Source: an uncultured Actinomycetes bacterium (GTDB lineage Bacteria > Actinomycetota > Acidimicrobiia > IMCC26256 > JACDBD01). From it: a stretch of 64,000 nucleotides of DNA. Made by a program: the position numbers and the translations under genes. Position 1 is the first letter of the stretch. Each line of letters opens with the position of its first letter. The stretch is from positions 710,793 to 774,792 of the forward strand of contig CAWAGI010000001.1 in the NCBI GenBank assembly GCA_963781615.1, in the 5' to 3' direction. The notes under the pieces were generated by a model. The model did no database searches, had not been told where the DNA came from, and worked only from the letters and a program-made list of their open reading frames with translations. Below are positions 1 through 64,000 of this stretch, piece after piece.

Positions 1-155
1 AGCCGCTGGGCGCGTCGGCACTCGGACAGGTCTTCGAGCTCGTCACCCAGCTGCGCGGACAGGCGGGATCACGCCAGGTCGACGGAGCGCGCGTCGCGCT
101 CGGCCACACGGTCGGCCGGGGCGCCAACGCCTCGACCGTGATCGTGCGGCGCTAG
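1..155 (+). CDS. 3' end of a thiolase-fold / SCP-x-type lipid-transfer protein gene (5' part outside window)
   Basis: Frame 3 reads [50 protein letters not shown], then TAG at 153-155. This resembles thiolase-fold C-termini. It is absent from the ORF track because there is no start codon in the window. Confidence 0.5.
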
Positions 156-294
156 CCGGAACGCGGGTGTGAGACCGGTGAGGTCCCACACCCGCGTCCG
201 ACCGTGACGGATCACGGGTCCGATCGGATCACTGATCGCCGGGGGTGGCCACCGGTCGATCCTCTGCTCCGTGTCGGCCCAATCCATGGTTGCC

Positions 295-1218
295 TCAGCC
301 CAGCCCGATCGTCTGCAGAACGCCGTTGAGCTGGATCCCGGCAACGTTCTGACTCTGGTCGACCGATGTGTCGTTCGACTGGGTGTTGTTCGAGGTGTTG
401 CTACCAAGGAGCGTGAACTGCGGGTTGAAGTTCACGTTCTTGTTGTCGACGAAGGCGTGCGGCTTGTTCCACGCCTCCTGCTCGAGCTTGCCGTTCGACT
501 GGTCGGCGTCGTTCGACGGGTCGATCGGTGGGCCCACCCGGATCGACTGTCCCGCGACGTTGACCTGAGCCGCCTTGACGTTCTGGCTCTGGTCGATCGA
601 CGTCTCGTTCGACTGGGTGTTCGTCGAGGTGTTGCTACCAAGGAGCGTGAACTGCGGGTTGAAGTTCACGTTCTTGTTGTCGACCCACGAGAACGCCCAG
701 TTGCTCGCGTCTTGCTCCAACTTCTCGTTCTTCTGATCCGCGTCGTTCGACAGCGGCGGACCGCCACCCCCCAGCCAAGCGGCCGGAGCGTGGTTCACCG
801 AAATGCCTTGCCACAGGAGGTTCACCTGTGCGCCCTTGACATTCTGGCTCTGGTCGAGCCACGTGCTGTTCGACTGGTCATTGGTCGAGTCGTTGGCCCC
901 CAACAGCGCGAACTGCGGGTTCTTGTTGATGTTCTTGTTGTCGATCCAGGCGAACGGCGAGTTGTGAGCGTCCTGCTCCAGCTTGCCGTTGCACTGGTCG
1001 GCGTCGTTCGACACCTCGCTGTGCGACTTCTTGCCGAACGAAGCGACGCCGTCGGACCACGGCACCTCTCGGGTCAAGCCGTCCATCAACATGGGCCGGC
1101 GGTTGTTCTCCTGACACGGCTGCTCATGACCCCCGTCGATGAACGCACCGCTCGTCTGTGACAGTGCCACGACGACGGTCGCTCCCACGATGGCGAGCAG
1201 CGCCACGAACTTACGCAT
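295..1218 (-). CDS. secreted Asn/Gln-rich tandem-repeat protein (3 x ~78 aa)
   Basis: 307-aa ORF with a signal-like N-terminus (MRKFVALLAIVGATVVVALSQTSGA). It carries three repeats of SNDADQxNxKLEQ..DNKNVNFNPQFTLLGSNTSxNTQSNxTSxDQSQNV. An exact 60-nt DNA repeat lies at 391-450 and 625-684, a 234-nt period. Confidence 0.75.
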   Translation of the reverse strand: MRKFVALLAIVGATVVVALSQTSGAFIDGGHEQPCQENNRRPMLMDGLTREVPWSDGVASFGKKSHSEVSNDADQCNGKLEQDAHNSPFAWIDNKNINKNPQFALLGANDSTNDQSNSTWLDQSQNVKGAQVNLLWQGISVNHAPAAWLGGGGPPLSNDADQKNEKLEQDASNWAFSWVDNKNVNFNPQFTLLGSNTSTNTQSNETSIDQSQNVKAAQVNVAGQSIRVGPPIDPSNDADQSNGKLEQEAWNKPHAFVDNKNVNFNPQFTLLGSNTSNNTQSNDTSVDQSQNVAGIQLNGVLQTIGLG

Positions 1219-1281
1219 GTGGTGCTCCTTGTGTTCGAAACGGGGTCGGCGACGATGCCGACCGTTGGCTGGCGCGTCGCG

Positions 1282-2114
1282 CTAGCCGGGCCGTTCGGGT
1301 AAGGCGCACCACGGCGCGGGGAACCACCCGATCGCCTCTCTCCGGAGGCGACGCCCGCTACCGAGGATGAGCAGGACGCCGGCGACGAGGATCCCGAGCA
1401 ACAACGAGCCGCTGTCGAGACCGTTCCCCGCCGAAGAGACCGCGGCCGTGCCGGTCGCCGCCAACGGCGGCTGACCCCACGGCGGCGCGCGCGTACCACC
1501 TTCCGGCGACGACGAGCTTGCGGCATGCAGCTCTGGTGTCGCGCGCGAATGCATTGCAGTTTTCGCACCGCCACCCGGAGCTGGCGGCGCGGCTCGTCGA
1601 CGCCTCCACCCGGTACAGGCGGATTCGGTGCCGCCCCGACCGCCTGAGCCTGTGACCCATCTGGCGGTGGAGGTGATGCCGGGGCGGTCGACACGTTCAC
1701 TCCGGGCGCGCTCACCGACACGGCCGGGAGCTCCGGCAGCAGCGGGACCGGCGGGACCTTCACGCTGACCGGCTCGGAAGGCAAGAGCGGTTGCAGCGCG
1801 GACAGGTCGACCGGAACCGGTACGTGCAGCATCGACGCGCCGATCGTCATGTCGATCGAGTCGGACGACCCGTCGTCCGGCTGGTCAGTTCCCTGGTGCG
1901 GACGCGGCGCCGCGCTCGCGTCGTCGGCGAGCGCCTCGGCGCGCGGCGTGCGGGCGAGGAGCAGCAACGCCACCACGAACAGACCGAGCAGGAGAAGGAA
2001 TCCGCCAAGCAGGGCGAGCTTGGGGCTGCTCAGTCGCCTTGCACTCTCCATTGCACTCTCTCGCGGGATCGATCCTGCGTACCGGGGTGACTTACCCCCA
2101 CGCGCTTCCGGCAA
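1282..2114 (-). CDS. membrane/cell-wall-associated proline-rich protein with LAxTG-like sorting signal; reading frame broken near 1585-1600
   Basis: ORF 1086..2114 makes sense only in its first ~170 aa: a TM helix (LALLGGFLLLLGLFVVALLLLA) followed by a Pro-rich stretch (VPVPVDLSALQPLLPSEPVSVKVPPVPLLPELP). ORF 1282..1554, in another frame, ends PPLAATG-TAAVSSAGNGLDSGS-LLLGILVAGVLLILG-SGRRLRRE. The likely start is ATG at 2051. Confidence 0.45.
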
Positions 2115-2268
2115 ACAGCATCAAAGCCTCGATGGCCTCGATGGGACCGTTTGTCGCGCTTCGTATCCCCAAAGCGCACGATACACGCGCATCGGCCCTG
2201 ATCCGATTTTTGCGGCGGAACGTTCGATCCGTATTCACCTCCAGATCGGACATTCCGCCCAAATCTCG

Positions 2269-3681
2269 CTAACCGCCGATGCGGGAGTTGTACTCCTCGA
2301 TCTTGGCGTTGGCATCCTGCTTGGCCTGCTTCAGCGCCGCGCTCGGAGACATGCCGTTGAACATCTGCTGCTCCGAGTCGAGGACGGCGTCCCGAACGCC
2401 CTGGTAGTCGCCGATCACCGGGCCGGCGGTGGCAGTGTTGGTGACTCCTCCCACAAGTTGGTCGTAGGCCACCTTGAACCCCGGGTTCGCGGCCCAGTAC
2501 TGCTGCACCTGCGGCAGGTCGGCAGCCGACTGGCGGATCGGGATGTACCCCGTCGAGACGCTCCAATCGGCCTGATTCTCGGGATCGTTGAGGAACTTCG
2601 CGTATTGCCACGCGGCCGCCTGCTTCTCGGGCGAGGACTTGTTCACGATGTAGTTGGCGCCTCCGCCGACGAGCACGCCGCCCTTCCCCTTGGGGCCAGG
2701 CATCGGGGCAACCCCGAGCTCGACGTTCGGATACTGCCCACTCGAAAGCAGTTGCTGAATCGTGCCGAGCGCGGCGGAGGTGTCGATCGTCATGCCGAAG
2801 TTGCCGTTCCCGATGCCGATCAAGTTGTCGAACGCGCTCTGGCCTTCCGCGGAGTTGGTGCGCGCCAGGCCCTGACTCACCATGTCGTTCAGGAACGTGA
2901 AGCTCTCCTTGCCGGTCGCGTTGTCGAACGTCGTGCTGGTCGCGCGGCTCTTCCGCCCGTTGCCGTTGTTCACGTACGTCTTGCCACCCAGCGCCGACCA
3001 CTGCTCGAGGAACCACGGGTCGAGCTTCAACCCGAAGCCGGCCTGCGAGACCGTGCCGGAGTCCTTGAGCTTCTGGGCGGCGGACTTCACCTCATCGAGC
3101 GTCTTCGGCGGGTTGTTCGGATCGAGGCCGGCGGTTTGGAACGCCTTCTTGTTGAAATAGAAGATCGGATTCGACACGTTGAACGGCATCGGGTACAGCT
3201 TGCCCTTCACCGAGTAATAGTCGACGACCCGCTTGAGGTTGTCCGACAGGTCGTACTTGTCGGCGTCGACGCACGCCTGCGCCGGCAGGATCGCCTTCGT
3301 GTCGATCATCTGCTGGAGCCCCGTGTCCTCGATCTGGACGAGGTCCGGGAGGTCGCCGCTCGACAACCCGGCTCGGAACTTATTGAGCGTGTCGGCGTAC
3401 GTGGTCTGGTTGACGACCGTCACGCGCACGTCGTTCTGTGAAGAGTTGAACTTGTCGGTGAGGCGCAGGATCGCCTCCTCGTTGGCGCGCTGCAAACCGC
3501 CCTGCCAGTACGTGATCTCTACCGGCTTGTTCTTGGCGCTCTTGAGCGCCCCGAGGGGGCACTTCCCCGACTGCGCAGTGGCGGGGGCGGCACCGGCGAC
3601 CGGGACGGCAAGGCCGACCACGGTTAGCGCGGCGCCGGCGCCAAGGGCGGTGAGGCGCTTCGCGAGTCGGGACCTGAACAT
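2269..3681 (-). CDS. ABC transporter substrate-binding protein, carbohydrate (family 1, UgpB/MalE-like)
   Basis: This is the C-terminal 470 aa of ORF 2269..4374. The ATG at 3681 is preceded by AGGAG. It starts with a signal/lipoprotein-like N-terminus (MFRSRLAKRLTALGAGAALTVVGLAVPVAGAAPATAQSGKC) and the body is typical of sugar-binding proteins. Confidence 0.9.
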   Translation of the reverse strand: MFRSRLAKRLTALGAGAALTVVGLAVPVAGAAPATAQSGKCPLGALKSAKNKPVEITYWQGGLQRANEEAILRLTDKFNSSQNDVRVTVVNQTTYADTLNKFRAGLSSGDLPDLVQIEDTGLQQMIDTKAILPAQACVDADKYDLSDNLKRVVDYYSVKGKLYPMPFNVSNPIFYFNKKAFQTAGLDPNNPPKTLDEVKSAAQKLKDSGTVSQAGFGLKLDPWFLEQWSALGGKTYVNNGNGRKSRATSTTFDNATGKESFTFLNDMVSQGLARTNSAEGQSAFDNLIGIGNGNFGMTIDTSAALGTIQQLLSSGQYPNVELGVAPMPGPKGKGGVLVGGGANYIVNKSSPEKQAAAWQYAKFLNDPENQADWSVSTGYIPIRQSAADLPQVQQYWAANPGFKVAYDQLVGGVTNTATAGPVIGDYQGVRDAVLDSEQQMFNGMSPSAALKQAKQDANAKIEEYNSRIGG

Positions 3682-3707
3682 GGAGACTCCTGTTCTCGAT
3701 GGCACGG

Positions 3708-4613
3708 TCAGCCTTTCACGGCGCCGGCCGTAAGTCCGCGCACCAACTGCTTCTGGAAGATGAGCAGCAGGATGACGAGGGGGATGAACGCGATCACCGT
3801 GCCGGCGAACGTGACGTTGACCTGGTCGATGTTGGTCGCCCGTAGCTGCTTGAGTCCGATTTGCACGGTTCGCAGACGGTCGTCCTTCGTGACCAGCAGG
3901 GGCCACAGGTATTGGTTCCACGCGGAGAGGAACGAGAAGACGGCCAGCGCCGCGATCGTCGGCCGGGCGAGCGGGACGGCGACGCGGGCCAGGAAGCGTA
4001 GATGGCCGTAACCGTCGAGCTTCGCTGCGTCCTGCAGGTCCTTCGGGAGCTGGAGGAAAGTCTGCCGGAGCAGGAAAGCGCCGAATCCGGTGGCGAGGAA
4101 GGGCACCGCCAGCGCCGCGAACGTGTCGTACCACCCGAGCGTGTTGATCGTCTGGAGGTTCGTGACGATCGTGATCTCGAACGGCACCATCAGGGTCGCA
4201 AGGAACACCACGAACAAGGTTCGTTTGAGCGGGAAGCGAAGAAATGCGAAGGCGTAGCCGGCGAGGATCGCAGTCACGAGCTGGCCGATGACGATCAGGC
4301 CGGTCTGGATGAAGCTGTTCCTCAGGTACGTCGCAAGATGCCCGTCGGTCCACGCATCTGCGTACGTGTGCCACTCCGGTGAGGTCGGGAAAAACGTCGG
4401 CGACCTCGAAGCGATCTGGCTCGGTTGTAGGAGCGAGTTGACGATCGTGATGTAGATCGGGAACAGCACGACGAAGGCGAGGACCGACAAGGCCACGTAG
4501 CGCCCGAGGATCCGCAGCCGGCGGCCCCGCTTCCCCGGCCGGGCTGCCTCGACCTCCGTCCCCGCCTTACCAGACAACTCGGTGCCGCGGAGTGCGACCG
4601 GTTCAACGCTCAT
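3708..4613 (-). CDS. carbohydrate ABC transporter permease (MalG/UgpE-like)
   Basis: 301-aa multi-TM ORF containing an EAA-loop-like segment (KLDGYGHLRFLARVAVPLARP). It lies in an operon with the binding protein. Confidence 0.9.
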   Translation of the reverse strand: MSVEPVALRGTELSGKAGTEVEAARPGKRGRRLRILGRYVALSVLAFVVLFPIYITIVNSLLQPSQIASRSPTFFPTSPEWHTYADAWTDGHLATYLRNSFIQTGLIVIGQLVTAILAGYAFAFLRFPLKRTLFVVFLATLMVPFEITIVTNLQTINTLGWYDTFAALAVPFLATGFGAFLLRQTFLQLPKDLQDAAKLDGYGHLRFLARVAVPLARPTIAALAVFSFLSAWNQYLWPLLVTKDDRLRTVQIGLKQLRATNIDQVNVTFAGTVIAFIPLVILLLIFQKQLVRGLTAGAVKG

Positions 4614-5604
4614 ACGACACTCGCCGCTCGAGGAACTGGAACTGGACCAAAGTGAGGAGCAGCGTCACGCCGAACAGCGCAATGGCCAGCACTGCCGCCT
4701 TGCCGTCGTTCTTGGCGAACTGGAGCTGGTCGTAGATGAAGTACGTCAGCACGTTCGTCGTCTTCAACGGCCCACCCCGCGGTGTGAGGAGGTCGATCTG
4801 CCCGAAGGTCTGGAAGGCGAAGATCGAGCCGACGACGAACGCGAAGAAGATCGTCGGCGACAGCATCGGGAGCGTGATGCTCCAGAAGCGCGTCCACGGC
4901 CCGGCACCGTCGACCTCGGCCGCCTCCTGCACCTCCTCGGGAACGGCCTGGAGACCGGCCGACATCAGGATGAAGCTCAGTCCGAGGTTCTGCCAGATGG
5001 TCGTCACCGCCACCGCGACCAGCGCGACCGACGGGATGAAGCTCCGGATCACGGGCAGGTTGATGTTGATGATCGGGTCGGGGTTCTGGAGGATCGACGG
5101 CTCGGTCTGAATGCCCTGCAGGAGGCCGACCTGAGGGCTCAGCAGCGTGCCGAAGATCACGGACGCGACCGCGATCGACGTTGCCACCGTGGACGAGAAG
5201 AACGCCCGGTAGATCCCGACGCCCTTGAGCTTCTGGTGGGCGAGGACGGCGAGGAGGATGCCGAGGGCGATGCCGACCGGCACGGTGATGAAGGCGAAGG
5301 TGACCGTGACCTTGAGGCTGTCGAGGAACTCCGACGAGCTCAGCACGTCGCGGTATTGATCGAGACCGACAAAGTCCTTCGGCTGCCCCGGGAACGGCGG
5401 CGTCGAGAAGAAGCCGAGATAGAAGTTGCGGAGGAAGGGATAGAAGATGAACACGGCGAAGATCACGAACGCCGGGAGCAGCAGCAGGTAGCCGAGCCCG
5501 GCTTCACGCACGCCCCGACTGAAGCGACGCTTGCGCTGCGGCGGGGCGACGGAGGACACCTCGCCCGGGCTGAGGTCCAGCGCCGCGTCAGCGGGCGTAC
5601 TCAT
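4603..5604 (-). CDS. carbohydrate ABC transporter permease (MalF/UgpA-like)
   Basis: 333-aa multi-TM ORF containing EAAEVDGAGPWTRFWSITLPMLSP. It overlaps both neighbouring genes by a few nt. Confidence 0.9.
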   Translation of the reverse strand: MSTPADAALDLSPGEVSSVAPPQRKRRFSRGVREAGLGYLLLLPAFVIFAVFIFYPFLRNFYLGFFSTPPFPGQPKDFVGLDQYRDVLSSSEFLDSLKVTVTFAFITVPVGIALGILLAVLAHQKLKGVGIYRAFFSSTVATSIAVASVIFGTLLSPQVGLLQGIQTEPSILQNPDPIININLPVIRSFIPSVALVAVAVTTIWQNLGLSFILMSAGLQAVPEEVQEAAEVDGAGPWTRFWSITLPMLSPTIFFAFVVGSIFAFQTFGQIDLLTPRGGPLKTTNVLTYFIYDQLQFAKNDGKAAVLAIALFGVTLLLTLVQFQFLERRVSYER

Positions 5605-6689
5605 GCGTCGACGCGTTCTTCGGAGTCGGCGTCGAACACGTGCAGGCGCGACGCGTCGGTAGCGAGGTGGACCTCACTCGCTTCGGCCGGAGGCGCCACG
5701 TTCGCGGCCTGCCTCGCGATGATGAGCTGGCCGTCGTCGAGCCGGCAGATCACATGGCGCTCGTGTCCAAGGGACTCGATCACGGAAACGGTCGCCTTGA
5801 TCGGACCGACGTCGCCGATGGTCAGATCCTCGGGACGCACGCCCAGCACGACACGTTCGAGGCCCCGGCGCTCGAGCGCGGCCCCGAGCGGGGCAGGGAA
5901 CTCGACCACGCCGCCCGGGATCCGCACGCCCACGGCGCCGTCCACGCGGGTCACATCGCCCGCGACCGTGTTCATCGGTGGATTGCCGATGAAACGCGCC
6001 ACGAAAAGGTTCGCCGGGCGCGCGTACACGTCTCCAGGAACGCCTACTTGCTGCAGCACGCCTTGGTCGAGAATCGCGATGCGGTCCCCCATGGTCATCG
6101 CCTCGACCTGATCGTGGGTGACGTAGACGATCGTCGCGCGCAACCGGCGGCGGAGCTCGACGAGCTCGGCGCGGGTCTGCACCCGCAGCTTGGCATCCAG
6201 GTTGGAGAGCGGCTCGTCCATCAGGAACGCCTGCGGACGCCGGACAATGGCCCGGGCGAGCGCCACGCGTTGGCGCTGCCCGCCGGAGAGTTGTGCCGGC
6301 TTGCGATCGAGCAGGTTCTCGAGACCGAGGATCCCCGCCGCCTCGTGCACAAGGCGGTTCCGCTCGTTCGACGGAACCTTTCGGGTCTTCAGCGGGAACT
6401 CGACGTTCTTGCGCACGGTCATGTGCGGGTACAGCGCGTAGCTCTGGAAGACCATGGCGACGTCGCGGTCTTTCGCCTCGACGTCGTTGACCTGGCGGTC
6501 CCCGATCTCGATCGTGCCTTCGGTCGGCTCCTCGAGCCCGGCGATCATGCGGAGGGCGGTCGACTTCCCACAGCCGGACGGTCCGAGCAGGACGAGGAAC
6601 TCCTCGTCGGCCACCTCGAGGGTGAAGTCGTCGACCGCGGTGACATCGGCGAAGCGCTTCGTGACCCCACGGATGGCGACCCGACCCAC
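5601..6689 (-). CDS. ABC transporter ATP-binding protein (MalK/UgpC-like)
   Basis: 362 aa with Walker A (GPSGCGKST), the LSGGQRQR signature and Walker B (FLMDEPLS). The GTG start is preceded by GAGGAG. Confidence 0.92.
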   Translation of the reverse strand: MGRVAIRGVTKRFADVTAVDDFTLEVADEEFLVLLGPSGCGKSTALRMIAGLEEPTEGTIEIGDRQVNDVEAKDRDVAMVFQSYALYPHMTVRKNVEFPLKTRKVPSNERNRLVHEAAGILGLENLLDRKPAQLSGGQRQRVALARAIVRRPQAFLMDEPLSNLDAKLRVQTRAELVELRRRLRATIVYVTHDQVEAMTMGDRIAILDQGVLQQVGVPGDVYARPANLFVARFIGNPPMNTVAGDVTRVDGAVGVRIPGGVVEFPAPLGAALERRGLERVVLGVRPEDLTIGDVGPIKATVSVIESLGHERHVICRLDDGQLIIARQAANVAPPAEASEVHLATDASRLHVFDADSEERVDA

Positions 6690-6810
6690 GATCTCCTCGC
6701 CTGCTCTGCCCTACTGATCGGCGTGAGGATAGGCCCGCCCCCGACACCGCCGCCTCCGTCGGGGCGAACGGTCGCCGAACGGTGGCTGAACATCGGGGTC
6801 GGCGAGATTT

Positions 6811-9800
6811 TTGACCACTGTTCGCGTTCGCCCGGCCCACGACGGCGTTAGCCTGTGGAGCGAACAGCCCGGGGGGCTGGGGGGATATCGGGTGGGGCCG
6901 AAGCTGACGAGACGACGCCGGCACACGGAGACTGCCTCGCGCACGCCGCGCGATGACGACGCCCGCACCCAGGTCCCGGCGGACGACTCGGGCGAGCTCG
7001 TCATCCGGACCACCAGCGACGGCCGGTACACCTACGTCTCACCCTCCGTGCGGGACGTCCTCGGCTACGAGCCCGAGGAGCTGCTCGCGCAGGCACCGTT
7101 CGAGACCGTCCACCCGGACGACCTCAACCTGGTCGGCTCGGCCGGCGACCGGCTCGCCGCCGGCAGCGCGGCAGGAGTCGGTGCTGCTGCGGAAGCGACA
7201 CGCCGACGGTCACGACGTGTGGCTCGACGCCCGCATCGCCACGGTGCGCGACCCGGTCAGCGGCGAGGTCGTCGAGATCCATGCGACCGCGCGTGACGTC
7301 ACGACGCAGGTCGTCACCGAGCGCGCGCTGCAGCAGCGGGTCGGGGCCGAATCACTCATCGGTGACGTCTCCCGCGAGCTGCTCACGGCGAGCACCGACG
7401 AGATCGACGCCGTGGTGGTGCGCAGCCTGGAGCGGGCGGCCCGATTCGTCGGCGCCGAGCGGGCCAGCCTCGTGCTCGTGAGCCAGGACGGCGAGTCGGC
7501 GGTGAGGACCCACCAGTGGGCGACGGACCCCGAGTTCGAGCCCACCGAGAGCATGACCCGGATCGCATCCCTGCCCTGGCTCCTGGAGCGGTGCCGCGCC
7601 GGGGAGCTCGTGTTCGCGCGGTCGCTCGACGAGTTGCCGGCGGAAGCGGACGTCGAGCGGGCGGCGCTCGAGGGCGTGAGCAAGTCGCTGGCGTGCCTGC
7701 CGATCACGACCGAGGACCAGCTCACCGGCGGCCTCGCGTTCAACTGGATCAGCCGAGAGGCCGAGGACTGCACTCCCGCCCTGTCGACGCTCCGGGTCCT
7801 CGCCGACGTGCTCGTCGTCGCACTCGACCGCAAGCGCGCCGAGCAGGCGCGGGCGAGCTCAGAGGCGCGGTTCCGTTCACTCGTGCACGGCACGTCGGAT
7901 CTCATCGTCGTCACCGACCGCGACGGGATCACGCAGTACGTGAGCCCGTCAGTGCGGCAGTTCGGCTACACGGAGGACGCGGTGCTCGCGAAACCAGCGT
8001 TCGACTTCGTCCATCCGGACGACCTCGACCGTGTCGCCGAGCGGTTCCGAGCCACCATGACGGCCGACGCTCGCCGCGAGCCCATCGAGTTCCGGCTGCG
8101 GGACGGCGCCGGCGGTTGGAAGCTCGTCGAGGCGCTCGGCACCGACCAGCTCGACGACCCCGCGGTGCAGGGCGTCGTGATCAACGTCCGCGACATCACC
8201 GAGCGCAAGGAAGCCGAGAGCGCTCTCCGGGAGAACGAGGAGAGGTTCCGCGCACTCGTGCAGAACACGTCCGACGTGATCACGATGATGGACTCGGACG
8301 GGATGGTCACGTACGCAAGTCCGGCGATCGAGTCGATGTTCGGCGCGGAGCCCGGCCGGGTCATCGGAACCCGTGCGTTCGACTACATCCATCCCGACGA
8401 TCGTGAGCACCTGGCGAACGTGTACGCCGACGGGGTCGAACACCACCCGGGACGCGGCAAGGCCTTCCGGTACCGCATGCAGCATGCCGACGGGTCGTGG
8501 CGTCACGTCGAGACGATCGGCAACAACCTGCTCGGCGACCCCGCCGTGGGAGCGGTCGTGTTGACCACTCGGGACATCACGGAACGCCACACGGCGGCCG
8601 AGGCGTTGCGGCGGAGCGAAGAGCGCTTCCGCGCCCTGGTCCAACACGGGAGCGACATGATCACGGTGCTCGATGCGGACGGACGCGTCCTCTATGCGAG
8701 CCCGTCGGCCGGATCGATTCTCGGCTGGGAGGAGGGCGAGTATCTCGGGCGAACCACCTTTCGGTTGCTGCACCCGGAGGACCGCGAGCACGTCCGGCAG
8801 ACCTTTGCCGAGGCCGTCACCCGGCCCGGCTCCACGCAGACCATCCACTCGCGCATTCGGCACAGGAGCGGTGAGTACAGGCTCCTCGAGTCGATCGCCA
8901 CGAACCTGCTCGACGACCCGGCGGTGCGCGGCCTGGTCGTCAACAGCCGGGACATCACCGAGCGCCGGCAGCTCGAGAACGAGTTGCTCCAGTCACAGAA
9001 GATGGAGGCCGTCGGCCGGCTCGCCGGCGGCATCGCGCACGACTTCAACAACCTGCTGACGGCGATCGCGGGGTACACGGCCCTCCTCCTCGACGAGCAT
9101 CCCGAGGACGCTTCGCTCCGGGCGGATCTCGCCGAGATCGATCAGGCCGCGACGCGGGGCGCCGCGCTCGTCGACCAGCTGCTGTCATTCAGCCGGCGCA
9201 AGATGCTGATGCCGACGGTCCTCGATCTCAACGAGGTCGTCGAGTCCACCCGGGGGTTGCTGAGCCGGGTCATCGGCGCCGACGTGGAGCTCGTCACCCG
9301 CCTGGCGCGCAAGCTCGACGGGGTGCGTGCGGACCGCACGCAGCTCGAGCAGGTGCTCCTCAACCTGGCCGTGAACGCGCGGGACGCGATGCCGGAGGGT
9401 GGCCGCCTCGACATCGAGACCGCGAACGTGATGCTGCGGCGTCGCGACGTCGCCGGCCAGATCGACGCAACCGCGGGACCGCACGTGCTGCTCTTGGTGC
9501 GCGACTCCGGCGTGGGCATGGACCGGGAGACCCAGGCGCAGGTGTTCGAGCCGTTCTTCACCACGAAGGACATCGGCGAGGGCACCGGACTCGGGCTCTC
9601 GACGGCGTACGGGATCGTCACCCAGGCGGGCGGCCACATCTCGGTCGACAGCCGTCCCGGCGCCGGGACCACGTTCCGGGTCTACTTCCCGAAGGACAAG
9701 GACGACCCGCCGGCGTCGGCGCCGGGGGCAGGTGACGCGTCGCCGCGTACGGGGCGGGAGACGATCCTCCTCGTCGAAGACGAGTCGGCGGTGCGCAGCC

Positions 9801-10120
9801 TCGCCCGGGACGTGCTCACCCGCCTCGGGTACGAGGTGCTGGTCGCGGCAGACGGCCACGAGGCGCTGAAGGTGGCCGACCATTGTCGCCGGCGGATCAA
9901 CCTGCTCGTGAGCGACGTCGTCCTGCCGCATCTGCGGGGCGTGGAGGTCGCCGATCGGCTCCGGGCACGCCGCCCCGGTCTTCGGGTCCTCTATATCTCC
10001 GGCTACACCGAGACGGCCATCGTCCACGACGGGCAGCTCGATCCCGGCGTCGACTTCCTCGCCAAGCCGTTCCGTCCCGCCGACCTCGCCAACCGGGTGC
10101 GTGAGGTCCTCGATGCCTAG
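6811..10120 (+). CDS. hybrid sensor histidine kinase: PAS - GAF - 3x PAS - HisKA - HATPase_c - REC; frame break inside first PAS (~7158-7180)
   Basis: ORF 6811..7296 encodes the N-half of PAS1 (ELVIRTTSDGRYTYVSPSVRDVLGYEPEELLAQAPFETVHPDDL). ORF 6953..10120 becomes sensible at ESVLLRKRHADGHDVWLDARIATVRD. Further on come the H-box (AGGIAHDFNNLL), the G-boxes (DSGVGM, GTGLGLS) and a REC domain (ILLVEDESAVR...LLVSDVVLP). Confidence 0.85.
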
Positions 10121-11714
10121 CCGCCTCGCCGGCGACGGACCGGTGCTGTTGGTCGACGACGACGACACGGTGCGGCGCTTCTTCGTGCGGGCGCTGACCC
10201 GCGCCGGCTTCGACGTCGTCGAAGCGAACGACGGGCCCGACGGCATGGCCCGGATCGCCGAGAAGCTCCCCTCGGTTGTCGTGCTCGACAACTGCATGCC
10301 GGGCATGAGCGGGCTCGACGTGCTCGACGAGCTGCGCCGCGATCCGCAGACCCGGACGCTGCCGGTGATCCTCGTGACCGCGCAAGGTGAGGTCGAGGAG
10401 CGCGTCGTCGGACTCGGCGCGGGCGCGAACGACTACGTGACGAAGCCCGTCCACCCTGACGAGCTCGTTGCCCGGGTCCGCGCCCAGCTGCGCGGTCAGG
10501 CAGCGTGGCGCGAGGCGATCGAGCAGGCGTGGAGAACCCGCGCCACGGTCGTCGAGCAGCTCGGCTGCCTCGACACGTCCGCGCCGCCCGCTCGAGTCGG
10601 TGATGCCGTCTGCGAGGCGCTCCTGGACCTGCCGGGCACGGACGCCGTAGCCCTGCTGCGCTTCGAGGACAACGACGTCTCCGTGCTGGCGCAGCGCGGA
10701 GGCGCGGCCGTGGCGGCGGGCACGGCGCTCCCGCCCATCCTCGGGCTCATGGTGCAGCGGCGGGCCCGCGCCGGACCCTGGGCTGACGAGGCGGCGCTGC
10801 ACTCCGACGCCGCCGTCGCCGGCCGCCCGGTCCTGTCGGCGTTCGCACCGTTGACGTGGCGCAACAGCATGATCGGTGTGCTCGCACTGGGGTTCGCGCC
10901 GGGCGCGGCGGCGGCGGCGCTGAGGGCGCCGGCGTTGGCGACTGCCATCGACCTCGCACCTGCGGTCGCGGCGGCCGTCGGCCCGTCGCTGACCGGTCGC
11001 GACTCGCCCCGGCCCGTCATCGAGGACGTGATCGCCAGTCGTGCGTTCCAGCCCGTCTTCCAGCCCGTCGTCGATCTCAAGACGCGTGAGGTGATGGGTT
11101 TCGAGGCACTCACGCGTTTCGACGACGGGACCCCGCCCGAATTGCGGTTCAAGGAGGCGGCCGAGATGGGCCTCGCGGTCCGGCTCGAGCACGCCACCGT
11201 CGGCGCCGCGCTCGAGGCCGCGGCGCAGCTTCCGCCGGGCCTGTTCGTGAGCGTGAACGCCTCACCGGCGTTGATCCTCGAGCGTGAGACGATCGCAGTC
11301 GCAGCCCGCGACCAGTCACGCCCGTTGATCCTCGAGCTCACCGAGCGCGAACCCGTCGACGACTACGGCGCGCTGGCGCGAGTACTGGAAGGTCTCAGGA
11401 GCGTGAAGCTCGCCGTCGACGACGCCGGCGCGGGGTACGCGAGCCTGCGACACATCCTCGCCCTGCGTCCGTCGTACATCAAGCTCGACATCACCTGGGT
11501 GCGCGACATCGAGAACGACACCGCCCGCCAGGCGCTGGTCGCCGGCATCAACCACTTCGCGACGTTGACGAACTGTCGCATCATCGCAGAGGGAATCGAG
11601 ACGGAAGCTGAGTGCAAGGCGCTGCGCCGCCTCGGCATCGACTTCGGCCAGGGCTTCCTTTTCGGGCATCCCGAGCCCGTCGACGCGTTCCTCACCTGCG
11701 CTCAGCGAAGCTGA
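10113..11714 (+). CDS. response regulator with EAL (c-di-GMP phosphodiesterase) output domain
   Basis: The REC domain reads VLLVDDDDTVRRFF..VVVLDNCMPGMSG..DYVTKP. The EAL domain reads GFEALTRF...LELTERE...LAVDDAGAGYASL...KLD...IAEGIETE...GQGFLFG. The ATG at 10113 overlaps the kinase stop (ATGCCTAG); the ORF track starts at GTG 10101. Confidence 0.85.
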   Translation: MPSRLAGDGPVLLVDDDDTVRRFFVRALTRAGFDVVEANDGPDGMARIAEKLPSVVVLDNCMPGMSGLDVLDELRRDPQTRTLPVILVTAQGEVEERVVGLGAGANDYVTKPVHPDELVARVRAQLRGQAAWREAIEQAWRTRATVVEQLGCLDTSAPPARVGDAVCEALLDLPGTDAVALLRFEDNDVSVLAQRGGAAVAAGTALPPILGLMVQRRARAGPWADEAALHSDAAVAGRPVLSAFAPLTWRNSMIGVLALGFAPGAAAAALRAPALATAIDLAPAVAAAVGPSLTGRDSPRPVIEDVIASRAFQPVFQPVVDLKTREVMGFEALTRFDDGTPPELRFKEAAEMGLAVRLEHATVGAALEAAAQLPPGLFVSVNASPALILERETIAVAARDQSRPLILELTEREPVDDYGALARVLEGLRSVKLAVDDAGAGYASLRHILALRPSYIKLDITWVRDIENDTARQALVAGINHFATLTNCRIIAEGIETEAECKALRRLGIDFGQGFLFGHPEPVDAFLTCAQRS

Positions 11715-11734
11715 GGTACGCACCAGCGCCCGCG

Positions 11735-13430
11735 CTAACGGTCGCGGAGGAACCATCCGCGCGGGTCCCAACGCCGGAGGGCGGCGATCTCGTCGGCGGT
11801 CGGTGGCGGGAGCTCGCCCACCTCGGGGGCGACGGCCAGCTCCCACCCGCATGCGGCGCGGGCGGCGTCGACCCGCTCTGCGAGAGTGCCGTCGCCGGCC
11901 ACGGCGGTGAGCACGAGCTCGTCGCCGCCACGCTTCTCGAGCATGCCGAGGTCGGTGACGAGAGCTGCGTACGGCGCGGCCGGGTGAGGTGACGTACCCG
12001 CACGCGGGTGGGGTGCGCTCGGGCGTGAGAGTCGCGACGACGACCGCCTCCGCAGCGACGCTGGCGACATCGTTGCCCCCACCCGAGCCCACGAGGAACG
12101 GACCATCGGGGACCAGCGTCGAGTTGATGTTGCCGAAACGGTCGACCTGGGCGCCGCCGAGACACGCGACGGTGGTCGTCCCCGGCCCGCCGACGAGCGT
12201 CCCGAGCACCAGCCCGGCGTCACCGAGCATCGTCGAGCGCGGGAAGTTGCGGTGGTTGAGCACGAACGGGTCCGCCGGCGTCGGGTTGTAGCCCCACAGC
12301 CCGATCTCGGCCGTGAGCTGCACGTCGCACCCGGCGTCCCGCGCCTGCGTGACGCCGAGCCACGCCGACAGGTTGGCGACGCCGGCGCCGGCAAGCACCG
12401 CGTTTGCACCAAGCGCACGCACGCGGTCGGCAAGGTGCCGGGCGCCGAAGACGGCGGCCCGCTCCCATCGATTGGCAGGTGCATCCAAGTCGGGCGGGTA
12501 CGCGGCCTCGTCCGTGTGCCAAGAGTCGGGATCGGCCTTCGCCCGCAGCGCCGCGACCCGGTCGCCATCCAGGCGAGCGACGTACTCGCTCTGGTCGTCG
12601 ACCTCGAGGACCCAGTGCCTGATCCAGTCGTCGAAGTCCTCCCGGCGCGACGCGGCGCGTGCCTCGACCCAGAACTCGTAGTCCTCGCCGTACCCGTCGA
12701 CCGGGAGATCGCCCGTGAACAGGCCACCCGGATGCGCGCCCATCTCCGTCTCGCAGATCGCGAGCACCCGGTGCGCGGGGATCCGCACGAGATGCGACCA
12801 TCCACGCAGATCGTCGACCACGCGCTCGACGGTCACGACGGCCCCCCGGCGTGCGGCCAGCGCGCCCCACACACCTTCGAGCATCGGAGGGTGGACGGCG
12901 ACGTTGCCGTCACGGTCGGCGACGGGTGCGTGCAGCAGCGCGACGTCCGGAACGAGCGGCGCGAGGAGACCGACCTCGCCGAACGGCGTGGCAGCTCGGG
13001 CGTAGGCGTCGTTTTCCTCCATCGACGACCCGGCGATCGACCGGGTCACGACGGCGGGAAGGTTGCACGCCGCCGCCTCGAGCCGCTGCGCAAACGCGAG
13101 GAAGGACCAGTGCTCGACCGCAACCTCCCCGCGCTCGTATGCGCCGGCGAAGATCGGGTTGGGCGTGAAGTTCGGGAAGGTGTCGCCCGAGTAGCCGGTG
13201 ACGACCCGCTCGACGAGCCCGCCCCGGAAGAACAGCGTCCCCAGGCTGGAGAGACTCAGCATCACCAGCGTGAAGCGAGGTTCCCTCCCCCACCACTGCC
13301 GCACCACCTCGCGGGCGGCGGCGGTCCAGCGGGTGTGGCCGACGAGGATGTGCAGCGCGTCGCCGGGCCGCACGTGTGCGGCGACCGCATCCTGGAGCGA
13401 CGTGACCTTGTGGTGGCTCGCGGCCGTCAC
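11735..13430 (-). CDS. fused CoA-transferase (glutaconate/3-oxoacid CoA-transferase A+B-like); frame break ~11968-11985
   Basis: ORF 11316..13667 is sensible from GTG 13430 (VTAASHHKVTSLQDAVAAHVRPGD...) to ...GYVTSPG. The C-terminus continues in ORF 11735..12805 as YAALVTDLGMLEKRGGDELVLTAV...RWDPRGWFLRDR. The GTG start overlaps the upstream stop (GTGA). Confidence 0.75.
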
Positions 13431-14530
13431 GCGCTGTCGAGCACCAGGTCGGCGAGGCGACGGCGCTGCCAGCCCTGGTAGCCGAGCATGGCGTCGTTCA
13501 TCTTCGCCCGCTTGTAGTAGAGGTGCGCGTCGCAGTCCCACGTGAACCCGACGCCGCCGTGGATCTGGATGTCCTCGCCGGAGATGAACACGGCCGCCTC
13601 GGCGACGAACCCCTTGGCCATCGCCGCGGCGCGCTCTCGACCAGGGTCGTCGACGTCGGACGCCCACGCGGCGTAGTGGGTCCCGACGCGCGCCAACTCC
13701 AGCTGGTGGAGCATGTCGACGGCCTTGTGCCGGATGGCCTGGAACGTGGCGATCGGCCGGTCGAACTGCACTCGCACCTTGGCGTACTCCGTCGCGAGCG
13801 AGAGGGCGGCGTCACAGGCGCCGATGAGCTCGGCGGCGAGCATGACGCCGGCGTCGTCCACGACCCTGCGCCACAGCTCGGTCTGGTCGCCCCGTGGGCC
13901 GACGGGCACCGCGCGCCGCTCCTCGAGCACGAGGCGGGCCGCCTTCCGGGTGGGGTCCATCGTCGGGGCGGACTCGCCGTGCGGCGCCTCGAGCAGGAAC
14001 GAGCCGATCCCCTCTTCGGTCCGGGCGACGACGATCACCCAGTCCGCGGTGTGCCCGTCGAGGACGAGCGGCTTGCGGCCCGTGAGCGCCCAATCGGCGC
14101 CCTTGCGACGCGCGCGTGTGTGCACGCGATCGACAGGATCGTCGTGTCCGAGCTCCTCGAGCGCGACCGTCCCGCGGATCGCGCCCGACGCGAGCTGCGC
14201 GAGCAGATCGTTCTCCTCCAGCCGGCGCGCCGCGAGCGTGGCGAAGACCGACGACGAGAAGAACGGGCCCGGGAACGGCAGCCGGCCCATCTCCTCCATC
14301 ACGACGGCCATGTCGACCAGTCCGAGACCCAGGCCGCCGTCGGCCTCCGGCACGAGCAGACCGGGCCAGCCGAGCTCGGCGAGCTTCTCCCACACCGCGT
14401 CGGTGAACCCACGTTCGTCGTCTGCCATCTCGCGGACGTATCGGCTCGGCGCCTCGCGCGCGAGGAACGCGCGCACCGTCTCGCGCAGCGCGTCTTGATC
14501 GTCGCTGAAGGTGAAATCCAAGGGAAACAC
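13427..14530 (-). CDS. acyl-CoA dehydrogenase family protein (FadE-like)
   Basis: 367-aa intact ORF with an ACAD-like C-terminal segment (IQIHGGVGFTWDCDAHLYYKRAK). Confidence 0.9.
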   Translation of the reverse strand: MFPLDFTFSDDQDALRETVRAFLAREAPSRYVREMADDERGFTDAVWEKLAELGWPGLLVPEADGGLGLGLVDMAVVMEEMGRLPFPGPFFSSSVFATLAARRLEENDLLAQLASGAIRGTVALEELGHDDPVDRVHTRARRKGADWALTGRKPLVLDGHTADWVIVVARTEEGIGSFLLEAPHGESAPTMDPTRKAARLVLEERRAVPVGPRGDQTELWRRVVDDAGVMLAAELIGACDAALSLATEYAKVRVQFDRPIATFQAIRHKAVDMLHQLELARVGTHYAAWASDVDDPGRERAAAMAKGFVAEAAVFISGEDIQIHGGVGFTWDCDAHLYYKRAKMNDAMLGYQGWQRRRLADLVLDSA

Positions 14531-14571
14531 AGCCTCCCGAGAAACCTGACACGGATGTTAGTGTTCGTTCG

Positions 14572-15793
14572 ATGGACTTCGCGTACTCGCCCGAGGACAT
14601 CGCGTTCCGCGACGAGCTTCGAAGTTGGCTCGAGGAGAACCTGCCGAAGTTCCTCGCCGACTGGGGTGGCGACGACGATTCGGGTGGCGGTCGCGCCGGC
14701 GGCATGCAGTCGAGCGTCTCGCGCAGCCAGGAGCGCCGCAAGGACTGGCAACGCCGGCTCAACGAGGGTCGCTGGGCGGCGATCAACTGGCCGAAGGACT
14801 GGGGCGGTCGCGAGGCGACGCCGGTCCAGAACGTGATCCACGCCGAGGAGAACGCACGCGTGCCGCGCGCCCGGTATCTACAACGCCAACGGCATCTGGC
14901 AGATCGGCCCGATGATCATCAAGTGGGGCACCGACGAGCAGAAGCAACGGTGGCTGCCCGGCATCCTCGACGCCTCGGAGCACTGGTGCCAGGGGTTCAG
15001 CGAGCCCGAGGCCGGCTCCGACCTCGCCAACCTTCGCACCACGGCCGTCCGCGACGGAGACGAGTACGTCGTCAACGGCCAGAAGATCTGGATCTCGACC
15101 GCGCACCTCGCCGACTGGGGTCTGTTCCTGTTGCGAACCGATCCCGAGGCGATCGAGCGCGGCGCCAAGCACGAGGGCATCACCGCGTTCATCGTCAACA
15201 TGCACACGCCCGGCATCGAGTGCCGGCCGATCCGCGACATCGCCGGCGACGAGCTCTTCAACGAGGTCTGGTTCACAGATGCGCGAGTCCCACTCGACTG
15301 CCGACTCGGCGAGGAGGGGCAGGGCTGGCAGGTCGCGATGGGGACGCTCGGGCACGAACGCGTCGGCACCGCCGGCCTGGCGATCACGATGGCCGCGGAT
15401 CTCCGCTCGATGATCTCCGCCGCCAAGGCGACCAACCCGGACGCGCTGCGCGATCCCGAGATCCGGGAGCGGATCGCCCGGGCGTTCACGGACATCGAGT
15501 ACACGAAGCTCCTCAACTACCGAGCGCTGACGAAGATCATCAAGGGCGAGAAGAACTGGCCCGAGGTCCCACTGGCCAAGCTGCAGTGGAGCTACCTCGC
15601 CCAGACGCTCGCCGAGCTGGCCGTCGACCTGCTCGGCCCGGCCGGGCTCCTCGCCAAGGGCGGGCCCGACGCCGTCGACGGCGGCACGTGGACGCGCCTC
15701 TACTCCTTCCAGCGCTACACGACGATCGGCGCCGGCGCCACCGAGGTGCAGAAGAACATCATCGCCGACCGCGCCCTCCTCCCCCGCAAGTAG
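14572..15793 (+). CDS. acyl-CoA dehydrogenase family protein; frame break ~14855-14875
   Basis: The N-terminal part of ORF 14572..16707 is sensible up to ...ATPVQNVIHAEENARV. The protein continues in ORF 14912..15793, whose frame upstream already reads APGIYNANGIWQIGPMIIKWGTDEQKQRWLP...WCQGFSEPEAGSDLANL. Confidence 0.8.
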
Positions 15794-15810
15794 GCAGATC
15801 TCGTCGAGCC

Positions 15811-16707
15811 GTGAAGCTCGGCATCGTCACACCCGCCGTCACGCGCCTTCCTCGGGCGCACGCGACCTGGGAGGAGACGGCGGGCATCGACGAGATCGCC
15901 CGCGTCGCCGTCGAGGCCGAGCGGCTCGGCTTCCACCACCTCACGTGCAGCGAGCACGTCGCGCTCCCGGCCGAGGTGGCCGACACACGAGGCGCCACCT
16001 ACTGGGACCCGCTGGCGACGTTCGGCTACATCTCGGCCCGCACCACCACCATCCGGCTCGCCACGCACGTGCTCGTCCTCGGCTACCACCACCCGCTGGC
16101 GATCGCCAAGCGCTACGGCACCCTCGACCGCATCTCAGGCGGACGGCTCATCCTCGGGGTCGGCGTCGGCTCGCTGCGCGAGGAGTTCGACCTGCTCGGC
16201 GCGGAGTTCGAGGACCGCGGCGCACGTGGCGACGACGCGATCCGCGCCCTACGCGCCTCGCTCTCCCAGATCGTGCCCGCGTACCACGGCGACTACTTCG
16301 CCTACGACGGCTTCGTGGTCGACCCGTGCGCGGTGCAAGCCCGCATGCCGATCTGGGTCGGCGGACGCACCGCACGCTCGCTGCGCCGGGCGGTGGAGCT
16401 CGCCGACGGCTGGGCGCCGTTCGGGCTGGCACGCACCGACCTCACCGAAATGATCGCCCGCGCCCGCGAGAGCGAGCCCTGGGCGGCCCGCGCCCAGATC
16501 GCCGATGCACCGCCGTTCGAGCTCGTGCTCCAGAACGAGCATCCCTTCGACCCCGGCGCCGAGCCGGGCCGGGTCGGCGAGGCGGTGGCCCGGCTGGCCG
16601 ACGCCGGCGCGACGACGCTCAACGTGCGGTTCGTGCACCACTCGCTCGACCACTACCTGGAGCAGATGGCCGCGATGCGGGACCTCGTGCCTCAGAACTC
16701 GACGTAG
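15811..16707 (+). CDS. LLM-class (luciferase-like, probably F420-dependent) oxidoreductase
   Basis: This is the tail of ORF 14572..16707 starting at GTG 15811: VKLGIVTPAV...GFHHLTCSEHVALP...GRLILGVGVGSLREEF...MPIWVGGRT. Confidence 0.85.
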   Translation: MKLGIVTPAVTRLPRAHATWEETAGIDEIARVAVEAERLGFHHLTCSEHVALPAEVADTRGATYWDPLATFGYISARTTTIRLATHVLVLGYHHPLAIAKRYGTLDRISGGRLILGVGVGSLREEFDLLGAEFEDRGARGDDAIRALRASLSQIVPAYHGDYFAYDGFVVDPCAVQARMPIWVGGRTARSLRRAVELADGWAPFGLARTDLTEMIARARESEPWAARAQIADAPPFELVLQNEHPFDPGAEPGRVGEAVARLADAGATTLNVRFVHHSLDHYLEQMAAMRDLVPQNST

Positions 16708-17357
16708 TGGTCGAAGCGCCGTTCGAGCGGATCGGTCGCGGTCCGCAGGGCCGTCCAGTGATGCGCGGGATCAGCCGTCGACACCTCTTCGATCCTCCAG
16801 CCGAGGTTCGTCGTGCAGAACGACACGGCCCGAGCCACCGAACGCAGCTGGTAGTCGTCGATCACCACGATCCCACCGGGCCGTACGAGCCGGCCGAGGT
16901 ACACGAGGTCCACGAACACGCCGTCGAAGCGGTGGTTGCCGTCGACGAAGGCGAGGTCGAACGTGCGGTCCTCGGCGAGGAACCGCGGGAGCACGATCTG
17001 CGACTCTGCGGCGTGGAACTCCACGACATCGCCGATCCCCGATTCCTCCAAAACCTGCAGGCCACAGTCCGCGAACCGTCGCCCCTGGTGCGGATCGATG
17101 GTCACGTGGTGCGCGTCGTCGCCGTTCGCGAGCAAGCCGTCGCAGATGAACAGGGCGGCGATGCCGTATCCGAGCCCGACCTCGATCGTGCGCGAGGCGT
17201 TCTCGCCTTTCACCCACCGGCGCAGCGCTTCGCCCTCTTCTGCAGTCACCGACACCGGGAACACGCGGTGAACGGTGCCGTCCGAGCTCGCCCCAATGCT
17301 GCCGTCTCGCAGGACATGCTCCAGGACGTGGTGGAGGCGGCGCGTCGACCGACCCAC
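16692..17357 (-). CDS. class I SAM-dependent O-methyltransferase (family 3-like)
   Basis: This is the 3' part of ORF 16692..18476: TIEVGLGYGIAALFI...FDLAFVDGNHRFDGVFVDLVYLGRLVRPGGIVVIDD. The start is uncertain; GTG 17357 is the first in-frame start after the ackA stop. Confidence 0.7.
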   Translation of the reverse strand: MGRSTRRLHHVLEHVLRDGSIGASSDGTVHRVFPVSVTAEEGEALRRWVKGENASRTIEVGLGYGIAALFICDGLLANGDDAHHVTIDPHQGRRFADCGLQVLEESGIGDVVEFHAAESQIVLPRFLAEDRTFDLAFVDGNHRFDGVFVDLVYLGRLVRPGGIVVIDDYQLRSVARAVSFCTTNLGWRIEEVSTADPAHHWTALRTATDPLERRFDHYVEF

Positions 17358-17359
17358 GT

Positions 17360-18476
17360 CTACCCAGCTACCAGCGCGCGGGTGTGGCGGGCGATCACGA
17401 GGTCCTCGTCGGTCCGCACGACCCGGACCACGCACGAGGCGCCGGGGGCGCTGATCACGTCGGCGTGCGCGGCGTTGGCCGACTCGTCGAGCTCGACGCC
17501 GAGGTGCTCGAGGCCACGGCACGTCTCGGCCCGGACGAACGACGCCTTCTCGCCGATGCCGCCGGTGAACACGAGGGTGTCGAGGCCGCCGAGCACGGCG
17601 GCGAGCGCTCCGACGTGCACGCGCGCGGAGTAGCAGAACGCAGTCGACGGCCAACGCCGCGCGCTGATTCCGCTCACGGTCCTCGATGAGTCGCTGCATG
17701 TCCGACGTGCCACCTGAGAGCGCAGCGAGGCCCGCCTCCCGGTCGACGAGCCGCTCGAGGCGGTCGGCGTCGTAGCCCTGCTCGCGCAACAGGTACACGG
17801 GAACGCCGGGGTCGAGGTCGCCGCTGCGGGTGCTCATGACCAGGCCACCGGCGGGCGTGAACCCCATCGTCGTGTCGACCGACTGCCCATCGCGCACCGC
17901 GACCATGCTGGCGCCGTTGCCGAGATGGGCGATGACCGCTCGGCCGAGCTCCGCCGCGCCCACCTTGCCGACGACGTACTCGTACGAGATGCCGTGGAAG
18001 CCGTATCGCCGCACGCCCGCGTCCCAAAGGGAGTCCGGCAGCGGGAGGCGTTGCGCGACCAACGGCATGCGGTGGTGGAACGCGGTGTCGAAGCAGGCCA
18101 CCTGCGGGATGTCCCACCGGGCACCGACCGCCTCGATGCCCGAGATCGCGGCAGGCATGTGCAACGGAGCGAAGGGGATGATCTCGCGGAGCTCGGTGAG
18201 CACGCCTTCGTCGACGAGCGCGGGCTCCGAGAGGCGTGGACCGCCGTGCACGACGCGGTGACCGGCGGCGCCCGGTGCCGGCAGGCCCTCGTCGTCGAAC
18301 GAAGCGAGAGCGGCGTCGAGCGCACCGCGATAGTCGCCGGACTCGATGGGTTGCTCGGCTCGGCCCAACGCGCGCTCCCCCGCGCCGTCGACCCCGAAGA
18401 GGGAGGTCTTCAGCGACGACGATCCGCTGTTCACAGACAGGACGACGCGCGGATCGCCCGCGCTCACGGGCTCCAA
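17360..18476 (-). CDS. ackA: acetate kinase; frame break ~17636-17650
   Basis: The N-terminal part reads [12 protein letters not shown]...[10 protein letters not shown]...[12 protein letters not shown]...RAALAVD in the frame of ORF 16692..18476. The C-terminus is in ORF 17360..17713: [33 protein letters not shown]. Confidence 0.8.
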
Positions 18477-20824
18477 CGCCAGTCGCGCACCTCCGGCATG
18501 TCCTCGAAGTGCTCGACGACGTACCGCTCGTGCTTTCGCAGCATGCCCTTGCAGTGCTCGACGAGCGTCTCGGCGCCGACCGGCACATCACGCGCGCGGT
18601 TCACCGCTTCGATGCAGAGGTGGTATCGGCTGATCTCGTTGCGCACGACCATGTCGAAGGGCGTGGTCGTCGTGCCCTCCTCCTGGTAGCCCCGCACATG
18701 GAAGCGGTGTGGGTTGGGCCGTCCGTGGATCAGATGGTGGACGGCGCTCGGGTACCCGTGGAAGGCGAACACGATGTCCGTGTCGGCGGTGAACGCGTCC
18801 ACGAACTCTCCCTCGCCCATCCCGTGCGGGTGACGCGCCTCGGGGAACAGCGCCATGAGGTCGATGACGTTCACCACGCGGAACTCGAACTCGGGGCAGT
18901 GCCGGCGCAGGAGTTGAGCGGCGGCGATCGTCTCCATGGTGACGATGTCGCCCGCCGACGCGAGCACAACCTCTGGCTCCTTCCGGTGCTCGTTCCCCGC
19001 CCAGTCCCACACCGACGCACCGTGCGCGGCGTGCCGGCGGGCGGCGTCCATGTCGAGCCACTGGAGTTGGGGCTGCTTGTCGATCACGATGAGGTTCACG
19101 TAGTCGCGGCTGCGGAGGCAGTGGTCCGCGATGGCGAGCAGGCTGTTGGCGTCGGGCGGCAGGTAGATGCGCGACACCGTCCCTTTCTTGCTGAGGACCG
19201 TGTCGATCAACCCGGGGCCCTGGTGGCTGAACCCGTTGTGGTCGTTCCGCCAGCACGTCGAGGTGAGCAGCACGTTCAGCGATGCGACCGGGGCGCGCCA
19301 CGTGAGGTCGCGCGCGGCCTCGAGCCACTTGGCGTGCTGCACGGTCATCGAGGCAGAGACCATGGCGAACGCCTCGTACGAGGCGAACAGCCCGTGCCGG
19401 CCGGTGAGGAGGTACCCCTCGAGCCACCCTTGGCAGTTGTGCTCGCTGAGGATCTCCATCACCCGCCCGTCGTGCGTGACGTGGTCGTCGATGTCGATCA
19501 GGGGCTCGATCAGCATCCGGTTCTCGACGTCGAACACGGCGCCGAGCCGGTTCGAGTTCGTCTCGTCGGGGCACAGGAGACGGAAGTTGCCGCTCTTCTC
19601 GTTGCTCGTGAAGACGTCGCGCAGGAACTCACCCAGCCGGCGGGTCGACTCGTGGAGCTCCGCCCCTGGTCGGGCCACGGGGATCGCGTATCCGGTGAAG
19701 TCGGGAAGATCGAGCGGCTCGAGCAACTCGCCGCCGTTCGCGTGCGGGTTGGCGCCCATGCGGCGATCGCCGGCGGGCGCGAGCTGGGCGAGCGAGTCCA
19801 CCAACCGGCCCTCGGCGTCGAAGAGCTCGTCGGGTCGGTACCCGCGCATCCACTCCTCGAGCTGTTGAAGATGCTCCGGGTTGTCACGCACGTTGGCCAG
19901 CGGGACCTGGTGGGCCCGGAACGTTCCCTCGACGGGGAGGCCGTCGACCACCTTGGGGCCGGTCCAGCCCTTCGGGGTGCGCAGCACGATCGCCGGCCAT
20001 CGCGGGCGGGCGCCGAACCCGTGGGCGCGGGCGCCGTCCTGGATCTCCTTGATCGCGTCGAAGCAGCGATCGAGTGTCGACGCCAGGTTGCGGTGCACGA
20101 CCGGTGGGTCGTCGCCCTCGACGAAGTGCACGTCGTAGCCGTAGCCGGAGAGCACAGAGGCGACGCCGTCGTCGGTCGCCCGCCCGAACACGGTCGGGCC
20201 GGAGATCTTGTAGCCGTTGAGGTGCAGGATCGGCAGGACGGCGCCGTCGCGCACCGGGTTGAGGAAGTCGATCCCCTGCCACGAGCCCGACAGCGGGCCG
20301 GTCTCGGCCTCGCCGTCGCCGACGACGCACGCGACGACGAGGTCGGGGTTGTCGAACGCGGCGCCGAACGCGTGGACGAGCGCGTAACCGAGCTCGCCAC
20401 CCTCGTGGATCGACCCCGGCGTCGGCACGCTGACGTGGCTGGGCACGCCGCCTGGCGTCGAGAACTGACGGACGAGACGCTGAATGCCGTCGGTATCCGT
20501 CGACACGAGGGGATAGATCTCGCTGTACGTCCCCTCGAGATAGACGTTGGCGAGCACCGCCGGCCCGCCGTGGCCGGGACCGGTGATGAAGATCACGTCG
20601 GTGTCACGCTCGCGGATGACGCGGTTCAGGTGGACGTACAGCAGGCTCAAGCCGGGCGAGGTGCCCCAGTGACCGAGGAGGCGGGGCTTGATGTGCTCGG
20701 GTCGAAGGGGCTCCCGGAGCAGCGCGTTGTCGCGGAGGTAGATCTGGCCGACCGTGAGGTAGTTGGCGGCGCGCCAGTACGCGTCGATCGCGGCGAGGTC
20801 GTCGTCCGAGAGCGCGGTCTCCAT
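18464..20824 (-). CDS. xfp: xylulose-5-phosphate/fructose-6-phosphate phosphoketolase
   Basis: 786-aa intact ORF with the hallmark N-terminus ([39 protein letters not shown]) and a TPP-enzyme body. Confidence 0.93.
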
Positions 20825-20833
20825 CGATGCCTC

Positions 20834-21640
20834 CTAGCTGTTCTCGAGCTTCCACGACCACGTCGCGGTGACGACGAGCGGCGCTCCGGGACGGACCACG
20901 GTCGGTCCCAGGTTGAACGCGTCGGGCGGGTCGGACTGCGGCTCGACGCAGATCGCGTGCTCGGGCTCGTCGAACACGACGACGCAGCGGCACGAGGTCT
21001 CGAGCGTCACCGTGATCGCACCCGGCCAGCGCAGCACCGCGGGGCGGTCGCCCAACCGGGTGAAGCAGTCGTCCCAGGGATGTGGGCCGACGGGGACGAG
21101 CTCACCGGTCGGGATCCCGTCCTCGTCGCGCTCGTACATGGCGTCGGCGTCGAGCTCGACGGTGAGCGGCTCGCCGCGCCCCGCGTCGCGGTTCCACCAC
21201 GGGTGCCATCCGCACGAGGCCGGCATCGACTCTCCTGCCGCGTGCACCTCCATCGTGAGATGCAAGGCGTCCGGCGCGAGCCCGAAGCGCTGCACGACGC
21301 GGCCGCCGAACGGCCACGGCGGACCGAGCGGCACCGAGATCACGCCTTCGCCGTCTTCGTGCCACGGGTGATCACGCACGATGCCGTGGATCGCATGCGG
21401 CGGCTTGTTCAGCGGAAGCTGGTAGCACTGTCTCTCGAAGTCGAAGCGGCCGTGGCGGACGCGTCCCGCCCACGGCGCCATGAGGAAGCATCCGAAGTTG
21501 TGGTCGTCGACCTCCGGTGTCACCAGAAGGTCGAGGCCGTTTACGCGCAGCGACACGATCCGCCCGCCCTTCTCCGGCGAGACTTCGAGGCGAGCAGGGC
21601 CCGATTCGAGCGTCAGCACGCCCGGCAGTCTCGCATGCAC
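20834..21640 (-). CDS. aldose 1-epimerase (galactose mutarotase-like) family protein
   Basis: This is the C-terminal ~268 aa of ORF 20834..21895: LESGPARLEVSPEKGGRIVSLRVNGLDLL...HGIVRDHPW...CGWHPWW...ICVEPQS. The start is either GTG 21640 or GTG 21619. Confidence 0.72.
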   Translation of the reverse strand: MHARLPGVLTLESGPARLEVSPEKGGRIVSLRVNGLDLLVTPEVDDHNFGCFLMAPWAGRVRHGRFDFERQCYQLPLNKPPHAIHGIVRDHPWHEDGEGVISVPLGPPWPFGGRVVQRFGLAPDALHLTMEVHAAGESMPASCGWHPWWNRDAGRGEPLTVELDADAMYERDEDGIPTGELVPVGPHPWDDCFTRLGDRPAVLRWPGAITVTLETSCRCVVVFDEPEHAICVEPQSDPPDAFNLGPTVVRPGAPLVVTATWSWKLENS

Positions 21641-21654
21641 CCGCGGGCGCGCGG

Positions 21655-22854
21655 TCAGCCCAGGCGCTCGATCACGGTGGCGTTCGCCTGGCCGCCACCC
21701 TCGCACATGGTCTGGAACCCGAAGCGGCCGCCGGTCGCCTCGAGGTGGTTCAGCATCGTGGTCATCAGGCGCACGCCACTCGCACCGAGCGGGTGTCCGA
21801 TCGCGATCGCGCCGCCGCGCGGGTTGTAGCGCGCCGGGTCGGGACGGAACTCCTTCGCCCACATGAGCGCGATCGCGGCGAACGCCTCGTTGCACTCGAT
21901 GGCGTCGAACTCGTCGACCTTCATGCCGGTGCGCTCCAGCAGCTTGCGCGTGACCGGGTTCGGCGCCGAGAGCACGAGCACCGGATCGTCGGCGAGGACG
22001 GCGAAGTGCACGAACCGCGCCCGGATCGGCAGACCCAGGCGCTCGGCCGTCGCCCGGTCGGCGATCAGCATCGCCGAGGCGCCGTCGCTCATCGGCGACG
22101 AGTTGCCGGCGGTGATGTCCGGCGCAGGCTGCTCCTCGGACTCCCAGGCCGGCGGCAGCCCGGCCAGCTGCTCGAGCGACGTGTCCGGCCGGGTCGCCTC
22201 ATCACGCGCGAGCACATGGCCGGTCGGCTCACCGTCCTCGTCCTTGATCGGCACCGGCAGCAGCTCCTTGGCGAAGAAGCCCGAGTCGGTGCTCGCGGCC
22301 GCCCGTCGATGGCTCTCCAGCGCGAACGCGTCCATCTCGTCGCGGGTCACGCCGAACCGGTCGGCGAGCACCTGGGCGACCCAGAACTGGATGCCGATCG
22401 TGTGGTTCGTGTGCTCCATGAACCCGGCGCTGAACGGGCCAGTACCGCCTCGGGCGTTCGTCGACATCGGCGCCCGGGTCATCGACTCGACGCCGCACGC
22501 GATGGCGAGGTCGTACGCACCCGCCATCACGCCCTGGGCGACGAAGTGCATCGCCTGCTGCGACGAGCCGCACTGCCGGTCGACGGACGTCGCGGGAACA
22601 TGCCACGGCAGGCCGGCGGCGACCCAGGCGTTCCGCGTCACGTTGCAGCCCTGCTCCCCCGACTGGGTGACACAGCCGCCCACGACGTCGTCGATCGTTC
22701 CCGGGTCGACGTCGTTGCGGTCGAGCAGCGAGCGCAACGCGAGCCCGAGGAGGTCGGTGGGGTGCCAGTTGGCCAGCGCGCCCTTCCGCTTGCCGACCGC
22801 GGTGCGCAGCGTGTCGACGATGACGGCTTCGCGTGCTTCCACTGCGCTCCTCAC
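21655..22854 (-). CDS. acetyl-CoA C-acyltransferase (thiolase)
   Basis: 399 aa with the active-site region (VDRQCGSSQQAM) and a C-terminal NPRGGAIAIGHPLGASG...MCEGGGQANA. Confidence 0.92.
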   Translation of the reverse strand: MRSAVEAREAVIVDTLRTAVGKRKGALANWHPTDLLGLALRSLLDRNDVDPGTIDDVVGGCVTQSGEQGCNVTRNAWVAAGLPWHVPATSVDRQCGSSQQAMHFVAQGVMAGAYDLAIACGVESMTRAPMSTNARGGTGPFSAGFMEHTNHTIGIQFWVAQVLADRFGVTRDEMDAFALESHRRAAASTDSGFFAKELLPVPIKDEDGEPTGHVLARDEATRPDTSLEQLAGLPPAWESEEQPAPDITAGNSSPMSDGASAMLIADRATAERLGLPIRARFVHFAVLADDPVLVLSAPNPVTRKLLERTGMKVDEFDAIECNEAFAAIALMWAKEFRPDPARYNPRGGAIAIGHPLGASGVRLMTTMLNHLEATGGRFGFQTMCEGGGQANATVIERLG

Positions 22855-22922
22855 TGGAACCGACTGAACCTGACATGGTAGTCAGGTCGGGTTCACGCGG
22901 CGCCTCAGGACAGGAGGGTCAC

Positions 22923-23372
22923 ATGGGCGTGACCGGCGGTGACGTTCCCGAGCACGACCACATCGTCGATACCGGCAAGAGCGAGTTCGGCCTCGACGAG
23001 CTCGGGCACATCCAGCCCGGGCTGGCGCGCATCATGCCCGAGATCGGCGCGCGCATCTGGAAGTGCTACTACGCCGGCAAAGCGGAGAATCAGCCCCTGG
23101 CGCGCTTCCAGCTGAAGGAGGCCGTGAACCTCATGGAGATGGGCGCGTTCGTACGGCCCAAGTACGAAGAGAACATGGCGAAGTTCATCGCCGAGGATGT
23201 CGAGCAGGTGAAGCAGGCGATCGAGGCGTCCGACTGGGACAAGTTCGAGTCCGCGTTCCACGCCATGGTCGATCAGGCGAACGCCTACCACGAGCTGTAC
23301 GACAAGGAATTCCTGCGCTGGAAGATCCCCGAGCAGCCGCCGCCCGACCTCGACATGACGCCGCGCCGGTAA
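22923..23372 (+). CDS. conserved hypothetical protein (helical, ~149 aa)
   Basis: The ATG at 22923 is preceded by AGGAGGG (22912-22918). The composition is balanced (…IWKCYYAGKAENQPLARFQLKEAVNLMEMGAFVRPKYEENMAKFIAEDVEQVK…). I do not recognise the family. Confidence 0.7.
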   Translation: MGVTGGDVPEHDHIVDTGKSEFGLDELGHIQPGLARIMPEIGARIWKCYYAGKAENQPLARFQLKEAVNLMEMGAFVRPKYEENMAKFIAEDVEQVKQAIEASDWDKFESAFHAMVDQANAYHELYDKEFLRWKIPEQPPPDLDMTPRR

Positions 23373-23386
23373 GCACGTCGGCGCGT

Positions 23387-23912
23387 CTAGGTCGCCGCTT
23401 CCTCCCGCGGCGGCCGCCAGAACACCGCCAGCAACGTCGAGCGCGCCACCCAGCCCGGCGACGGCGGCGATCACGAGCCCGGACAATCCGTCCACCCAGC
23501 CGAAGGCGAGCACGTCGTCGATCGACCACTCCCCCGGCCCGAGCGCGCCCAGGGCCAGCCCGACGACAGCGAGCGTCATCACGTACTCCCACCCCTCGGT
23601 GGGCCTGCTGAACACGAAGAACCCCGCGCGGCGATGGTTCGTGATCCAGGCCACGACGGCCACGCCGGCGACCGACCCCGCGGCCAGCGGAGTGAGGAAC
23701 CCGGCAACGAGCAGCGCGCCACCGGCCAGTTCGGTGACGGTCACGAGCCACGCGTGGACCGGTCCCGGCCGGAGGCCCAAGCTCGCGAACCAGTTCGCCA
23801 CGCCCGGCCCCTGGAGGTTGCGCCGCAGGTGGTTCCAGCCGTGAGCGAACATGACGACCCCGGCGACGACGCGCAGGCCGAGCAGTGCCAGGTTCAGGGC
23901 GTTCGCGTCCAT
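23387..23912 (-). CDS. DoxX-family membrane protein; probable frame break ~23428-23450
   Basis: The N-terminal part is clearly DoxX-like (MDANALNLALLGLRVVAGVVMFAHGWNHL...). The alternative frame gives a typical ending (STLLAVFWRPPREEAAT) with TAG at 23387-23389, 14 nt from the convergent gene's stop. The listed 335-aa ORF instead reads on antisense through gene 22923..23372. Confidence 0.6.
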
Positions 23913-23948
23913 CCGCGCTGGTGCTCCCGGTGCGTCCCGTGCTTCGTT

Positions 23949-23968
23949 CCCTGACGCTATCGTCAGGG
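23949..23968. promoter_or_regulatory. perfect 8-4-8 palindrome CCCTGACG-CTAT-CGTCAGGG immediately upstream of the P450 start
   Basis: Read directly from the sequence. It lies 3 nt before ATG 23972, in the DoxX/P450 divergent intergenic region. It could be an operator or a start-site hairpin. Confidence 0.35.
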
Positions 23969-23971
23969 TCC

Positions 23972-25207
23972 ATGAGCGCGCCCGAGGCCATCGACGGCAC
24001 GTACGACCCGTTCGAGGAGTTCAACCGCAGCGTCGGCGCGGGCGTGGTCGAGGACCCGTACCCGCTCCTCGCCATGGCCCGGGCGAAGGGACCGCTGCTG
24101 AAGGAGAACCTCGAGGCCGAGTTGCTCACCGACGGCAGCGCGCCACCACCCGGCCCCGACGTCTTCACCGCGTTCGGCTACGACGCGGTGCAGACGGTCC
24201 TGCGCGACGGCGAGACGTTCTCGTCGGCCGGCTACGCCGACGTCATGGGCGCGGTCATGGGCCACACGATCCTCGAGATGGACGAGCCCGAACACCACAC
24301 GTACCGCGGTCTCGTGCAGCAGGCGTTCAGCCGCAAAGCGATGGAACGCTGGGAGGTCGAAGCCGTCGCCCCGATCGTCGACGAGTGCATCGACGGCTTC
24401 GTCGACCGCGGCAACGCGGAGCTGGTGCGCGAGCTCACGCTGCCGTTCCCCGTGAACGTGATCGCGCGCATGCTCGGGCTGCCCCGTCGGGACCTCCCGC
24501 AGTTCCACCGCTGGGCGATCGAGCTCATCAGCGTGTCGTTCGACTGGGATCGCGGCACGCGAGCGTCGGCGCAGCTGCGCGACTACTTCGCCGCTGTGCT
24601 CGCCGACCGACGCGTCCACCCCGCGGACGACCTCATGAGCATCCTCGCCGCCGCCGAGCTCGACGGCCAGCGTCTCACCGACGACGAGATCTTCGCCTTC
24701 CTCCGACTGTTGCTCCCCGCGGGCGCGGAGACGACCTACCGCTCGTCGAGCAACCTGCTCTTCGGGCTGCTCACCCACCCCGCCCAGCTCGACGCCCTGC
24801 GCGCCGACCGCGCGTTCATGCCGCAGGCGATCGAGGAGGGCCTTCGCTGGGAGCCTCCCCTCACGACGATCGTGCGGACGGCGACGCGCGACACCGTGGT
24901 CGACGGGGTCGACGTCCCGTCGGGCTCGGTGGTGATCACGAACATGGGTTCCGCCAACCACGACGAGAAGTACTGGGAACGCTCCGAGGAGTTCGACATC
25001 CACCGGGAGCAGCGCCAGCACCTGGCGTTCGCGTTCGGGCCCCACATGTGCCTCGGGATGCACCTGGCGCGCATGGAGACACGCGTGGTGCTCGAGCGAA
25101 TCTTCGACCGCCTTCCGAACCTGCGTCTCGATCCTGCGGCCGATGCGCCGCACATCACCGGCATGACGTTCCGGGCTCCACCGGCGCTGCCGGTCCTGTT
25201 CGACTGA
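23972..25207 (+). CDS. cytochrome P450
   Basis: 411 aa starting MSAPEA. It carries an I-helix (LLLPAGAETT), ExxR (EEGLRWEPP) and the heme loop (FAFGPHMCLGMHLA). Confidence 0.92.
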   Translation: MSAPEAIDGTYDPFEEFNRSVGAGVVEDPYPLLAMARAKGPLLKENLEAELLTDGSAPPPGPDVFTAFGYDAVQTVLRDGETFSSAGYADVMGAVMGHTILEMDEPEHHTYRGLVQQAFSRKAMERWEVEAVAPIVDECIDGFVDRGNAELVRELTLPFPVNVIARMLGLPRRDLPQFHRWAIELISVSFDWDRGTRASAQLRDYFAAVLADRRVHPADDLMSILAAAELDGQRLTDDEIFAFLRLLLPAGAETTYRSSSNLLFGLLTHPAQLDALRADRAFMPQAIEEGLRWEPPLTTIVRTATRDTVVDGVDVPSGSVVITNMGSANHDEKYWERSEEFDIHREQRQHLAFAFGPHMCLGMHLARMETRVVLERIFDRLPNLRLDPAADAPHITGMTFRAPPALPVLFD

Positions 25208-25218
25208 GAGGAGCTCCG

Positions 25219-26406
25219 ATGCGGGCAGAAGACCTGATCCTCGTCAGCGTCGACGACCACGTCGTGGAGCCTCCCGACCTCTTCGAAGGCCATCTGCCCG
25301 AGAAGTGGATGGAGTACGCGCCCAAGAACGTGCATCGCGACGGCATCGACGTGTGGGTCTACGAGGACAGCGTGATCCCGAACATCGGGCTCAACGCGGT
25401 CGCGGGCCGTCCGCCCGAGGAGTACAACATCGAGCCCACGAGCTACGAGATGATGCGCAAGGGTTGCTACGACATCCACGAGCGCGTCAACGACATGAAC
25501 CGCAACGGTGTGCTGGGGTCGATGTGCTTCCCGTCCTTCGTGCAGTTCTGTGGTCAGCTGTTCTCGCGCTCGAAGGACCTCGACATGGGTCTGAACTTGC
25601 TGCGGGCCTACAACGACTGGCACATCGACGAGTGGTGTGGCACGTACCCGGGCCGGTTCATGCCGCTGTCGATCCCGCCGATCTGGGATCCCCAGCTGAT
25701 GGCGGACGAGGTGCGGCGCGTGGCCAAGAAGGGCTGCCACGCCGTGACGTTCTCGGAGAACCCGTACAAGCTCGGCTGGCCGCACATCTTCGGTGACCAC
25801 TGGGACCCGTTCTTCGCCGCATGCGAGGACGAGGGCACGATCATCTGCCTGCACATCGGCTCGTCGTCGACGCAGATCGAGATCGCGCCCGGAGCGCCCA
25901 TCGACATCATGATCACGCTCACGCCGCTGAACACGATGGAGGCGGCGACCGACCTGCTGTGGTCGCAGGTCCTCCGGAAGTTCCCGAACCTCAAGTTCGC
26001 GCTCTCCGAGGGCGGGACGGGGTGGCTCCCCTACTGGCTCGAGCGCATCGACTACGTGTACCAGCAGCACCGCTTCTGGACGAACCAGGACTTCGGCGAC
26101 GCGCTCCCGAGCCAGGTCGCCCGCGACCACTTCACGTTCTGCTTCATCAGCGACCGTGCCGGCGTCGACGAGCGCGAGGCCATCGGCATCGACAACATGA
26201 CGTGGGAGTGCGACTACCCGCACTCCGACTCGTCGTGGCCGAACTCGCCCGAGTCCGTCGCCAAGCAGCTCGACGGCGTCGACGACGGCATCGTCGAGAA
26301 GATCACGTACCAGAACGCCATGCGGATCTTCCGCTACGACCCGTTCGCGTACCGGCCCAAGGAACAGTCCAACGCCGGCGCCCTGCGGGCGGAGGCGCCC
26401 GACTGA
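25219..26406 (+). CDS. amidohydrolase-2 (ACMSD-like metal-dependent hydrolase) family protein
   Basis: The ATG at 25219 is preceded by GAGGAG. The sequence reads LILVSVDDHVVEPPDLF...AVTFSENP...ICLHIGSS...MTWECDYPHSDSSWP. Confidence 0.88.
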   Translation: MRAEDLILVSVDDHVVEPPDLFEGHLPEKWMEYAPKNVHRDGIDVWVYEDSVIPNIGLNAVAGRPPEEYNIEPTSYEMMRKGCYDIHERVNDMNRNGVLGSMCFPSFVQFCGQLFSRSKDLDMGLNLLRAYNDWHIDEWCGTYPGRFMPLSIPPIWDPQLMADEVRRVAKKGCHAVTFSENPYKLGWPHIFGDHWDPFFAACEDEGTIICLHIGSSSTQIEIAPGAPIDIMITLTPLNTMEAATDLLWSQVLRKFPNLKFALSEGGTGWLPYWLERIDYVYQQHRFWTNQDFGDALPSQVARDHFTFCFISDRAGVDEREAIGIDNMTWECDYPHSDSSWPNSPESVAKQLDGVDDGIVEKITYQNAMRIFRYDPFAYRPKEQSNAGALRAEAPD

Positions 26407-26530
26407 GGGCGTGAGCGGCGCCGGCCGCCGATCGGCCTCGGCGTCCCACCCACCCACATGCCCGGCGGCTCCGCTTCGCTCCGCCGCCGACACGCCTCGG
26501 CTCGACCGCCCACCGTCGCCGCTGAACCGG

Positions 26531-26722
26531 TTACCCCGCCCGCGCCCGGCGGTGCCGGAGCTCGGGGACCAGGCCGGCGTCGGCGAGCAAGCGCACCGCC
26601 CGCTCCTCCTCGACGTCGATCACGATCGCCTCGCCCGGGCGCCGGTCCACGATGAACCGGACCACGCAGTCCTCGCACGCGTCGGTGTGCTGCATCACGC
26701 AGTCGTCACAGCTGATCTCCAT
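26531..26722 (-). CDS. small Cys-rich hypothetical protein (63 aa)
   Basis: The sequence is MEISCDDCVMQHTDACEDCVVRFIVDRRPGEAIVIDVEEERAVRLLADAGLVPELR. It has a CxxC...CxxC pattern and a plausible compact fold. Confidence 0.5.
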   Translation of the reverse strand: MEISCDDCVMQHTDACEDCVVRFIVDRRPGEAIVIDVEEERAVRLLADAGLVPELRHRRARAG

Positions 26723-26762
26723 GTCGTGATGATCGCGTGGGGGTATGACAGCAACGCCGGGG

Positions 26763-27527
26763 CTACGACCAGTCGGGCACGGGGAACAGCGATCGGGGCT
26801 GGTCGCACCAGCACGCCATCACCCGGCCGGCGAGCGAGTCGTCGCGGATCAGCTCGACGGCGGCGTCGGCGATCTCCTCTGGGGCGAGGATGCCGGGCGG
26901 GACGACGGCCGCCTCTTCCTCGGGCGTCATCCGGGAGCGGGTGCGCCGCGACATCGGCGTGTCGACCCAGTCGGGACAGATGCAGTTCACCCGCACGCCG
27001 GCCTGCTCGTGCAGCGGGGCGAGCGCGGCGCTGAAGCGCGCGAGCCCCGCCTTTGTCGCCGCGTAGTCCGGAGACGGGTGCGGCCCGAAGCCGACGCCGG
27101 CCAGCGACGCGATGTTGACGATCGCCCCGCCGCCGCGCTCGCGCATCGCCCGGATTCCGTAGTACGTGCCGAGCATGGGGCCGCGCAGGTTCACCTCCAG
27201 CACGCGCATCCATGCCTCGGGCTCTGCCTCCGGGAACGCGGGGTCAGCCACGACGCCCGCATTGTTCACGAGGATGTCGAGCCCGCCGAGGGTGGTCAGC
27301 GCGAAGTCGACCATGGCACGCACGTCGGCGTCGCGGGCCACGTCCACGTGCACGAAGCCGGCACGTCCGGACGCGGCCTCGATCTCACCGACCGTCTCGC
27401 GGGCGGGACCCTCGTCGAAGTCGGCCACGCCCACGGCCGCTCCCTCGCGGGCCAGGCGCAGGGCGGTGGCCCGCCCGATCCCCGCCCCCGCCCCGGTGAC
27501 GAGCGCGACGCGCCCCACGATGTCCAC
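26763..27527 (-). CDS. SDR-family oxidoreductase
   Basis: 254 aa with TGAGAGIGRA, NNAG and YAATKAG motifs. Confidence 0.9.
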   Translation of the reverse strand: MDIVGRVALVTGAGAGIGRATALRLAREGAAVGVADFDEGPARETVGEIEAASGRAGFVHVDVARDADVRAMVDFALTTLGGLDILVNNAGVVADPAFPEAEPEAWMRVLEVNLRGPMLGTYYGIRAMRERGGGAIVNIASLAGVGFGPHPSPDYAATKAGLARFSAALAPLHEQAGVRVNCICPDWVDTPMSRRTRSRMTPEEEAAVVPPGILAPEEIADAAVELIRDDSLAGRVMACWCDQPRSLFPVPDWS

Positions 27528-27556
27528 CCCATGAGTATGGCGGCGGGGTATGACAG

Positions 27557-29002
27557 CTAGCTGCGCAGCGCCCGGAGCAGCGTCTCGGACGACACGACCC
27601 GGGCCCCCGACTCGCGAGCGTGCTCGCCGACCCAGGCGTCGGACGACGCCACGACCACGGGCACCTCGACGGGGAGGTCCATCGCCTGGCGCACGACCAC
27701 CGCGTCGGCTTCCTCACCCTCGGGCGAGAACACCACCCGCACCCCGGGCCGGCGGGGCGGGAGGACGCTGCCGACGTCGGCGCCGTCGAACACCAGGATG
27801 ATGCGGGCCCGGGTCCGGAGCTGGAGCTCGGAGACCGCGCCCAGCAGGCGGTCACGCTGCTGCGCGGGCGGCACGTCCCCCCACGCCAGCATCGACACGT
27901 TGTAGCCGTCGACGACGAGGACGGCGCGGGGCGTGCGCAGCATCGCGTCGAGCGCGTCGGGATCGTCCTCGACCATGCCGGGCGGCACCCGGGGCTGGGC
28001 CCGCGGCCGCCGGGGCTCGTTCTCGGCTGTGCCTCGCTCCGGCTTCGGGTCCGGTTCCCGCTCTTCCTCCGACGCCGCGCCCGCCGACTGCGGCTGCAGG
28101 ACCCGACGGGCTTGGTCGGCGACGCCGCTCAACCCGGTGGCGAGCCGCTGGGCCAAGTCGGCGGCGTCGATCAGGGCACGAAGGTCCTCGCGCCGCAGGA
28201 CGGGAAGACTCGCATCCTTGGCGGCGCGCTCTTTGGCTTCGGCCTCCTTCACCGCCCGGCGCAGCTCGCGCACTTCTTCGTCCACCTTGCGGGCCCGGGC
28301 AGTCTCCCGCTCGAGGCGCGCTTCGGCCGCCTCGACCGCGGCGTGCGCCCGTGTGATCTCGCTCTGGACGTCGTCGAGCTTGCGCTCGGCCGCCGCCACC
28401 CGCTGGTTGGTCGCGGCTTCGCGGTCTCGCCGGCGCTGCCGCTCGTCGCGCAGCTCGCGCTCGATATGCTCCGCCTTCTGCTCGGCCGCGACGCGCGCGG
28501 CCTCGGCCCGGCGGCGTGACTCGGCCATACCCGCGACCTGCGACTCGCGCTCGCGGTCGTCTTCACCCAGCTGCAGCTCCATCCGGTAGCGCTCGAAGGT
28601 GGCACACGCGACGCCGAGCCCGAACGACCACCCCGGCGGCCGCGCTGCGTACAACGCCGACGTCAGAATCGGCAGCGCGGATCGTTCGGCCGCGTCACCG
28701 ACGAGCCCGAACGCTTCCTTGGTGTCCCAAGCGTCGAGGACCTCGGTCACGTCGGCGCGCGCGGTGAACTGGTCCACGGCGCGGTCGCGAAAGTCGGGTT
28801 CGGTCTCGATCGCGCGCAGAAGCTGCTGGCGCGCTGCGCCGCGAGCCAGGCCGCGGCGGTCGAACTCGGCCACCGGCCGCAGGATCGGTGGTACCTCGAC
28901 CGGCTCCAGCGCGCGCAGCATCTCGCCCGCGGTGTCGAGGAGCGGAACGAGCAGCTGCTCCGGCACCGGCGGGAGCGACACGCGTTTCGGCGGGCTCGAC
29001 AT
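27557..29002 (-). CDS. coiled-coil protein with C-terminal YacP-like NYN (PIN-like) domain
   Basis: The C-terminus reads VLVVDGYNVSMLAWG...ILVFDGADVG...VVFSPEGEEADAVV. The middle section is long and rich in Arg/Glu/Ala, consistent with a coiled coil. The start was chosen at MSSPPKR (ATG 29002). Confidence 0.78.
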   Translation of the reverse strand: MSSPPKRVSLPPVPEQLLVPLLDTAGEMLRALEPVEVPPILRPVAEFDRRGLARGAARQQLLRAIETEPDFRDRAVDQFTARADVTEVLDAWDTKEAFGLVGDAAERSALPILTSALYAARPPGWSFGLGVACATFERYRMELQLGEDDRERESQVAGMAESRRRAEAARVAAEQKAEHIERELRDERQRRRDREAATNQRVAAAERKLDDVQSEITRAHAAVEAAEARLERETARARKVDEEVRELRRAVKEAEAKERAAKDASLPVLRREDLRALIDAADLAQRLATGLSGVADQARRVLQPQSAGAASEEEREPDPKPERGTAENEPRRPRAQPRVPPGMVEDDPDALDAMLRTPRAVLVVDGYNVSMLAWGDVPPAQQRDRLLGAVSELQLRTRARIILVFDGADVGSVLPPRRPGVRVVFSPEGEEADAVVVRQAMDLPVEVPVVVASSDAWVGEHARESGARVVSSETLLRALRS

Positions 29003-29113
29003 CCGCTCGCCGGCGCTCACAGCGACCGCCGAAGTGCCCGCGCGGAGGCCGGCCCGTAGACTGACTCGCCGGAGCCGGGTGGCCGGCAGCAACGCCGGCG
29101 GCGAAGGAGTGGC

Positions 29114-29533
29114 ATGCGCTCACGGTACGAGGAAGTCACCCTCGACACGCAAGGCGACGGCGACATTCTCGACGTCACCCCCTACGCCCAGAAGGCCATC
29201 GACAACGCCGGCTGGGCCGACGGGCTGTGCACCGTGTTCGTCGCGCACTCGACGTGCGGCATGACGACCATCGAGCACGAACCCGGATGCAACGCCGACC
29301 TCAACGCTGTCCTCGAGGGAGTCGCGCCCCAGGACCGCAACTGGGAGCACAACGCCCGCAACGCCGACACGAACGGACACAGCCATGTGCGTGCCGCGCT
29401 CGTCGGGCCCTCGGTGACGATCCCGTTCCGGGCCGGCGAGCTCCAGGTCGGCGTCTGGCAGAAGGTCGTGTGCATCGACTTCGACGACCGCCCGCGCAGT
29501 CGCAAGGTGGTCGTGCAGCTACTCGGCGAGTAG
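29114..29533 (+). CDS. YjbQ/UPF0047 family protein (secondary thiamine-phosphate synthase-like)
   Basis: 139 aa reading ...LCTVFVAHSTCGMTTIEHEPG...NGHSHVRAALVGPSVTIPF..G.LQVGVWQKVVCIDFD. Confidence 0.88.
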   Translation: MRSRYEEVTLDTQGDGDILDVTPYAQKAIDNAGWADGLCTVFVAHSTCGMTTIEHEPGCNADLNAVLEGVAPQDRNWEHNARNADTNGHSHVRAALVGPSVTIPFRAGELQVGVWQKVVCIDFDDRPRSRKVVVQLLGE

Positions 29534-29549
29534 CGACACCGCTCCGCGC

Positions 29550-29825
29550 TCACGCCGGCTCGGCCGGCGCCGGAGCCTGCGATGGCGACGGCTCGAGCTC
29601 CGCGTCACCGACGGACTCCTCGCCTTCGAGGACTTCGATGCCGTCGCCGCTGGCGCCGCACCACCGGCACGTGACCCGCTCGACGATCTCTTCGAGCACC
29701 TGCTCCTCTTCGACGGTCAAGTCACCACCCACGCTGTAGTGGTGGAACGCGCTCGTCCGGCGGGTCGTGACGACGTCGAAGCGGGTGAGATTCCCGCACG
29801 CACCGCAGCGGTAGCGCACCGCCAT
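29550..29825 (-). CDS. small double CxxC (zinc-ribbon-like) protein, 91 aa
   Basis: An internal ATG at 29825 is preceded by GGAGGAGG. The sequence is MAVRYRCGACGNLTRFDVV...VTCRWCGASGDGIEV with an acidic/Pro tail. It is in frame with the upstream ORF, with no stop between them. Confidence 0.5.
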   Translation of the reverse strand: MAVRYRCGACGNLTRFDVVTTRRTSAFHHYSVGGDLTVEEEQVLEEIVERVTCRWCGASGDGIEVLEGEESVGDAELEPSPSQAPAPAEPA

Positions 29826-30617
29826 TGCCTCCTCCATGGTCGCCGTCCAGGCTCGACTCGAGCAGCGGCGCGGGTCGGCGCGGCTGTCGCCGCGGAGTGT
29901 ACGGCCTCGTTCGCCTACGGACCGCCCCGACGGGCGGCGGTGCGCTTCCGAGCCTTGCCCGCTGGCGACCCTCCCGTCGCCACCGCCACGGTCACCGCGA
30001 CCGGCGTCGAGCGGCTCGGCGCCGCCGCGCCGTGGACTGCGTTGCACGTCGCTCTCGGCGGCACGCTTCTCGGCCCGCCGCCGCGCCAGCGCTTTCCCGC
30101 CCTCGAGAAACAGCGTCAACAACAGGGTCGTGAACAGCGCCCACACGGGAGCGATGGCAATCACGCGGATGTAGCGCGTCCAACCTTCTTCGAGGAAGAC
30201 GTCGACCAGTCGATTGCCGCTCAACCAGCCGGTGATGCGGGCGACCCAGAGCGTGATGACCAGGCCGAGCACGAGGGCCACCACCCACGCCAGGACGCGC
30301 AACGGGCGCGACACCGCGTCCGACTCGGGCGCGGCGGCGGTCGGGCGCGACGGCGTGCGCGGACGACGCGCTGCTGCCAGCGCGGAGGCTGCCACCGGAG
30401 CCGGTGCCGCGGGGCGGTTGGGCAGGACGGCGGTCGACTCGGCGCGGGGCGAGTCGGGTGGGCGGACGTGGCGCGACGACGCCATCACCGACGGCCGGAA
30501 CTGGGACGGGATCTTCAGCGGCTGACCGCAGCCGTCGCAGCGGAACGTGGGCGCGTCGGGGAGCGCCGCGACCCGATGCTTGCGCCCGCAGGACGGGCAC
30601 TGGATGGCTTTGCTCAT
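29550..30617 (-). CDS. zinc-ribbon membrane protein ORF (355 aa as listed; probably two genes or a read-through)
   Basis: The N-terminus is MSKAIQCPSCGRKHRV...FRCDGCGQPLKIP. Two TM helices follow (LRVLAWVVALVLGLVITLWV; VIAIAPVWALFTTLLLTLFL). Then comes a low-quality Arg/Gly linker whose third-codon-position GC falls, before the internal RBS and ATG at 29825. Confidence 0.5.
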   Translation of the reverse strand: MSKAIQCPSCGRKHRVAALPDAPTFRCDGCGQPLKIPSQFRPSVMASSRHVRPPDSPRAESTAVLPNRPAAPAPVAASALAAARRPRTPSRPTAAAPESDAVSRPLRVLAWVVALVLGLVITLWVARITGWLSGNRLVDVFLEEGWTRYIRVIAIAPVWALFTTLLLTLFLEGGKALARRRAEKRAAESDVQRSPRRGGAEPLDAGRGDRGGGDGRVASGQGSEAHRRPSGRSVGERGRTLRGDSRADPRRCSSRAWTATMEEAMAVRYRCGACGNLTRFDVVTTRRTSAFHHYSVGGDLTVEEEQVLEEIVERVTCRWCGASGDGIEVLEGEESVGDAELEPSPSQAPAPAEPA

Positions 30618-30620
30618 GCG

Positions 30621-31685
30621 TCAGGCCTCGTCGGCGGCACGCGCCGCCTTGCTCGTGAGCACGAACGTCTCCAGCACGGCGGCGGCCTTCCCCGATTCGA
30701 CGGCTGCGATCGCCTGCTCGAGCCCGGCGCCGAGGTCGGGCGCAGCGCCGGCAACGACGAGCGCCGCGGCCGCGTTGAGCGCCACGACGTCGCGCACCGG
30801 TCCGGGCTCGCCGCCGAGCATGCGCTCGGCGATCGCCACGTTGGCAGCGGCGTCGCCGCCGACGATCTCGTCGAGCTCGGCGACGGGGATCCCGTACTCG
30901 CGTGGGTCGAGAGTCGAGGTACGCACCGACCCGTCCGTGAGCTCCCACACGTTCGAGGTGGTGGTGGTCGTGAGCTCGTCGAGGCCGTCGCCGCCGCAGA
31001 ACACCATCGCCCGCTCGACCCCGAGCTCGGCGAGCGTGTGCGCCATGCGCTCCGCCATCGACGGGTCCGAGACGCCGACGACCCGGCGGCGTACGCCGGC
31101 CGGGTTGGCGAGCGGGCCGAGGAAGTTGAACGTGGTCGGGGTCCCGAGCTCTCGACGCGCCGGGCCCGCGAACCGGAGCGCCGGGTGGTACTTCGGAGCG
31201 AAGCAGAACCCGATGCCGGCTTCGTCGACGCAGCGCGCCACGCCGCTCGGGCCGAGGTCGATGACGACACCGAGCTCCTCGAGCACGTCGGCCGAACCGC
31301 ACGCCGACGATGCGGCGCGGTTGCCGTGCTTGGCGACCCGCACGCCCGCGCCCGCGACGACGAGCGCCGCGAGCGTCGAGATGTTGACGGTCCCCGACCG
31401 ATCACCGCCGGTCCCGCACGTGTCGACGACCGGTCCAGCGGGACCGTCGAGCGGGATGTCGACCACTTGGGCGAAGCGCAGCATCGTCCGGACGAGCGCC
31501 GCCAGCTCGGCGGACGTCTCGCCCTTGGCCCGGAGCGCGACGGCGAACCCGGCGATCTGGGCGTCGGTCGCCTCGCCGGCGAGGATCGTGGCCATGGCCT
31601 GCTCGGCGAGCTCGGCCGGCAGGTCCTCCCGGCGGAGGAGCCGGCCGATCACGTCGGGCCACAAGGCTGCGGTGGGAGTGGTCAT
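30621..31685 (-). CDS. trpD: anthranilate phosphoribosyltransferase
   Basis: 354 aa with the motifs VDTCGTGGD, KHGNRA.SS.CGSADVLE and NPAG. Confidence 0.93.
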   Translation of the reverse strand: MTTPTAALWPDVIGRLLRREDLPAELAEQAMATILAGEATDAQIAGFAVALRAKGETSAELAALVRTMLRFAQVVDIPLDGPAGPVVDTCGTGGDRSGTVNISTLAALVVAGAGVRVAKHGNRAASSACGSADVLEELGVVIDLGPSGVARCVDEAGIGFCFAPKYHPALRFAGPARRELGTPTTFNFLGPLANPAGVRRRVVGVSDPSMAERMAHTLAELGVERAMVFCGGDGLDELTTTTTSNVWELTDGSVRTSTLDPREYGIPVAELDEIVGGDAAANVAIAERMLGGEPGPVRDVVALNAAAALVVAGAAPDLGAGLEQAIAAVESGKAAAVLETFVLTSKAARAADEA

Positions 31686-31710
31686 CAGAGCTTCTGTTCA
31701 GGCGCCTGGG

Positions 31711-32877
31711 TCAATCCCACCACAGATCGTGGTCGAGGACTCCCCGGGCGATGAGCCCGAGCTGCACCTGGGTGGTGCCCTCGACGATCGTGAGCTGCTT
31801 GGCGTCCCGGTAGTAGAGCTCGGTCGGGTGGTCCTCCATATATCCGGCGGCGCCGAGCATCTGCAGCGCCTCCCCCGACACCTTCACCGCCAACTCGGTG
31901 GCGTAGTACTTCGCCATCGACAGGAACGGGACGTACTCCTTGGTGAACTGGCTGCGGTCGGCCATCCACGCCGAGCGGTAGGTCAGGAGCCGGGCGGCTT
32001 CGATCTCGGCGGCGAGCTCGGCGATCTTCCACTGGATGCCTTGGAAGTCGGCGATCGTCTGCCCGAACGCCTCACGCTGCTTCACGTACTCGACGGCGTA
32101 CATCAGCGCGCCCTCGGCGAGGCCGATGCCGCGCGCCGCCACGATCGGCCGCATCGAGTTGAGCCCGAGCATGGCGAGCCGGAAGCCGCCGATCTCGCCG
32201 ATCACGTTCTCCGGAGGGACGCGGACGCCGTCGAGGACGAGCTCGCCGGTGTCGACGCCCTTGACGCCCATCTTCTTGTCGACGCGCCCGACGTCGACGC
32301 CGGGCCACGAACGCTCGACGATGAACGCGCTCACGCTGTCGTGGGCGCGGGAGTCGACGGCGCCGCTCTTGGCGAACACGCAGTACCAGTCGGCCTGACG
32401 GACCCCGGACATCCAGCACTTGGTGCCGGTGAGGAGCCAGTCGTCGCCGTCGCGGACGGCGCGCGTCCGCATCCCCATCACGTCGCTCCCCGCCTGGGGC
32501 TCCGACAGGCCGAACGCCGCTCGCGCCTCGCCGGTCGCGATCGGCCGGACGTACCGCTGGTTCTGCTCCGCGGTCCCTGCGATCATCACCGGGCCGGTCG
32601 GCAAGCGCGTGAGGAGCAGCATCAGGGCGGCCGCGTTCGAGTACTTGGCGACCTCCTCGATGGCGATGGTGAGCCCGAGGATGCCGGCGCCGCTGCCGCC
32701 GTACTCCTCCGGCATGCACAAACCGGTCAGACCGGCGTCGACGAACAGCGCGAACAGGTCGTCGGGATAGTCACCGGTCGCGTCGATCTCGCGGGCACGC
32801 GGCGCGACCCGCTCGTGCGCCAACTTGCGGACGGTGGCCTGGAGCTCGGCGAGTTCGTCGGAGAGCTCGAAGTTCAC
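31711..32877 (-). CDS. acyl-CoA dehydrogenase
   Basis: This is the 388-aa C-terminal part of ORF 31711..33291, starting at GTG 32877: VNFELSDELAELQ...FGLSEPQAGSD...YRDAKQLTIVEGTTQVQ. Confidence 0.9.
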   Translation of the reverse strand: MNFELSDELAELQATVRKLAHERVAPRAREIDATGDYPDDLFALFVDAGLTGLCMPEEYGGSGAGILGLTIAIEEVAKYSNAAALMLLLTRLPTGPVMIAGTAEQNQRYVRPIATGEARAAFGLSEPQAGSDVMGMRTRAVRDGDDWLLTGTKCWMSGVRQADWYCVFAKSGAVDSRAHDSVSAFIVERSWPGVDVGRVDKKMGVKGVDTGELVLDGVRVPPENVIGEIGGFRLAMLGLNSMRPIVAARGIGLAEGALMYAVEYVKQREAFGQTIADFQGIQWKIAELAAEIEAARLLTYRSAWMADRSQFTKEYVPFLSMAKYYATELAVKVSGEALQMLGAAGYMEDHPTELYYRDAKQLTIVEGTTQVQLGLIARGVLDHDLWWD

Positions 32878-32921
32878 AACCCCCGATGCTACCGGCGCCC
32901 CCGATCGCCTCGGGGTTTGCG

Positions 32922-33156
32922 CTACGCCGACTTCCGCCGCTGGCGGATGAGCCGTCGCCGCTCGCGCTCGGTGCGGCCGCCCCACACACCGTGCTTCTCG
33001 CGCACCGTCGAGCGCGTACTCCAGGCACGGCTCCCGCACGGGGCATTCCGCGCAGATCTCCTTCGCCTCGACCGCCTCGTCCTCGTCGGAAACGGGATAG
33101 AAGGTCGCAGGATCGACACCGCGGCAGCGGGCCTGTTGACGCCAGGCCAGATTCAT
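32922..33156 (-). CDS. WhiB-family transcriptional regulator; frame break ~32997-33012
   Basis: MNLAWRQQARCRGVDPATFYPV...AKEICAECPVREPCLEYAL lies in the frame of ORF 31711..33291. REKHGVWGGRTERERRRLIRQRRKSA continues in ORF 32922..33119. An alternative start is ATG 33219. Confidence 0.75.
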
Positions 33157-33290
33157 AGCTTCAGCACCTCTTCCCCAGGAGGGATCCAGGGGAAACGGTC
33201 CAACCATTGGTGATTTCATCGTTATTCCCCCGGCTGTCTCATCGGTAACTCCCGCCCGGCGATTCCGTAAGCGGGCCATAGGATCCGCCA

Positions 33291-34622
33291 ATGGCGCGGA
33301 TCCCTCCCCCGGTGCTCGACGCGGCCCGCCCGGCGTCGGGACACCCCCGCCGCCAGCTGATCCCGATCGTCGTGGCCACGGGGCTGACCGTCCCCGCGAT
33401 CGTCACTCGCCTGAGCGGCGCGGCGCCGCCCGAGTGGCTGGCGGCGGTGGTGTTCGGGCTGGGCGTGGTGGGAGCCGCCTTCCTGTTGGCGTGGGGCGCC
33501 GAGGCGCTCCAGCTCGACATCTCGCAGGGGCTGGCCCTGGCGGTGCTCGCGCTCATCGCCGTACTGCCCGAGTACGCGGTCGACTTCACGTTCGCGGTGA
33601 AGGCGGGCGAGGACCCGGACAAGTACGCGCCGCTCGCGCTCGCCAACATGACCGGCGGCAACCGCCTCCTCATCGGGATCGGCTGGTCCTTGGTGGTGCT
33701 CCTCGCCGCCTGGCGGATCACGCGCATCGCCCGGACGCAGGGGTATCAAGGGCAACTCGACACCGACGTGACCCTGGACCGGCCACACGCCATCGAGATC
33801 GCGTTCCTCGCCGTCGCCTCCATCTATTCGCTCACCTTGCCGCTGAAGCGCACGCTCAGCCCGGTCGACACAGTGATCCTCGTCGGACTGTTCGTCTGGT
33901 ACGCAGTGCGGATCAGCCGGGCGCCCGCGGAGGCGCCACACCTCGTGGGCCCGGCAGAGCTCATCGGCCGGCTCCCGACGGCCGCACGGAGGGCCGTCGT
34001 CGGGCTGATGCTGGCCGGATCGGCCGGCGTGATCCTCATCTCGGCCGAGCCGTTCGCGGAGTCTCTCGTCAAGACCGGCGAACAATTCGGGATCGACACG
34101 TTCCTGCTCGTGCAGTGGGTGGCACCGCTGGCTTCCGAGGCGCCGGAGCTGCTCGTCGCGGGGCTGTTCGCCTGGCGGCTGAACACCAATGCCGGGCTCG
34201 GTGCGCTGGTGTCGTCGAAAGTGAACCAGTGGACGCTGCTCGTCGGCACGTTGCCGCTCGTCTTCTCGATCTCTGCTGGCGCGCTGAGCGGCCTGCCGAT
34301 CGACGCGCTTCAGCGGGAAGAGCTCTTCCTCACCGCCGCGCAGTCGATCTTCGCAGTTGCGGTGCTCACGAACCGGTCGATCAGCGTGCGGGAGGCACTG
34401 GCGCTCATGGCCCTCTTCCTGACGCAGTTCGTCCTCGGCGGCGTCCTGCCCGACGGGTTGCGTGCCGTCGAGCGGATCGGCATCGGCATCCTGTACCTCG
34501 TGCTGGCGGCGGTCGTCATGTTCCAGCAGCGTCGCTACATCCGACCGCTCGGGCGCGACGGGTTCCGCACCGGCGTCTCCGAGCTGGTGCGCGAGCGCGA
34601 GCAGGTCCCGGCGGAGGCTTGA
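33291..34622 (+). CDS. CaCA-family cation/H+ (Na+/Ca2+ exchanger-like) membrane protein
   Basis: 443-aa multi-TM ORF with two alpha-repeat-like segments (GAEALQLDISQGLALAVLALIAVLPEY and VAPLASEAPELLVAGLFA). Confidence 0.82.
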   Translation: MARIPPPVLDAARPASGHPRRQLIPIVVATGLTVPAIVTRLSGAAPPEWLAAVVFGLGVVGAAFLLAWGAEALQLDISQGLALAVLALIAVLPEYAVDFTFAVKAGEDPDKYAPLALANMTGGNRLLIGIGWSLVVLLAAWRITRIARTQGYQGQLDTDVTLDRPHAIEIAFLAVASIYSLTLPLKRTLSPVDTVILVGLFVWYAVRISRAPAEAPHLVGPAELIGRLPTAARRAVVGLMLAGSAGVILISAEPFAESLVKTGEQFGIDTFLLVQWVAPLASEAPELLVAGLFAWRLNTNAGLGALVSSKVNQWTLLVGTLPLVFSISAGALSGLPIDALQREELFLTAAQSIFAVAVLTNRSISVREALALMALFLTQFVLGGVLPDGLRAVERIGIGILYLVLAAVVMFQQRRYIRPLGRDGFRTGVSELVREREQVPAEA

Positions 34623-34636
34623 GGCAAGATCGTGCC

Positions 34637-35092
34637 GTGACCGCGCCCGAGACCGACACCCGAGCAGCCGTCCGCTGGCCCACGGTGATCCGAGGCGCGC
34701 TGCTCGGCTTGGCGCTGATCATCCCGATCACCATCGTCGGCGCCCTCCTCGACCGCGCGATCGACGACTTCGAGGACTCGGGTTGGCGCGTCCTCCTCGC
34801 GCTGCTGATCGCGCTCGCGTTCGTACCCGCCGGCGGCTACGCCGCCCGCCTCGCCCGCGTCGCGCCGCTGACGAACGGCGCCCTCGCCGGTCTCGGCGCG
34901 TTCGTCGTGTGGCTCCCGGTCCGTCTGCTGATCTGGGTGAGCCGCGACGACACCCAGGGGCTGGTGACCGGACGCGACCCCGTGTTCCGTCCCGGGCAGC
35001 TGTTCGGATTCCTCGTCATCTCCACCGCCCTCGGCATGCTCGGCGGCTACCTGGCCTCACGCCGGCGAGCGGTGGACGAGTCACGCCCCTGA
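34637..35092 (+). CDS. hypothetical 4-TM membrane protein
   Basis: This is the tail of ORF 33434..35092 from GTG 34637 (VTAPETDTRAAVRWPTVIRGALLGLALIIPITIVGALL...). It is hydrophobic and has coding-like codon usage. Confidence 0.6.
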   Translation: MTAPETDTRAAVRWPTVIRGALLGLALIIPITIVGALLDRAIDDFEDSGWRVLLALLIALAFVPAGGYAARLARVAPLTNGALAGLGAFVVWLPVRLLIWVSRDDTQGLVTGRDPVFRPGQLFGFLVISTALGMLGGYLASRRRAVDESRP

Positions 35093-35530
35093 GGCGTTCG
35101 GTGGCGAGGGACGTTCGTCGCCGGGGACCACGACGACGGGACATTGCGCGTGCTGCACCACCTGCTGACCCACCGAGCCGAGCAGTAGTCCCCGGAACCC
35201 CCCGACGCCACGCGACCCGACGACGAGAAGGTCCGCGCCTTGCGCGGCGTCGAGCAACGCGCGGGCGGGAAGGTCGCAGACGACGACGCGCTCGACCTCC
35301 TCGACGATGTCGTCGTTCCCTGCCTCGTTGAGGATCTGATCGAGGCGCGCGCGGACGTCGGCCTCGCCGTAGGCCGCGTCGAAGCCGCCCTCCGGCTGAT
35401 CGAGGTACGTCCACACGAAGACGACCCGCAGACGCACGTCACGAAGCCTGGCCTCCTCCGACGCCCACCCGAGCGCTCGGCGGGAGCCGGTCGACCCGTC
35501 CACCCCGACCACGATGGTTCCTTCTGTCAT
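35081..35530 (-). CDS. universal stress protein (UspA family)
   Basis: The ATG at 35530 is preceded by AGGAG. The sequence reads TIVVGVDGSTGSRRAL...LLVVGSRGVGGFRGLLLGSVGQQVVQHAQCPVVVV. Confidence 0.88.
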   Translation of the reverse strand: MTEGTIVVGVDGSTGSRRALGWASEEARLRDVRLRVVFVWTYLDQPEGGFDAAYGEADVRARLDQILNEAGNDDIVEEVERVVVCDLPARALLDAAQGADLLVVGSRGVGGFRGLLLGSVGQQVVQHAQCPVVVVPGDERPSPPNASGA

Positions 35531-35537
35531 CTCGCTC

Positions 35538-36548
35538 CTATCCCGGGGTCTGCGTAGCGTCATCTTGTGCCGTCTCCTTCGCGCGTTCGCGCCACTCGGC
35601 GCGCAGCGACGCGAGCACCGAGACGGCGAGAGCGGACGCGATGACGCCGAGCGAGAGCCAGAGTGGCAGGTGGTACACGTCGGTGATCAGCATCTTGATG
35701 CCGACGAAACCGAGGATCACACCGAGGCCGATATTCAGGTACCGGAAGCGTCCGGCCATCCCTGCGAGCAGGAAGTAGAGGGCCCGGAGGCCGAGGATCG
35801 CGAAGGCGTTCGAGGAGAACACGATGAACGGCTCTCGGCTGACGGCGAGGATCGCGGGCACGGAGTCGACGGCGAAGACCACATCGGTGGTCTCGATGAG
35901 CACGAGCACCACGAACAACGGCGTCGCCAGGAGGCGTCCCGTCTGACGGGTGAAGAGCCTCTGGCCCACATAATCGGATGTCGAGGGAATGATCCGGCGA
36001 GTGAGGCGCAGAACCGGATTTCGCTCGGGATGAACCTCGGTCTCTCGGTGACGCGCGATTCGGACCGCAGTGAAGACGAGGAACGCGCCGAAGAGATAGA
36101 GCACCCACTCGAAACGCTCGAGCACGGCGATTCCGCCGAAGATGAACAGCGCCCTCATGATCAAGGCGCCGAAGATGCCCCAGAACAACACTCGGAACTG
36201 GTACTCGCGCGGCACCGCGAAGTATGTGAGCAGGACCGCCCAGACGAAGACGTTGTCGACCGACAAGCTCTTCTCGATCAGGTACCCGGCCATGTACTCG
36301 CCGGCGGCCGCGCCACCGAACGCGAACGCGACGATTGCAGCGAACGACACACCCAACGCGATCCAGACCGCGCTCTCGACGGCTGCTTCGCGCAGGCTGA
36401 TGACGTGCGGGCGCCGGTGGACGATCAGCAGGTCGGCGAAGAGCAGTGCCGCGATAGCCGCCAACAGCGCCACCCAAGCCCACGGCGGAACATCGATGGA
36501 CGCGAAGTCGTTGGACCTCGTTTGCGCCACCACGGCATTCGGCACCAC
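35538..36548 (-). CDS. TerC-family integral membrane protein
   Basis: 336 aa with YLIEKSLSVDNVFV and VVFAVDSVPAILAVS motifs. Confidence 0.9.
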   Translation of the reverse strand: MVPNAVVAQTRSNDFASIDVPPWAWVALLAAIAALLFADLLIVHRRPHVISLREAAVESAVWIALGVSFAAIVAFAFGGAAAGEYMAGYLIEKSLSVDNVFVWAVLLTYFAVPREYQFRVLFWGIFGALIMRALFIFGGIAVLERFEWVLYLFGAFLVFTAVRIARHRETEVHPERNPVLRLTRRIIPSTSDYVGQRLFTRQTGRLLATPLFVVLVLIETTDVVFAVDSVPAILAVSREPFIVFSSNAFAILGLRALYFLLAGMAGRFRYLNIGLGVILGFVGIKMLITDVYHLPLWLSLGVIASALAVSVLASLRAEWRERAKETAQDDATQTPG

Positions 36549-36564
36549 GGGCGATCTCCAGCGC

Positions 36565-36662
36565 TCGCCAGAGGTCTCACCACCCGAGAACGGGTCGGGA
36601 TGCCGGGCCGGACATCGGCCGTGATGACGGCGCGTCCCGTGGGGTTACTCCCCTCCAGGTCC
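36565..36662 (-). promoter_or_regulatory. yybP-ykoY-like (Mn2+-type) riboswitch candidate in the TerC leader
   Basis: The minus-strand RNA reads CCUGGAGGGGAGUAAC....GGUGAGACCUCUGG. The conserved GGGGAGUA and GAGACC blocks are flanked by a P1 pairing (CUGGAGG/CCUCUGG). It ends 20 nt before the TerC GTG, and TerC is a classic associated gene. Confidence 0.55.
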
Positions 36663-36732
36663 GGCCAGGCTACTGCGCCACGATCCCAGCGCTACTCATC
36701 CTCCCTGTGCGAGCGCGACAATGGTGAGCGGT

Positions 36733-37134
<402 letters not shown>

Positions 37135-37313
37135 ACCACCGCTCTGACCTGCGGAAATGCGCCGCGGAGAGGGTGTCATGATGGTGCCGGTCCCGGCGAT
37201 GAAGACGTGCGACTTGCCTTCGGACGGGAGGACCTCCTGGCCCTCGATGAGGTCGGTGACAGCGTGAGCTGGAATGCATTGCCGCCGAAGATGTCTCCGA
37301 AAGCGAGTGAGTC

Positions 37314-38759
37314 TCAGATGCCCTCGAGCATCTGCAGTCGACCGGAGCGGATCGCCTTGGCGAAGGTCTGATAATCCCGCTCGTTCTGGTCCGCGTAGCT
37401 CTCGGAGAAGTCGGCGATCGATTGATCGAACCGATCCTTTTTTCCCAGGTACGCGGCGAGTGCGATCGGGTCTCCCGATCGAGCGTGTGCACGGGCAAGA
37501 GTCCGACCGCAGATACGCGCGTAGAACTCGAGATCACCGGGCATCATCGCCTCGATGACCGCCGAACCCTTCATGTCGCGCAGTTGGCGCCAATAGAGGT
37601 AGCGGTCGGCCTCGTGACCCTTCGTCCAGCCGAGGAAGATGTCGCTCGCGGCCTGCATGAGCCGCTGTCCCTGCACCACTCTCTCACCAGGCTGCCGGTA
37701 ACGACTCTTGGGCAGATGGTCCTCGAACACCGACGCGGTGGCCTCCTTCACCTGGAGGAACAACGGGTCCTGCTGATCCCGACCCTGGAGCAGCACGATG
37801 AAGGCCCTGGTGCCGACGCTGCCGACACCCACGACCTTGCGGGCCATGTCGACCACCTCGAATCGTTCCAAGAGATGGCGCCGATCGTCTTGCAGCGTTG
37901 CCCGATACTTCCGGAACTGCTCATGGAGAATGCGCTCCATCTCCTCCGCAGAGAAGTCAAGGCGCTTCACCAAGTCGCGCATCGGGACAACGATCGGTGG
38001 CTGGCTCACGATCTGATATCGGCCGTCGACTCGTTCAGCGAGTTTTGACAGCGCCTGCAAGCTGTCGCGCGTGTGCGCCTTCTGGGCCGTCTTCTGGGCT
38101 CTCTTCTCGGCAGCCTTCGCCGCGCCCTTCTCGGTGCGCTCCAGGGAGCGAGTGGCATTCTTGATGGCATTGAATAGATCCTGCTCCGACAAGCGCGCGT
38201 ACCAGATGTCCATTGTGCTCATCTCGGCAAACCCCGCCATTGCTTCTCGATAGGCCGTTACCGATGCGAGGGTCGCGAGGCGAGCATCGGTGTTGGTGAA
38301 GCTGTTGTTGCGTGCTGCGATTGTGAAGCTTGCCGCCATGCGCTTCACGTCGTATTCGAACGGGCCAGGGAGTGTCTCGTCGAAGTCGTTCAGATCGAAG
38401 AGCAACGTTCGTTCTGGTGATGCGAACACGCCGAAATTCGACAGGTGGGCGTCACCACAGAGTTGGACGCTGAGGCCGGCCGTCGGCGTCTCAGCTAGAT
38501 CCGCTGCCATGATCTTCGCCGCGCCTCGATAGAACGTAAACGGAGAGACCCTCATGCGTCCGTGACGCACCGGCACGAGATCAGGCTCACGGGTGACGTT
38601 CTGCTCCTCCAGCAACGCGACCGGGTCTGGGCGATCGGTAACCGGTTCCCATCCTGCATGGCCCGCTGGTCCTATCTGCTGACGCGCCGCCTTTCCGCGT
38701 GCCTTTCGCTCATCAACGCTGAGATGCACGATCTTGCTCACGGACGCCCCGCCTTGCAC
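37314..38759 (-). CDS. DUF2252 domain-containing protein
   Basis: 481-aa intact ORF reading ...VRHGRMRVSPFTFYRGAAKIMAADL...VQLCGDAHLSNFG...NDFDET..., as I recall for DUF2252. Confidence 0.85.
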   Translation of the reverse strand: MQGGASVSKIVHLSVDERKARGKAARQQIGPAGHAGWEPVTDRPDPVALLEEQNVTREPDLVPVRHGRMRVSPFTFYRGAAKIMAADLAETPTAGLSVQLCGDAHLSNFGVFASPERTLLFDLNDFDETLPGPFEYDVKRMAASFTIAARNNSFTNTDARLATLASVTAYREAMAGFAEMSTMDIWYARLSEQDLFNAIKNATRSLERTEKGAAKAAEKRAQKTAQKAHTRDSLQALSKLAERVDGRYQIVSQPPIVVPMRDLVKRLDFSAEEMERILHEQFRKYRATLQDDRRHLLERFEVVDMARKVVGVGSVGTRAFIVLLQGRDQQDPLFLQVKEATASVFEDHLPKSRYRQPGERVVQGQRLMQAASDIFLGWTKGHEADRYLYWRQLRDMKGSAVIEAMMPGDLEFYARICGRTLARAHARSGDPIALAAYLGKKDRFDQSIADFSESYADQNERDYQTFAKAIRSGRLQMLEGI

Positions 38760-38866
38760 ATTGCCAAACCGATCTCCATCCTGGGTGGTCGCTAGCTTCC
38801 GGCGCCTCGCCGCTGCCTTGGATCCAGCTGATCTCGCTGCAATTGCCCTGCGCGTCGCTGGCGAGG

Positions 38867-38957
38867 CTCCGCGAAACCCGCTGGCGCAACGACACGTCCC
38901 CTTGGGTGATCGTTCCCCAGGGGGCGTCGTTGTCTCACCCAGACCCTAGCGAGGCCA
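38867..38957 (+). promoter_or_regulatory. conserved hairpin leader, copy 1 (paralog of 50186-50281)
   Basis: CTCCGCgAAACCCGC..CAACGAcACGTCCCCTTGGGTGAtcgttCCCCAGGGGGcGTCGTTGTCTC..GCGAGG..GCCAATG contains a long imperfect hairpin at 38888-38931. Confidence 0.4.
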
Positions 38958-39191
38958 ATGCCCCTTTCCTCCCGGCGAGGTGACTCTCGCGCCCTGTTGG
39001 CGTCACCGGATAAGCGAGAAGCGGTCCCGCACCGCCGATACGCGGCCTGGATTCAACACTCCCGACTCCGAACACGCGTGACTACCCCTGGGAGCCGGGG
39101 CGATGCGAAGTTCTTGATCGTGATCTCGACCCTAGTTGTCGCCGGCGTTGTTGGTGCCCTGGTATTCCGGCGACTCACCGAAGATCGCTGA
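38958..39191 (+). CDS. small membrane protein (77 aa), N-terminally extended paralog of the 29-aa peptide at 50282
   Basis: The C-terminus (KFLIVISTLVVAGVVGALVFRRLTEDR) matches MRKFFMVIAALIVAIIVGALVFRRITEDK. The start ATG sits in the same GGCCAATGC context. Confidence 0.5.
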   Translation: MPLSSRRGDSRALLASPDKREAVPHRRYAAWIQHSRLRTRVTTPGSRGDAKFLIVISTLVVAGVVGALVFRRLTEDR

Positions 39192-39387
39192 GGTGTCGCG
39201 TTCCCGCGGCTCGTGGCGACGCTCGCGATCGTTCTCGAGGTTGATGCTCGGAGGCGGAGCCAACCCGTATCGGTCACGCGCCGGACCGGGTAGTAAGGCG
39301 CGCACGGGCGAGTCGCCGCGAGCGGCTTTCCGATGCTCCGTCGCCCTTCTGGCGCGGATTCACTATTGTGAGAATGGGCAAAGTTGG

Positions 39388-40347
39388 TCAGCCGGCCGCC
39401 GCCTGCGATCGCCGCTCGAGCGTTGCGCTCGGTGACTCGCCGAACAGTGCCCGGTACTCACCGGCAAACCGACTCAGGTGCCAGAATCCGAAGTCGGACG
39501 CTGCACGGCTGACGGCGTCACGCACCGGGGGCCCCGAAAGAAGCGCGTTACGGACCTCGTGGAGTGCTGCGATGCGCAAGTAGGCGGTCGGTGACATACC
39601 GTAGGTCTCGTAGAACGCTTGGCGAACCCGCCGCTCCGATACAGCGGATGCCGCGCAAAGGTCGGCAAGCGTCACGCCTTGATATCGCGCTGCGGCTGCA
39701 TGTTCTTCGCACGCTCGAGCAATGCGCACACTATTGCGGCGCGCGTGCGGGACAGGCATTTCGCGGTTCGCGTCGCTGGTGAGCGACCGCGTTGCGAGCT
39801 CGAGCAGCGTATCGGCAATGATCGAAGCCTCGCGCCCGCTGCTCGTGTCCTCCTGCGCGTCACAAACCATACGGCGAACGCTGCCGAATCCGTTACGTAG
39901 CCGTGGCCAATCGGCGGCGTGCACCGCGCGGAACTCCCCTTGGTCTGGGAGGTCAAGTTCGACGCCGAGAGCTCGTGCCGTGCGATCTAGCGCTGTGAGC
40001 GGGAAGGAGATGAGCCCGAACTGGAACGGACCGGCGCTGGCACCCGCAACCTCCGTTGCCGGGCCATAAACGTTGAGAACGCCGGGGGCGAACGGTTCGC
40101 CGTTCAAGTGGCCGGACAGCTCGCGACGGAGGGGAGCCACGAGCGCGATGCGGTCGGCGAACGTCTCGCCACGTGTTACGACGGGAACCGAGTAGTCGCC
40201 GACTTCCACAAGAATCGGGTCTAGGTCGACCCTCACCAGATCGGCGCGAATGGCGCCCGGCCGCAGTGTCATCGGCGCCGTCCTCGCCGAGATGACTGGA
40301 TCGGCGAACTCATCCACGGTGGTGATCACCCGCCGGTCTGCCCACAT
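39388..40347 (-). CDS. AraC-family transcriptional regulator
   Basis: The ATG at 40347 is preceded by GGAGG. The C-terminal HTH pair reads VTLADLCAASAVSERRVRQAFYETYGMSPTAYLRIAALHEVRNALL...DFGFWHLSRFAGEYRALFGESP. Confidence 0.85.
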   Translation of the reverse strand: MWADRRVITTVDEFADPVISARTAPMTLRPGAIRADLVRVDLDPILVEVGDYSVPVVTRGETFADRIALVAPLRRELSGHLNGEPFAPGVLNVYGPATEVAGASAGPFQFGLISFPLTALDRTARALGVELDLPDQGEFRAVHAADWPRLRNGFGSVRRMVCDAQEDTSSGREASIIADTLLELATRSLTSDANREMPVPHARRNSVRIARACEEHAAAARYQGVTLADLCAASAVSERRVRQAFYETYGMSPTAYLRIAALHEVRNALLSGPPVRDAVSRAASDFGFWHLSRFAGEYRALFGESPSATLERRSQAAAG

Positions 40348-40453
40348 GTCCGACCTCCAACGCGGTGTCGGACTCTTGTACCGCGGGCTTGGCTGTCGGC
40401 TGTAGGGCAGTCCGACTGTTTGCACAGAGGACCTTGGTCACGAGAACAAAACA

Positions 40454-40549
40454 GCCGAATCCGGATAGCCCTTGCGACGCCGAACCGTCACGATCAGCTT
40501 GCACGACTAGCGACACCGTCGGAGCAATAGGTCAAAGGGGACTGCAGGT
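40454..40549 (+). promoter_or_regulatory. conserved leader element, copy A
   Basis: The sequence is GCCGAATCCGGATAGCCCTTGCGACGCCGAACCGTCACGATCAGCTTGCACGACTAGCGACACCGTCGGAGCAATAGGTCAAAGGGGACTGCAGGT. It is about 85% identical to copy C although the downstream genes are unrelated. Confidence 0.45.
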
Positions 40550-40613
40550 AGTGGGAGGATCGTTCCGGCAGGCGCAGGGGGCCGCGTCGCTCGTGGGCGC
40601 CGGCTAACAGCTG

Positions 40614-41342
40614 GTGCGTGTGGTCGCCGTCGGGACCGTGCATCTGCTCGCTTTCGGCTTCGAGTCGCAAGGCCGTTTGCCGCCCGACGCGATGAGCCGC
40701 CTTCACCGACTTCACGAACGTGGTGCGATCCGCTTGCTCGACGTCCTCTATGTCTCGAGGGACGAGCACGGGGTGCTCAGCCGGAAAAACGATGGTGAGG
40801 AACCCACAGTCAGCTCGGACCCGTCAGGGGCGACGCTGTGGCAGTTGCTCGAGGGCAACGGCGGCGACACGCTCCTGCCAGCATCCGTCGAGCTCCACAC
40901 CTCGTCCGAGGTCGGGCTCGACCTCCCAGCGGTAGAGGCCCTCGCCTATCAAATCGAACCCGGCACCTCCGCGCTACTCATCCTGGTCGAGATGCAATGG
41001 GCAACCGAGCTGCTCGAAGAGGTCGTTGCGGCAGGCGGCTTTCCAATCGTGTTCGGCTGCCTCCAGCCAGAGACGATGCTCGTCATTGGCCCGCAGCTTG
41101 CCACGGCCGCGGAGGCTGTGGTTGCTGCCGAGACCAAGTCCACGGCACACGGGATCGCGACGCTGGATTCCCTAGCGAGCCGACCCGAGATGTCGTCGAC
41201 CATCGTGGCCCAGGTTGTTCGTGCGCTCGTGGTCGCGCGTCTCATCGACCCGGCGCACATCGACGACACGATCAACGCTCTCGCCGATGCCGGTCTCGTC
41301 CCGTCGCCGTCGGTGGGAAACGATCAACCCCGGGGTCAATGA
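40614..41342 (+). CDS. DUF6325/DUF1269-like domain protein
   Basis: 242 aa. The N-terminal half resembles the protein at 50549 (…LLAFGFES…IRLLDVLYVSRDEHG…GTSALLILVEMQWA…). Confidence 0.7.
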   Translation: MRVVAVGTVHLLAFGFESQGRLPPDAMSRLHRLHERGAIRLLDVLYVSRDEHGVLSRKNDGEEPTVSSDPSGATLWQLLEGNGGDTLLPASVELHTSSEVGLDLPAVEALAYQIEPGTSALLILVEMQWATELLEEVVAAGGFPIVFGCLQPETMLVIGPQLATAAEAVVAAETKSTAHGIATLDSLASRPEMSSTIVAQVVRALVVARLIDPAHIDDTINALADAGLVPSPSVGNDQPRGQ

Positions 41343-41617
41343 CCAGAGGACGCCAGCTTCTCAGACAGCGCGGCCATCAGCGCCACCGAGCGAAGCGACT
41401 GGCCTCGCTACAAACGCGCCGTCATCGCCTCCGACGTGCCCAACGGCCCCTGAGCCGAGTACACCCGCCCGTGGGCCGCCGCGAAACTCCCGATCAGAGC
41501 AGAACGCATCAGGGAGTCCCGAGCAGCGTCCTGGCGCGACGCGACTCTAGGGTTCGAGTTCGATCTCGCCCGGTTTGTCAAATTGCAAATTCGAGTGAAC
41601 TCCGTACGAGGCTCGAC

Positions 41618-42451
41618 ATGTCCAAGAAGCACAAGCACGATCTGGGATCTGACGTGAACGCGGAGGTCGCGCCGACGGGAAGGATGAAGAAGAAGGAATA
41701 CCAGCGTGAGCTACGCCGCCTCCACGGTGAGCTCGTGGCAATGCAGGAGTGGGTGAAGCGCGCGGGCGCGAAGGTGTGCGTCGTGTTCGAAGGCCGCGAC
41801 ACCGCTGGCGAGGGCGGGACGATCAAGGCGATCATTGAGCGCGTGAGCCCACGCGTGTTCCGCGTCATCGCGCTGCCCGCGCCGACCGAGCGTGAGAAGT
41901 CCCAGATGTACGCGCAGCGATTCATCGGTCACTTCCCCGCCGCCGGCGAGATCGTGATCTTCGACCGAAGCTGGTACAACCGCGCGGGCATCGAGCGGGT
42001 TATGGGATTCTGCAACGAAGAGGAGTCGGCGCGCTTCCTCCGTCTCGTTCCGTCTTTCGAGAGGGCGATGGTCGATTCCGGCATCCTGCTGGTGAAGTAC
42101 TGGGGCGAGGTCGATCAGCAGGAACAGATGCGCCGGCTCAAGAGCCGGATTGACGACCCCCGCAAGATCTGGAAGCTCTCGGACATGGATCTCAAGTCCT
42201 ACACACACTGGTACGACTACTCGCGTGCGCGTGACGATATGTTCGCCGCGACACACACCGCATGGGCGCCGTGGTACCTCGCGTGGACCGACGACAAGAA
42301 ACGCGGTCGCCTCAATGTCATCGCCCACCTGCTTCAACACGTGCCCTACGAACCGCTGGAACGCAAACCGGTCACCCTCCCCGACCGTCGGAAGGCCCAC
42401 GGGTACGAGGAGGCCGACCTGTCCGCGCTCACGATCCCAGCACCGTACTGA
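41618..42451 (+). CDS. ppk2: polyphosphate kinase 2 (PPK2 family)
   Basis: The sequence reads MSKKHKHD...VVFEGRDTAGEGGTIK...IFDRSWYNRAGIERVMGF...KIWKLSDMDL...APWYLAWTDDKKRGRLN. The 277-aa length is typical of one-domain PPK2. Confidence 0.92.
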   Translation: MSKKHKHDLGSDVNAEVAPTGRMKKKEYQRELRRLHGELVAMQEWVKRAGAKVCVVFEGRDTAGEGGTIKAIIERVSPRVFRVIALPAPTEREKSQMYAQRFIGHFPAAGEIVIFDRSWYNRAGIERVMGFCNEEESARFLRLVPSFERAMVDSGILLVKYWGEVDQQEQMRRLKSRIDDPRKIWKLSDMDLKSYTHWYDYSRARDDMFAATHTAWAPWYLAWTDDKKRGRLNVIAHLLQHVPYEPLERKPVTLPDRRKAHGYEEADLSALTIPAPY

Positions 42452-42472
42452 GCGCGAACGGGAGGACAGCGA

Positions 42473-42631
42473 ATGAGTGAAGCCCGCTGCGCAGTGTGCG
42501 AACGCCCACTTGCACCAGGCGATTGGGTGTACGAGACGAGACGCCAGGACAAGTGGGTCCACGGCGGCTGCCTGGACGTGTACAGCGCCCATTACTGGCC
42601 GGGTGAAGCGCCCGCGAGCCGAAAGCGGTAA
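42473..42631 (+). CDS. small Cys/His protein (52 aa)
   Basis: The ATG is preceded by GGAGGA 6 nt upstream. The sequence is MSEARCAVCERPLAPGDWVYETRRQDKWVHGGCLDVYSAHYWPGEAPASRKR. It is below the ORF-track size cut-off. Confidence 0.45.
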   Translation: MSEARCAVCERPLAPGDWVYETRRQDKWVHGGCLDVYSAHYWPGEAPASRKR

Positions 42632-43007
42632 ACCTTTCGAAACGCCGAGGAGATGAGGTGACTCCATCTTCCTGGCTAGCGCATCTCGCCTTGCGTCTCG
42701 AGTTCCCCACGCTTGTAGGGCGCAGCGTCGAAGTGTTCGAGTAGTTCCAGGGCCTCGCCCCGGCTGAGCGTCGGCGCGCCGAGCGGAAGCATCGCTAGCG
42801 ATCCCGCCGGTTCTTGACGGGTTCCGGGATCGGCAGCTCGGCCACCTGCCTTGACGCAAGCCGAACACGTGTGCTTGAAGTCTCCGCCGCGCTCGTCTAC
42901 TGGCTCCGGGCGAATGCGACCGGGCGGCCCGCGGCGCCGTTCAGACCCGACCCGGCTGGTGGAAGCAGGTCGCTCACGACGTGTCGACGACCCGACGGCG
43001 AGTAGTT

Positions 43008-43084
43008 GCCGAATCCGGATAGCCCGACTCCGGGGCTGGTCCGTAGGGTCGGGATCGGCACACAGTCCACCGTCGGGAGATCCC
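43008..43084 (+). promoter_or_regulatory. conserved leader element, copy B (shorter, diverged middle)
   Basis: It shares GCCGAATCCGGATAGCCC (18/18) and ..GATCGGCACAC..CACCGTCGGGAG with copy A, and it runs directly into the GTG at 43085. Confidence 0.35.
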
Positions 43085-43333
43085 GTGCTCGCATACGACT
43101 ACCCACTGCTTGGCGTGTTCTGGACCCTGGTCCTTGTGTCGTTCTTCTTCCTGGTGATCTTCGCGATCATCTGGGCGTTCATCGACAACTTCCGCCGCAA
43201 GGACCACAGCGGCTGGGCCAAAGCCGGCTGGTTCCTCTTCATTCTCTTCCTGCCCCTCCTCGGGGTCTTCTGCTACCTCATCGCTCGGCCCGCTGATGTG
43301 GACGTGCTGGAAGGGCAGCCCCAATACCAGTAG
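43085..43333 (+). CDS. PLDc_N-type small membrane protein (PLD nuclease N-terminal domain family)
   Basis: The sequence is VLAYDYPLLGVFWTLVLVSFFFLVIFAIIWAFIDNFRRKDHSGWAKAGWFLFILFLPLLGVFCYLIARP. Confidence 0.78.
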   Translation: MLAYDYPLLGVFWTLVLVSFFFLVIFAIIWAFIDNFRRKDHSGWAKAGWFLFILFLPLLGVFCYLIARPADVDVLEGQPQYQ

Positions 43334-43896
43334 GAGGCGCGACGGACTGGATTCGGCCGGTCCGCGCGGTGACCGCGCTGTCCTTCGGGTCTGGTCGCAG
43401 TTGGCAAAGGAGCACCGCCGAGTGGTCTATCGCGAGCCCGTCGGATCAATTTCATGCCGACTAGTACCCAAGGAACACCGCCGTTCGTCCGCGGAAAGGC
43501 GACGAGCGTGTCCAGCCACACCGTCCGCGACCGCGCGACCCACGTCCATCGAGCACGCGCTGCAGGACCTAGACCTCTAGACACTCGAGGCGCTTCGTAT
43601 CGATCCTCAGCAGTCCGAACCTCGCAACACTGCCGCGCTCACGGCAGGGCGGCATCCCTCTTGGCCTCAATCGAGTGTTCGCGGCATGGAGCTTCGACGA
43701 CCCGCACGGAACGTGACCTAGGGACTCGAATCCGAGTCTCGCGCCAATCGGTTGCCCCGCCGGCGTCGGGCCCTAGTCGTGATCCCGGTGATCTTAAGCG
43801 TCGTCCTGTTGCCCATTGCAGGCTAACGGTGTGGATGCGACACGTGGTCCTCGATGCGGACGAGTACGTCGACACGGTCGCGCCGTTGGCGAAGCG

Positions 43897-44202
43897 ATGA
43901 CCACGAGCTACCGAGCCACGGGCGACGACGGGACCTCGGTCCAGGTCTCGCTCATCGACCCAGACACCCGGACTTGGGAAGTCGTCGTTCAACATCCGCC
44001 GTCGCGGTTCGGCCGTCTGATGGCCGAGCTCAGGCGTCACAGCCCTTCCCACCACCAGGTCTCCTCGGCGCGCCGGGAACGCCACGAAGTTCGCGACCCA
44101 CAGCTCGAGGACAGCCTGCGCGCAAGCCTCGGCGGGCCTCGGTCGGCTGAGGAACTCCTCCATCGCATCCGGGCCGACCACGGTCCAGCCGCTGCGGGCT
44201 GA
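43897..44202 (+). CDS. hypothetical protein (101 aa)
   Basis: Third-codon-position GC is clearly higher in this frame than in the overlapping minus-strand ORF 43639..44205. I do not recognise a family, and the RBS is weak. Confidence 0.4.
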   Translation: MTTSYRATGDDGTSVQVSLIDPDTRTWEVVVQHPPSRFGRLMAELRRHSPSHHQVSSARRERHEVRDPQLEDSLRASLGGPRSAEELLHRIRADHGPAAAG

Positions 44203-44282
44203 CAATGCCGTATTCGCCCTCCTCGTCCGTCTGCCGCGGCGTTCGAAGCGCGCGGGCGTGACGCCATCGAAGTGGAGGCACC

Positions 44283-45660
44283 GTGACTACAGATGCAGCA
44301 AAAGAGCCTTCACCCGTCCCGATGCGCCGGCGCCTGGCGGCCATCGTGGCGCTGGTGACGTCGGTAGTTCTCGCCCTCTACGTCCTCGCGGTGCTCTTCG
44401 GGCACGGCGCGGATCTGTTGTTCGGACTCATCGGCGTGAGCGTCGCGCTCGCGGGCGGGTGGTGGTTGGTCACAGAGAGGATGCCGCGGCGTCTCTTCGG
44501 GATCGTCAGCGTTGTCGTCGGCCTGGTCGCGCTCGGCGTGATCATCGCGGCGAACGCTCGACGGTGCGGATCGCATCGCCATTCGAATCGTGATCCTGGT
44601 CGCGCTCATGGCCGTGACGCTTGCCTGCGCTCGCGGTGCGATGGTGCAGGACCTCGATCGGCTCGACGTCCGCGTCCGCGCTGGTGGGCGACCGCGCCAC
44701 GCGGTGTTGCTGTGCAACCCGAAGTCGGGCGGCGGCAAGGTCAAGAAGTTCGGCCTGGTCGAACTGGCGCACGAGCTCGGCGTGGAGGCGGTGATGCTCG
44801 AACCCGGTCGCGACCTCGAACAGCTGGCACGCGACGCCATCGCGCGCGGTGCGGACTGCCTGGGCATGGCCGGCGGTGACGGTTCGCAAGCGCTGGTGGC
44901 GTCGATCGCTATCGAGCACGGATTGCCCTTCGTTTGCGTCAGCGCAGGTACACGCAACCACTTCGCTCTCGACCTCGGACTCGACCGCGACGATCCTCGC
45001 GAGTCGATGTTCGCCTTCCGTGATGCGGTCGAACGCCGTGTCGACTACACGACCGTCAACGACCGTCTCTTCGTCAACAACGTGTCCCTTGGCGTGTACG
45101 CGGAGATCGTGCAGCAAGAGTCGTACCGCGACGCCAAGCGCGAGACGACGAAGGCGCTGCTTCCCGAGATGTTGAACCGCCACTCCGAACCGTTCGATCT
45201 GCAGTTCACGACAAGAGACGGCGAAGGCGTCGACGGCGCCATCATCGTCATGGTCTCGAACAACCCGTATGTGATCGGCGTGTCGGCCGACAACGCCGAA
45301 CGCCGCCGCCTCGATTCGGGCGAGCTCGGTGTCTTCGCGGTGACCACGAGGACCGGCAGCGAGGCGGCGCGGCTCTTCGCCGCCGCCGCGATCGGGGGAC
45401 GAAAGCGCAGCACATTCTGGAAGGAGTTCACCGCGACCAGCTTCAAGGTGCGCTCACGATCCGGCACGGCCTTCGCAGGCGTCGACGGCGAAGCGCTGCA
45501 GATGCCGACGCCGCTCCAGTTCCACATCCACGCCCGCGGCCTCACGCTGCTCGTTCCCGCCGGGAACCTCGAGGCCGCCGAACGCCGACGCGCCCGCGAC
45601 GTCAGCCCCGGCGACCTCCTCGCCGTCGCTGCCGGCCACGAGCCGAAGCGTCGCATTTGA
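44283..45660 (+). CDS. membrane-anchored diacylglycerol/lipid kinase (DAGK_cat, YegS/LCB5-like); frame break ~44545-44560
   Basis: The TM N-terminus is in ORF 44283..44879 (…LAAIVALVTSVVLALYVLAVLFG…GIVSVVVGLVALGVIIAA). The kinase domain is in ORF 44590..45660 (AVLLCNPKSGGGK...GMAGGDGSQALV...VSAGTRNHFALDLG). Confidence 0.8.
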
Positions 45661-45846
45661 GCCACCGCCACACCGTGAGCCGACTGCGCCGCTGCTCTGG
45701 CGCGAGGTCCTGAACATCTCGGCAGCCTCCAAGCGGCGCGGGCGAGGCGGTTGTGGTCGGGACTGCTATCGGACCACGCCATCTACGACCTAGCCGATCG
45801 CGGCCACCCGGGTCCCTTCAGGCGCCGACGCGTGATTCCCGACCGC

Positions 45847-45943
45847 GCCGAATCGGGATAGCCCTCGCGGCGCTGAACCGTCACGATCGGGTCGCACAAC
45901 TGGCGACATCGCGGGAGCAATGCGTCAAAAGGGGATCTCAGGT
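45847..45943 (+). promoter_or_regulatory. conserved leader element, copy C
   Basis: The sequence is GCCGAATCGGGATAGCCCTCGCGGCGCTGAACCGTCACGATCGGGTCGCACAACTGGCGACATCGCGGGAGCAATGCGTCAAAAGGGGATCTCAGGT. It lies 73 nt upstream of GTG 46016. Confidence 0.45.
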
Positions 45944-46015
45944 GGCGTGACGCCATCGTTGGCCGGATCATCGACGCAGGGTCGGTCCGTGAGGACCTAC
46001 GAAGGAGGATCCAGC

Positions 46016-46441
46016 GTGACGCAGCAAACCTATGGACAGGAATATGGACAAGAGACCGAGCGCACCGGATGGACGGGATGGGTCGTCTTCGCCGGGGTGA
46101 TGATGCTCATCGGGGGATCGCTGGCCTCGATCTTCGGGATCGTCGCGATCGTCAACGACGACTGGGTGGTGTTCACGAACAGAAATGCGGTGTCCATCGA
46201 CCTGACGACTTGGGGATGGATCCAGCTCATCGGGGGCATCGTCGTTTTCCTAGCCGGCTTGGGCGTGTTCACCGGCAGTGTCCTCGCAAGGACAGTCGGA
46301 GTCATCGTCGCCTCGCTCAGCCTGATCGGCAGTTTCCTGTGGCTTCCGGTGTACCCGATCTGGGCCATCATCGTTATCACGATCGACGCCCTCGTCATCT
46401 GGGCGCTGACCGCCCACGGCGGCGAGATGCGCAGCTACTGA
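46016..46441 (+). CDS. actinobacterial 4-TM membrane protein (DUF7144-like; family name from memory)
   Basis: The GTG at 46016 is preceded by GAAGGAGGA. The sequence reads ...GWTGWVVFAGVMMLIGGSLASIFGIVAIVNDDWVV...YPIWAIIVITIDALVIWALTAHGGEMRSY. Confidence 0.78.
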   Translation: MTQQTYGQEYGQETERTGWTGWVVFAGVMMLIGGSLASIFGIVAIVNDDWVVFTNRNAVSIDLTTWGWIQLIGGIVVFLAGLGVFTGSVLARTVGVIVASLSLIGSFLWLPVYPIWAIIVITIDALVIWALTAHGGEMRSY

Positions 46442-46564
46442 CCGCCGTCCTCGACCACGACAAGCAGCGTCGCGTACCTCATCAGGGTGTGACCGCATGC
46501 TCTATTCCGGTTCACATCTTCGGGTTGCCGCGACGGCTCGCCGACGCATCTCTCAGGTGAAGCT

Positions 46565-47956
46565 GTGAACGCAGAGCCAACGACCGTCGGTCTGGGCCGC
46601 ATGCTCTTTCCGCTTGCGTTGGCGCAGTTCATCTGCAGCTTTGCGGGCTCGAACATGAACGTGATGATCAATGACATCAGCAAGGATCTCGACACGAGCG
46701 TCCAAGGCGTCCAGGTGGCGATCACGCTCTTCTTGCTCGTCATGGCGGCGCTGATGATTCCGGGCGGGAAGCTGACCGACCGATGGGGCCGAATCCGGTG
46801 CTTCAGGCTCGGGCTGATGATCTACTGCATCGGCGCGTTGATGAGCGCGGTATCTCCCGGGCTCGGCGTGCTCATTCTCGGCAACTCGATCTTCGAGGGT
46901 GTGGGTACGGCGCTTCTCATTCCGCCCGTCTACATCCTCACGACACTGCTGTTCACCGATGTGCCGTCGCGTGCCCGCGCCTTCGGTATCATCAGCGCCG
47001 CTGGCGGCATCGGCGCCGCCTCCGGCCCACTGATCGGTGGGCTCATCACGACGGCGATCAGCTGGCGCGCAGCGTTCGTCTTCCAGGCACTCGTGGTCGT
47101 GGCGATCCTGCTCCTCGCGCGCCGCATCCAGGATCCCGTACCCGCCGACCCCACGCGGCCCTTCGACCTGTCGGGTGCGGTGCTGCAGGCGGTCGGGCTC
47201 GTGCTGCTCGTTACTGGCATTCTCGCCGCCGACAACAGCGCGGTGGCCGTGGTCGTGCTGATCGCCGCGGGAACGCTGTTCATGGTCGGCTTCTTCGTCC
47301 ATGTGCGCCGGCTGGAGCGGGCCGATAAGGAACCACTGCTGTCGACCGCGCTATTCCGCAACCGCACGTCGAACCTTGGGCTCGTCACCCAGAACGTGCA
47401 GTGGCTCATGATCATGGGGACTTCGTTCGTCGTGTCGGCATTCCTTCAGGTCGTGCGTGGCTACAACGCCATCGAAACCGGCGTCATTTTCACTGCGATG
47501 ACCGTCGGCCTCCTGGGGTCGTCGCTTGCCGCGGGCCGGCTCGTGAAGCGGCACGCGCAGAAGACCTTGATCCTCACTGGATTCGCCGTGACGATCGTTG
47601 GCATCCCGCTGCTGCTGGCGATGGTACGAGGCTCACCCAGCGCGTGGGCCTTCGCGCCGGGGCTCTTCTTCATCGGTCTCGGCGCCGGGACGATGCTGAC
47701 GCCGTCGGTCAATGTCGTGCAGTCCGCGTTCCCCGAGGAACAACAAGGCGAGATCTCCGGCCTCTCGCGCAGCGTGTCGAACCTCGGCTCGTCGCTCGGC
47801 ACCGCAATTGCCGGCACCATCCTCGTCGGCGGCCTCACCTCACCCGACCACGCCTACGGCGCGGCCATGATCGCCCTTGGAGCGCTCGGCCTGATCGGCC
47901 TCGGCGCAGCGCTGTTCCTTCCCACCGAGAAGACCCGCGCCCCAATCGCCGAATAG
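46565..47956 (+). CDS. MFS transporter (DHA2/EmrB-like)
   Basis: 463-aa intact multi-TM ORF with motif A-like GKLTDRWGRIR. Confidence 0.9.
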   Translation: MNAEPTTVGLGRMLFPLALAQFICSFAGSNMNVMINDISKDLDTSVQGVQVAITLFLLVMAALMIPGGKLTDRWGRIRCFRLGLMIYCIGALMSAVSPGLGVLILGNSIFEGVGTALLIPPVYILTTLLFTDVPSRARAFGIISAAGGIGAASGPLIGGLITTAISWRAAFVFQALVVVAILLLARRIQDPVPADPTRPFDLSGAVLQAVGLVLLVTGILAADNSAVAVVVLIAAGTLFMVGFFVHVRRLERADKEPLLSTALFRNRTSNLGLVTQNVQWLMIMGTSFVVSAFLQVVRGYNAIETGVIFTAMTVGLLGSSLAAGRLVKRHAQKTLILTGFAVTIVGIPLLLAMVRGSPSAWAFAPGLFFIGLGAGTMLTPSVNVVQSAFPEEQQGEISGLSRSVSNLGSSLGTAIAGTILVGGLTSPDHAYGAAMIALGALGLIGLGAALFLPTEKTRAPIAE

Positions 47957-47973
47957 CCAAAGAAAGGACCAGT

Positions 47974-49783
47974 ATGCGTATCGAGGACTACGGCTTCATC
48001 GGTGACACACACACCGGCGCCCTGGTGGGTCGTGACGGGACGGTGGACTGGCTCTGCCTACCGCGCTTCGACTCGGCGTCGTGTTTTGCCGCCCTGGTGG
48101 GAGAGAAGCGGCACGGGTGCTGGCGCCTGGCGCCGGCGGGCGATTTCCGGACGAGCTCTCGTCGCTATCGGCCGGGGACGCTCGTCCTCGAGACAGATTT
48201 CGAGACGGCGGACGGCGCGGTCCGGGTCATCGATTTCATGCCCGCGGCGCGCCGGTGGTCCGCCGCGGCTGATGCGGATCGTGGAGGGCCTGCGTGGGCG
48301 GGTTTCGATGCAGATGGAGCTGTTGCTGCGGCCGGACTACGCCTCGATCACGCCGTGGGTGGAGCCGGTGCCCGACGGGACGATCGCCACCGCCGGGCCC
48401 GACGCGTTCCGGTTGAGCACGCCGCTGGCGCTGGAGATCGAAGAGGGAACGGTGAGTACCGACTTCGTCGTCACCGAGGGCGCCCGGGAGCGGTTCACGC
48501 TCACTTGGCACGCCTCGTTCGAGGAGTCGCCGCCGGTCGAGGACGCCGACTCGGCGTTGGGTCGGACGGAGGCTTGGTGGCAGTCGTGGAGCGGTCGTTG
48601 CAGGTACCAGGGGCCGTATCGGGACGAGGTGCTGGTTTCGCTGATGGCGCTGAAGGCCATGACGTCCGAGACGACCGGCGCCATCATTGCGGCGCCGACC
48701 ACCTCCTTGCCGGAGGACATCGGCGGGGTGCGCAATTGGGACTATCGCTTCTGCTGGCTGCGCGACTCGGTGCTCGCGCTCGAGGCGATGCTCGTCGGCG
48801 GCTTCACGGACGAGGCGCTCGGCTTCCGCGACTTCCTGCGCGGGCCGGCACTGGTGACCCGGCCAAGGGCCAGATCATGTACGGGATCGGCGGCGAACGG
48901 CGTCTCACAGAGTTCGAGCTCGACGATCTCCCCGGCTACGAGGGCTCCAAGCCGGTGCGGGTCGGCAACGCGGCATCCGAGCAGTTCCAGCTCGATGTCT
49001 ACGGCGAGGTGATCGGCGTGGTGCATCTGGGCACCGAGTCGCCTTGGCGCTGATCGAGAAGCGGATCTGGCCTCGCTGGCGCACGGTGATCGAATTCGTC
49101 GAGTCGATCTGGCGCGAGCCTGACGACGGGATCTGGGAGTCGCGCGGGCCGCGCCGCCACTACACCTACTCAAAAGTGATGGCCTGGGTGGTGTTCGACC
49201 GTGGCGTGCGACTCGTCGAACGCTTCGGACTCGACGCGCCCTTGGAGCGCTGGAAGCAGGTCCGCGACGAGATCCACCGCGAGGTCTGCGAGCGAGGATA
49301 CGACCCCGAGCGGCACACATTCACCCAGTACTACGGATCCGAGGAGCTCGATGCGAGCGTGCTCAACATCCCGATCGTCGGGTTCCTGCCGGGCACCGAC
49401 GAACGCGTCACGGGAACGATCGACGCCGTCTGGCGCGAGCTGGGTCGCGACGGCTTCGTCTCGCGGTACTCGACCGCGCGAGACCGACGACGGACTGGCC
49501 GGTGACGAGAGCACAGTTCCTGGCCTGCTCGTTCTGGCTGGTCAGCGCATTGGCGCTCAACGGCCGCGTCGACGACGCCCGCGCGCCTGTTCGAGCGACT
49601 CCTCGGTCTCACCAACGACCTCGGCCTGCTGGCCGAGGAGTACGACGTCGAGCGCCGGCGGCAGGTCGGCAACTTCCCCCAGGCGTTCAGCCATCTCACC
49701 CTGATCCGCGCGCGGCGGTCGCCATCGATGCGGCGGAGACCAAACCGGCCGGGACGGCCGGACCGACGGAGGTGACTCGATGA
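47974..49783 (+). pseudogene. glycoside hydrolase family 15 (glucoamylase/trehalase-like), at least 6-7 frame changes
   Basis: A recognisable GH15 sequence is spread over ORFs 47401..49053, 48002..49012, 49044..49505, 49201..49704 and 49502..49783 plus one unlisted frame. The pieces run MRIEDYGFIGDTHTGALVGRDGTVDWLCLPRFDS... ...RNWDYRFCWLRDS... ...QIMYGIGGER...PVRVGNAASEQFQLDVYGE... ...DDGLAGDE / AQFLACSFWLV / LGLLAEEYD...GNFPQAFSHLTLIRA. Confidence 0.8.
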
Positions 49784-49839
49784 AGACGGCGATCGTCGGA
49801 GGCGTCGCAGCGGTGCCTCGACTGCGGCACGCCTCAGGC

Positions 49840-50074
49840 ATCTCGACGAGACAGCGGAGATCGCGCGCAGCGGGCGGCTCGAAGATGAGCGAATGGTGTT
49901 CGAGAAGATGCTCACGTACGCCAACCACGTCGGGCTGTTCGCCGAAGAGATCGGCCTCGCCGGCGAGCAGCTCGGGAACTTCCCCAAGCCTGCACGCACC
50001 TCGCACTCAGCAACGCCGCCATCAACCTCGACTACCAGCTCGACCACGGCGCCGGACGAGTCGACGTGACCTAA
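49840..50074 (+). pseudogene. 3' fragment of a second, diverged GH15 gene
   Basis: The sequence reads ...[37 protein letters not shown]. After a 1-nt shift inside TTCCCCAAG it continues [29 protein letters not shown], with TAA at 50072-50074. There is no N-terminal two-thirds. Confidence 0.6.
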
Positions 50075-50185
50075 TGCCACCCTCCCTTGCGGCCGAGAGG
50101 CAAGGTCTTCGGACCCGGAACCAGCGGGTCGAATGGCCCTGGCCCGAGCCGGTTGCGCGGCGCAGACTCAAGGCAGCTGGCGGCA

Positions 50186-50281
50186 CTCCGCAAACCCGCG
50201 AGCCAACGAGACGTCCCCCTTGGGTGACCATCCCCCCAGGGGGTGTCGTTGTCTCGCTAAGACACGCGAGGAGTAGGGCCA
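50186..50281 (+). promoter_or_regulatory. conserved hairpin leader, copy 2
   Basis: CTCCGCAAACCCGCGAGCCAACGAGACGTCCCCCTTGGGTGACCATCCCCCCAGGGGGTGTCGTTGTCTCGC..GCGAGGAGTAGGGCCA contains a hairpin at 50205-50250. GAGGAG lies 8 nt before the ATG. Confidence 0.4.
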
Positions 50282-50371
50282 ATGCGAAAGTTCTTCATGG
50301 TGATCGCGGCCCTCATCGTGGCCATCATCGTTGGTGCTCTGGTCTTCCGGCGAATCACGGAAGACAAATAG
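50282..50371 (+). CDS. tiny single-TM peptide (29 aa)
   Basis: The sequence is MRKFFMVIAALIVAIIVGALVFRRITEDK. It has a good RBS and a paralog at 38958..39191. Confidence 0.5.
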   Translation: MRKFFMVIAALIVAIIVGALVFRRITEDK

Positions 50372-50548
50372 CCCGATGGGGTGCCTTGCACAAGAGTCTG
50401 CACGCGAGCCGAGCAGCCGTTCTCCCAGAGCGCGGCTCAGGACTCGATGGCCGCAGCGAAAAGGCGCGGTGTTATCACACCATCGGCATGATGACGCCCA
50501 GGACGAAGATCGGTACCGTCGGAGATCCATTGACGGAGGTGACGACTG

Positions 50549-51007
50549 ATGGCCCAAGAAGAAGTCGACGAGCTCGGGCCCGTCGACTACGTGGTGCTCG
50601 AGTTTCCGGGCTCCGAGTTCACCGGTGACATCGCACCGGCACTTTTTGATCTCGTCGATCGTGATCTTGTTCGGGTGCTCGACTTGCTCGTAATCAAGAA
50701 GGAACAGGACGGCACGATCGACGCGTTTGAGCTTTCCGACCTCGATGACACCGAGGTCGGCGAACTGCGCCATCACGAGGCCGACCTCGCGATGCTGCTG
50801 TCGGAGGACGACGTCACGGCGCTAGCCGCCGCGATCGAGCCGGGCAGCACCGCCGCAGTGCTGGTCTGGGAGAACTCGTGGGCTGCGCCGTTCGCGAGCG
50901 CCGTTCGGCATTCCGGCGGTCAACTCGTCGCGAGCGGCCGCATCCCGATCCAGGCTCTCGTCGCCGCGGTGGAGGCCGACGAGGCCGACGACCCTGAAGG
51001 AGCATGA
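50549..51007 (+). CDS. DUF6325-like protein
   Basis: The ATG is preceded by GGAGGTG. The sequence reads MAQEEVDELGPVDYVVLEFPGSEFTGDIAPALFDLVDRDLVRVLDLLVIKKEQDGTIDAFEL...GSTAAVLVWENSWAAPF. Confidence 0.8.
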   Translation: MAQEEVDELGPVDYVVLEFPGSEFTGDIAPALFDLVDRDLVRVLDLLVIKKEQDGTIDAFELSDLDDTEVGELRHHEADLAMLLSEDDVTALAAAIEPGSTAAVLVWENSWAAPFASAVRHSGGQLVASGRIPIQALVAAVEADEADDPEGA

Positions 51008-51008
51008 C

Positions 51009-51143
51009 ATGCCACTTGCAGCGAGACGTATGCGCCGTGGCGGCGTGGTCGGACCGGCGCCGGTCGCCCGGACTGCCGCGACAGTCGGTACGGCCGCCGT
51101 CGTGACACGTGGTGTGAGACGCCGAAGGGGCCGCCGCCGCTGA
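51009..51143 (+). CDS. small Arg-rich protein (44 aa), typical partner of DUF6325 genes
   Basis: ATGACATG forms a stop/start junction, and GAAGGAG lies 7 nt upstream. The sequence is MPLAARRMRRGGVVGPAPVARTAATVGTAAVVTRGVRRRRGRRR. Confidence 0.45.
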   Translation: MPLAARRMRRGGVVGPAPVARTAATVGTAAVVTRGVRRRRGRRR

Positions 51144-51149
51144 GGCTGG

Positions 51150-51265
51150 AACCACGATTCGATCTCCGCGTCGCCGAAACGTACCCGGTCTGGTCCATCA
51201 TCATCACTATCGACGTGCTCGTGATATGGGCGCTCACGGGGCACGGCGGTGAGATGCGTATTACT
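51150..51265 (+). pseudogene. 5'-truncated remnant of a second DUF7144-like gene
   Basis: ETYPVWSIIIITIDVLVIWALTGHGGEMR aligns with the last 30 aa of 46016..46441 (VYPIWAIIVITIDALVIWALTAHGGEMRSY). The stop codon was lost through a 1-nt difference. Confidence 0.6.
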
Positions 51266-51314
51266 GACGTCAAGAATCGGTCCGCGGCGCGCTTGGCGTC
51301 TCGACAGAGGTGGG

Positions 51315-51344
51315 CGGAGTGGGTGGCAAACGCCACCCACTCCG
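51315..51344 (+). terminator. 13-bp GC-rich hairpin (possible intrinsic terminator, no U-tract)
   Basis: CGGAGTGGGTGGC-AAAC-GCCACCCACTCCG, read directly from the sequence. Confidence 0.3.
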
Positions 51345-51829
51345 GTCCGTCGGAGGGCCCGTAAACCGCGCCAAGTCGAACTCGGCCACACGCACCGAAC
51401 AAACGCTCGCCCAGCGGTCTTCGCCCCACCCAGAACCGGCAGAGAGAGTGTCGGTGTGCGCTCCCCCACACCGCCTTCGGACCTCGACGCGTGTGTGCTC
51501 GGGGACGCGATCTCGTTGTCCTCATTGCACTTCGAAGCGGACGAAACGTGTCACGACGCTCGACTCAGGCGGCCCAAATTCGTGTCGGTGGGGCGACTTG
51601 AACTCCCACCCCTTACGGGGACTAACCCGTTCAGACGCAGCGCGAGCTGGAAGGGCGCTCGGCGTCATGACGCGCGACGCACCACGGCGCCCGGAACGTG
51701 ACAGGCGCGTCATGCTCCGGTCCGCGAAATGTCCGCGCGAGTCCGCGAAACGGGAGGGTACGGATGCGAACTACAGCGCAGTGCTTTCGCAGGTCAGAGG
51801 GCATTTAGCCATGTCAGCCGCCCCTCGAA

Positions 51830-51862
51830 ACAGAATCCGGCGTACAGGCCGACTCGCCACCC
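51830..51862 (+). repeat. 33-nt direct repeat, copy 2 (orphan copy of the rnpB 3' end; putative attR)
   Basis: It is identical to 37102-37134. No other RNase P sequence surrounds it. Confidence 0.9.
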
Positions 51863-51986
51863 TTACGCTTGTGAGCAGGGGAATCGCAGCTAGGGTCCGT
51901 GCGCACGTGAGCGCCGCCGAGGCGCTCGACTTGGCTTCGAGACGAGTCGCCGACGGCATGGAGCGATGTGACGCAACCAGGTCACG

Positions 51987-53139
51987 TCAGAACGGCTGGT
52001 GCACGCTGTCGATGATCTGGCCCAACACCCTTTCGGGCTTGTAGCGGCGGGCGAGCTGATCGCGAGCCCAGCCGATCGGATTGCTGCGTACGAACATGAG
52101 CCGGGCGAGGCGGCGGGAGTCGGTCTGGTTGCGCTCGAATGACGCCGCGGCACCGCTTCTCGTACAACTCGAGGGCGAGCGGGATCGAGGACGCCTCTGC
52201 GCGGGACAGCTCGTCAGCGAGGGCAGAAGCTGCCCGAAGAGCGTTCGACGCGCCGACGCCCGCGGTCGGGAGAAACGCGACGGCGGCGTCGCCGCACAGC
52301 GCGACCCGGCCGTCGAACCAGCGGCGGGACCGAACGTCGCGCATCGGCCACGGGTAGGCACGGTCGAGGTCTTCGATCGCTGCCGCGATCGAGGCGTCCG
52401 TGGAAGCCAGCGGTTGGACGCGGTCGCGCAACAACGCTGCGACCGCGACACGATTGCGTTCGGTAGCGTCGCTCCCGGGCGCGGCAAAGTCAGATGCAGG
52501 GCCGCCGGCGGCGCACATCAGCTGACCTGGCGACGGATACGCACCGAAGAACCAGCCGCGTCCCCAGAACTCGCGCACGACTGCGGGGTCGAACCGTCCG
52601 GCGTCGGCCCACCAGGTCCACAGCACCCACCCGGCGTCGAACCCGGACTGGCAGCCGAAGATTCGGTCGCGGGTCGCGCTGCCGATGCCGTCGCACGCGA
52701 CGACGAGGTCGAAGCGATCATGGCTGCCGTCGTCGAAGATCACTTCGACCCCATCGGCGTCCCGAAGGACATCACTAACCGTCGTGCCACGCCGTACGGG
52801 GACGCCGGCCGCGCGCTCGAGCAGCCCCAAAAGCTCGGCACGGCCGAGCATGACCATCGGGCCGATTCCTTCAGTGAGCACCTTCATGTCCATCGTCTGC
52901 AGCGGCCGACCGGCACCGTCAGCGAGCTCGTAGGTCTCCACGATGCGACCCGCCGCGACGAACTCGTCGTAGGCGCCGATGCCGTGCAACACACAGCTCC
53001 CGAGGGGATACAGGCCGATGGCGTAGCCGTCCTCCGTGTCGGTGGCACGCTCGACCACGACGGTCTCGCGGTCCTGCTGCGCAAGACGGGCGGCGAGCGT
53101 CAGACCCGCAACGCCGGCCCCGACGATCAAGACACGCAC
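51987..53139 (-). CDS. FAD-dependent monooxygenase (UbiH/PheA-type); frame break ~52127-52142
   Basis: MRVLIVGAGVAGLTLAARL...ACDGIGSATR...ALCGDAAVAFLPTAGVGASNAL...LELYEKR lies in ORF 51982..53139. The C-terminus (ERNQTDSRRLARLMFVRSNPIGWARDQLARRY...) is in ORF 51987..52487. Confidence 0.8.
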
Positions 53140-53276
53140 CCCCGCATCTTTCCAGCAGGGCCTCGCTGCCGCATTCCGCGGATTGGATCGGAGGGTGAGT
53201 GCAGCGCAACGGGTCCGTTACGACACGCAGAACGGCTGCCTCGCGCGAACGCGACCGATCGACGGCTCTGGGGCGC

Positions 53277-54230
53277 TCACTCGTCGAGGCCCTTGGCGAA
53301 GCCGACGCGCCACGTTGACCAGCGGGGCTGCCAGCCGAGCTCGCGTTTGGCCTTGGCGTTCGACCCGCCCCGGATCTCGGTCATCATCACGACGACGGCC
53401 TCGCCGGCCAGCAGCCGGCCCACGAAGCGCGGGACCCGCATCGGCTTCTTGGCGCCGACTTGCTCGGCCAGGAACGGCAGCCACTCGCGCACTGGCGCCG
53501 GCTCGTCGTCGACGACGTTGTAGATCCCGGGCCCGCCGTTGCCGACGGCCGCCACAGTGGCGCCCACCGCGTCCTCGATGTGCAGGAACGACCAGACACC
53601 GGCGCCGTCACCGATGATCGGGAACCGCCGCTTCCGGATGCCCTTGGTCGTCACGGACTCGGGATCAGCGCTGAGGCTGGTGCCCGGTCCGTAGAGACCG
53701 CCGTAGCGCAACACGAGACCTTCGGCCCAGTCGATACCGGTCACCGCGTCCTCGACGTAGCGGGCGGCGTCGGACATGGGACGCACTTTGGCCGGCAGAT
53801 CGAGGTCCCGTGGGTCGTCCTCGGTCTTGACCGGACCTCCGGTTCGGGCGTACGTGCCGATGGCGACGACGCTCTGGGCGATGAAACGGCGGACGCCGAC
53901 GGCCCGGCCCGCCGCCAGCAGGTGGTCGGTGCCCTCCGTGCGCAACCGGTTGGTCATGGCGAAGAAGCGGTCAGGGTGCCGCAGGTCCATGTCACCCGAC
54001 AGGGCGGTGAGCTCGTGGACGATCACCTCGGGCTCGGACTCGGCCACGACACGGGAAACGGCGTCGGGATCCAGTGCGTCGGCCACGACCGGCCGGGCGC
54101 CGAGGTCCCGCACGGCGTCGGCCTTGGCCGGCGACCGGGTCATGCCGATCACGTCGTGGCCGGCGGCGGCGAGCTGGGGAACGAGCTCGGTGCCGATCGC
54201 ACCGGTTGCTCCGGCGACGAACACTTTCAT
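53277..54230 (-). CDS. NAD-dependent epimerase/dehydratase family protein
   Basis: The ATG at 54230 is preceded by AAGGAG. The sequence starts MKVFVAGATGAIGTELVPQLAAAGHDVIGMTRS... and is 317 aa. Confidence 0.88.
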   Translation of the reverse strand: MKVFVAGATGAIGTELVPQLAAAGHDVIGMTRSPAKADAVRDLGARPVVADALDPDAVSRVVAESEPEVIVHELTALSGDMDLRHPDRFFAMTNRLRTEGTDHLLAAGRAVGVRRFIAQSVVAIGTYARTGGPVKTEDDPRDLDLPAKVRPMSDAARYVEDAVTGIDWAEGLVLRYGGLYGPGTSLSADPESVTTKGIRKRRFPIIGDGAGVWSFLHIEDAVGATVAAVGNGGPGIYNVVDDEPAPVREWLPFLAEQVGAKKPMRVPRFVGRLLAGEAVVVMMTEIRGGSNAKAKRELGWQPRWSTWRVGFAKGLDE

Positions 54231-54635
54231 GCGTGTCTCCTTTCTCGATGCACCTTCGGGCGGTGAGTTCTGCAGACGAGATAGGCCTGCTTCCTTTGGA
54301 CATATCCGGTGTCTCCGCCGGACAAACGGCTCGTGGCAGCGGCGCGGCAAGAGAACGGCGCATGGCAAGTTGTCATGCCTTCGCAACACATGACGCGCGG
54401 AATGACCATCCGACGTACGGACAATTGCCCCATGCCTCAGATTGTCCTGGTCGTCACGTTCGTCTCGGCCGTCGGGGTTGGCCTCGTGTACGTGGTGCAC
54501 GATTCGAGGCGAGATACGCGCCGCAGCAGCTGAGCGATCGTCCGCAACGCCTTGCGATCGCCATGGTAAGCGGACACCACACGTGTTCGTCTGGCTCGTG
54601 CGGGCTGCGAAGAGCGAGCACCATCCACCTAGCCG

Positions 54636-55484
54636 TCAGCTCGTCAGGAACCGGAGGGTGGCCATCGCGACAGCTTCGGGTTGCTGGACGCCGAGGTCGT
54701 GCGACCCTTCGGGGATCTCGATCAGGCGGCCGTCGCGAAGCCGTCGGATCATCTCCTGGGCGGTCGACCGGGAGAGCAGCGGGCTCTGCTCGCCGCGGAC
54801 GACGAGGGTCGGCGCGACGATGTCGTCGACGGCGTTCCACAGCTGGTCCTCGCGAATACCTCGGGTTGCGAACTTGATCAGGCCGGCAGCGTCGAATCGC
54901 CAAGTAAGGAGTCCATCGGCGCCTGGCACGAGGTTGTGTTGCACGTAGTTGCGTTGGAGGGGCTCGCGAGAAAGAGGGTCGGCCGCCAACGACTCCTCGA
55001 CCGCCGTTTGGACGTCGGGATACGTCGCCCCGGCCATGCCGGCCAGCATCACCGGCAGCTCTTGGCGCGCCCAGTCAGTGTTGAGGCTGTCCGGCCCGAT
55101 GTCGATCATCACGAGGCGCCGGATCAAGTCCGGCCGGTAAGCGGCGCAGATGCACGCGGCCATTGCGCCCATTGAGTGGCCGGCGACGTGTACCGACGCT
55201 CCAATACGCGTGATCAACTCGGCGAGGTCGTCGGCCATGGTGCTTGCGGTGTACTCGCCGGCCCAGTCGGTCTCGCCATGCCCACGCTGGTCGACCGCGA
55301 GGACACGGAGGTCGTTCGACAGCATTGCGACGAGCGTGTCCCACTCGCGCGAGTGGCCCATGATTCCATGAAGGAACACGACGGTGGGCGAGCCGGGATC
55401 TCCCGCTTCACGGTAATGGAAGCGCAGGCCGTTGACGTCAGTGAAGCAGTCGCGGCCCACCGTGACAGCAACCAGATCTGTCAT
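54636..55484 (-). CDS. alpha/beta hydrolase
   Basis: 282 aa with HG (FLHGIMGHS), the nucleophile elbow (GHSMGA) and a C-terminal GSHDL. Confidence 0.9.
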   Translation of the reverse strand: MTDLVAVTVGRDCFTDVNGLRFHYREAGDPGSPTVVFLHGIMGHSREWDTLVAMLSNDLRVLAVDQRGHGETDWAGEYTASTMADDLAELITRIGASVHVAGHSMGAMAACICAAYRPDLIRRLVMIDIGPDSLNTDWARQELPVMLAGMAGATYPDVQTAVEESLAADPLSREPLQRNYVQHNLVPGADGLLTWRFDAAGLIKFATRGIREDQLWNAVDDIVAPTLVVRGEQSPLLSRSTAQEMIRRLRDGRLIEIPEGSHDLGVQQPEAVAMATLRFLTS

Positions 55485-55899
55485 CGTCGACCTCCTGCGC
55501 GCGATCGAGCAGCGAACGTGCTACCGGTCGGGTTGCCATCACGTCACCTCTGCCGTCACCGCCGGGACGAACAAGCACCTCGCGGCAGTGCGCTCGATGT
55601 GCCCGGCCGTTGCTTGACCCACATCGAACGCGACCTGCCGCGAGGCGACTCACGAACACCGCAAGAAGGGACAGCGCTCGACGGCGACGTAGGCCGTACG
55701 GAGCGCCGAACGCACTTGGGCAGATATCGACGAGCGAGACGGGTGGGCGGAGCTCCGCTCACCGATTGTGCCTTGACCATGCGAGGCCCTTCACAGCGGC
55801 TCCGGTGAGCGTCGCGTCGGAAGATGACGGCACCGCGCCCGAAGTGTTGCCGTCACACGACGATCGATGCCGATTCCATACGATCGACCGGGCACCGGC

Positions 55900-56520
55900 T
55901 CAGCGTCCGTCGCTGGCAGGCGAAGGAACGATCCCTGCATAGTCAGTCCGGCCGACGGGCTCGCCTGTCAGCGTGCCGTCCCCCGTCGGTACATCGATCG
56001 GTCGACCGTCGAGCTCGAATCGCACGCGACTGACGGGTAACGACTCCGTCGCAGTGAAGACGATCTGCGCAAAGGCGACGATGCGCGCCTGACCGCGCAC
56101 CCGGTCGAATGATCCGCCGAGCTCAACGGTGGCGACCGCTCCGTGTGCGTCGACCCGGCTCACCTTGCTGCCAGCCGGGATATCGGTACGCAGGCCTGCC
56201 TCCGATTCTGCCTCGGTGGCTCCTCGCACCAGCGAGTGCAGCACCTCGGCTTGGGTCGGTGGCCGCGTCTGGCTGCGTATCGTCGGGACGAGTGAGTTCG
56301 ACCGCGCCAAGTAGACGACATAGCTGTGCAGCCCGGGCGCCGAAGCAGCCTCGTCCGGCCGAGGCTGGCGCGACAGCAAGTCGAACGGAACGGTCTCGCG
56401 ATCGACGGTCTCCGGCTCTGATTGGGTGCTCACGCCGCAGCCGGCCGCAATGACGCCGAGCAACGCGACCAGAGTGGCAAGGACGATTCGGCTCGACCGG
56501 CGCTTCAATTGTGTCTCCAC
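55900..56520 (-). CDS. GerMN-domain lipoprotein (short LpqB-like)
   Basis: The sequence reads VETQLKRRSSRIVLATLVALLGVIAAGCGV (lipobox AAGC) ...VVYLARSNSLVPTIRS...VATVELGGSF...ESLPVSRVRFELDG. The start overlaps the end of the kinase gene. Confidence 0.78.
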   Translation of the reverse strand: METQLKRRSSRIVLATLVALLGVIAAGCGVSTQSEPETVDRETVPFDLLSRQPRPDEAASAPGLHSYVVYLARSNSLVPTIRSQTRPPTQAEVLHSLVRGATEAESEAGLRTDIPAGSKVSRVDAHGAVATVELGGSFDRVRGQARIVAFAQIVFTATESLPVSRVRFELDGRPIDVPTGDGTLTGEPVGRTDYAGIVPSPASDGR

Positions 56521-57917
56521 GGCAACTCGACGACGAAACGAGCACCGCCGCTCGGTGCGTCCTCCACTCGCACGGATCCGCCGAGGACGCGCACGTGCTC
56601 GTTCACCAGCGCGAGCCCAAGTCCCGTTCCGGTCCCGCTCCCACGACGCCCGGCAGTCCGCCCCCGGTAGAACCTCTCGAAGATCCGCTCGCGGTCGTCG
56701 GGCGGCACGCCCGGTCCCGCATCGTCGACAGTGATTCGCACGCTGGTGTCGGACGTGTCGACGCTCAAGACGACGAATCCACCGCCGTGCGATCGTGCAT
56801 TCTCGAGCAGGTTCGTGAGCACACGATCCAGCCGTCGCTGGTCGGTGAGAACGCTTGCGTTCGCACAACCCGGCGCGACGTCGACACTGACCGTCACTCC
56901 GTCCGCCTTCGTCGCATAGTGGCGGACAAGATCGGCAAGGGGAACCGGTTCGAGGATCGCGTCGTCGGCGTTGGCCTCGCTTCTACTCAACTCGAGCAGC
57001 GCTTCGACCAGCTGTTGGAAACGCCAGACGTCTGCTACGAGCACGTCGACCATCGAGCGGACACGTTCAGGAAGGTTTTCTCGTTGTCTGGCGATCAGAT
57101 CCGTGCCGGTAACCAATGTCGTGAGAGGAGAGCGCAACTCGTGACTTACGCTCGAGGCGAATCGGGCGTCACGCTCGATCTTTTCTTGCAGTGCGTCGAC
57201 CATTCGATTGAACGAGGTCGTCAATCGAGCCAGATCAGGGTCACCTTCGGTGTCGAGACGTCGCGTGAGATCGCCTTGGGCAATCTCCTCGGCGGCGGCG
57301 CTCACGTGCCTCAGCGGCCGGAGAACTCGGCGGCTCGCCCAGAGGCCGAGCAGCGCCGCGAGCAAGGTCGTCGCCGCGACGGCACCTACGAGCGACCGCC
57401 GAATGACCCCGAGCGTGTCCGAGAACTCGGTGAGCGAAAACACCTGAAAGAACTCGGCGTCCACGGCGGGCACGGGAAGCCCGACGATCAACACGGGGGC
57501 GCCGTCCAACCTCACTCTTTGCCGACCGGGCTCGCCGGATCGGACGAGGCGACGCATCCCCGCCGGGACAACGTCACGACTCATACCGACCGAGGTGCCG
57601 AACCAGTCACGGCCGTGATGCAGGATCACGCTCGAGGTCGACGGAAGCTCCAATCCCGTGAGCGTCATCGAGATCTCGGCGTCAGGCGCCTGCAGACCGT
57701 CACGAATGAGACGAGCATTGAGGTACGCCTGGCGCGTCGCAGACTGTTCACGCTGATCGAGCAGGTACCGCTCCGACAGCTCGTAGGTCACGAGGGCCAG
57801 TACGAGCGCCAGCACCAGTCCACCCAAGGCGAACAGTGCCATGACCCGGACGCGGAGTCCTCGTCGCTGCCGGAGCAGCTGCTGCGGCGGAAGCCGTCTT
57901 CGCTGACGCCGCCTCAC
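56505..57917 (-). CDS. sensor histidine kinase (TM-HAMP-HisKA-HATPase, MtrB-like)
   Basis: 470 aa with the H-box (SSVSHELRSPLT), N-box (LLENARSH) and G-boxes (DDAGPGV, GTGLGLALV). Confidence 0.9.
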   Translation of the reverse strand: MRRRQRRRLPPQQLLRQRRGLRVRVMALFALGGLVLALVLALVTYELSERYLLDQREQSATRQAYLNARLIRDGLQAPDAEISMTLTGLELPSTSSVILHHGRDWFGTSVGMSRDVVPAGMRRLVRSGEPGRQRVRLDGAPVLIVGLPVPAVDAEFFQVFSLTEFSDTLGVIRRSLVGAVAATTLLAALLGLWASRRVLRPLRHVSAAAEEIAQGDLTRRLDTEGDPDLARLTTSFNRMVDALQEKIERDARFASSVSHELRSPLTTLVTGTDLIARQRENLPERVRSMVDVLVADVWRFQQLVEALLELSRSEANADDAILEPVPLADLVRHYATKADGVTVSVDVAPGCANASVLTDQRRLDRVLTNLLENARSHGGGFVVLSVDTSDTSVRITVDDAGPGVPPDDRERIFERFYRGRTAGRRGSGTGTGLGLALVNEHVRVLGGSVRVEDAPSGGARFVVELPWRHN

Positions 57918-58615
57918 CGTCTTTCGAGGCGGTACCCGAGCCCCCGAACAGTCACGATGAGCTCGGGATTCGAAGGATCGCGCTCGACCTTCGTGCGAAG
58001 CCGTCGCACATGCGCGTCGACGAGACGACCGTCGCCGAGATACTCGTAGCCCCAGACGAGCTCGAGAAGTTGCTCGCGACTGAGCACGATTCCGGCGTTG
58101 TCGGCGAGCTCGCAGAGCAGCCGGAACTCCGTCTTCGTGAGCGGCACGTCCCGACCGTCTCGCTTGACCACGCCGGCGTCGGGAAGGATCTCGACCTCGC
58201 CGAGGACGATCCGTCCGATGCCGTCCTGCGCCGAGCGCGCCCGCCGAAGCAGTGCTCGAAGCCGGGCAGCGAGCTCCTTGGCGACGAACGGCTTCGTGAC
58301 GTAGTCATCGGCACCGGCCTCGAGACCGGCCACGACGTCGTGGGTGTCGGAACGGGCCGTGACGATCACGATCGGGACGTCGCTGGCCTGCCGGAGCGAC
58401 CGGCAGAGTTCGAATCCGCTCAGACCCGGCAACATCAGGTCGACCACGGCGAGATCGGGAGCGGTGCGGTCGAAGGCTTCGAGGGCCTCCTCGGCGCTCT
58501 CCGCTTCGGCAACCTCGTACCCCTCCTCCTCCAAGGCCATGCGAGTCAGCGTGCGGATTCCGGGGTCGTCCTCCACGATCAGCACGTGGGTGGCCACAAC
58601 CCGATTCTGTCGCAT
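57914..58615 (-). CDS. OmpR/PhoB-family response regulator (MtrA-like)
   Basis: The sequence reads VLIVEDDPGIR...VVDLMLPGLSG...DDYVTKPF...LTKTEFRLL...VWGYEY...VDAHVRRLRTKVE...TVRGLGYRL. Confidence 0.9.
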   Translation of the reverse strand: MRQNRVVATHVLIVEDDPGIRTLTRMALEEEGYEVAEAESAEEALEAFDRTAPDLAVVDLMLPGLSGFELCRSLRQASDVPIVIVTARSDTHDVVAGLEAGADDYVTKPFVAKELAARLRALLRRARSAQDGIGRIVLGEVEILPDAGVVKRDGRDVPLTKTEFRLLCELADNAGIVLSREQLLELVWGYEYLGDGRLVDAHVRRLRTKVERDPSNPELIVTVRGLGYRLERR

Positions 58616-58741
58616 GTGCAGGCGGGCGTCTCTGTCGCACTCTCGAGAACGTTGTGATCGCTTCGGCGCGGGTCTCGTGACTTCCGTCGATCAGTCGTCG
58701 ACCAGCGCGCACTGGCCCGGGAATCGACACAGAATCGCAAG

Positions 58742-59090
58742 GTGTCCGGCGCGGGGTCGCGACGCCGTTCGCCCCGGGGCATCGTCTTCGATGGGTACCC
58801 ACGGACGCTGGCGCAAGCGGTCGTCCTTCAGCGAGTCCTGCTGCCGGGTGGCCTCGACGCGATTGTCGAGCTCGCCGGAGGGGAAACATCGATTCTCGAA
58901 CGGCTGGTGCGTCGCCGAGGCGAGAGGGCAACCCCGATCGAGCGTCGCGCGTGGGCCTACCGACACCGGACCGTGCCGATGCTGGCTTGGTTCCACCGCT
59001 GTCGGGTCACCCACACGATCGATGCGGAGGGATCCCCCGCACGTGTCCAACGAGACCTCGTCCACCACCTCGCACCTCTGATGAACGCGT
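58742..59090 (+). pseudogene. 5'-truncated adenylate kinase-like remnant (no P-loop)
   Basis: GIVFDGYPRTLAQAVVLQRVLLPGGLDAIVELAGGETSILERLVRRRG...RAWAYRHRTVPMLAWFHRCRVTHTIDAEGSPARVQRDLVHHL matches the C-terminal two-thirds of Adk. The frame is closed by TGA at 58655-58657, and no GxxGxGK motif lies upstream. Confidence 0.5.
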
Positions 59091-59234
59091 CAACGGAACA
59101 CGGGAGGCTATTCGAGCCTGGCCGTCTAGAGTCTGCGCGCAAAGCGGCCATGCCGTGGCGCGATGATGTGGCGTGCGTCCCTTCTGTCCAGGCCGACTCC
59201 TCAGCCGGCCTACAGACGCTCGATCCACACGTCG

Positions 59235-61803
59235 ATGCCGGTAGCACCTGTCATCCACACTCCCGACCAGCGTCTGCGTGTGTTCGTGAGCTCGACGCTC
59301 GCAGAGCTCGCCGACGAACGACGGGCTGTGCGCGAGGCGATCGAGCAACTCCGGTTGACTCCCGTGATGTTCGAGCTCGGCGCGCGACCACATCCCCCTC
59401 GCGAGCTGTACCGGTCGTATCTCGCGCAGAGTCATGTGTTCGTCGGCATCTACTGGCAAAAGTACGGATGGATCGCGCACGGAGAGGACGTGTCCGGTCT
59501 CGAGGACGAATACCGCCTCGCGGGAGAAATTCCGCGATTGCTCTACATCAAGGAGCCCGCCGCGGAACGCGAGGACCGTCTCGGGACGCTCTTCGAGGAT
59601 TTCGCTTCCGACGACCGCGCTTCCTACAAGCGGTTCGCGACCCCCGAGGAACTCGCGGGGTACGTTGCGAACGACCTCGCTCTCTTGCTCACGGAGCGAT
59701 TCGAGAGCTCATCGACTGATCACGACGCCCGTATCGCATCTGACACGCCGGTCCCGGGCACCGACATCATCGGTCGGCAGTCCGAGGTCGAACGCGTCGT
59801 CGAGCAACTCGGCCGCGGTGATCGCCTCGTCACACTGACGGGCATTGGTGGAATCGGCAAGACGAGACTGGCCCTCGAGATCGCCCGCAGGCTCGGGTCT
59901 CCACCCAGCGCGATCTTTGTACCACTCGACACGGTGCAGGAATCTGGCCACGCCCTCCACACGATCGCCGAGCGCCTCGGCGCGCGTCCGCACGGTCGGC
60001 GATCGCCGCGCGATGTCATCGTCGACCACGTGCGCGGCCACGCAACGTGTCTCGTCCTCGACAATCTCGAGCAGATTCCACACGTCGAATCAGCAATCGC
60101 AGAGCTCATCGAAGCCGCACCAGAGCTGCAGATTCTGGCCACGAGCCGGCGCGCACTCCGCATTCGCGCTGAGCACGTAGTTCCGGTTCCACCGCTCCCT
60201 ATTCCGAAGCCGGGGCTCACGAGCGAGTTGCTGGCCGCGGAGCCCGCCGTGCAGCTGTTCCTCGAGCGAGCGGGCGCCATCGCGGCTCGAGTCGACCTCG
60301 ACGCCGACGCCGAGGTGGTCGCGGAGATCTGCCGGCGCGTCGAGGGAATCCCGCTGGCGATCGAGCTCGCCGCCACGCGTACCCGGCTTCTCTCCCCGAT
60401 GGAGCTACTGGAGCGACTCACCGACCGCTTGTCGTTCCTCGCCGTCACGGGCGCGGATTTCCCCGAGCGTCAGCGCACCGTCCGAGCCACGATCGACTGG
60501 AGCTACGAGCTCTTGGGCACGAGTGAACGCATTCTGCTTGCCCGTCTCGGGGTGTTCGCCGGTGGATGGACGGTCGAGGCGGCCGATGCCGTGTGCGGCG
60601 TCGACAGTGACGACGTGCTCGAGGGCCTGGGCCGGCTGCTCGACCAGAGCTTCGTGACGCCAGCCGACGAAACGGGTCGATCGCCACGGTTCCGGATGTT
60701 CGAAACGGTCCGGGGCTACGCCACGGAACGCCTTGCAGAGCTAGGTGAATCGGAGACCATGGCCACGCGTCACCTCGACTACTTTCGCCGGCTCGCGGAA
60801 CGAGCCCAGCCCTCCCTCTGCGGACCGGGGCAGCGCGAGTGGGTGGCACGTCTCAACCCTGAGCGGCCAAACCTCCGACAAGCCACATCGACGGCGCTCG
60901 ACACCGGCCAGCACGCCGTCGTCGTCGAGATCGCGTGGGATGTCATCGTCCTCTACTTCGTGTGCGACGCCGTCGACGAACCAGCCAGCTGGCTTCGGGC
61001 GGTGTCAGGCTCCGAGGTCGAGCTCGACGAGGTGACGACTGCGAAGCTGCGCACGCTGCATGCGCTCACCCGTGTCCACCGTGGCGACTACGCGGGCGTC
61101 CTCGTCGAGCTCGAAGAGCCGTTGCGGGTGTTTCGTCGCGAGCGCATGAACTTCGAAGCGGCAGTCGCCTTGCACCAGCTTGGCTTCGTTCGATACCGAG
61201 TCGAAAACGACGTCAACGACGCAATCGATGCGCTCAGGGAATCATCCGCCCTGTTCGACGGTCTGGGACACGATTGGGGCGTCGCGCTCGCCGAAGCGAT
61301 GCTCGGCAGCATTCTTGCCGCCGAGGGGGATTTGCGCGCGGCGGAGGAGAGTCAGCTCCTCTCGCTTTCGCGCGCTCGCCGCATTGACAACGAACCGCAG
61401 ATCGCCCAGGCGCTCCAGCAGTTGGCGTTTATTCGGCTGCTCGAATCACGAGAGCCTGAGGCCCTGGAGCTCCTCGAAGAATCAGCCGCTCTGCTGCGCA
61501 ACCAGGGGCTCCGCACGGACACGACCTATTGTCTCGACGCCCTCGGCCTGATCGCGCTCGGCGTAGGTGACGTGAGTACCGCCGCCGACGCGGTCACGTT
61601 GGCCGAGGTCGAGCGCGCTCGCCTCGGGGTTTCCGCGTGGCCTTCGCTCGAACCGGCGATCGAGCGCGTCGTCCACGCCGTCCGTCGCCGCATTGGTGAC
61701 GCGGAGTTCGACGAAGCGTCGTCGGTCGGCACAGGATCTCGACCTGTTCGAGGCGATGGACACGACGATCGCTGCGATCCGTTCCGTCGCGGTCGAACGC
61801 TAG
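59235..61803 (+). CDS. STAND NTPase: DUF4062 - NB-ARC/AAA - TPR; frame break ~61713-61734
   Basis: The DUF4062-like N-terminus reads RVFVSSTLAELADERRAVREAIEQLRLTPVMFE...HVFVGIYWQKYGW...EDEYRLAG. Walker A is LTGIGGIGKTRLA and Walker B is CLVLDNLE, followed by a long TPR-like tail. The last 23 aa (AQDLDLFEAMDTTIAAIRSVAVER) and TAG at 61801-61803 are in another frame. Confidence 0.8.
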
Positions 61804-62150
61804 CTGCGCGAGGCGTCGGGCTGAACAACACGGGTCGGGATGGAAAGCCGCCCGCGCGGTTCTGAAGCACCAGAAGATGACCCACACAAGCGCAACGTGT
61901 TGTCATCCGGTGACGATCGGGTCCAAATGTCGCGGTACGACAACGAGCGCGTCATCGCCCCGCAACCATCGGCTGCAAGCGTGACAGTGAGCGAGCTGCG
62001 CCTGCCGTCTCAGGGCGGACCTGAGCTCTTCGGAATGCGGCGATGTGCGAGTCGCATCCGCCGCCAGAGAGGGTCGTGTCGGCCTCACGGGCAAGGCGCG
62101 CGCGGTACGGCGTGGACGGAACGGAGGCTATTCCCCAGGGAGGAGCGACG

Positions 62151-63560
62151 ATGACCACCGAGACGCGGATCGACCGAGTGACGTTTTCCAACGACGACCT
62201 CGAGAGCTTGCGCGCCGCGGTGGACGGCGAAGTGATCACACCTGGCGACCCTGGCTATGACGCCGCCCGGACGGTGTGGAACGGCGTGATCGACCGCCAC
62301 CCCGGCGTGATCGTGCGGTGCACGGGCATCGCCGACGTCGTCGCGGCGGTTCGCTTCGTGGGTGAGCACCCGATGGAAGTGAGTATCCGAGGCGGTGGAC
62401 ACCAGGTCGCGGGAAGCGCGGTCTGCAACGACGGTCTCGTCATCGACCTGTCCCCGATGACCGGCGTGCTGGTCGATCCGGTCGCGCGTACTGCCCGTGT
62501 GCAGGGAGGCGCCCGGTGGCGCGACGTCGACCGTGCCACCCAGGTCTTCGGGCTCGCCACCACCGGTGGCGAGGTGTCGATCACCGGCGTCGCCGGCCTG
62601 ACGCTCGGAGGCGGGCTCGGCCTGCTGCAGCGCGCCCACGGACTGGCGTGCGACAACCTGCGGTCCATCGAGGTCGTCACAGCAGACGGTGCCGTGCGGA
62701 CCGCGAACACGAAGGAGCACCCGGATCTGTTCTGGGCCGCCCGGGGCGCGGGCCGCGGCCTCGGGGTCGTGACATCGTTCGAGTTCGAGTTGCACCCGCT
62801 CGGCCCCGACGTCCGGGCGGCGCAGGTCGCCTACCCGTACGAGGACGCCGAGGCCGCGATGCGGCACTGGCGCGACGCGGCGCTGGCCGCTCCCGACTCC
62901 GTGAGTCCGGAGGGGGTGCTTTGGAGCGTGCCACCCGACCCGTCGATCCCCGAGGAGATGCACGGCATGAAGATCTTCCTCGCCACCGGGCTCTACGCGG
63001 GAGACGCCGCCGAGGCCGACGCAGCCCTCTCGCCGTTCAGCAAGCTCGCGACCCCGCTGATCGACATGAGCGCAACGATGCCGTATGTAGAGCTGCAATC
63101 GTCGCTTGACCCGATGCTGCCCGACGGAGGCCGCTATTACTTCAAGTCCCACTTCATGAACGAGCTCAGTGACGAGGCGATCGCGACCATCATCGAATGC
63201 GACCGCGACCGTCCCAACCCCGAGTCGGTCATCGTGGTCCGTACTCTCGGCGGTGAGATCGATCGTGTCGCTCCGGATGAGAGTGCCTTTCCGCATCGTG
63301 GCGCACGCTTCAACCTGAGCATCGACGCAGTATGGACAGATCCTGCAGACGACCAGCGAGTCATCGAATGGGCGCGCTCGACCTGGGATGCGATGCGCCA
63401 GTTCGCAACCGGCGGCGTGTACGTCAACTTCGCCGGGTTCGACGACGAGGAAGACGTTTCCAGGGAGGACGTTTTCGGCGTCGACTCCGGGCGTCTCGCC
63501 CGAGTCCTCGGCCGGTACGACCCTGACGGCCTCTTCGCGGGAGCAGCCAGTCGCCGTTAG
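62151..63560 (+). CDS. FAD-binding oxidoreductase (VAO/BBE-like)
   Basis: The ATG at 62151 is preceded by GGGAGGAG. The sequence reads ...IVRCTGIADVVAAVRFVGEHPMEVSIRGGGHQVAGSAV...ITGVAGLTLGGGLG...YVNFAG...YDPDGLF. Confidence 0.9.
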   Translation: MTTETRIDRVTFSNDDLESLRAAVDGEVITPGDPGYDAARTVWNGVIDRHPGVIVRCTGIADVVAAVRFVGEHPMEVSIRGGGHQVAGSAVCNDGLVIDLSPMTGVLVDPVARTARVQGGARWRDVDRATQVFGLATTGGEVSITGVAGLTLGGGLGLLQRAHGLACDNLRSIEVVTADGAVRTANTKEHPDLFWAARGAGRGLGVVTSFEFELHPLGPDVRAAQVAYPYEDAEAAMRHWRDAALAAPDSVSPEGVLWSVPPDPSIPEEMHGMKIFLATGLYAGDAAEADAALSPFSKLATPLIDMSATMPYVELQSSLDPMLPDGGRYYFKSHFMNELSDEAIATIIECDRDRPNPESVIVVRTLGGEIDRVAPDESAFPHRGARFNLSIDAVWTDPADDQRVIEWARSTWDAMRQFATGGVYVNFAGFDDEEDVSREDVFGVDSGRLARVLGRYDPDGLFAGAASRR

Positions 63561-63652
63561 CTCCGACGCAGTCCTCCTTCTCAACACCGCGCGGGCGGCC
63601 GACCTGCTTTGCCTACAAACGCGATCCGTGGATCAGATCACCTGCATCTGAG

Positions 63653-64000
63653 TTATGCGTCGTCTTCCAGCTCGTCGAGGATCTCGTCGAGCCGGATGAT
63701 CTCGCGGCGGGTGACCACGCCGACGAATCTCCCGTGCTCCGAGACGGCAAGGAGGTCAGAGCGTGCGGCCTGCATCTCGGCCAGAGCTCTCCCCAGTGTC
63801 CATTCGGTCTCGGCAACGGGAACGTCGGTGCGCATGACGTCGGCAGCGGTGAGTGCCGAACCGTCTTCGGCCGACCCGTCTCCGGATCGATCGGGCGGGA
63901 CGATGCCGACTGCTCTCCCGTCCTCGAGGACAGGGATTGGGAGCGCGCTGGGGAGCTGAGACTGCCCGTTCCACAGCGCCTTCAGCGGCGTGGCGGGCGA
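63653..64000 (-). CDS. CBS-domain protein, 3' part (continues beyond window)
   Basis: The frame is open to the window edge: ...LPIPVLEDGRAVGIVPP...VMRTDVPVAETEWTLGRALAEMQAARSDLLAVSEHGRFVGVVTRREIIRL. Confidence 0.7.
   Translation of the reverse strand, partial: SPATPLKALWNGQSQLPSALPIPVLEDGRAVGIVPPDRSGDGSAEDGSALTAADVMRTDVPVAETEWTLGRALAEMQAARSDLLAVSEHGRFVGVVTRREIIRLDEILDELEDDA

Follow-up and report, generated by a model that had tools for sequence, protein, structure and literature searches.

The minus strand of the window (the whole 64-kb stretch of DNA analysed here, 68% GC) carries at 295-1218 a gene for a 307-aa secreted, Asn/Gln-rich repeat protein, with an ATG start and a stop codon at 295-297 in the list of open reading frames. 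The window holds only one copy of this gene. A Shine-Dalgarno sequence, AAGGAG, lies 6 nt 5' of the ATG (1225-1230, minus strand), and related loci show a matching junction (...KEHH, then M) at the start of the protein. With a GC3 of 0.89 and a GC2 of 0.40, the frame has native coding usage; a promoter and terminator scan at the locus gave nothing useful. One might still take the frame for a chance ORF with no real gene behind it, as GC-rich genomes have many long spurious ORFs and a plus-strand frame (271-1161) overlaps this one. There is next to no chance of this: the codon usage and the strong Shine-Dalgarno sequence argue against it, as do related metatranscriptome contigs and 44 homologues with conserved length and invariant columns, and such conservation at the protein level refutes it. 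The gene is real, conserved and of secreted type.

Residues 1-25 (1144-1218, minus strand) read by eye as a signal peptide, MRKFVALLAIVGATVVVALSQTSGA followed by F, laid out as MRK, a 16-residue hydrophobic core and S-G-A before the F. L7, L8, A9 and A25 are invariant across the family (alignment A1). Both a lipobox and a twin arginine are absent from this region by eye, and we infer a Sec-type signal peptide. The mature protein begins with a variable N-terminal segment (residues 26-69; 1012-1143, minus strand; delimited in alignment A1) that has a conserved EQPCQE motif containing Cys35. All 31 aligned proteins combine Cys34/35 with a second Cys at 76 or 81 of repeat 1, never both, and a disulfide would staple the N-terminal segment onto the first hairpin of that repeat. 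Despite the signal peptide and the conserved paired cysteines, the protein lacks a C-terminal sorting signal.

Three repeats make up the rest of the protein, all encoded on the minus strand. Repeat 1 (residues 70-156, 87 aa; 751-1011) includes a long W/G-rich linker, LLWQGISVNHAPAAWLGGGGPPL, repeat 2 (residues 157-234, 78 aa; 517-750) ends in the linker VGPPIDP, and repeat 3 (residues 235-307, 73 aa; 298-516) ends in the conserved C-terminus LQLN..Q.IGLG. The preliminary description, made from the sequence, had proposed a secreted Asn/Gln-rich protein of three tandem repeats. This picture stands: N and Q account for 16% and 10% of the repeat region but for 1.9% and 2.9% of the remaining coding ORFs in the window, so that N+Q reach 26% against a background of ~5% in a 68% GC genome, and only 23% of its residues are I, L, V, F, M or W. 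The common repeat length of ~78 aa given there has to be replaced by 87, 78 and 73 aa. At the DNA level, three 220-nt copies lie at 298-517, 532-751 (80%) and 793-1012 (70%), spaced by 234 and 261 nt, and the earlier 234-nt (78-codon) period is therefore found only between copies 2 and 3; the linker of copy 1 is 9 codons longer. Likewise, the exact DNA repeat first placed at 391-450 and 625-684 (60 nt) does exist but measures 61 nt: 390-450, in repeat 3 and encoding VDNKNVNFNPQFTLLGSNTS, equals 624-684 in repeat 2. This pair is the longest exact direct repeat of the whole window, and its copies have the rare codons CTT and GGT in common. Between repeats 2 and 3, 41 of 48 codons for the same amino acid are identical, where 32.8 would be expected from codon usage. 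Tandem Repeats Finder at default settings reported no repeat, and profile self-comparison of the unit detected no internal 20-26-aa sub-repeat.

An orphan partner gene lies upstream

Searching with intact partners (tblastn) located a co-conserved gene at 1282-2051 on the same minus strand. Its C-terminus ends at 1285 and its stop codon occupies 1282-1284, 63 nt before the ATG at 1218. The tblastn matches run in frame -3 for 2060-1599 and in frame -2 for 1593-1285, the reading frame being interrupted near 1593-1620 in this assembly, and no short-read contigs were found over 1400-2280. Intact orthologues are present in other loci (L003, 4677-5621; L004, 113-973; L006, 7156-7935). The architecture consists of a signal peptide, a long Pro/Ala-rich stretch, a C-terminal membrane helix, the motif GxGRRL and a tail ending in ERPG; in the window these appear as an N-terminal signal/TM segment (MESARRLSSPKLALLGGFLLLLGLFVVALLLLA), a Pro-rich low-complexity stretch, a C-terminal TM segment and GSGRRLRREAIGWFPAPWCALPERPG before the stop codon.

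The partner is an equally orphan gene. Three Acidimicrobiia-type and one Gaiellaceae-type partners gave no match in Pfam or NCBIfam, whose models cover known C-terminal sorting signals such as LPxTG/LAxTG, PEP-CTERM and GlyGly-CTERM, and no subunit-like domain was found in the partner. A LAATG sequence occurs in the window partner only and is not conserved. What is conserved, after the basic cluster, is a 20-aa tail ending in ERPG that is unlike known sorting signals, and the C-terminal GxGRRL...ERPG module may represent a new kind of signal for sorting or anchoring.

In 19 of 19 Acidimicrobiia-type loci, namely all those with an intact repeat-protein gene and enough upstream sequence, the partner precedes that gene by 60-85 nt on the same strand. 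It is also present in 4 of 4 loci of the Gaiellaceae type described below, where its low-complexity middle is unrelated while its C-terminal signature is conserved; among the loci of both families, no intact repeat-protein gene was seen without it. The two genes are an obligate pair, and this module is conserved in two classes of actinomycetes. The pair is flanked by an ABC sugar transporter, by a thiolase/CoA-transferase cluster or by gyrBA/GerE/NfeD. Csg-like Pfam families, csgE/F/G included, were not seen near the pair, nor were fap-like neighbours of the Acidimicrobiia-type pair.

A tight cassette of a small secreted and a small membrane protein, both lineage-restricted orphans, would also suit a soluble secreted effector (bacteriocin-like or inhibitory) whose upstream membrane protein serves as immunity, export or processing factor, and one partner weakly matched a YxzE-like bacteriocin model (E 0.22, sub-threshold and at noise level). 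We regard such an effector as improbable: in the Acidimicrobiia genomes examined the locus is syntenic and neither mobile nor variable, the repeat protein has no PADLOC or PHROGs match, and its composition and its period-2 pattern of conservation (see below) are unlike known bacteriocins. To our knowledge, moreover, immunity proteins offer no parallel to a Pro-rich extracellular spacer of 150-300 aa.

Two related families in soil actinomycetes

The family of the repeat protein has not been described before and comes from uncultured soil Actinomycetota. Among 5.8 billion proteins the family counts 44, and it was found in 4 of 185,579 species genomes; all members come from soil Acidimicrobiia. 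The 44 full-length homologues are 44-75% identical to the window protein, which has every invariant column of alignment A1. They are recognized by the signal peptide, the Cys35 segment and three units of the form N-x-A-x-Q-x-N ... Q-x-A-x-N-x-P ... N-x-N-x-x-PQ ... G-x-N-x3-N-x-Q-x-N ... DQSQ ... A-x-Q-x-N ... Q. Scans of Pfam, NCBIfam, PHROGs, PADLOC and, by sequence as well as by profile, PDB found no match to the repeat protein, in agreement with the earlier remark that the family was not recognizable. No confident match to a globular enzyme or lectin emerged, nor any similarity to ice-binding, adhesin or carbohydrate-binding families (Pfam, NCBIfam, PDB) or, by sequence or profile, to known amyloid subunits or solenoids. 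A literature search on Acidimicrobiia or Gaiellales together with amyloid returned nothing relevant.

All full-length Acidimicrobiia members have three units. Four proteins of 226-237 aa (P0027, P0029, P0034 and P0041) have two repeats, which is probably an assembly collapse: a short-read Logan contig jumps from 389 to 624, deleting exactly 234 nt across the 61-nt repeat. As short-read assemblers collapse this exact repeat, the comparison of copy number across related strains is confounded, and we do not accept the two-repeat members as copy-number variation.

A distant and likewise uncharacterized sister family of 52 proteins (P0059, P0073-P0123), with 2-5 repeats, is found in Gaiellaceae-type contigs. 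The repeat units of both families are homologous (hhalign probability 92-95%), although the families have diverged to ~30% identity. The sister family shares the signal peptide, the period-2 conservation and an upstream partner with the TM-GxGRRL...ERPG C-terminus. It differs in its Cys-Cys-containing linkers, in a G/Q-richer unit (GDQ..EQ.NDADVTQ.QGNGNVNVSPAIAIFGDA.T.N.QGNGN) and in the gene order gyrB-gyrA-partner-target-GerE regulator. The regulator that adjoins the pair in these loci is small and of the GerE/LuxR type.

The repeats evolve in concert and relatives are transcribed in soil

The three repeats evolve in concert. Within a protein, repeat identity stays at 0.70-0.72 while identity at orthologous positions drops to 0.47, and in all 166 protein pairs below 60% orthologous identity the paralogous repeats are more alike than the orthologous ones. 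Lineage-specific changes are present in all three repeats, also next to the conserved face (for example EADIDQSQEQEAAQ); position-specific features such as Cys and linkers are nevertheless kept. Such evolution fits a requirement for mutually matching repeats, but gene conversion alone can yield it, and the 61-nt exact tract shows that conversion occurs. Synonymous-site identity is 0.72-0.85 against a codon-bias baseline of ~0.68, a measure on which conversion and structural coupling are inseparable.

Soil and sediment metatranscriptome runs hold contigs 85-90% identical to the gene, and words of the gene occur in at least 24 RNA runs, showing that relatives are transcribed in soil. In three of four further runs (X22, X23 and X27) the contigs are covered more deeply than most flanking genes; in run X21, ABC-transporter genes are equally deep or deeper.

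Alternating conservation argues for a beta fold

In a profile of 93 repeat units, conservation alternates with a period of 2 over ~70 residues. The autocorrelation at lags 2 and 1 amounts to +0.61 and -0.49, respectively, values reached by 0 of 5000 permutations, and the sister family gives the same result. The conserved face is not hydrophobic but consists of N/Q/A/S, whereas the other face varies and has many D, K, E, S and T residues. Alternation over the whole unit speaks for a fold made entirely of beta strands whose conserved face is polar; this face would resemble polar-ladder cores and not the core of a globular sandwich, and a repetitive beta architecture is thus supported indirectly. 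An EF-hand-like Ca site in DADQSNGKLEQE was considered and rejected, since the Asp residues are not conserved there, in contrast to the invariant N, A, Q and N.

Structure prediction gave low confidence throughout. AlphaFold2 reached a pLDDT of 36 for the whole protein with a 31-row alignment, a model that has long strands in each repeat at this untrustworthy score, and a pLDDT of 42 for repeats 2+3 with a 75-row alignment in which r1r2 and r2r3 of every homologue were stacked. Such low values are expected for an orphan family with a Neff of ~2-3, and the functional amyloid or beta-solenoid surface fibre suggested at the outset stays a candidate reading. APC-corrected mutual information (126 units, Neff 50) revealed a turn signal at 31-34 and scattered pairs only, with no clear contact pattern at this depth. 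The mutually exclusive Cys 76/81 and the palindromic N-A-Q...Q-A-N are easier to reconcile with an antiparallel hairpin than with the parallel arches of curli-type solenoids.

A largely disordered, hydrophilic matrix or water-retaining protein, its repeats homogenized by gene conversion only and with no defined fold, would account for the very low AlphaFold2 confidence and the highly polar sequence, and the 61-nt exact tract with the rare codons that its copies share would then represent ongoing conversion. This seems to us quite improbable. A strict two-residue periodicity over ~70 residues with invariant N/Q/A/P/G is unexpected for disorder, it is found in two families at ~30% identity, and the pLDDT would be low anyway at such a Neff.

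A candidate subunit of a cell-surface structure

The repeat protein probably builds a cell-surface structure. As the best reading, held tentatively and at somewhat less than even chances, we propose a self-associating surface or fibre subunit that is tethered by its partner. Secreted and without an anchor of its own, the gene product would be one subunit of a structure on the surface of a monoderm soil actinomycete. Once exported by Sec and freed of its signal peptide, the mature ~28-kDa protein would fold into an all-beta array. One face of every strand would present polar residues that hardly change (N, Q, A, S, D-Q-S-Q), while the opposite face is free to vary. The three repeats of 73-87 aa would be held ~70% mutually identical in every lineage, so that equivalent residues of repeats and of neighbouring molecules could stack as Asn/Gln ladders, and self-association through the conserved polar face might yield a functional-amyloid-like fibre or coat. 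The upstream gene product would hold or seed the assembly at the cell surface: it is predicted to have a cleavable signal peptide, a Pro/Ala-rich spacer of 150-300 aa able to span the wall and a C-terminal membrane helix, which would leave the conserved tail ending in ERPG in the cytoplasm. The beta fold, the stacking of ladders, polymerization and the tethering or nucleating role of the partner are all inferred. In favour of this reading we count the secretion signals with no anchor, the period-2 conservation, the N/Q content, the concerted evolution, the constant presence of the partner, the retained unit architecture and the transcription of relatives.

Several observations weigh against a fibre. 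By capping the protein, the Cys-stapled N-terminal segment could hold it in the monomeric state, and the exclusive Cys 76/81 with the palindromic motif favours an antiparallel hairpin. Neither a 20-26-aa sub-repeat nor clear mutual-information contacts were found, both AlphaFold2 models are low in confidence, and there is no similarity to known amyloid subunits or solenoids. Concerted evolution is explicable by gene conversion alone, and the partner, in contrast to CsgB or long chaplins, has no subunit-like domain.

Some of these points would suit a monomeric, disulfide-capped beta-repeat surface protein whose conserved flat N/Q/S/T face would bind a regular ligand such as ice, a mineral face or crystalline polysaccharide, with the partner as a Pro-rich display stalk. 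A cap is suggested by the conserved N-terminal segment and its obligatory Cys pair, full-length Acidimicrobiia members invariably have three units, and the organisms are soil bacteria that face freezing and mineral surfaces. Ice-binding and similar beta-solenoids show conserved, regular N/T/S arrays on one face. Nonetheless, we consider a capped monomer doubtful: if the polar face were outside, the core would have to come from the opposite face, whose variability and abundance of D, K, E, S and T would make it a poor one. The lack of similarity to ice-binding, adhesin or carbohydrate-binding families also counts against it, as do lineage-specific changes copied to all three repeats, as in EADIDQSQEQEAAQ.

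The self-associating, tethered subunit can be taken further. The pair might represent a functional-amyloid or beta-fibre system of Gram-positive bacteria that is new and has no relation to curli, Fap, chaplins or TasA. Both Acidimicrobiia and Gaiellales, uncultured soil lineages that are abundant, would have this system, in which an unusually large 73-87-aa unit makes up each cross-beta layer, invariant Asn/Gln ladders stabilize it and the bitopic Pro-rich GxGRRL...ERPG partner nucleates and tethers the fibre. In this full form the proposal is unlikely.

Comparison with known systems

Curli (csgBAC-csgDEFG) are made by Proteobacteria and Bacteroidota. Like CsgA/CsgB, the repeat protein is secreted and N/Q-rich, has imperfect repeats with alternate positions (N, Q, A, S, G) conserved and others variable, and has beside its gene that of a second protein with a presumed role at the cell surface; the GerE/LuxR-type regulator beside the Gaiellaceae-type pair also has a parallel in CsgD, which is LuxR-type. 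In contrast, the unit measures 73-87 aa with no detectable 19-23-aa S-x5-Q-x-G-x2-N-x-A-x3-Q sub-repeat, the host is a monoderm actinomycete with no csgE/F/G-like genes near the pair, and the partner, a Pro-rich bitopic membrane protein, is no paralogue of the subunit. Curlin_rpt (PF07012) did not match the repeat protein even at E<=10, and hhalign of the family and repeat-unit profiles against E. coli K-12 CsgA/CsgB gave probabilities of 0.2-1.0%. We therefore reject a curli relationship; the resemblance to curlin repeats is compositional only, as had been suspected at the outset.

FapC of the Pseudomonas Fap system has a signal peptide, three imperfect, linker-separated repeats, ~250-340 aa, an N/Q/A/G/S-rich composition and a conserved C-terminus. 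This overall plan matches that of the repeat protein when FapC is compared by description, but the repeat protein lacks any Pfam or NCBIfam match, the pair has no fapABDEF-like neighbours, and its host differs from Pseudomonas in phylum and envelope type.

Chaplins (ChpA-H, PF03777) of Streptomyces come from the same phylum. They are small secreted proteins that assemble on the cell surface, as is proposed for the repeat protein, and they likewise have paired cysteines; a logic of anchored component plus free subunits would be common to both. However, the chaplin domain is ~40 aa and hydrophobic, whereas the repeat protein is strongly hydrophilic and did not match PF03777. Chaplins are anchored by a long chaplin that bears a sortase signal, whereas the partner described here has neither a subunit-like domain nor a conserved LAxTG.

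N/Q-rich prion domains and the HET-s beta-solenoid share the high N/Q content and the proposed stacking of Asn/Gln ladders between successive layers, in register as in 'superpleated' beta models, and the repeats are kept alike as are the two pseudo-repeats of HET-s. These proteins are intracellular, eukaryotic and without sequence relation to the repeat protein; moreover, yeast prion domains are composition-driven, whereas here the N/Q positions are strictly conserved.

Significance

For annotation, the repeat-protein and partner genes each define a new family. For protein science, the repeat protein would offer a natural polar-core beta-repeat design with a long unit and no Pfam or PDB relative, on which current structure prediction fails, and its repeats provide a clean case of likeness held by concerted evolution. 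Few soil Actinomycetota are as common as Acidimicrobiia and Gaiellales or as seldom cultured, and the cell surfaces of these two groups are almost unstudied. The transcribed two-gene module is a testable candidate for a coat, fibre or adhesive layer of these bacteria and as such may bear on aggregation, particle attachment and desiccation tolerance.

A coding gene for a secreted repeat protein

The repeat-protein gene (window 295–1218, 307 codons) lies on the minus strand, although its coordinates could be taken to mean plus, and is coding by every internal criterion. GC content is 0.89 at third versus 0.40 at second codon positions in a window of 68% GC, an AAGGAG ribosome-binding site lies 6 nt ahead of the ATG, and the protein begins with the signal peptide proposed in the preliminary description, a typical Sec-type N-terminus (MRK, 16 hydrophobic residues, SGA↓F). 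Against these features, we give practically no weight to a spurious ORF. Asn accounts for 16% and Gln for 10% of the repeat region, versus 1.9% and 2.9% in the window's other coding ORFs; the eight-fold enrichment in Asn draws on AT-rich codons although the genome is GC-rich. The protein comprises three repeats (residues 70–156, 157–234 and 235–307), encoded by DNA copies of 220 nt with 80% and 70% identity. Three copies had been described before, with a regular 234-nt period (~78 aa); the count stands, and the spacings are 234 and 261 nt. The exact repeat reported at 391–450 and 625–684 (60 nt) extends to 61 nt (390–450 and 624–684) and is the longest exact direct repeat of the entire window. 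Tandem Repeats Finder did not report the array.

Searching 5.8 billion proteins retrieved 44 relatives, all unnamed or 'hypothetical', from soil metagenomes and Acidimicrobiia MAGs (290–347 aa when complete, 44–75% identical). Profile searching across 1.84 billion cluster representatives yielded, in addition, nothing but fragments and a single distant protein. Carriers number four among 185,579 species-representative genomes, namely two 'SMAG' Acidimicrobiia and two 'MFD' MAGs, the latter from Nanopore sequencing of Danish soils (PMC12313526). The preliminary description did not recognise the family, and no match was obtained in Pfam, NCBIfam, PHROGs or PADLOC, nor in the PDB, which was compared both by sequence and by profile. 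The distant protein P0059 is homologous to the family (hhalign probability 95%) and leads to a second family of 52 proteins (242–571 aa, two to five units, Cys-Cys linkers), one member of which is labelled Gaiellaceae; between the families, repeat-unit profiles align at 92% probability. Four 'two-repeat' members of 226–237 aa (P0027, P0029, P0034 and P0041) lie on ~1-kb contigs and share the hybrid structure of a Logan short-read contig from a soil metagenome, in which 389 is joined to 624 and exactly one 234-nt repeat is gone through the 61-nt tract. These are probably assembly collapses, not natural copy-number variants.

Within any one protein of the family, the three repeats are always ~70–72% identical. 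Identity between same-position repeats of different proteins falls from 0.84 to 0.47 with protein divergence, and in the most divergent pairs equals that of non-corresponding repeats. Lineage-specific motifs such as EADIDQSQEQEAAQ and VVPINANVAPQ occur in all three repeats together, and position-specific features are retained (Cys and W of repeat 1, the long linker between repeats 1 and 2, AGALQLN of repeat 3). Gene conversion contributes to this likeness, because the 61-nt identical tract carries shared rare codons. Selection to keep the repeats matched, as stacking of equivalent residues would lead one to expect, would leave an identical pattern, and the two are not separable here.

A conserved two-gene module

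Wherever an Acidimicrobiia-type locus has an intact repeat gene and sufficient upstream DNA (the window, L001, L002/L008, L003–L007 and eleven more metagenome contigs), a partner gene on the same strand ends 60–85 nt upstream, and no intact repeat gene was found without it. The partner starts with a signal peptide (conserved ...ASPASA↓Q site), continues through 150–300 Pro/Ala/Ser-rich residues of low complexity and ends with a membrane helix, followed by an invariant GxGRR and a tail of ~18 residues that closes on ERPG. Gaiellaceae-type loci, those of the sister family, have the same arrangement and share the C-terminal module (...AAPGxGRRLR..LAPW.LP...LSLERPG); between the two types, the low-complexity middle is unrelated. 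The partner, with 13 homologues and no family in Pfam or NCBIfam, is no less an orphan than the repeat protein, and each defines a new family. A constant membrane-bound companion would also suit a secreted effector with its immunity or export factor, which we consider quite improbable.

At three loci (L009 ~4835, L010 ~6001 and L029 ~2501) the repeat gene is truncated: within ~100 nt of the end of an ABC-transporter binding-protein gene, the sequence enters it in the middle, at a junction that differs from locus to locus. Partner, start codon and signal peptide are absent. As all three are short-read assemblies, these truncations are either independent deletions or chimeric misassemblies. The window's partner itself (1282–2060, minus strand) is split over two frames (−3 for 2060–1599, −2 for 1593–1285; change near 1593–1620), with no long homopolymer at the junction. 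All four Nanopore-derived loci (window, L001, L007, L008) carry one such change each, differing in place and direction, and the frame is intact in all short-read loci, L003, L004 and L006 among them. The likeliest explanation is misassembly of GC-rich low-complexity DNA. At the L003 partner site (4677–5621, plus strand), public annotation instead places a 397-aa ORF on the other strand (4322–5515, minus), and L006 has a 1-kb gap without any called gene at the partner position. This Pro-rich, GC-rich gene systematically escapes gene finders or is put on the wrong strand by them, which is partly why the module has been overlooked so far.

Because flanking genes vary between lineages, the pair itself is the conserved unit. 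In most Acidimicrobiia loci, the pair lies between an ABC sugar transporter and a thiolase/CoA-transferase cluster; the flanks of L003 are unlike these. Upstream of the pair, the window holds a complete sugar-type ABC transporter operon (2269–6689, minus strand; ATPase 5601–6689, permeases 4603–5604 and 3708–4613, solute-binding protein ending at 2269). A multi-PAS hybrid histidine kinase of 1055 aa that includes a receiver domain (6953–10120, plus) is encoded divergently from it, and most related Acidimicrobiia loci retain this synteny. Gaiellaceae-type loci have gyrB-gyrA upstream and, 33–70 nt downstream on the strand of the repeat gene, a GerE/LuxR-family HTH gene of 86–89 aa (L012 6752–7021, L013 4275–4544, L014 6676–6945, L015 3839–4099), after which come Band_7/NfeD genes and an Amidase_2 (Rv3811_N-type) wall hydrolase. 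The small HTH protein may be a dedicated regulator; the Acidimicrobiia-type pair has no neighbour of this kind.

Elsewhere in the window lies a bacterial RNase P RNA gene (36735–37132; Rfam RF00010, 244 bits). Its last 31 nt (37102–37132) and the next two bases recur 14.7 kb downstream as a 33-nt exact direct repeat (37102–37134 and 51830–51862), resembling att sites of an element integrated at the rnpB 3' end. Of the ORFs between the two copies, the ten largest are metabolic or regulatory (DUF2252, AraC, PPK2, DAG kinase, MFS, GH15-like among them), and no integrase was found there.

Alternating conservation in the repeat unit

Two AlphaFold2 runs on the repeat protein gave pLDDT values of 36 and 42, as expected from an effective family depth of ~2–3 sequences. 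Across 93 aligned units, conservation alternates residue by residue over ~70 positions (autocorrelation +0.61 at lag 2 and −0.49 at lag 1, reached by 0 of 5000 permutations), shifting phase only at N8-G9-K10 and P32-Q33. The Gaiellaceae-type family alternates likewise. The conserved face reads N-A-Q-N / L-Q-A-N-P-A-V-N-N-N-N / F-L-G-N-S-N-Q-N-T-I-Q-Q / A-Q-N-Q-I; the opposite face is freely variable and often charged. Judged from the alignment, this is a signature of beta strands with a polar conserved side, unlike a hydrophobic sandwich core and similar to curli-type and prion-type Asn/Gln-ladder cores. A disordered hydrophilic matrix protein would fit the composition and the low pLDDT; given such alternation, it seems very improbable.

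Several points limit the comparison with ladder cores. No 20–26-aa sub-repeat was detected inside the unit, and covariation among units is too noisy to yield contacts. At the unit start, the palindromic N-A-Q...Q-A-N fits an antiparallel hairpin at least as well as a parallel arch, as does the position of the second Cys. Every mature protein of the family has Cys34/35 in its N-terminal segment and this second Cys at 76 or 81, never both; we infer a disulfide stapling the segment to repeat 1, where it could act as a cap. The main rival reading builds on such a cap: a monomeric beta-repeat protein displayed by the partner, its regular polar face binding a ligand. We regard it as possible, if on the unlikely side.

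Transcription in soils

Soil metagenomes contain 31-mers of the gene, and so do at least 24 metatranscriptome runs drawn from many studies, 23 of them labelled soil and one freshwater sediment. On metatranscriptome contigs 85–90% identical, the repeat region reached word depths of 12–42 in three of four further runs, with most flanking genes at ~1–5; in the fourth (X21), transporter genes equal or exceed it. These contig depths are rough estimates, come from relatives of this organism and may include DNA carry-over. They indicate that the family is transcribed in nature.

Discussion

Our favoured reading, held tentatively, is that the repeat protein is an all-beta subunit, secreted and without an anchor, which would assemble with itself through the conserved Asn/Gln face to form a fibre or coat at the surface. 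The Pro-rich, membrane-anchored partner would hold or seed the assembly. The pair resembles the curli, Fap and chaplin systems in logic, joining a secreted repeat subunit to a surface-associated partner; every membership test that could be applied for these systems came out against it. We accordingly place it among bacterial surface repeat or amyloid-like systems. Such a pair would act like a functional amyloid system outside any so far known.

Follow-up and report, generated by a model that had tools for sequence, protein, structure and literature searches.

What can account for a stretch of bacterial DNA in which conserved genes are broken in frame, one after another, with every single break running in the same direction? 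The window considered here, the whole 64,000-nt stretch that was analysed, comes from a genome designated G000, and its first-pass annotation left the choice between a systematic assembly or polishing error at alternating GC tracts and tracts of this kind being real indel hotspots. To judge from the sequence comparisons set out below, the broken genes are almost certainly no biology but the outcome of single-base insertion errors made when long reads of Nanopore type were assembled into a metagenome consensus.

Frame breaks in the window

The broken genes are present in the deposited sequence, and all ten lengths reported for them were reproduced on recomputation: nine genes with a single break measure 3n+1 nt from first codon to final stop, and the gene at 1282-2114 measures 3n+2. 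That conserved genes are indeed broken is borne out by Pfam families split across the breaks and, independently, by the frame changes placed by a frame-aware gene model (a codon-model Viterbi, hereafter HMM), whose '+1' changes in the window are entered with the genes below.

7165..7180, + strand: break in a PAS/HisKA/HATPase/receiver hybrid kinase gene (about 6934-10117); window net +1 nt, where the sequences diverge locally; HMM change at 7171
11966, - strand: surplus T (+ strand) in a CoA-transferase gene (11738-13427), splitting the relatives' GGGC-GCGT; HMM change at 11987
14863..14864, + strand: surplus C in an acyl-CoA dehydrogenase gene (14569-15790), within GTGC-GCGCGCC, six relatives compared; HMM change at 14875
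17642..17643, - strand: ackA (17363-18461) with a surplus base, read as A on the + strand, where seven relatives have AACGC-GTCGAC; HMM change at 17642
23437, - strand: surplus T in a DoxX-family gene (23390-23912), where four relatives read AGCG-CGAGCGCGCC; HMM change at 23436
33009..33010, - strand: small WhiB-like gene (32922-33156) with one base too many, a net +1 relative to five relatives, whose intact reading is LEYALTVREKHGVWGG
44540..44570, + strand: frame change in a DAGK_cat lipid-kinase gene (44316-45657), placed by the model only; HMM change (+1) at 44556
52130..52150, - strand: FAD-dependent monooxygenase gene (51990-53133) with a match to FAD_binding_3, the frame changing ahead of its final ~50 residues; HMM change (+1) at 52140
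61720..61740, + strand: DUF4062/NB-ARC/TPR STAND gene (59250-61800) in which the final 70 nt may contain a frame change; HMM change (+1) at 61731, weak
1282..2114, - strand: Pro/Ala-rich membrane protein gene in which the GC3 phase steps twice, at about 1480 and 1700, by +1 each
47980..50071, + strand: GH15-type gene with at least four changes of both signs, at about 48244 (+1), 48840 (-1), 49039/49048 (+2) and 49712; HMM changes at 48268, 48856, 49039, 49712 and 49989

Six of these breaks (PAS kinase, CoA-transferase, acyl-CoA dehydrogenase, ackA, DoxX and whiB-like) could be fixed exactly against up to seven genomes of the same genus, and in the alignments each proved to be one surplus base, with no GC unit missing. 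The proposal that adding back a GC unit restores family-typical joins thus fails: the relatives read ENARVRAPGIYNANG, YVTSPGRAVRALVT and, in the WhiB-like gene, the sequence given above, and every one of the proposed joins is a residue longer than theirs. Nor do the relatives share the split genes, the frame being uninterrupted in them at every site compared. The Pfam matches agree with these placements: the PAS fold of the hybrid kinase is cut at 6811-7296 (the gene is net +1 against both G005 and G012), the N domain of the acyl-CoA dehydrogenase is divided between 14572-14915 (positions 2-74) and 14912-15793 (positions 92-111, with the M and C domains), and the Acetate_kinase profile switches frame after position 302 (58-302, then 303-392). 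The surplus base of the CoA-transferase is lacking in five relatives.

For the remaining genes the support is of a different kind. DNA comparison of 44-64 kb and of 873-2269 with the relatives gave no alignable match, as neither segment is conserved among members of the genus, and for this reason 1282-2114 and the changes at 44556, 52140 and 61731 have no confirmation from relatives; an orthologue of the lipid-kinase gene was likewise absent from the same-genus genomes compared. The change at 44556 separates a transmembrane segment at the N-terminus from the DAGK_cat body, and transmembrane helices run on across the break, while the C-terminal motif of the monooxygenase, which reaches the break as YEKRCRGV, goes on as FERNQTDSRRLARLMF in the other frame. 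The call in the STAND gene is weak, its second segment being just 70 nt long. As for the membrane protein gene, singled out earlier as the odd one out, its 3n+2 length stands, but the GC3 phase suggests that it probably carries two +1 insertions, in which case it would be no exception. In the GH15 gene a second C-terminal fragment (49842-50071) is also shifted. Its lesions, at least five in 2 kb and of either sign, are denser than the genome average, and this gene could be a true pseudogene.

Frame changes throughout the genome and the genus

Are these lesions peculiar to the window? The frame-aware model placed 708 frame changes in the 3.1 Mb of G000 (2.27 per 10 kb), spread over 272 of its 308 10-kb bins. 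The +1 bias noticed in the window holds genome-wide, with 512 '+1' against 196 '+2' changes, whereas a short-read control from the same genus, G005, shows 3 and 15, respectively. Alignment of 465 kb to G005 resolved 84 of the '+1' events: 74 were a net +1 nt in G000, 70 of them clean single-base insertions (G at 30 of these exact sites, C at 17, A at 14 and T at 9), and only four were -2. Essential genes are not spared, secY, rplF and rplM being broken and rpsC having lost its stop codon. At the same time, genes typically carry one lesion each, protein identity to relatives is still 97-98%, and the genome, at ~70% GC, has a coding fraction of 91%. The insertions in secY, in rplF and at C7:228442 have no counterpart in further metagenome contigs, of which there are between one and four per site; for secY these are four contigs, all without the extra base and all from other species (87-90% identity). 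Metagenome scans for an intact acyl-CoA dehydrogenase junction of the same species gave no match, and those for a short-read assembly of the species found none; a search for contigs encoding an intact window protein likewise yielded no record.

The frame-change rate follows assembly type and not lineage. G000 consists of 9 contigs totalling 3.12 Mb and has a marker completeness of just 75.75%; other few-contig metagenome-assembled genomes (MAGs) of the genus reach 60-64%, as opposed to 95-96% for MAGs of equal size in 160-370 contigs. Three few-contig MAGs, G001, G003 and G009, the last being a Microflora Danica Nanopore MAG, have 3.0, 6.75 and 5.64 frame changes per 10 kb, with a +1 bias in all three. 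Together with G000 the range is thus 2.3-6.8, against 0.29 in G005, a MEGAHIT 'SMAG' assembly of which 616 kb were scored, and in the few-contig MAGs error rates broadly track low completeness. One GCGCGTGCGCGCGCC tract, in the acyl-CoA dehydrogenase gene, has taken different indels in G000 and in G001, that of G001 being +2. Of the two explanations offered at the outset, the first, systematic error, gains strong support from the genome-wide spread, the broken essential genes and the dependence on assembly type, whereas indel-prone GC tracts fit poorly with lesions that are single bases and with short-read MAGs that are nearly free of them.

How might such errors have arisen? The window lies within a few-contig MAG of a soil Acidimicrobiia species. 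Error-prone long reads would underlie its consensus, in all likelihood Nanopore reads put together by Flye and given one Medaka round, with no short-read polishing. The platform of G000 is suggested here by its assembly statistics and by its relatives; the MFD-LR catalogue, for comparison, is Nanopore-only and was assembled with Flye --nano-hq and one Medaka round (PMC12313526). Residual errors in this consensus number some 2.3 per 10 kb and are overwhelmingly single surplus bases. Each insertion shifts the frame by +1, and therefore every gene hit once has a length of 3n+1. Residual indel errors in the consensus of long-read assemblies and MAGs are a general phenomenon (PMC13543314). The lesions described here resemble them in being single-nucleotide indels in otherwise intact conserved genes, essential ones included, distributed genome-wide, and, just as such errors split ORFs and lower CheckM completeness, high contiguity goes together here with low marker completeness; short-read assemblies of relatives lack the lesions.

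Sequence context of the insertions

The link to GC tracts survives in part. Context statistics were taken from sites placed exactly by alignment in preference to model-predicted junctions, since the latter are placed only to about +-20 nt and had accordingly given nothing but a diffuse GC-rich enrichment in a first motif scan. Among the 70 exact sites of G000, 43% have CGCG within +-6 nt, compared with 16% of controls (z=6.3), and CGCG is the top 4-mer near them in an unbiased scan; it is again the top 4-mer at the pooled sites of G001, G003 and G009 (31% against 15%, z=4.6). An enrichment above chance is therefore real, but as a general rule the link breaks down, because 57% of the sites lack a CGCG at a distance of up to 6 nt; association with CGCG covers no more than about a third of the errors, and the rest are scattered single-base insertions. 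In the window, five of the six exactly placed lesions interrupt or abut CGCG/GCGCG, as seen in the relatives for four of them and in the window itself for 33009. The ackA junction, listed earlier among those not lying on GCGCG, does in fact lie on a CGCG. The idea that every insertion splits C^GCG, taken from the first three window sites, was abandoned, given that genome-wide no more than 11% of sites, versus 6% of controls, have CGCG within +-3 nt; the insertions sit a few nucleotides off the motif rather than inside it. Homopolymers do not explain them either: just 19 of the 70 inserted bases match a neighbour, and runs of 4 or more are not enriched.

This spectrum runs against the classical Nanopore picture, in which long-read errors are mostly homopolymer deletions, in that about 90% of the changes here are single-base insertions, non-homopolymer, at 70% GC and adjacent to CGCG. 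About a third of the insertions lie within a few bases of alternating CGCG/GCGC stretches and the others are scattered; the preference presumably reflects a hard context for base-calling or polishing.

Could the context instead be chemical? Methylation-motif errors of Nanopore data cluster no more than a few bases from a short palindromic motif, are usually substitutions at it, and have a known cognate methyltransferase. Cytosine methylation of CGCG might similarly distort the pore signal so that the polisher settles on an extra base, a reading that would refine and not replace that of an assembly artefact. In its favour are the concentration of errors near a short palindromic motif, with CGCG top-enriched within +-6 nt in four long-read MAGs of the genus, the offset of a few nucleotides, which is as expected for a k-mer-wide signal effect, and one N6/N4-type methyltransferase (PF01555) encoded in G000 at C3:246548-247240. 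However, that CGCG is the cognate motif of this lone enzyme is conjecture only, a profile search of G000 for a C5 cytosine methyltransferase (PF00145) gave no match, the changes are insertions, more than half of the sites are motif-free, and the same enrichment in four different species would suit an effect of sequence context equally well. We regard methylation as an unlikely refinement.

Could the breaks be real?

Rapid pseudogenisation, with alternating GC tracts as indel hotspots, is a far less probable reading. It can draw on the existence of the breaks in the deposited sequence, on their enrichment near CGCG and on the decay-like GH15 gene, but it would have to accommodate broken secY, rplF and rplM, genes with one lesion and no further decay in a genome that is 91% coding, single-base rather than GC-unit changes, breaks that every few-contig MAG of the genus has and its short-read MAGs lack, and different indels in G000 and G001 at one site. 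Two known systems offer a comparison. Pseudogenes of Mycobacterium leprae have accumulated lesions and stops in number, only about half of its genome is coding, and decay has left essential genes untouched; G000 is similar in that disrupted genes run into the hundreds at a genome size of about 3 Mb, but differs on each of these three points. Simple-sequence contingency loci also tie frame changes to a short repeat-like context, yet there whole repeat units are gained or lost, in long tracts of a few specific genes, whereas here single bases lie beside GC alternations of 2-3 units at ~700 sites, ribosomal protein genes included, and losses of 2 nt are confined to the four of 84 events mentioned above.

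Least tenable are the readings that would keep the frameshifts and have the cell correct them. Programmed +1 ribosomal frameshifting, transcriptional slippage or RNA editing could explain why all single breaks go in the same direction, but the sites have no common slippery motif (homopolymer-like ones number just 19 of 70), are not conserved, as the relatives' uninterrupted frame attests, and are placed randomly in genes in numbers (~700) that are without bacterial precedent, which makes such decoding hardly credible. It is just as difficult to believe that the extra bases are truly in the DNA of the population and of its long-read congeners and that some motif-independent +1 correction, at the level of RNA or ribosome, yields full-length SecY, L6, L13 and hundreds of other proteins.

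Consequences for the use of the genome

Given insertion errors of assembly, what is at issue is data quality and not gene decay, and the significance of the finding lies there rather than in biology. G000 stands for its species in a public taxonomy, and a spurious base would split roughly every fourth or fifth of its genes, so that whatever is derived from it, from gene calls, pseudogene counts and completeness estimates to pangenome analyses and metabolic reconstructions, would be distorted. Other few-contig MAGs of the genus are affected likewise, with 3-7 errors per 10 kb. The MFD-LR catalogue was checked for consensus frameshifts by way of coding densities below 75% and of low-GC, homopolymer-rich archaea (PMC12313526); because such checks target low coding density and homopolymers, an insertion mode that operates at high GC and leaves 91% of the genome coding would probably be missed by them. 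The remedy would be frame-aware annotation, or repolishing with short reads or a newer model, and other findings of 'frameshifted' or 'split' genes from this genome should be discounted.

Frame breaks in the window and their lesions

The gene lengths given in the first-pass annotation, nine of 3n+1 and one of 3n+2, are arithmetically correct, and the genes are confirmed as broken by single Pfam families that span the breaks: in the acyl-CoA dehydrogenase (ACAD) gene (~14569-15790), N-domain positions 2-74 lie in one frame and the following frame holds positions 92-111 together with the M and C domains, the acetate kinase profile is divided between frames (58-302 and 303-392), and the PAS fold of the hybrid kinase is cut. 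A Viterbi gene model with seven states (one for non-coding DNA and six for the reading frames, with codon log-odds trained on the genome under study, G000), which leaves a frame only via a stop codon or a penalised frame change, reproduced the break list of the first-pass annotation with changes at 7171, 11987, 14875, 17642, 23436, 44556, 52140 and 61731, all displacing the downstream frame by +1, and with five more in the GH15 gene; only the small gene at 33000 was missed, being too short for the model. Alignment to congeneric genomes, at most seven per site (80-91% identity), revealed one extra base in the window at each aligned break.

Lesions at aligned breaks (extra base in brackets)
11966: window GAGAGC[T]GCGTAC; relatives GAGGGC-GCGTAC
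14863 (ACAD): window GTG[C]CGCGCGCC; relatives GTG-CGCGCGCC
17642 (ackA): window GAACGC[A]GTCGAC; relatives GAACGC-GTCGAC
23437: window AACG[T]CGAGCGCGCC; relatives AGCG-CGAGCGCGCC
33009 (WhiB-like gene, minus strand): window CACCGT[C]GAGCGCG; relatives CACGGT-GAGGGCG; 5/5 relatives agree
7165-7180: net +1 within a divergent patch

The first-pass annotation had proposed mending such genes by adding back a GC unit, but joins made in this way exceed the relatives' proteins by one residue. The intact readings of the relatives there are ENARVRAPGIYNANG, YVTSPGRAVRALVT and LEYALTVREKHGVWGG, so each event is an insertion of +1 and not a deletion of -2. Two independent long-read MAGs carry damage in the GCGCGTGCGCGCGCC tract of ACAD (14850-14875), but of different kinds, +1 in G000 and +2 in the relative G001 (G001:C27, L006).

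Breaks in variable segments

On comparison to relatives, 873-2269 and most of 36-64 kb show no conservation in the genus. In the DAGK-family gene, transmembrane helices run on past the modelled break; in the FAD monooxygenase, a family-typical C-terminal motif resumes in another frame; the tail of the STAND gene is weak, with only 70 nt left downstream of the modelled break. Two GC3 phase steps of +1 each in the gene of the Pro-rich 'surface protein' (1282-2114) suggest that the sole 3n+2 length may reflect two ordinary insertions. The GH15 gene (47980-50071) changes frame at least five times in 2 kb, with both signs represented, a density far above the genome average, and after it comes another GH15 C-terminal fragment, also truncated (49842-50071). 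The gene may be a genuine pseudogene, or the site of a local error cluster or low-depth patch in a strain-variable island.

The stretch ~36000-64000, of lower GC (64-68%), poorly conserved in the genus and with few confident coding calls, is probably such an island. It holds, besides the GH15 fragments:
46580-47953: MFS transporter
59250-61800: STAND NTPase (DUF4062/NB-ARC/TPR)

Three segments vary among the relatives:
873-2269: G000-specific 1.4-kb segment whose Pro/Ala-rich product has a transmembrane helix at its N terminus; the flanking genes lie ~43 nt apart in G002
16689-17369: ~680 bp between the ACAD neighbour and ackA, where relatives have only ~17 nt, with a minus-strand gene (16783-17360) for a class-I SAM methyltransferase (Methyltransf_24) that has 70-76% identical copies at other loci of relatives' genomes
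35083-36711: 1.6-kb segment in G000 and G001, missing at the syntenic place in G005, G002, G011 and G012

Frame changes across the genome and the genus

The window is C1:710793-774792 of G000, which comprises 3.12 Mb at 70% GC and belongs to a genus of soil Acidimicrobiia, judging by the titles of related records. It has ~40 ACAD paralogues (24-70 in relatives), and its fatty-acid/acyl-CoA oxidation repertoire is unusually large for a 3.1-Mb genome. Two kinds of assembly occur within the genus, many-contig MAGs as against few-contig MAGs of strikingly low completeness. G009 is the Microflora Danica long-read MAG 'MFD05176.bin.2.14' (G009:C6 = CAVTTE010000006.1), from a Nanopore-only catalogue assembled by Flye --meta --nano-hq and one Medaka round (PMC12313526); we infer that G000 is likewise long-read.

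Assemblies and frame changes (Viterbi model, flanks of at least 90 nt; '+1' and '+2', displacement of the downstream frame)
Assembly; contigs; completeness; scanned; events per 10 kb; '+1' vs '+2'
G005 (DASZGY01 'SMAG_U6561', short-read, MEGAHIT k141 contig names); 160; 96%; 616 kb; 0.29; 3 vs 15
G002 (DATFXK01); 370; 95%
G000; 9; 75.75% (markers); 3.12 Mb; 2.27; 512 vs 196
G001; 30; 61%; 140 kb; 3.0; 26 vs 16
G009; 20; 64%; 140 kb; 5.64; 63 vs 16
G003; 10; 60%; 120 kb; 6.75; 64 vs 17

The 708 frame changes of G000 occur at similar rates on all nine contigs and occupy 272 of 308 10-kb bins with mild clustering (variance/mean 1.43). When 465 kb were aligned to G005 (85% identity), covering 107 modelled events, 74 of 84 '+1' events proved to be net +1 nt in G000 and four to be -2, while the 23 '+2' events included seven of +2 nt and three of -1, which validates the model and makes single-base insertion the dominant lesion. 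Net +1 insertions also predominate among the events of G001 (20), G003 (42) and G009 (44) when these are aligned to G000. Frame changes follow assembly type, not lineage, and broadly track low completeness, the most complete of the affected MAGs, G000, being the least affected.

Essential genes are not spared: in the ribosomal protein cluster of contig C7, frame breaks split rplF (218904), secY (221687) and rplM (230981), and the stop codon of rpsC is gone. All four other metagenome contigs whose 12+12-nt flanks match exactly at the secY site are without its extra G; one of them also lacks the rplF insertion and another the insertion at C7:228442; scans of metagenome contigs found no same-species short-read contig.

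Association with CGCG

Since GCGCG-like strings are common in DNA of 70% GC, association with GC tracts was assessed at exact sites, 70 clean single-base insertions against 30,000 control coding positions. CGCG lies within +-6 nt (in the relative's sequence) at 43% of sites and 16% of controls (z=6.3), ranking first among all 136 strand-collapsed 4-mers, and GCGC is raised too; pooled sites of G001, G003 and G009 agree (CGCG 31% vs 15%, GCGC 29% vs 13%; z=4.6 each). The link proposed in the first-pass annotation is thus real, but it accounts for only about a third of events, 57% of insertion sites having no CGCG nearby, and its mechanism holds only in that indels lie partly at CGCG; the lesion is a single base, not a GC unit. 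Insertions fall mostly 0-2 nt beside the motif, seldom inside it. Any of the four bases may be inserted (G30, C17, A14, T9), and only 19 of 70 match a neighbour, so these are not classical homopolymer errors. In G000 the low-coordinate side of the palindromic motif is preferred (19 of the 70 sites at +2..+4, six at -2..-4), a sign that the consensus or polishing step is asymmetric.

Origin and significance of the breaks

What, then, produced the breaks? Comparative and statistical rather than read-level evidence best supports consensus errors left in a metagenome assembled from long reads alone at modest depth, the first of two origins initially proposed: essential genes are broken, relatives are intact and rates depend on assembly type. 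Insertions of one base dominate the error profile, and alternating CG is a context that proves difficult. That methylated CGCG disturbs base-calling is a possible but unsupported refinement; a C5 methyltransferase was not found in G000, and sequence context by itself would explain the enrichment, common to four species, equally well. The sole N6/N4-type DNA methyltransferase detected in G000 (C3:246548-247240) is at most a candidate for such methylation. Real pseudogenisation, programmed recoding and real (GC)n hotspots, the last being the other origin initially proposed, are each contradicted by the broken essential genes, by single lesions in otherwise strongly conserved genes, by relatives intact at every checked site and by rates that vary with assembly type.

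According to reviews, low-depth long-read metagenomes without short-read correction yield such frameshifts (PMC13543314). Screening of the Microflora Danica long-read catalogue (MFD-LR) addressed only coding density <75% and homopolymer-rich low-GC genomes (PMC12313526), and at the 91% coding fraction of G000 these checks would probably miss such errors. The frame breaks are no biological feature; they are chiefly a warning on G000 and its long-read congeners.

Follow-up and report, generated by a model that had tools for sequence, protein, structure and literature searches.

The 64,000-nt stretch of DNA analysed here (the window) carries three copies of an 18-nt box, GCCGAATC(C/G)GGATAGCCC, all on the + strand (at 40454, 43008 and 45847), and, judging from sequence comparison, each copy is probably an activator-dependent promoter in which the box is the site for the neighbouring AraC-family regulator. 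In the proposed mechanism, the box would be the single asymmetric binding site of the adjacent AraC/XylS-family protein, ending 17 nt ahead of a sigma-A-type -10 (nAnnnT) and overlapping the -35 position, where a consensus hexamer is absent. The bound regulator would then recruit or stabilise RNA polymerase in a class II manner, and a small local regulon consisting of the DUF6325-like gene (probably with PPK2), the PLDc_N gene and the DUF7144 gene would be switched on together by a presumed signal. The corresponding features are listed in Table 1.

Table 1. Boxes, predicted promoter and leader elements, and associated genes in the window.
Feature	Position	Strand	Remarks
AraC/XylS-family regulator gene, 319 aa (start shared with homologues)	39388..40347	-	divergent from site A
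Site A, box GCCGAATCCGGATAGCCC	40454..40471	+	27.1 bits; predicted position ~ -48 to -31
-10-like hexamer CACGAT	40489..40494	+	17 nt past box A; predicted start ~40501
Predicted 5'UTR of A transcript	40495..40550	+	blocks GCACGACT(A/G)GCGAC, GGAGCAAT; SD-like AAAGGGGA at 40534-40541
Candidate upstream ORF, 18 codons GTG...TAA (MGGSFRQAQGAASLVGAG)	40551..40607	+	ends 6 nt ahead of main GTG
DUF6325-like gene, proposed target of promoter A	40614..41342	+	Pfam weak, 3.9e-6
PPK2	41618..42451	+	behind DUF6325-like gene, same strand
Site B, box GCCGAATCCGGATAGCCC	43008..43025	+	30.8 bits
-10-like hexamer TAGGGT	43044..43049	+	18 nt past box B; predicted start ~43056
PLDc_N small membrane protein gene, proposed target of promoter B	43085..43333	+	Pfam PLDc_N 1.2e-7
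Site C, box GCCGAATCGGGATAGCCC	45847..45864	+	25.2 bits
-10-like hexamer CACGAT	45882..45887	+	17 nt past box C; predicted start ~45894
Upstream-ORF remnant in copy C, GTG GCG TGA	45942..45950	+	two codons, then stop
DUF7144 membrane protein gene, proposed target of promoter C	46016..46441	+	Pfam DUF7144 9.1e-37

Three copies of a conserved element had been claimed in an earlier note on this DNA, and their reality is borne out: CCGAATCSGGATAGCCC matches at 40455, 43009 and 45848 (+), and the box searched with up to 3 mismatches has just those three matches in 64 kb, where 0.49 would be expected and where 0/100 shuffled sequences reached three. A PWM derived from relatives recovered no further site of at least 10 bits within the window. 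The description of the element as a ~95-nt leader in three copies holds for A and C, whereas copy B has the box only, sharing the 18 nt (as found by local alignment) plus the short strings GATCGGCACAC and CACCGTCGGGAG, as had been reported; site B also has the T at position 0 (43007). Each of the three copies thus consists of a box and its -10 hexamer, the long leader being common to A and C only.

An exact 18-mer scan of the genome collection returned 105 loci, nearly all of them chance or coding matches, with just L087 and L047 as true relatives; L010 and L103 were rejected as such, being devoid of both the T at position 0 and gene context. The coding matches include a superoxide-dismutase-like gene and a conserved mycobacterial gene. 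Chance matches were reused as a negative control. From the 35 non-redundant instances adjoining AraC orthologues, the conserved core of the box is T-GCC-N6-GGATA-G: positions 0-4 (TGCCG) and 10-15 (GGATAG) are 86-100% conserved, with T0 at 86% and G1, C2, C3, G10, G11, A12, T13 and A14 each at 100% (n=35). Among 102 control copies, the T at position 0 drops to 10%.

The distance between the box and the -10 is fixed. An nAnnnT hexamer (-10-like; CACGAT, TAGGGT) is located exactly 17 nt past the box in 27/35 instances, as compared to 2/102 among exact box copies from unrelated genomes; a further 4 instances have it at offset 18, and any other offset from 5 to 39 accounts for at most 3 instances each (n=35). 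Within the hexamer, A2 occurs in 77% and T6 in 83% of instances (n=35), and C or G predominates at the first base, where T is rare, for which reason these hexamers are counted as weak. Housekeeping (sigma-A) promoters of actinobacteria combine a TAnnnT -10 with an nTGACn -35, the two being ~17 nt apart (PMC8079986); here, the -35 position carries a TAGCCC-like sequence rather than TTGACn, and this, together with the C/G-first -10, fits an activator-dependent promoter. Because the hexamer lies 17 nt past the box, the box is predicted to cover the -35 position, in keeping with a class II activator site. A sigma-70 consensus scan retrieved no promoter in 40200-46200, which is uninformative since both hexamers must match and activator-dependent promoters are therefore missed.

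In an alignment of six leaders (window A, window C, L106, L190, L192 and L193), CGTCACGAT and the box are invariant and the intervening spacer varies. Promoter B has a predicted 5'UTR of ~29 nt with the SD GGGAG, and TAGGGT/TAGTGT is likewise found in L106 and L190. All sites face a gene start, at a distance of 21-230 nt. An ATG comes 7 nt behind the hexamer at L123 and L197 (DUF6325) and at L087 and L197 (SulP), an arrangement that fits leaderless mRNAs in which the box would be left untranscribed.

The product of the divergent gene is recognised by Pfam HTH_18 (4.5e-16) and HTH_AraC, and its DNA-binding half is nearest to the NCBIfam families AndR (3.8e-21) and EutR (2.1e-20), both far under the family cut-offs; 217 homologues were found at E <=1e-10. 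When relatives were searched, at least one site was present at 15/15 AraC-orthologue loci of >=6 kb (50-100% identity), and site density amounted to 12.5/100 kb at such loci versus ~0.4/100 kb for non-seed matches in unrelated loci (~30-fold), the PWM for these density and locus counts having been trained on the same loci and first detection having relied on the window box alone (<=4 mismatches). L087, which was found by box alone, has an AraC gene between its boxes. Moreover, TGCC-N6-GGATA fits 8/9 specified positions of TGCA-N6-GGNTA, the half-site of XylS and of Rhodococcus CphR, the latter having sites at -35 to -49 and -55 to -69 (PMC4514859; PMC6205950). The suggestion in the earlier note of a shared promoter/operator linked to the divergent AraC gene is accordingly backed by the fixed 17-nt spacing, the half-site match and the co-occurrence with AraC orthologues, although a shared location does not establish this particular regulator as the one binding the box. 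The notion that a box variant (TAGCCC versus TAGTTC) tracks the AraC lineage was rejected, TAGTTC being confined to one orthologous promoter (SHOCT gene).

Pfam upheld the gene labels given previously (AraC/HTH_18, DUF6325 with a weak match, PLDc_N and DUF7144). At orthologue loci, the genes behind the sites are DUF6325, PLDc_N, SHOCT, SulP, MIP, GH15, PPK2 or MFS. The box precedes DUF6325 orthologues in L106, L107, L110, L190, L192, L193, L194, L087 and L197, and PLDc_N genes in L087, L106, L107, L109, L190, L194 and L197; L200 has DUF6325, SulP and PLDc_N genes and no box. In the window, PPK2 may be co-transcribed with the DUF6325-like gene, and the DUF7144 gene has a strong SD of its own, GAAGGAGGA. 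A literature search retrieved nothing on DUF6325, on DUF1269 with AraC or on SHOCT with AraC in Actinobacteria.

Overlap with the -35 position suits repression too, and L047 contains three boxes with an AraC gene absent from the 8 kb examined, such that the box could serve as operator for some other transcription factor, or else as a site from which the AraC protein represses by occluding the -35 region. We give this a small chance, as the half-site form is of the AraC/XylS type, and a register held strictly at 17 nt, with one orientation to the -10, is typical of activators touching RNA polymerase, whereas repressor operators tolerate variable placement. Furthermore, the missing -35 consensus and weak -10 indicate promoters that need help, and the annotated neighbourhoods contain no further regulator family repeatedly. 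Activation by the adjacent AraC protein is presumed.

ECF promoters are of the GGAAC-N16-17-CGT type and SigF promoters of the form GTTT-N15-17-GGGTA, and the box is unlike either consensus. This speaks against the box being the extended -35 of an alternative (ECF or other) sigma promoter with a -10 of (C/G)A(C/T)GAT and no involvement of an AraC protein, an option of the earlier note that found no support and that we regard as unlikely, even if two blocks at fixed spacing are reminiscent of sigma-specific promoters, the target genes resemble a stress regulon and the -10 hexamers are more alike than nAnnnT alone demands. The conserved part is bipartite, measures 16-19 bp and ends ahead of the -35 hexamer position, and the stretch of the box with the lowest conservation falls within the would-be -35 positions (TAGCCC, TAGCGG, TAGTTC). 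In addition, sigma/anti-sigma genes occur in none of the annotated neighbourhoods, in which the AraC gene is always present.

When aligned, copies A (40454-40549) and C (45847-45943) match at 81 positions and differ at 14, with 3 gap columns (82.7%; 83% over 87 nt when ungapped); the earlier note had given ~85%, 14 substitutions and 1 gap. This longer similarity starts precisely with the first base of the box and has faded by ~40579/45981. The SD, start and stop position of the upstream ORF are kept in 5/5 orthologous leaders; its variable sites are distributed over the codon positions as 6:9:10, by which peptide constraint is not visible, and selection at the peptide level finds no support. 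The third codon is TGA in copy C and CGA in the closest A-type leaders (L106, L190, L192). Distant gene-A orthologues (L107, L110, L194) are entirely without the long leader. None of the DUF7144 orthologues carries a box ahead of it, homologues in L198-L200 (78-80% identity) included, and copy C is therefore datable no further than lineage-specific. The extra A-C similarity (~80 nt) is read as a lineage-specific duplication that took in the promoter, the 5'UTR and the beginning of a candidate upstream ORF of 18-21 codons, rather than as a further type of element. A duplication that includes coding sequence had been named as an argument against the element, and for a leader RNA this is nearly what was found, as the similarity covers the candidate upstream-ORF start.

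That the ~95-nt element acts as a regulatory RNA in cis, be it a riboswitch, a thermometer or a leader bound by an sRNA, produced from a promoter further upstream, is very improbable. In its favour, conservation over ~50 nt past the -10 hexamer exceeds that of the promoter spacer in the six leaders, 93% of cells allow the short hairpin GTCGC-N7-GCGAC to form, and the leaders in A and C are 140-150 nt long. The Rfam scan proposed in the earlier note gave no family over the element region, either at gathering score, when the whole window was searched, or at E <=10 (40300-46200), unrelated noise aside. Folding is no better than that of shuffles (z = +0.92, +0.35, +0.02, -0.46, -0.70), and changes on both sides were seen in 0/16 RNAalifold pairs (covariation term only -0.39 kcal/mol) and in 0/5 hairpin pairs, these covariation tests on six closely related sequences being of low power. 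The box and the -10 are all that the three copies and the 35 instances elsewhere have in common, with the start codon 21 to 230 nt away; transcription is predicted to start downstream of the box, and the distant gene-A orthologues do without the leader altogether. The cis-regulatory RNA option of the earlier note finds no support. The only Rfam match was RNase P, at 36735-37132. A pairing of the box with downstream RNA sequence, suggested by L087 (AATCCGATTCG), was also rejected, being not general and without folding signal.

The three boxes are thus most likely part of an ordinary bacterial gene switch rather than a new RNA element, and the putative regulon is new but of a known kind. On a broader and tentative view, which we consider rather doubtful, the uncharacterised AraC/EutR-like protein would be the master activator of an undescribed stress/dormancy-type regulon in Acidimicrobiia and other Actinomycetota, acting from a single half-site despite its large sensor domain; the window lineage would have added, as a second layer, a conserved 5'UTR block and an upstream ORF of 18-21 codons in translational coupling with the DUF6325-like gene, and the promoter-leader cassette would later have been copied before DUF7144. 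DUF6325/DUF1269, PLDc_N, SHOCT, DUF7144, SulP, MIP, GH15 and PPK2 may be members of such a regulon. The analysis provides a testable regulon and motif for an uncharacterised, widespread actinobacterial AraC subfamily, many members of which are mislabelled 'ethanolamine operon activator', joins DUF6325, DUF7144, PLDc_N-only proteins and SHOCT in one putative co-regulated set as a lead to their biology, and strikes one candidate from possible new RNA motifs; the understanding of AraC-type activation is unchanged.

JGI names many of the homologues EutR ('ethanolamine operon transcriptional activator'). This regulator resembles EutR in belonging to the AraC family, in its similar length and in the alignment of its C-terminal 150 aa (2.1e-20), but it scores 73 bits against a cut-off of 319 bits, and eut genes are present in none of the annotated neighbourhoods; the EutR name is annotation carry-over and no evidence of function. 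MarA, SoxS and Rob, when acting in the class II mode, likewise use a single asymmetric site of ~15-20 bp per promoter, in fixed orientation and at a fixed distance from the -10 and placed, as is predicted here, over the -35; one regulator there serves dispersed stress-related genes, as is proposed here. The marbox motif is GCAC-N7-CAA or TAAA, also given as GCAC-N7-(C/T)AA(A) (PMC4514859), whereas the motif here is TGCC-N6-GGATA; moreover, MarA and SoxS consist of a DNA-binding domain only, in contrast to the ~200-aa N-terminal region found here, and these regulators belong to another phylum.

XylS (at Pm) and CphR (at cphA2A1) are bound as dimers to two tandem direct repeats ~21 bp apart, whereas here there is one site per promoter: a PWM scan of the 35 sites at offsets -69 to +59 gave forward matches of 6 bits or more at offset 0 only, so the stoichiometry differs from that of the closest characterised systems. 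Apparent distal repeats noticed on inspection, located upstream of B and spaced 17 bp, were not reproduced across sites. XylS and CphR target aromatic-catabolism operons, as opposed to the small membrane/stress genes, transporters, GH15 and PPK2 seen here, and differ in that the present regulator is an equivalog of no named family. The likeness to these two systems lies in a 15-bp asymmetric half-site whose two submotifs, of 4 bp and 5 bp, are separated by 6 bp, in a proximal site next to or over the -35 (-35 to -49 for CphR; here predicted at ~ -48 to -34 for the 15-bp core), in an N-terminal domain besides the two-HTH DNA-binding domain, and in a regulator gene that is adjacent and often divergent.

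The 18-nt box with the core T-GCC-N6-GGATA-G occurs three times in the window, upstream of a DUF6325-like gene (copy A), a PLDc_N gene (copy B) and a DUF7144 gene (copy C), the gene labels of the earlier note, including that of an AraC/HTH_18 gene divergent from copy A, being correct. No further match with up to 3 mismatches was present in the 64 kb, where 0.49 matches in all would be expected, and three such matches were obtained in 0 of 100 shuffles, which confirms the three copies that this note had proposed. Its claim of an extended common element held for A and C, whose alignment of 98 columns has 81 matches, 14 mismatches and 3 columns with gaps (82.7% identity; 83% over 87 nt when ungapped). 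Their similarity begins precisely at base 1 of the box and fades by approximately 40579/45981. It did not hold for copy B, which in local alignments had in common with A or C the box alone, plus the short strings reported in that note.

Features of the window and of loci in related genomes (coordinates refer to the window unless a locus is named)
Feature	Position	Strand	Remarks
Box GCCGAATC(C/G)GGATAGCCC	40454, 43008, 45847	+	sequence scan
AraC/HTH_18 gene	39388-40347		divergent from A; 319 aa, extent set by homologues
Candidate upstream ORF	40551-40607; L106 about 9726-9797 (-)		also in L190, L192, L193
Conserved 5'UTR block	40501-40545, 45894-45935		six-leader alignment
Opposite-strand box pairs	L047 1703-1745; L087 4070-4157; L197 6958-7009, 9946-9990		back to back
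Box-like site TGCCGAATCCGGATCGTC	L197 ~9039-9056	-	23 bits; within MIP gene 3' end
Diacylglycerol-kinase-like gene	44283-45660		split over two frames (transmembrane N-terminus 44283 to about 44555; DAGK_cat part 44590-45660); looks like a 1-nt frameshift (pseudogene, or error of the long-read assembly)
RNase P RNA class A, bacterial	36735-37132	+	244 bits, E 3.1e-78
Three direct repeats	298-1012		units ~220 nt, spacing 234/261, 70-80% identical; probably repeated protein domains
Three direct repeats	8079-8981		144-nt units, spacing 381/378, 64-70% identical; probably repeated protein domains
52-aa cysteine-containing ORF (MSEARCAVCERPLAPGDW...GGCLDVY)	42473-42631	+	directly 3' of PPK2; no Pfam or NCBIfam match; may be a zinc-ribbon-like small protein

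The box and a -10 hexamer (nAnnnT) downstream of it are best read as an activator-dependent sigma-A promoter, the -35 region of which would be replaced by a binding site for an AraC-family protein. Among 35 non-redundant box instances, positions 1-4 (GCCG) and 10-14 (GGATA) were conserved in 100%, position 0 was T in 86%, A5, A6 and T7 were conserved in 86-94%, G15 in 97% and C16 in 74%, and positions 8-9 and 17-18 were variable. The sole other conserved columns, located downstream of the box, form a hexamer nA..AT; nAnnnT was found exactly 17 nt past the box in 27 of the 35 instances and at 18 nt in 4 more, and at any other offset from 5 to 39 in at most 3. In a control set of 102 exact 18-mer copies from unrelated genomes, the hexamer was present at offset 17 in two, and T occupied position 0 in 10%. 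Alignment of six orthologous leaders showed the box and CGTCACGAT to be invariant and the intervening 14 nt to be variable. In Streptomyces, mapped transcription starts show a -10 sequence TAnnnT, whose first T is found in no more than 43-64% of promoters, and a spacer length of ~17 nt (PMC8079986). With such a spacer, the six final box bases fall at the place of the -35 hexamer, yet are unlike such a hexamer. The 15-bp core is predicted at about -48 to -34 if transcription starts ~7 nt past the -10 hexamer. In four cases from related loci (DUF6325 in L123 and L197, SulP in L087 and L197) the hexamer is followed by 7 bases and an ATG that lacks a suitably spaced Shine-Dalgarno sequence, the geometry of leaderless mRNAs; the SulP hexamer GAGGCT could alternatively be a Shine-Dalgarno sequence, so the SulP case is given no weight here.

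An exact-box scan of one genome per species returned 105 loci, almost all of them chance or coding matches, with two Acidimicrobiales MAGs (L087 and L047) representing genuine relatives. L087 contains three boxes inside 2.6 kb, one each in front of a PLDc_N gene, a DUF6325-like gene (with the AraC orthologue next in line) and a gene for a SulP transporter, and L047 contains three, two of which are back to back. In further loci, gathered via AraC protein homologues, contig look-ups and one metagenome scan, boxes (up to 4 mismatches) adjoin AraC orthologues down to 50% identity, every box being orientated toward a gene start 21-230 nt away, and the genes behind them are DUF6325/DUF6325-like, PLDc_N, SHOCT-type small proteins, GH15, PPK2, SulP, MFS and MIP. 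At least one site was present in 15 of 15 AraC-orthologue loci of at least 6 kb, site density there being 12.5 per 100 kb versus ~0.4 in unrelated loci (non-seed matches). The opposite-strand box pairs, overlapping to ~50 nt apart and with divergent genes on either side, would each form a compact control region, bidirectional and activator-dependent, driving those genes. The box-like site in L197 is directed antisense into the AraC gene, and may represent either an antisense promoter or a chance match.

The earlier note had also considered a cis-regulatory RNA. The hairpin GTCGC-N7-GCGAC, which it had drawn in the leader, can form in 93% of cells, but its variation is confined to one side, and the 16 pairs predicted by RNAalifold from six leaders include a compensatory change in 0. 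Folding of the three elements and two predicted 5'UTRs gave z-scores of +0.92, +0.35, +0.02, -0.46 and -0.70, i.e. no gain in stability over shuffles, an Rfam search of 40300-46200 returned nothing at gathering score or at E ≤10, and all copies have in common only the box and the -10 hexamer, the box lying upstream of the predicted start. The RNA reading is therefore not supported, and neither is the alternative sigma factor that had been offered as a further option.

The leader of A and C was also found at promoter A orthologues of the closest relatives (L106, L190, L192 and L193; AraC identity 78-86%), and in more distant promoter A orthologues (L107, L110 and L194) the leader is short, at ~30 nt. 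Its long form contains a Shine-Dalgarno-like AAAGGGGA followed 6-9 nt on by a GTG that opens a candidate upstream ORF, 18-21 codons long and present in five of five leaders, its Shine-Dalgarno sequence, start and stop being conserved, its length differing among orthologues by whole codons, and its end lying 3-6 nt ahead of the DUF6325-like start in the four orthologues with a locatable main start. The DUF6325-like orthologue in L106 is frameshifted, as the diacylglycerol-kinase-like gene of the window seems to be. The peptide sequence is without visible constraint, and variable sites divide over the codon positions as 6:9:10 (manual count), so that selection is possible only on the act of translation or on coupling to the main gene; such selection may exist, chance being the alternative. 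In copy C the upstream ORF reads GTG GCG TGA, the TGA standing opposite a CGA in the closest A-type leaders, and no box was found upstream of DUF7144 homologues (78-80% identity). Together with the leaders of the relatives, this cut ORF and the boxless homologues argue that copy C arose by lineage-specific duplication of the promoter, the 5'UTR and the beginning of the upstream ORF to a place before another gene, an event that would account for the extended A-C similarity without a shared RNA function. A 5'UTR block, GCACGACTGGCGAC...GGGAGCAAT (GCACGACT(A/G)GCGAC...GGAGCAAT), varies less than the promoter spacer across the six leaders and was matched by no structure or known motif.

The AraC protein has 217 homologues at E ≤1e-10, and the families nearest to its DNA-binding half are AndR (3.8e-21) and EutR (2.1e-20), both scores being far under the family cut-offs. 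Many homologues carry the JGI label 'ethanolamine operon transcriptional activator', which, since no eut genes were found in the homologue neighbourhoods examined, is probably annotation carry-over from EutR.

The XylS half-site, TGCA-N6-GGNTA, is the same in the actinobacterial CphR, where two repeats are located at -35 to -49 and -55 to -69 (PMC4514859, PMC6205950), and the box T-GCC-N6-GGATA agrees with it at 8 of the 9 specified positions. This match, the predicted placement at -35 and the adjacent AraC-family regulator point to an activator-dependent promoter, and the half-site match, the hexamer register and the presence of sites in all 15 orthologue loci support the first suggestion of the earlier note, a shared AraC promoter/operator. 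The neighbouring AraC-family protein would bind the box and thereby stand in for the -35 region; we infer binding, transcription starts, direction of regulation and signal alike. It is considered highly probable that each copy is a promoter carrying a transcription-factor site at -35, and likely that the site is bound by the neighbouring AraC protein, which would activate transcription from it. The proposed regulon and motif, on which no literature was found, are new and would belong to an uncharacterised AraC subfamily, AraC-type activation itself being of a known kind. XylS and CphR employ two repeats, whereas a single site per promoter is present here, a search of offsets -69 to +59 around the box having revealed no second repeat, and in this respect these promoters resemble the single-site promoters of the MarA/SoxS/Rob type.
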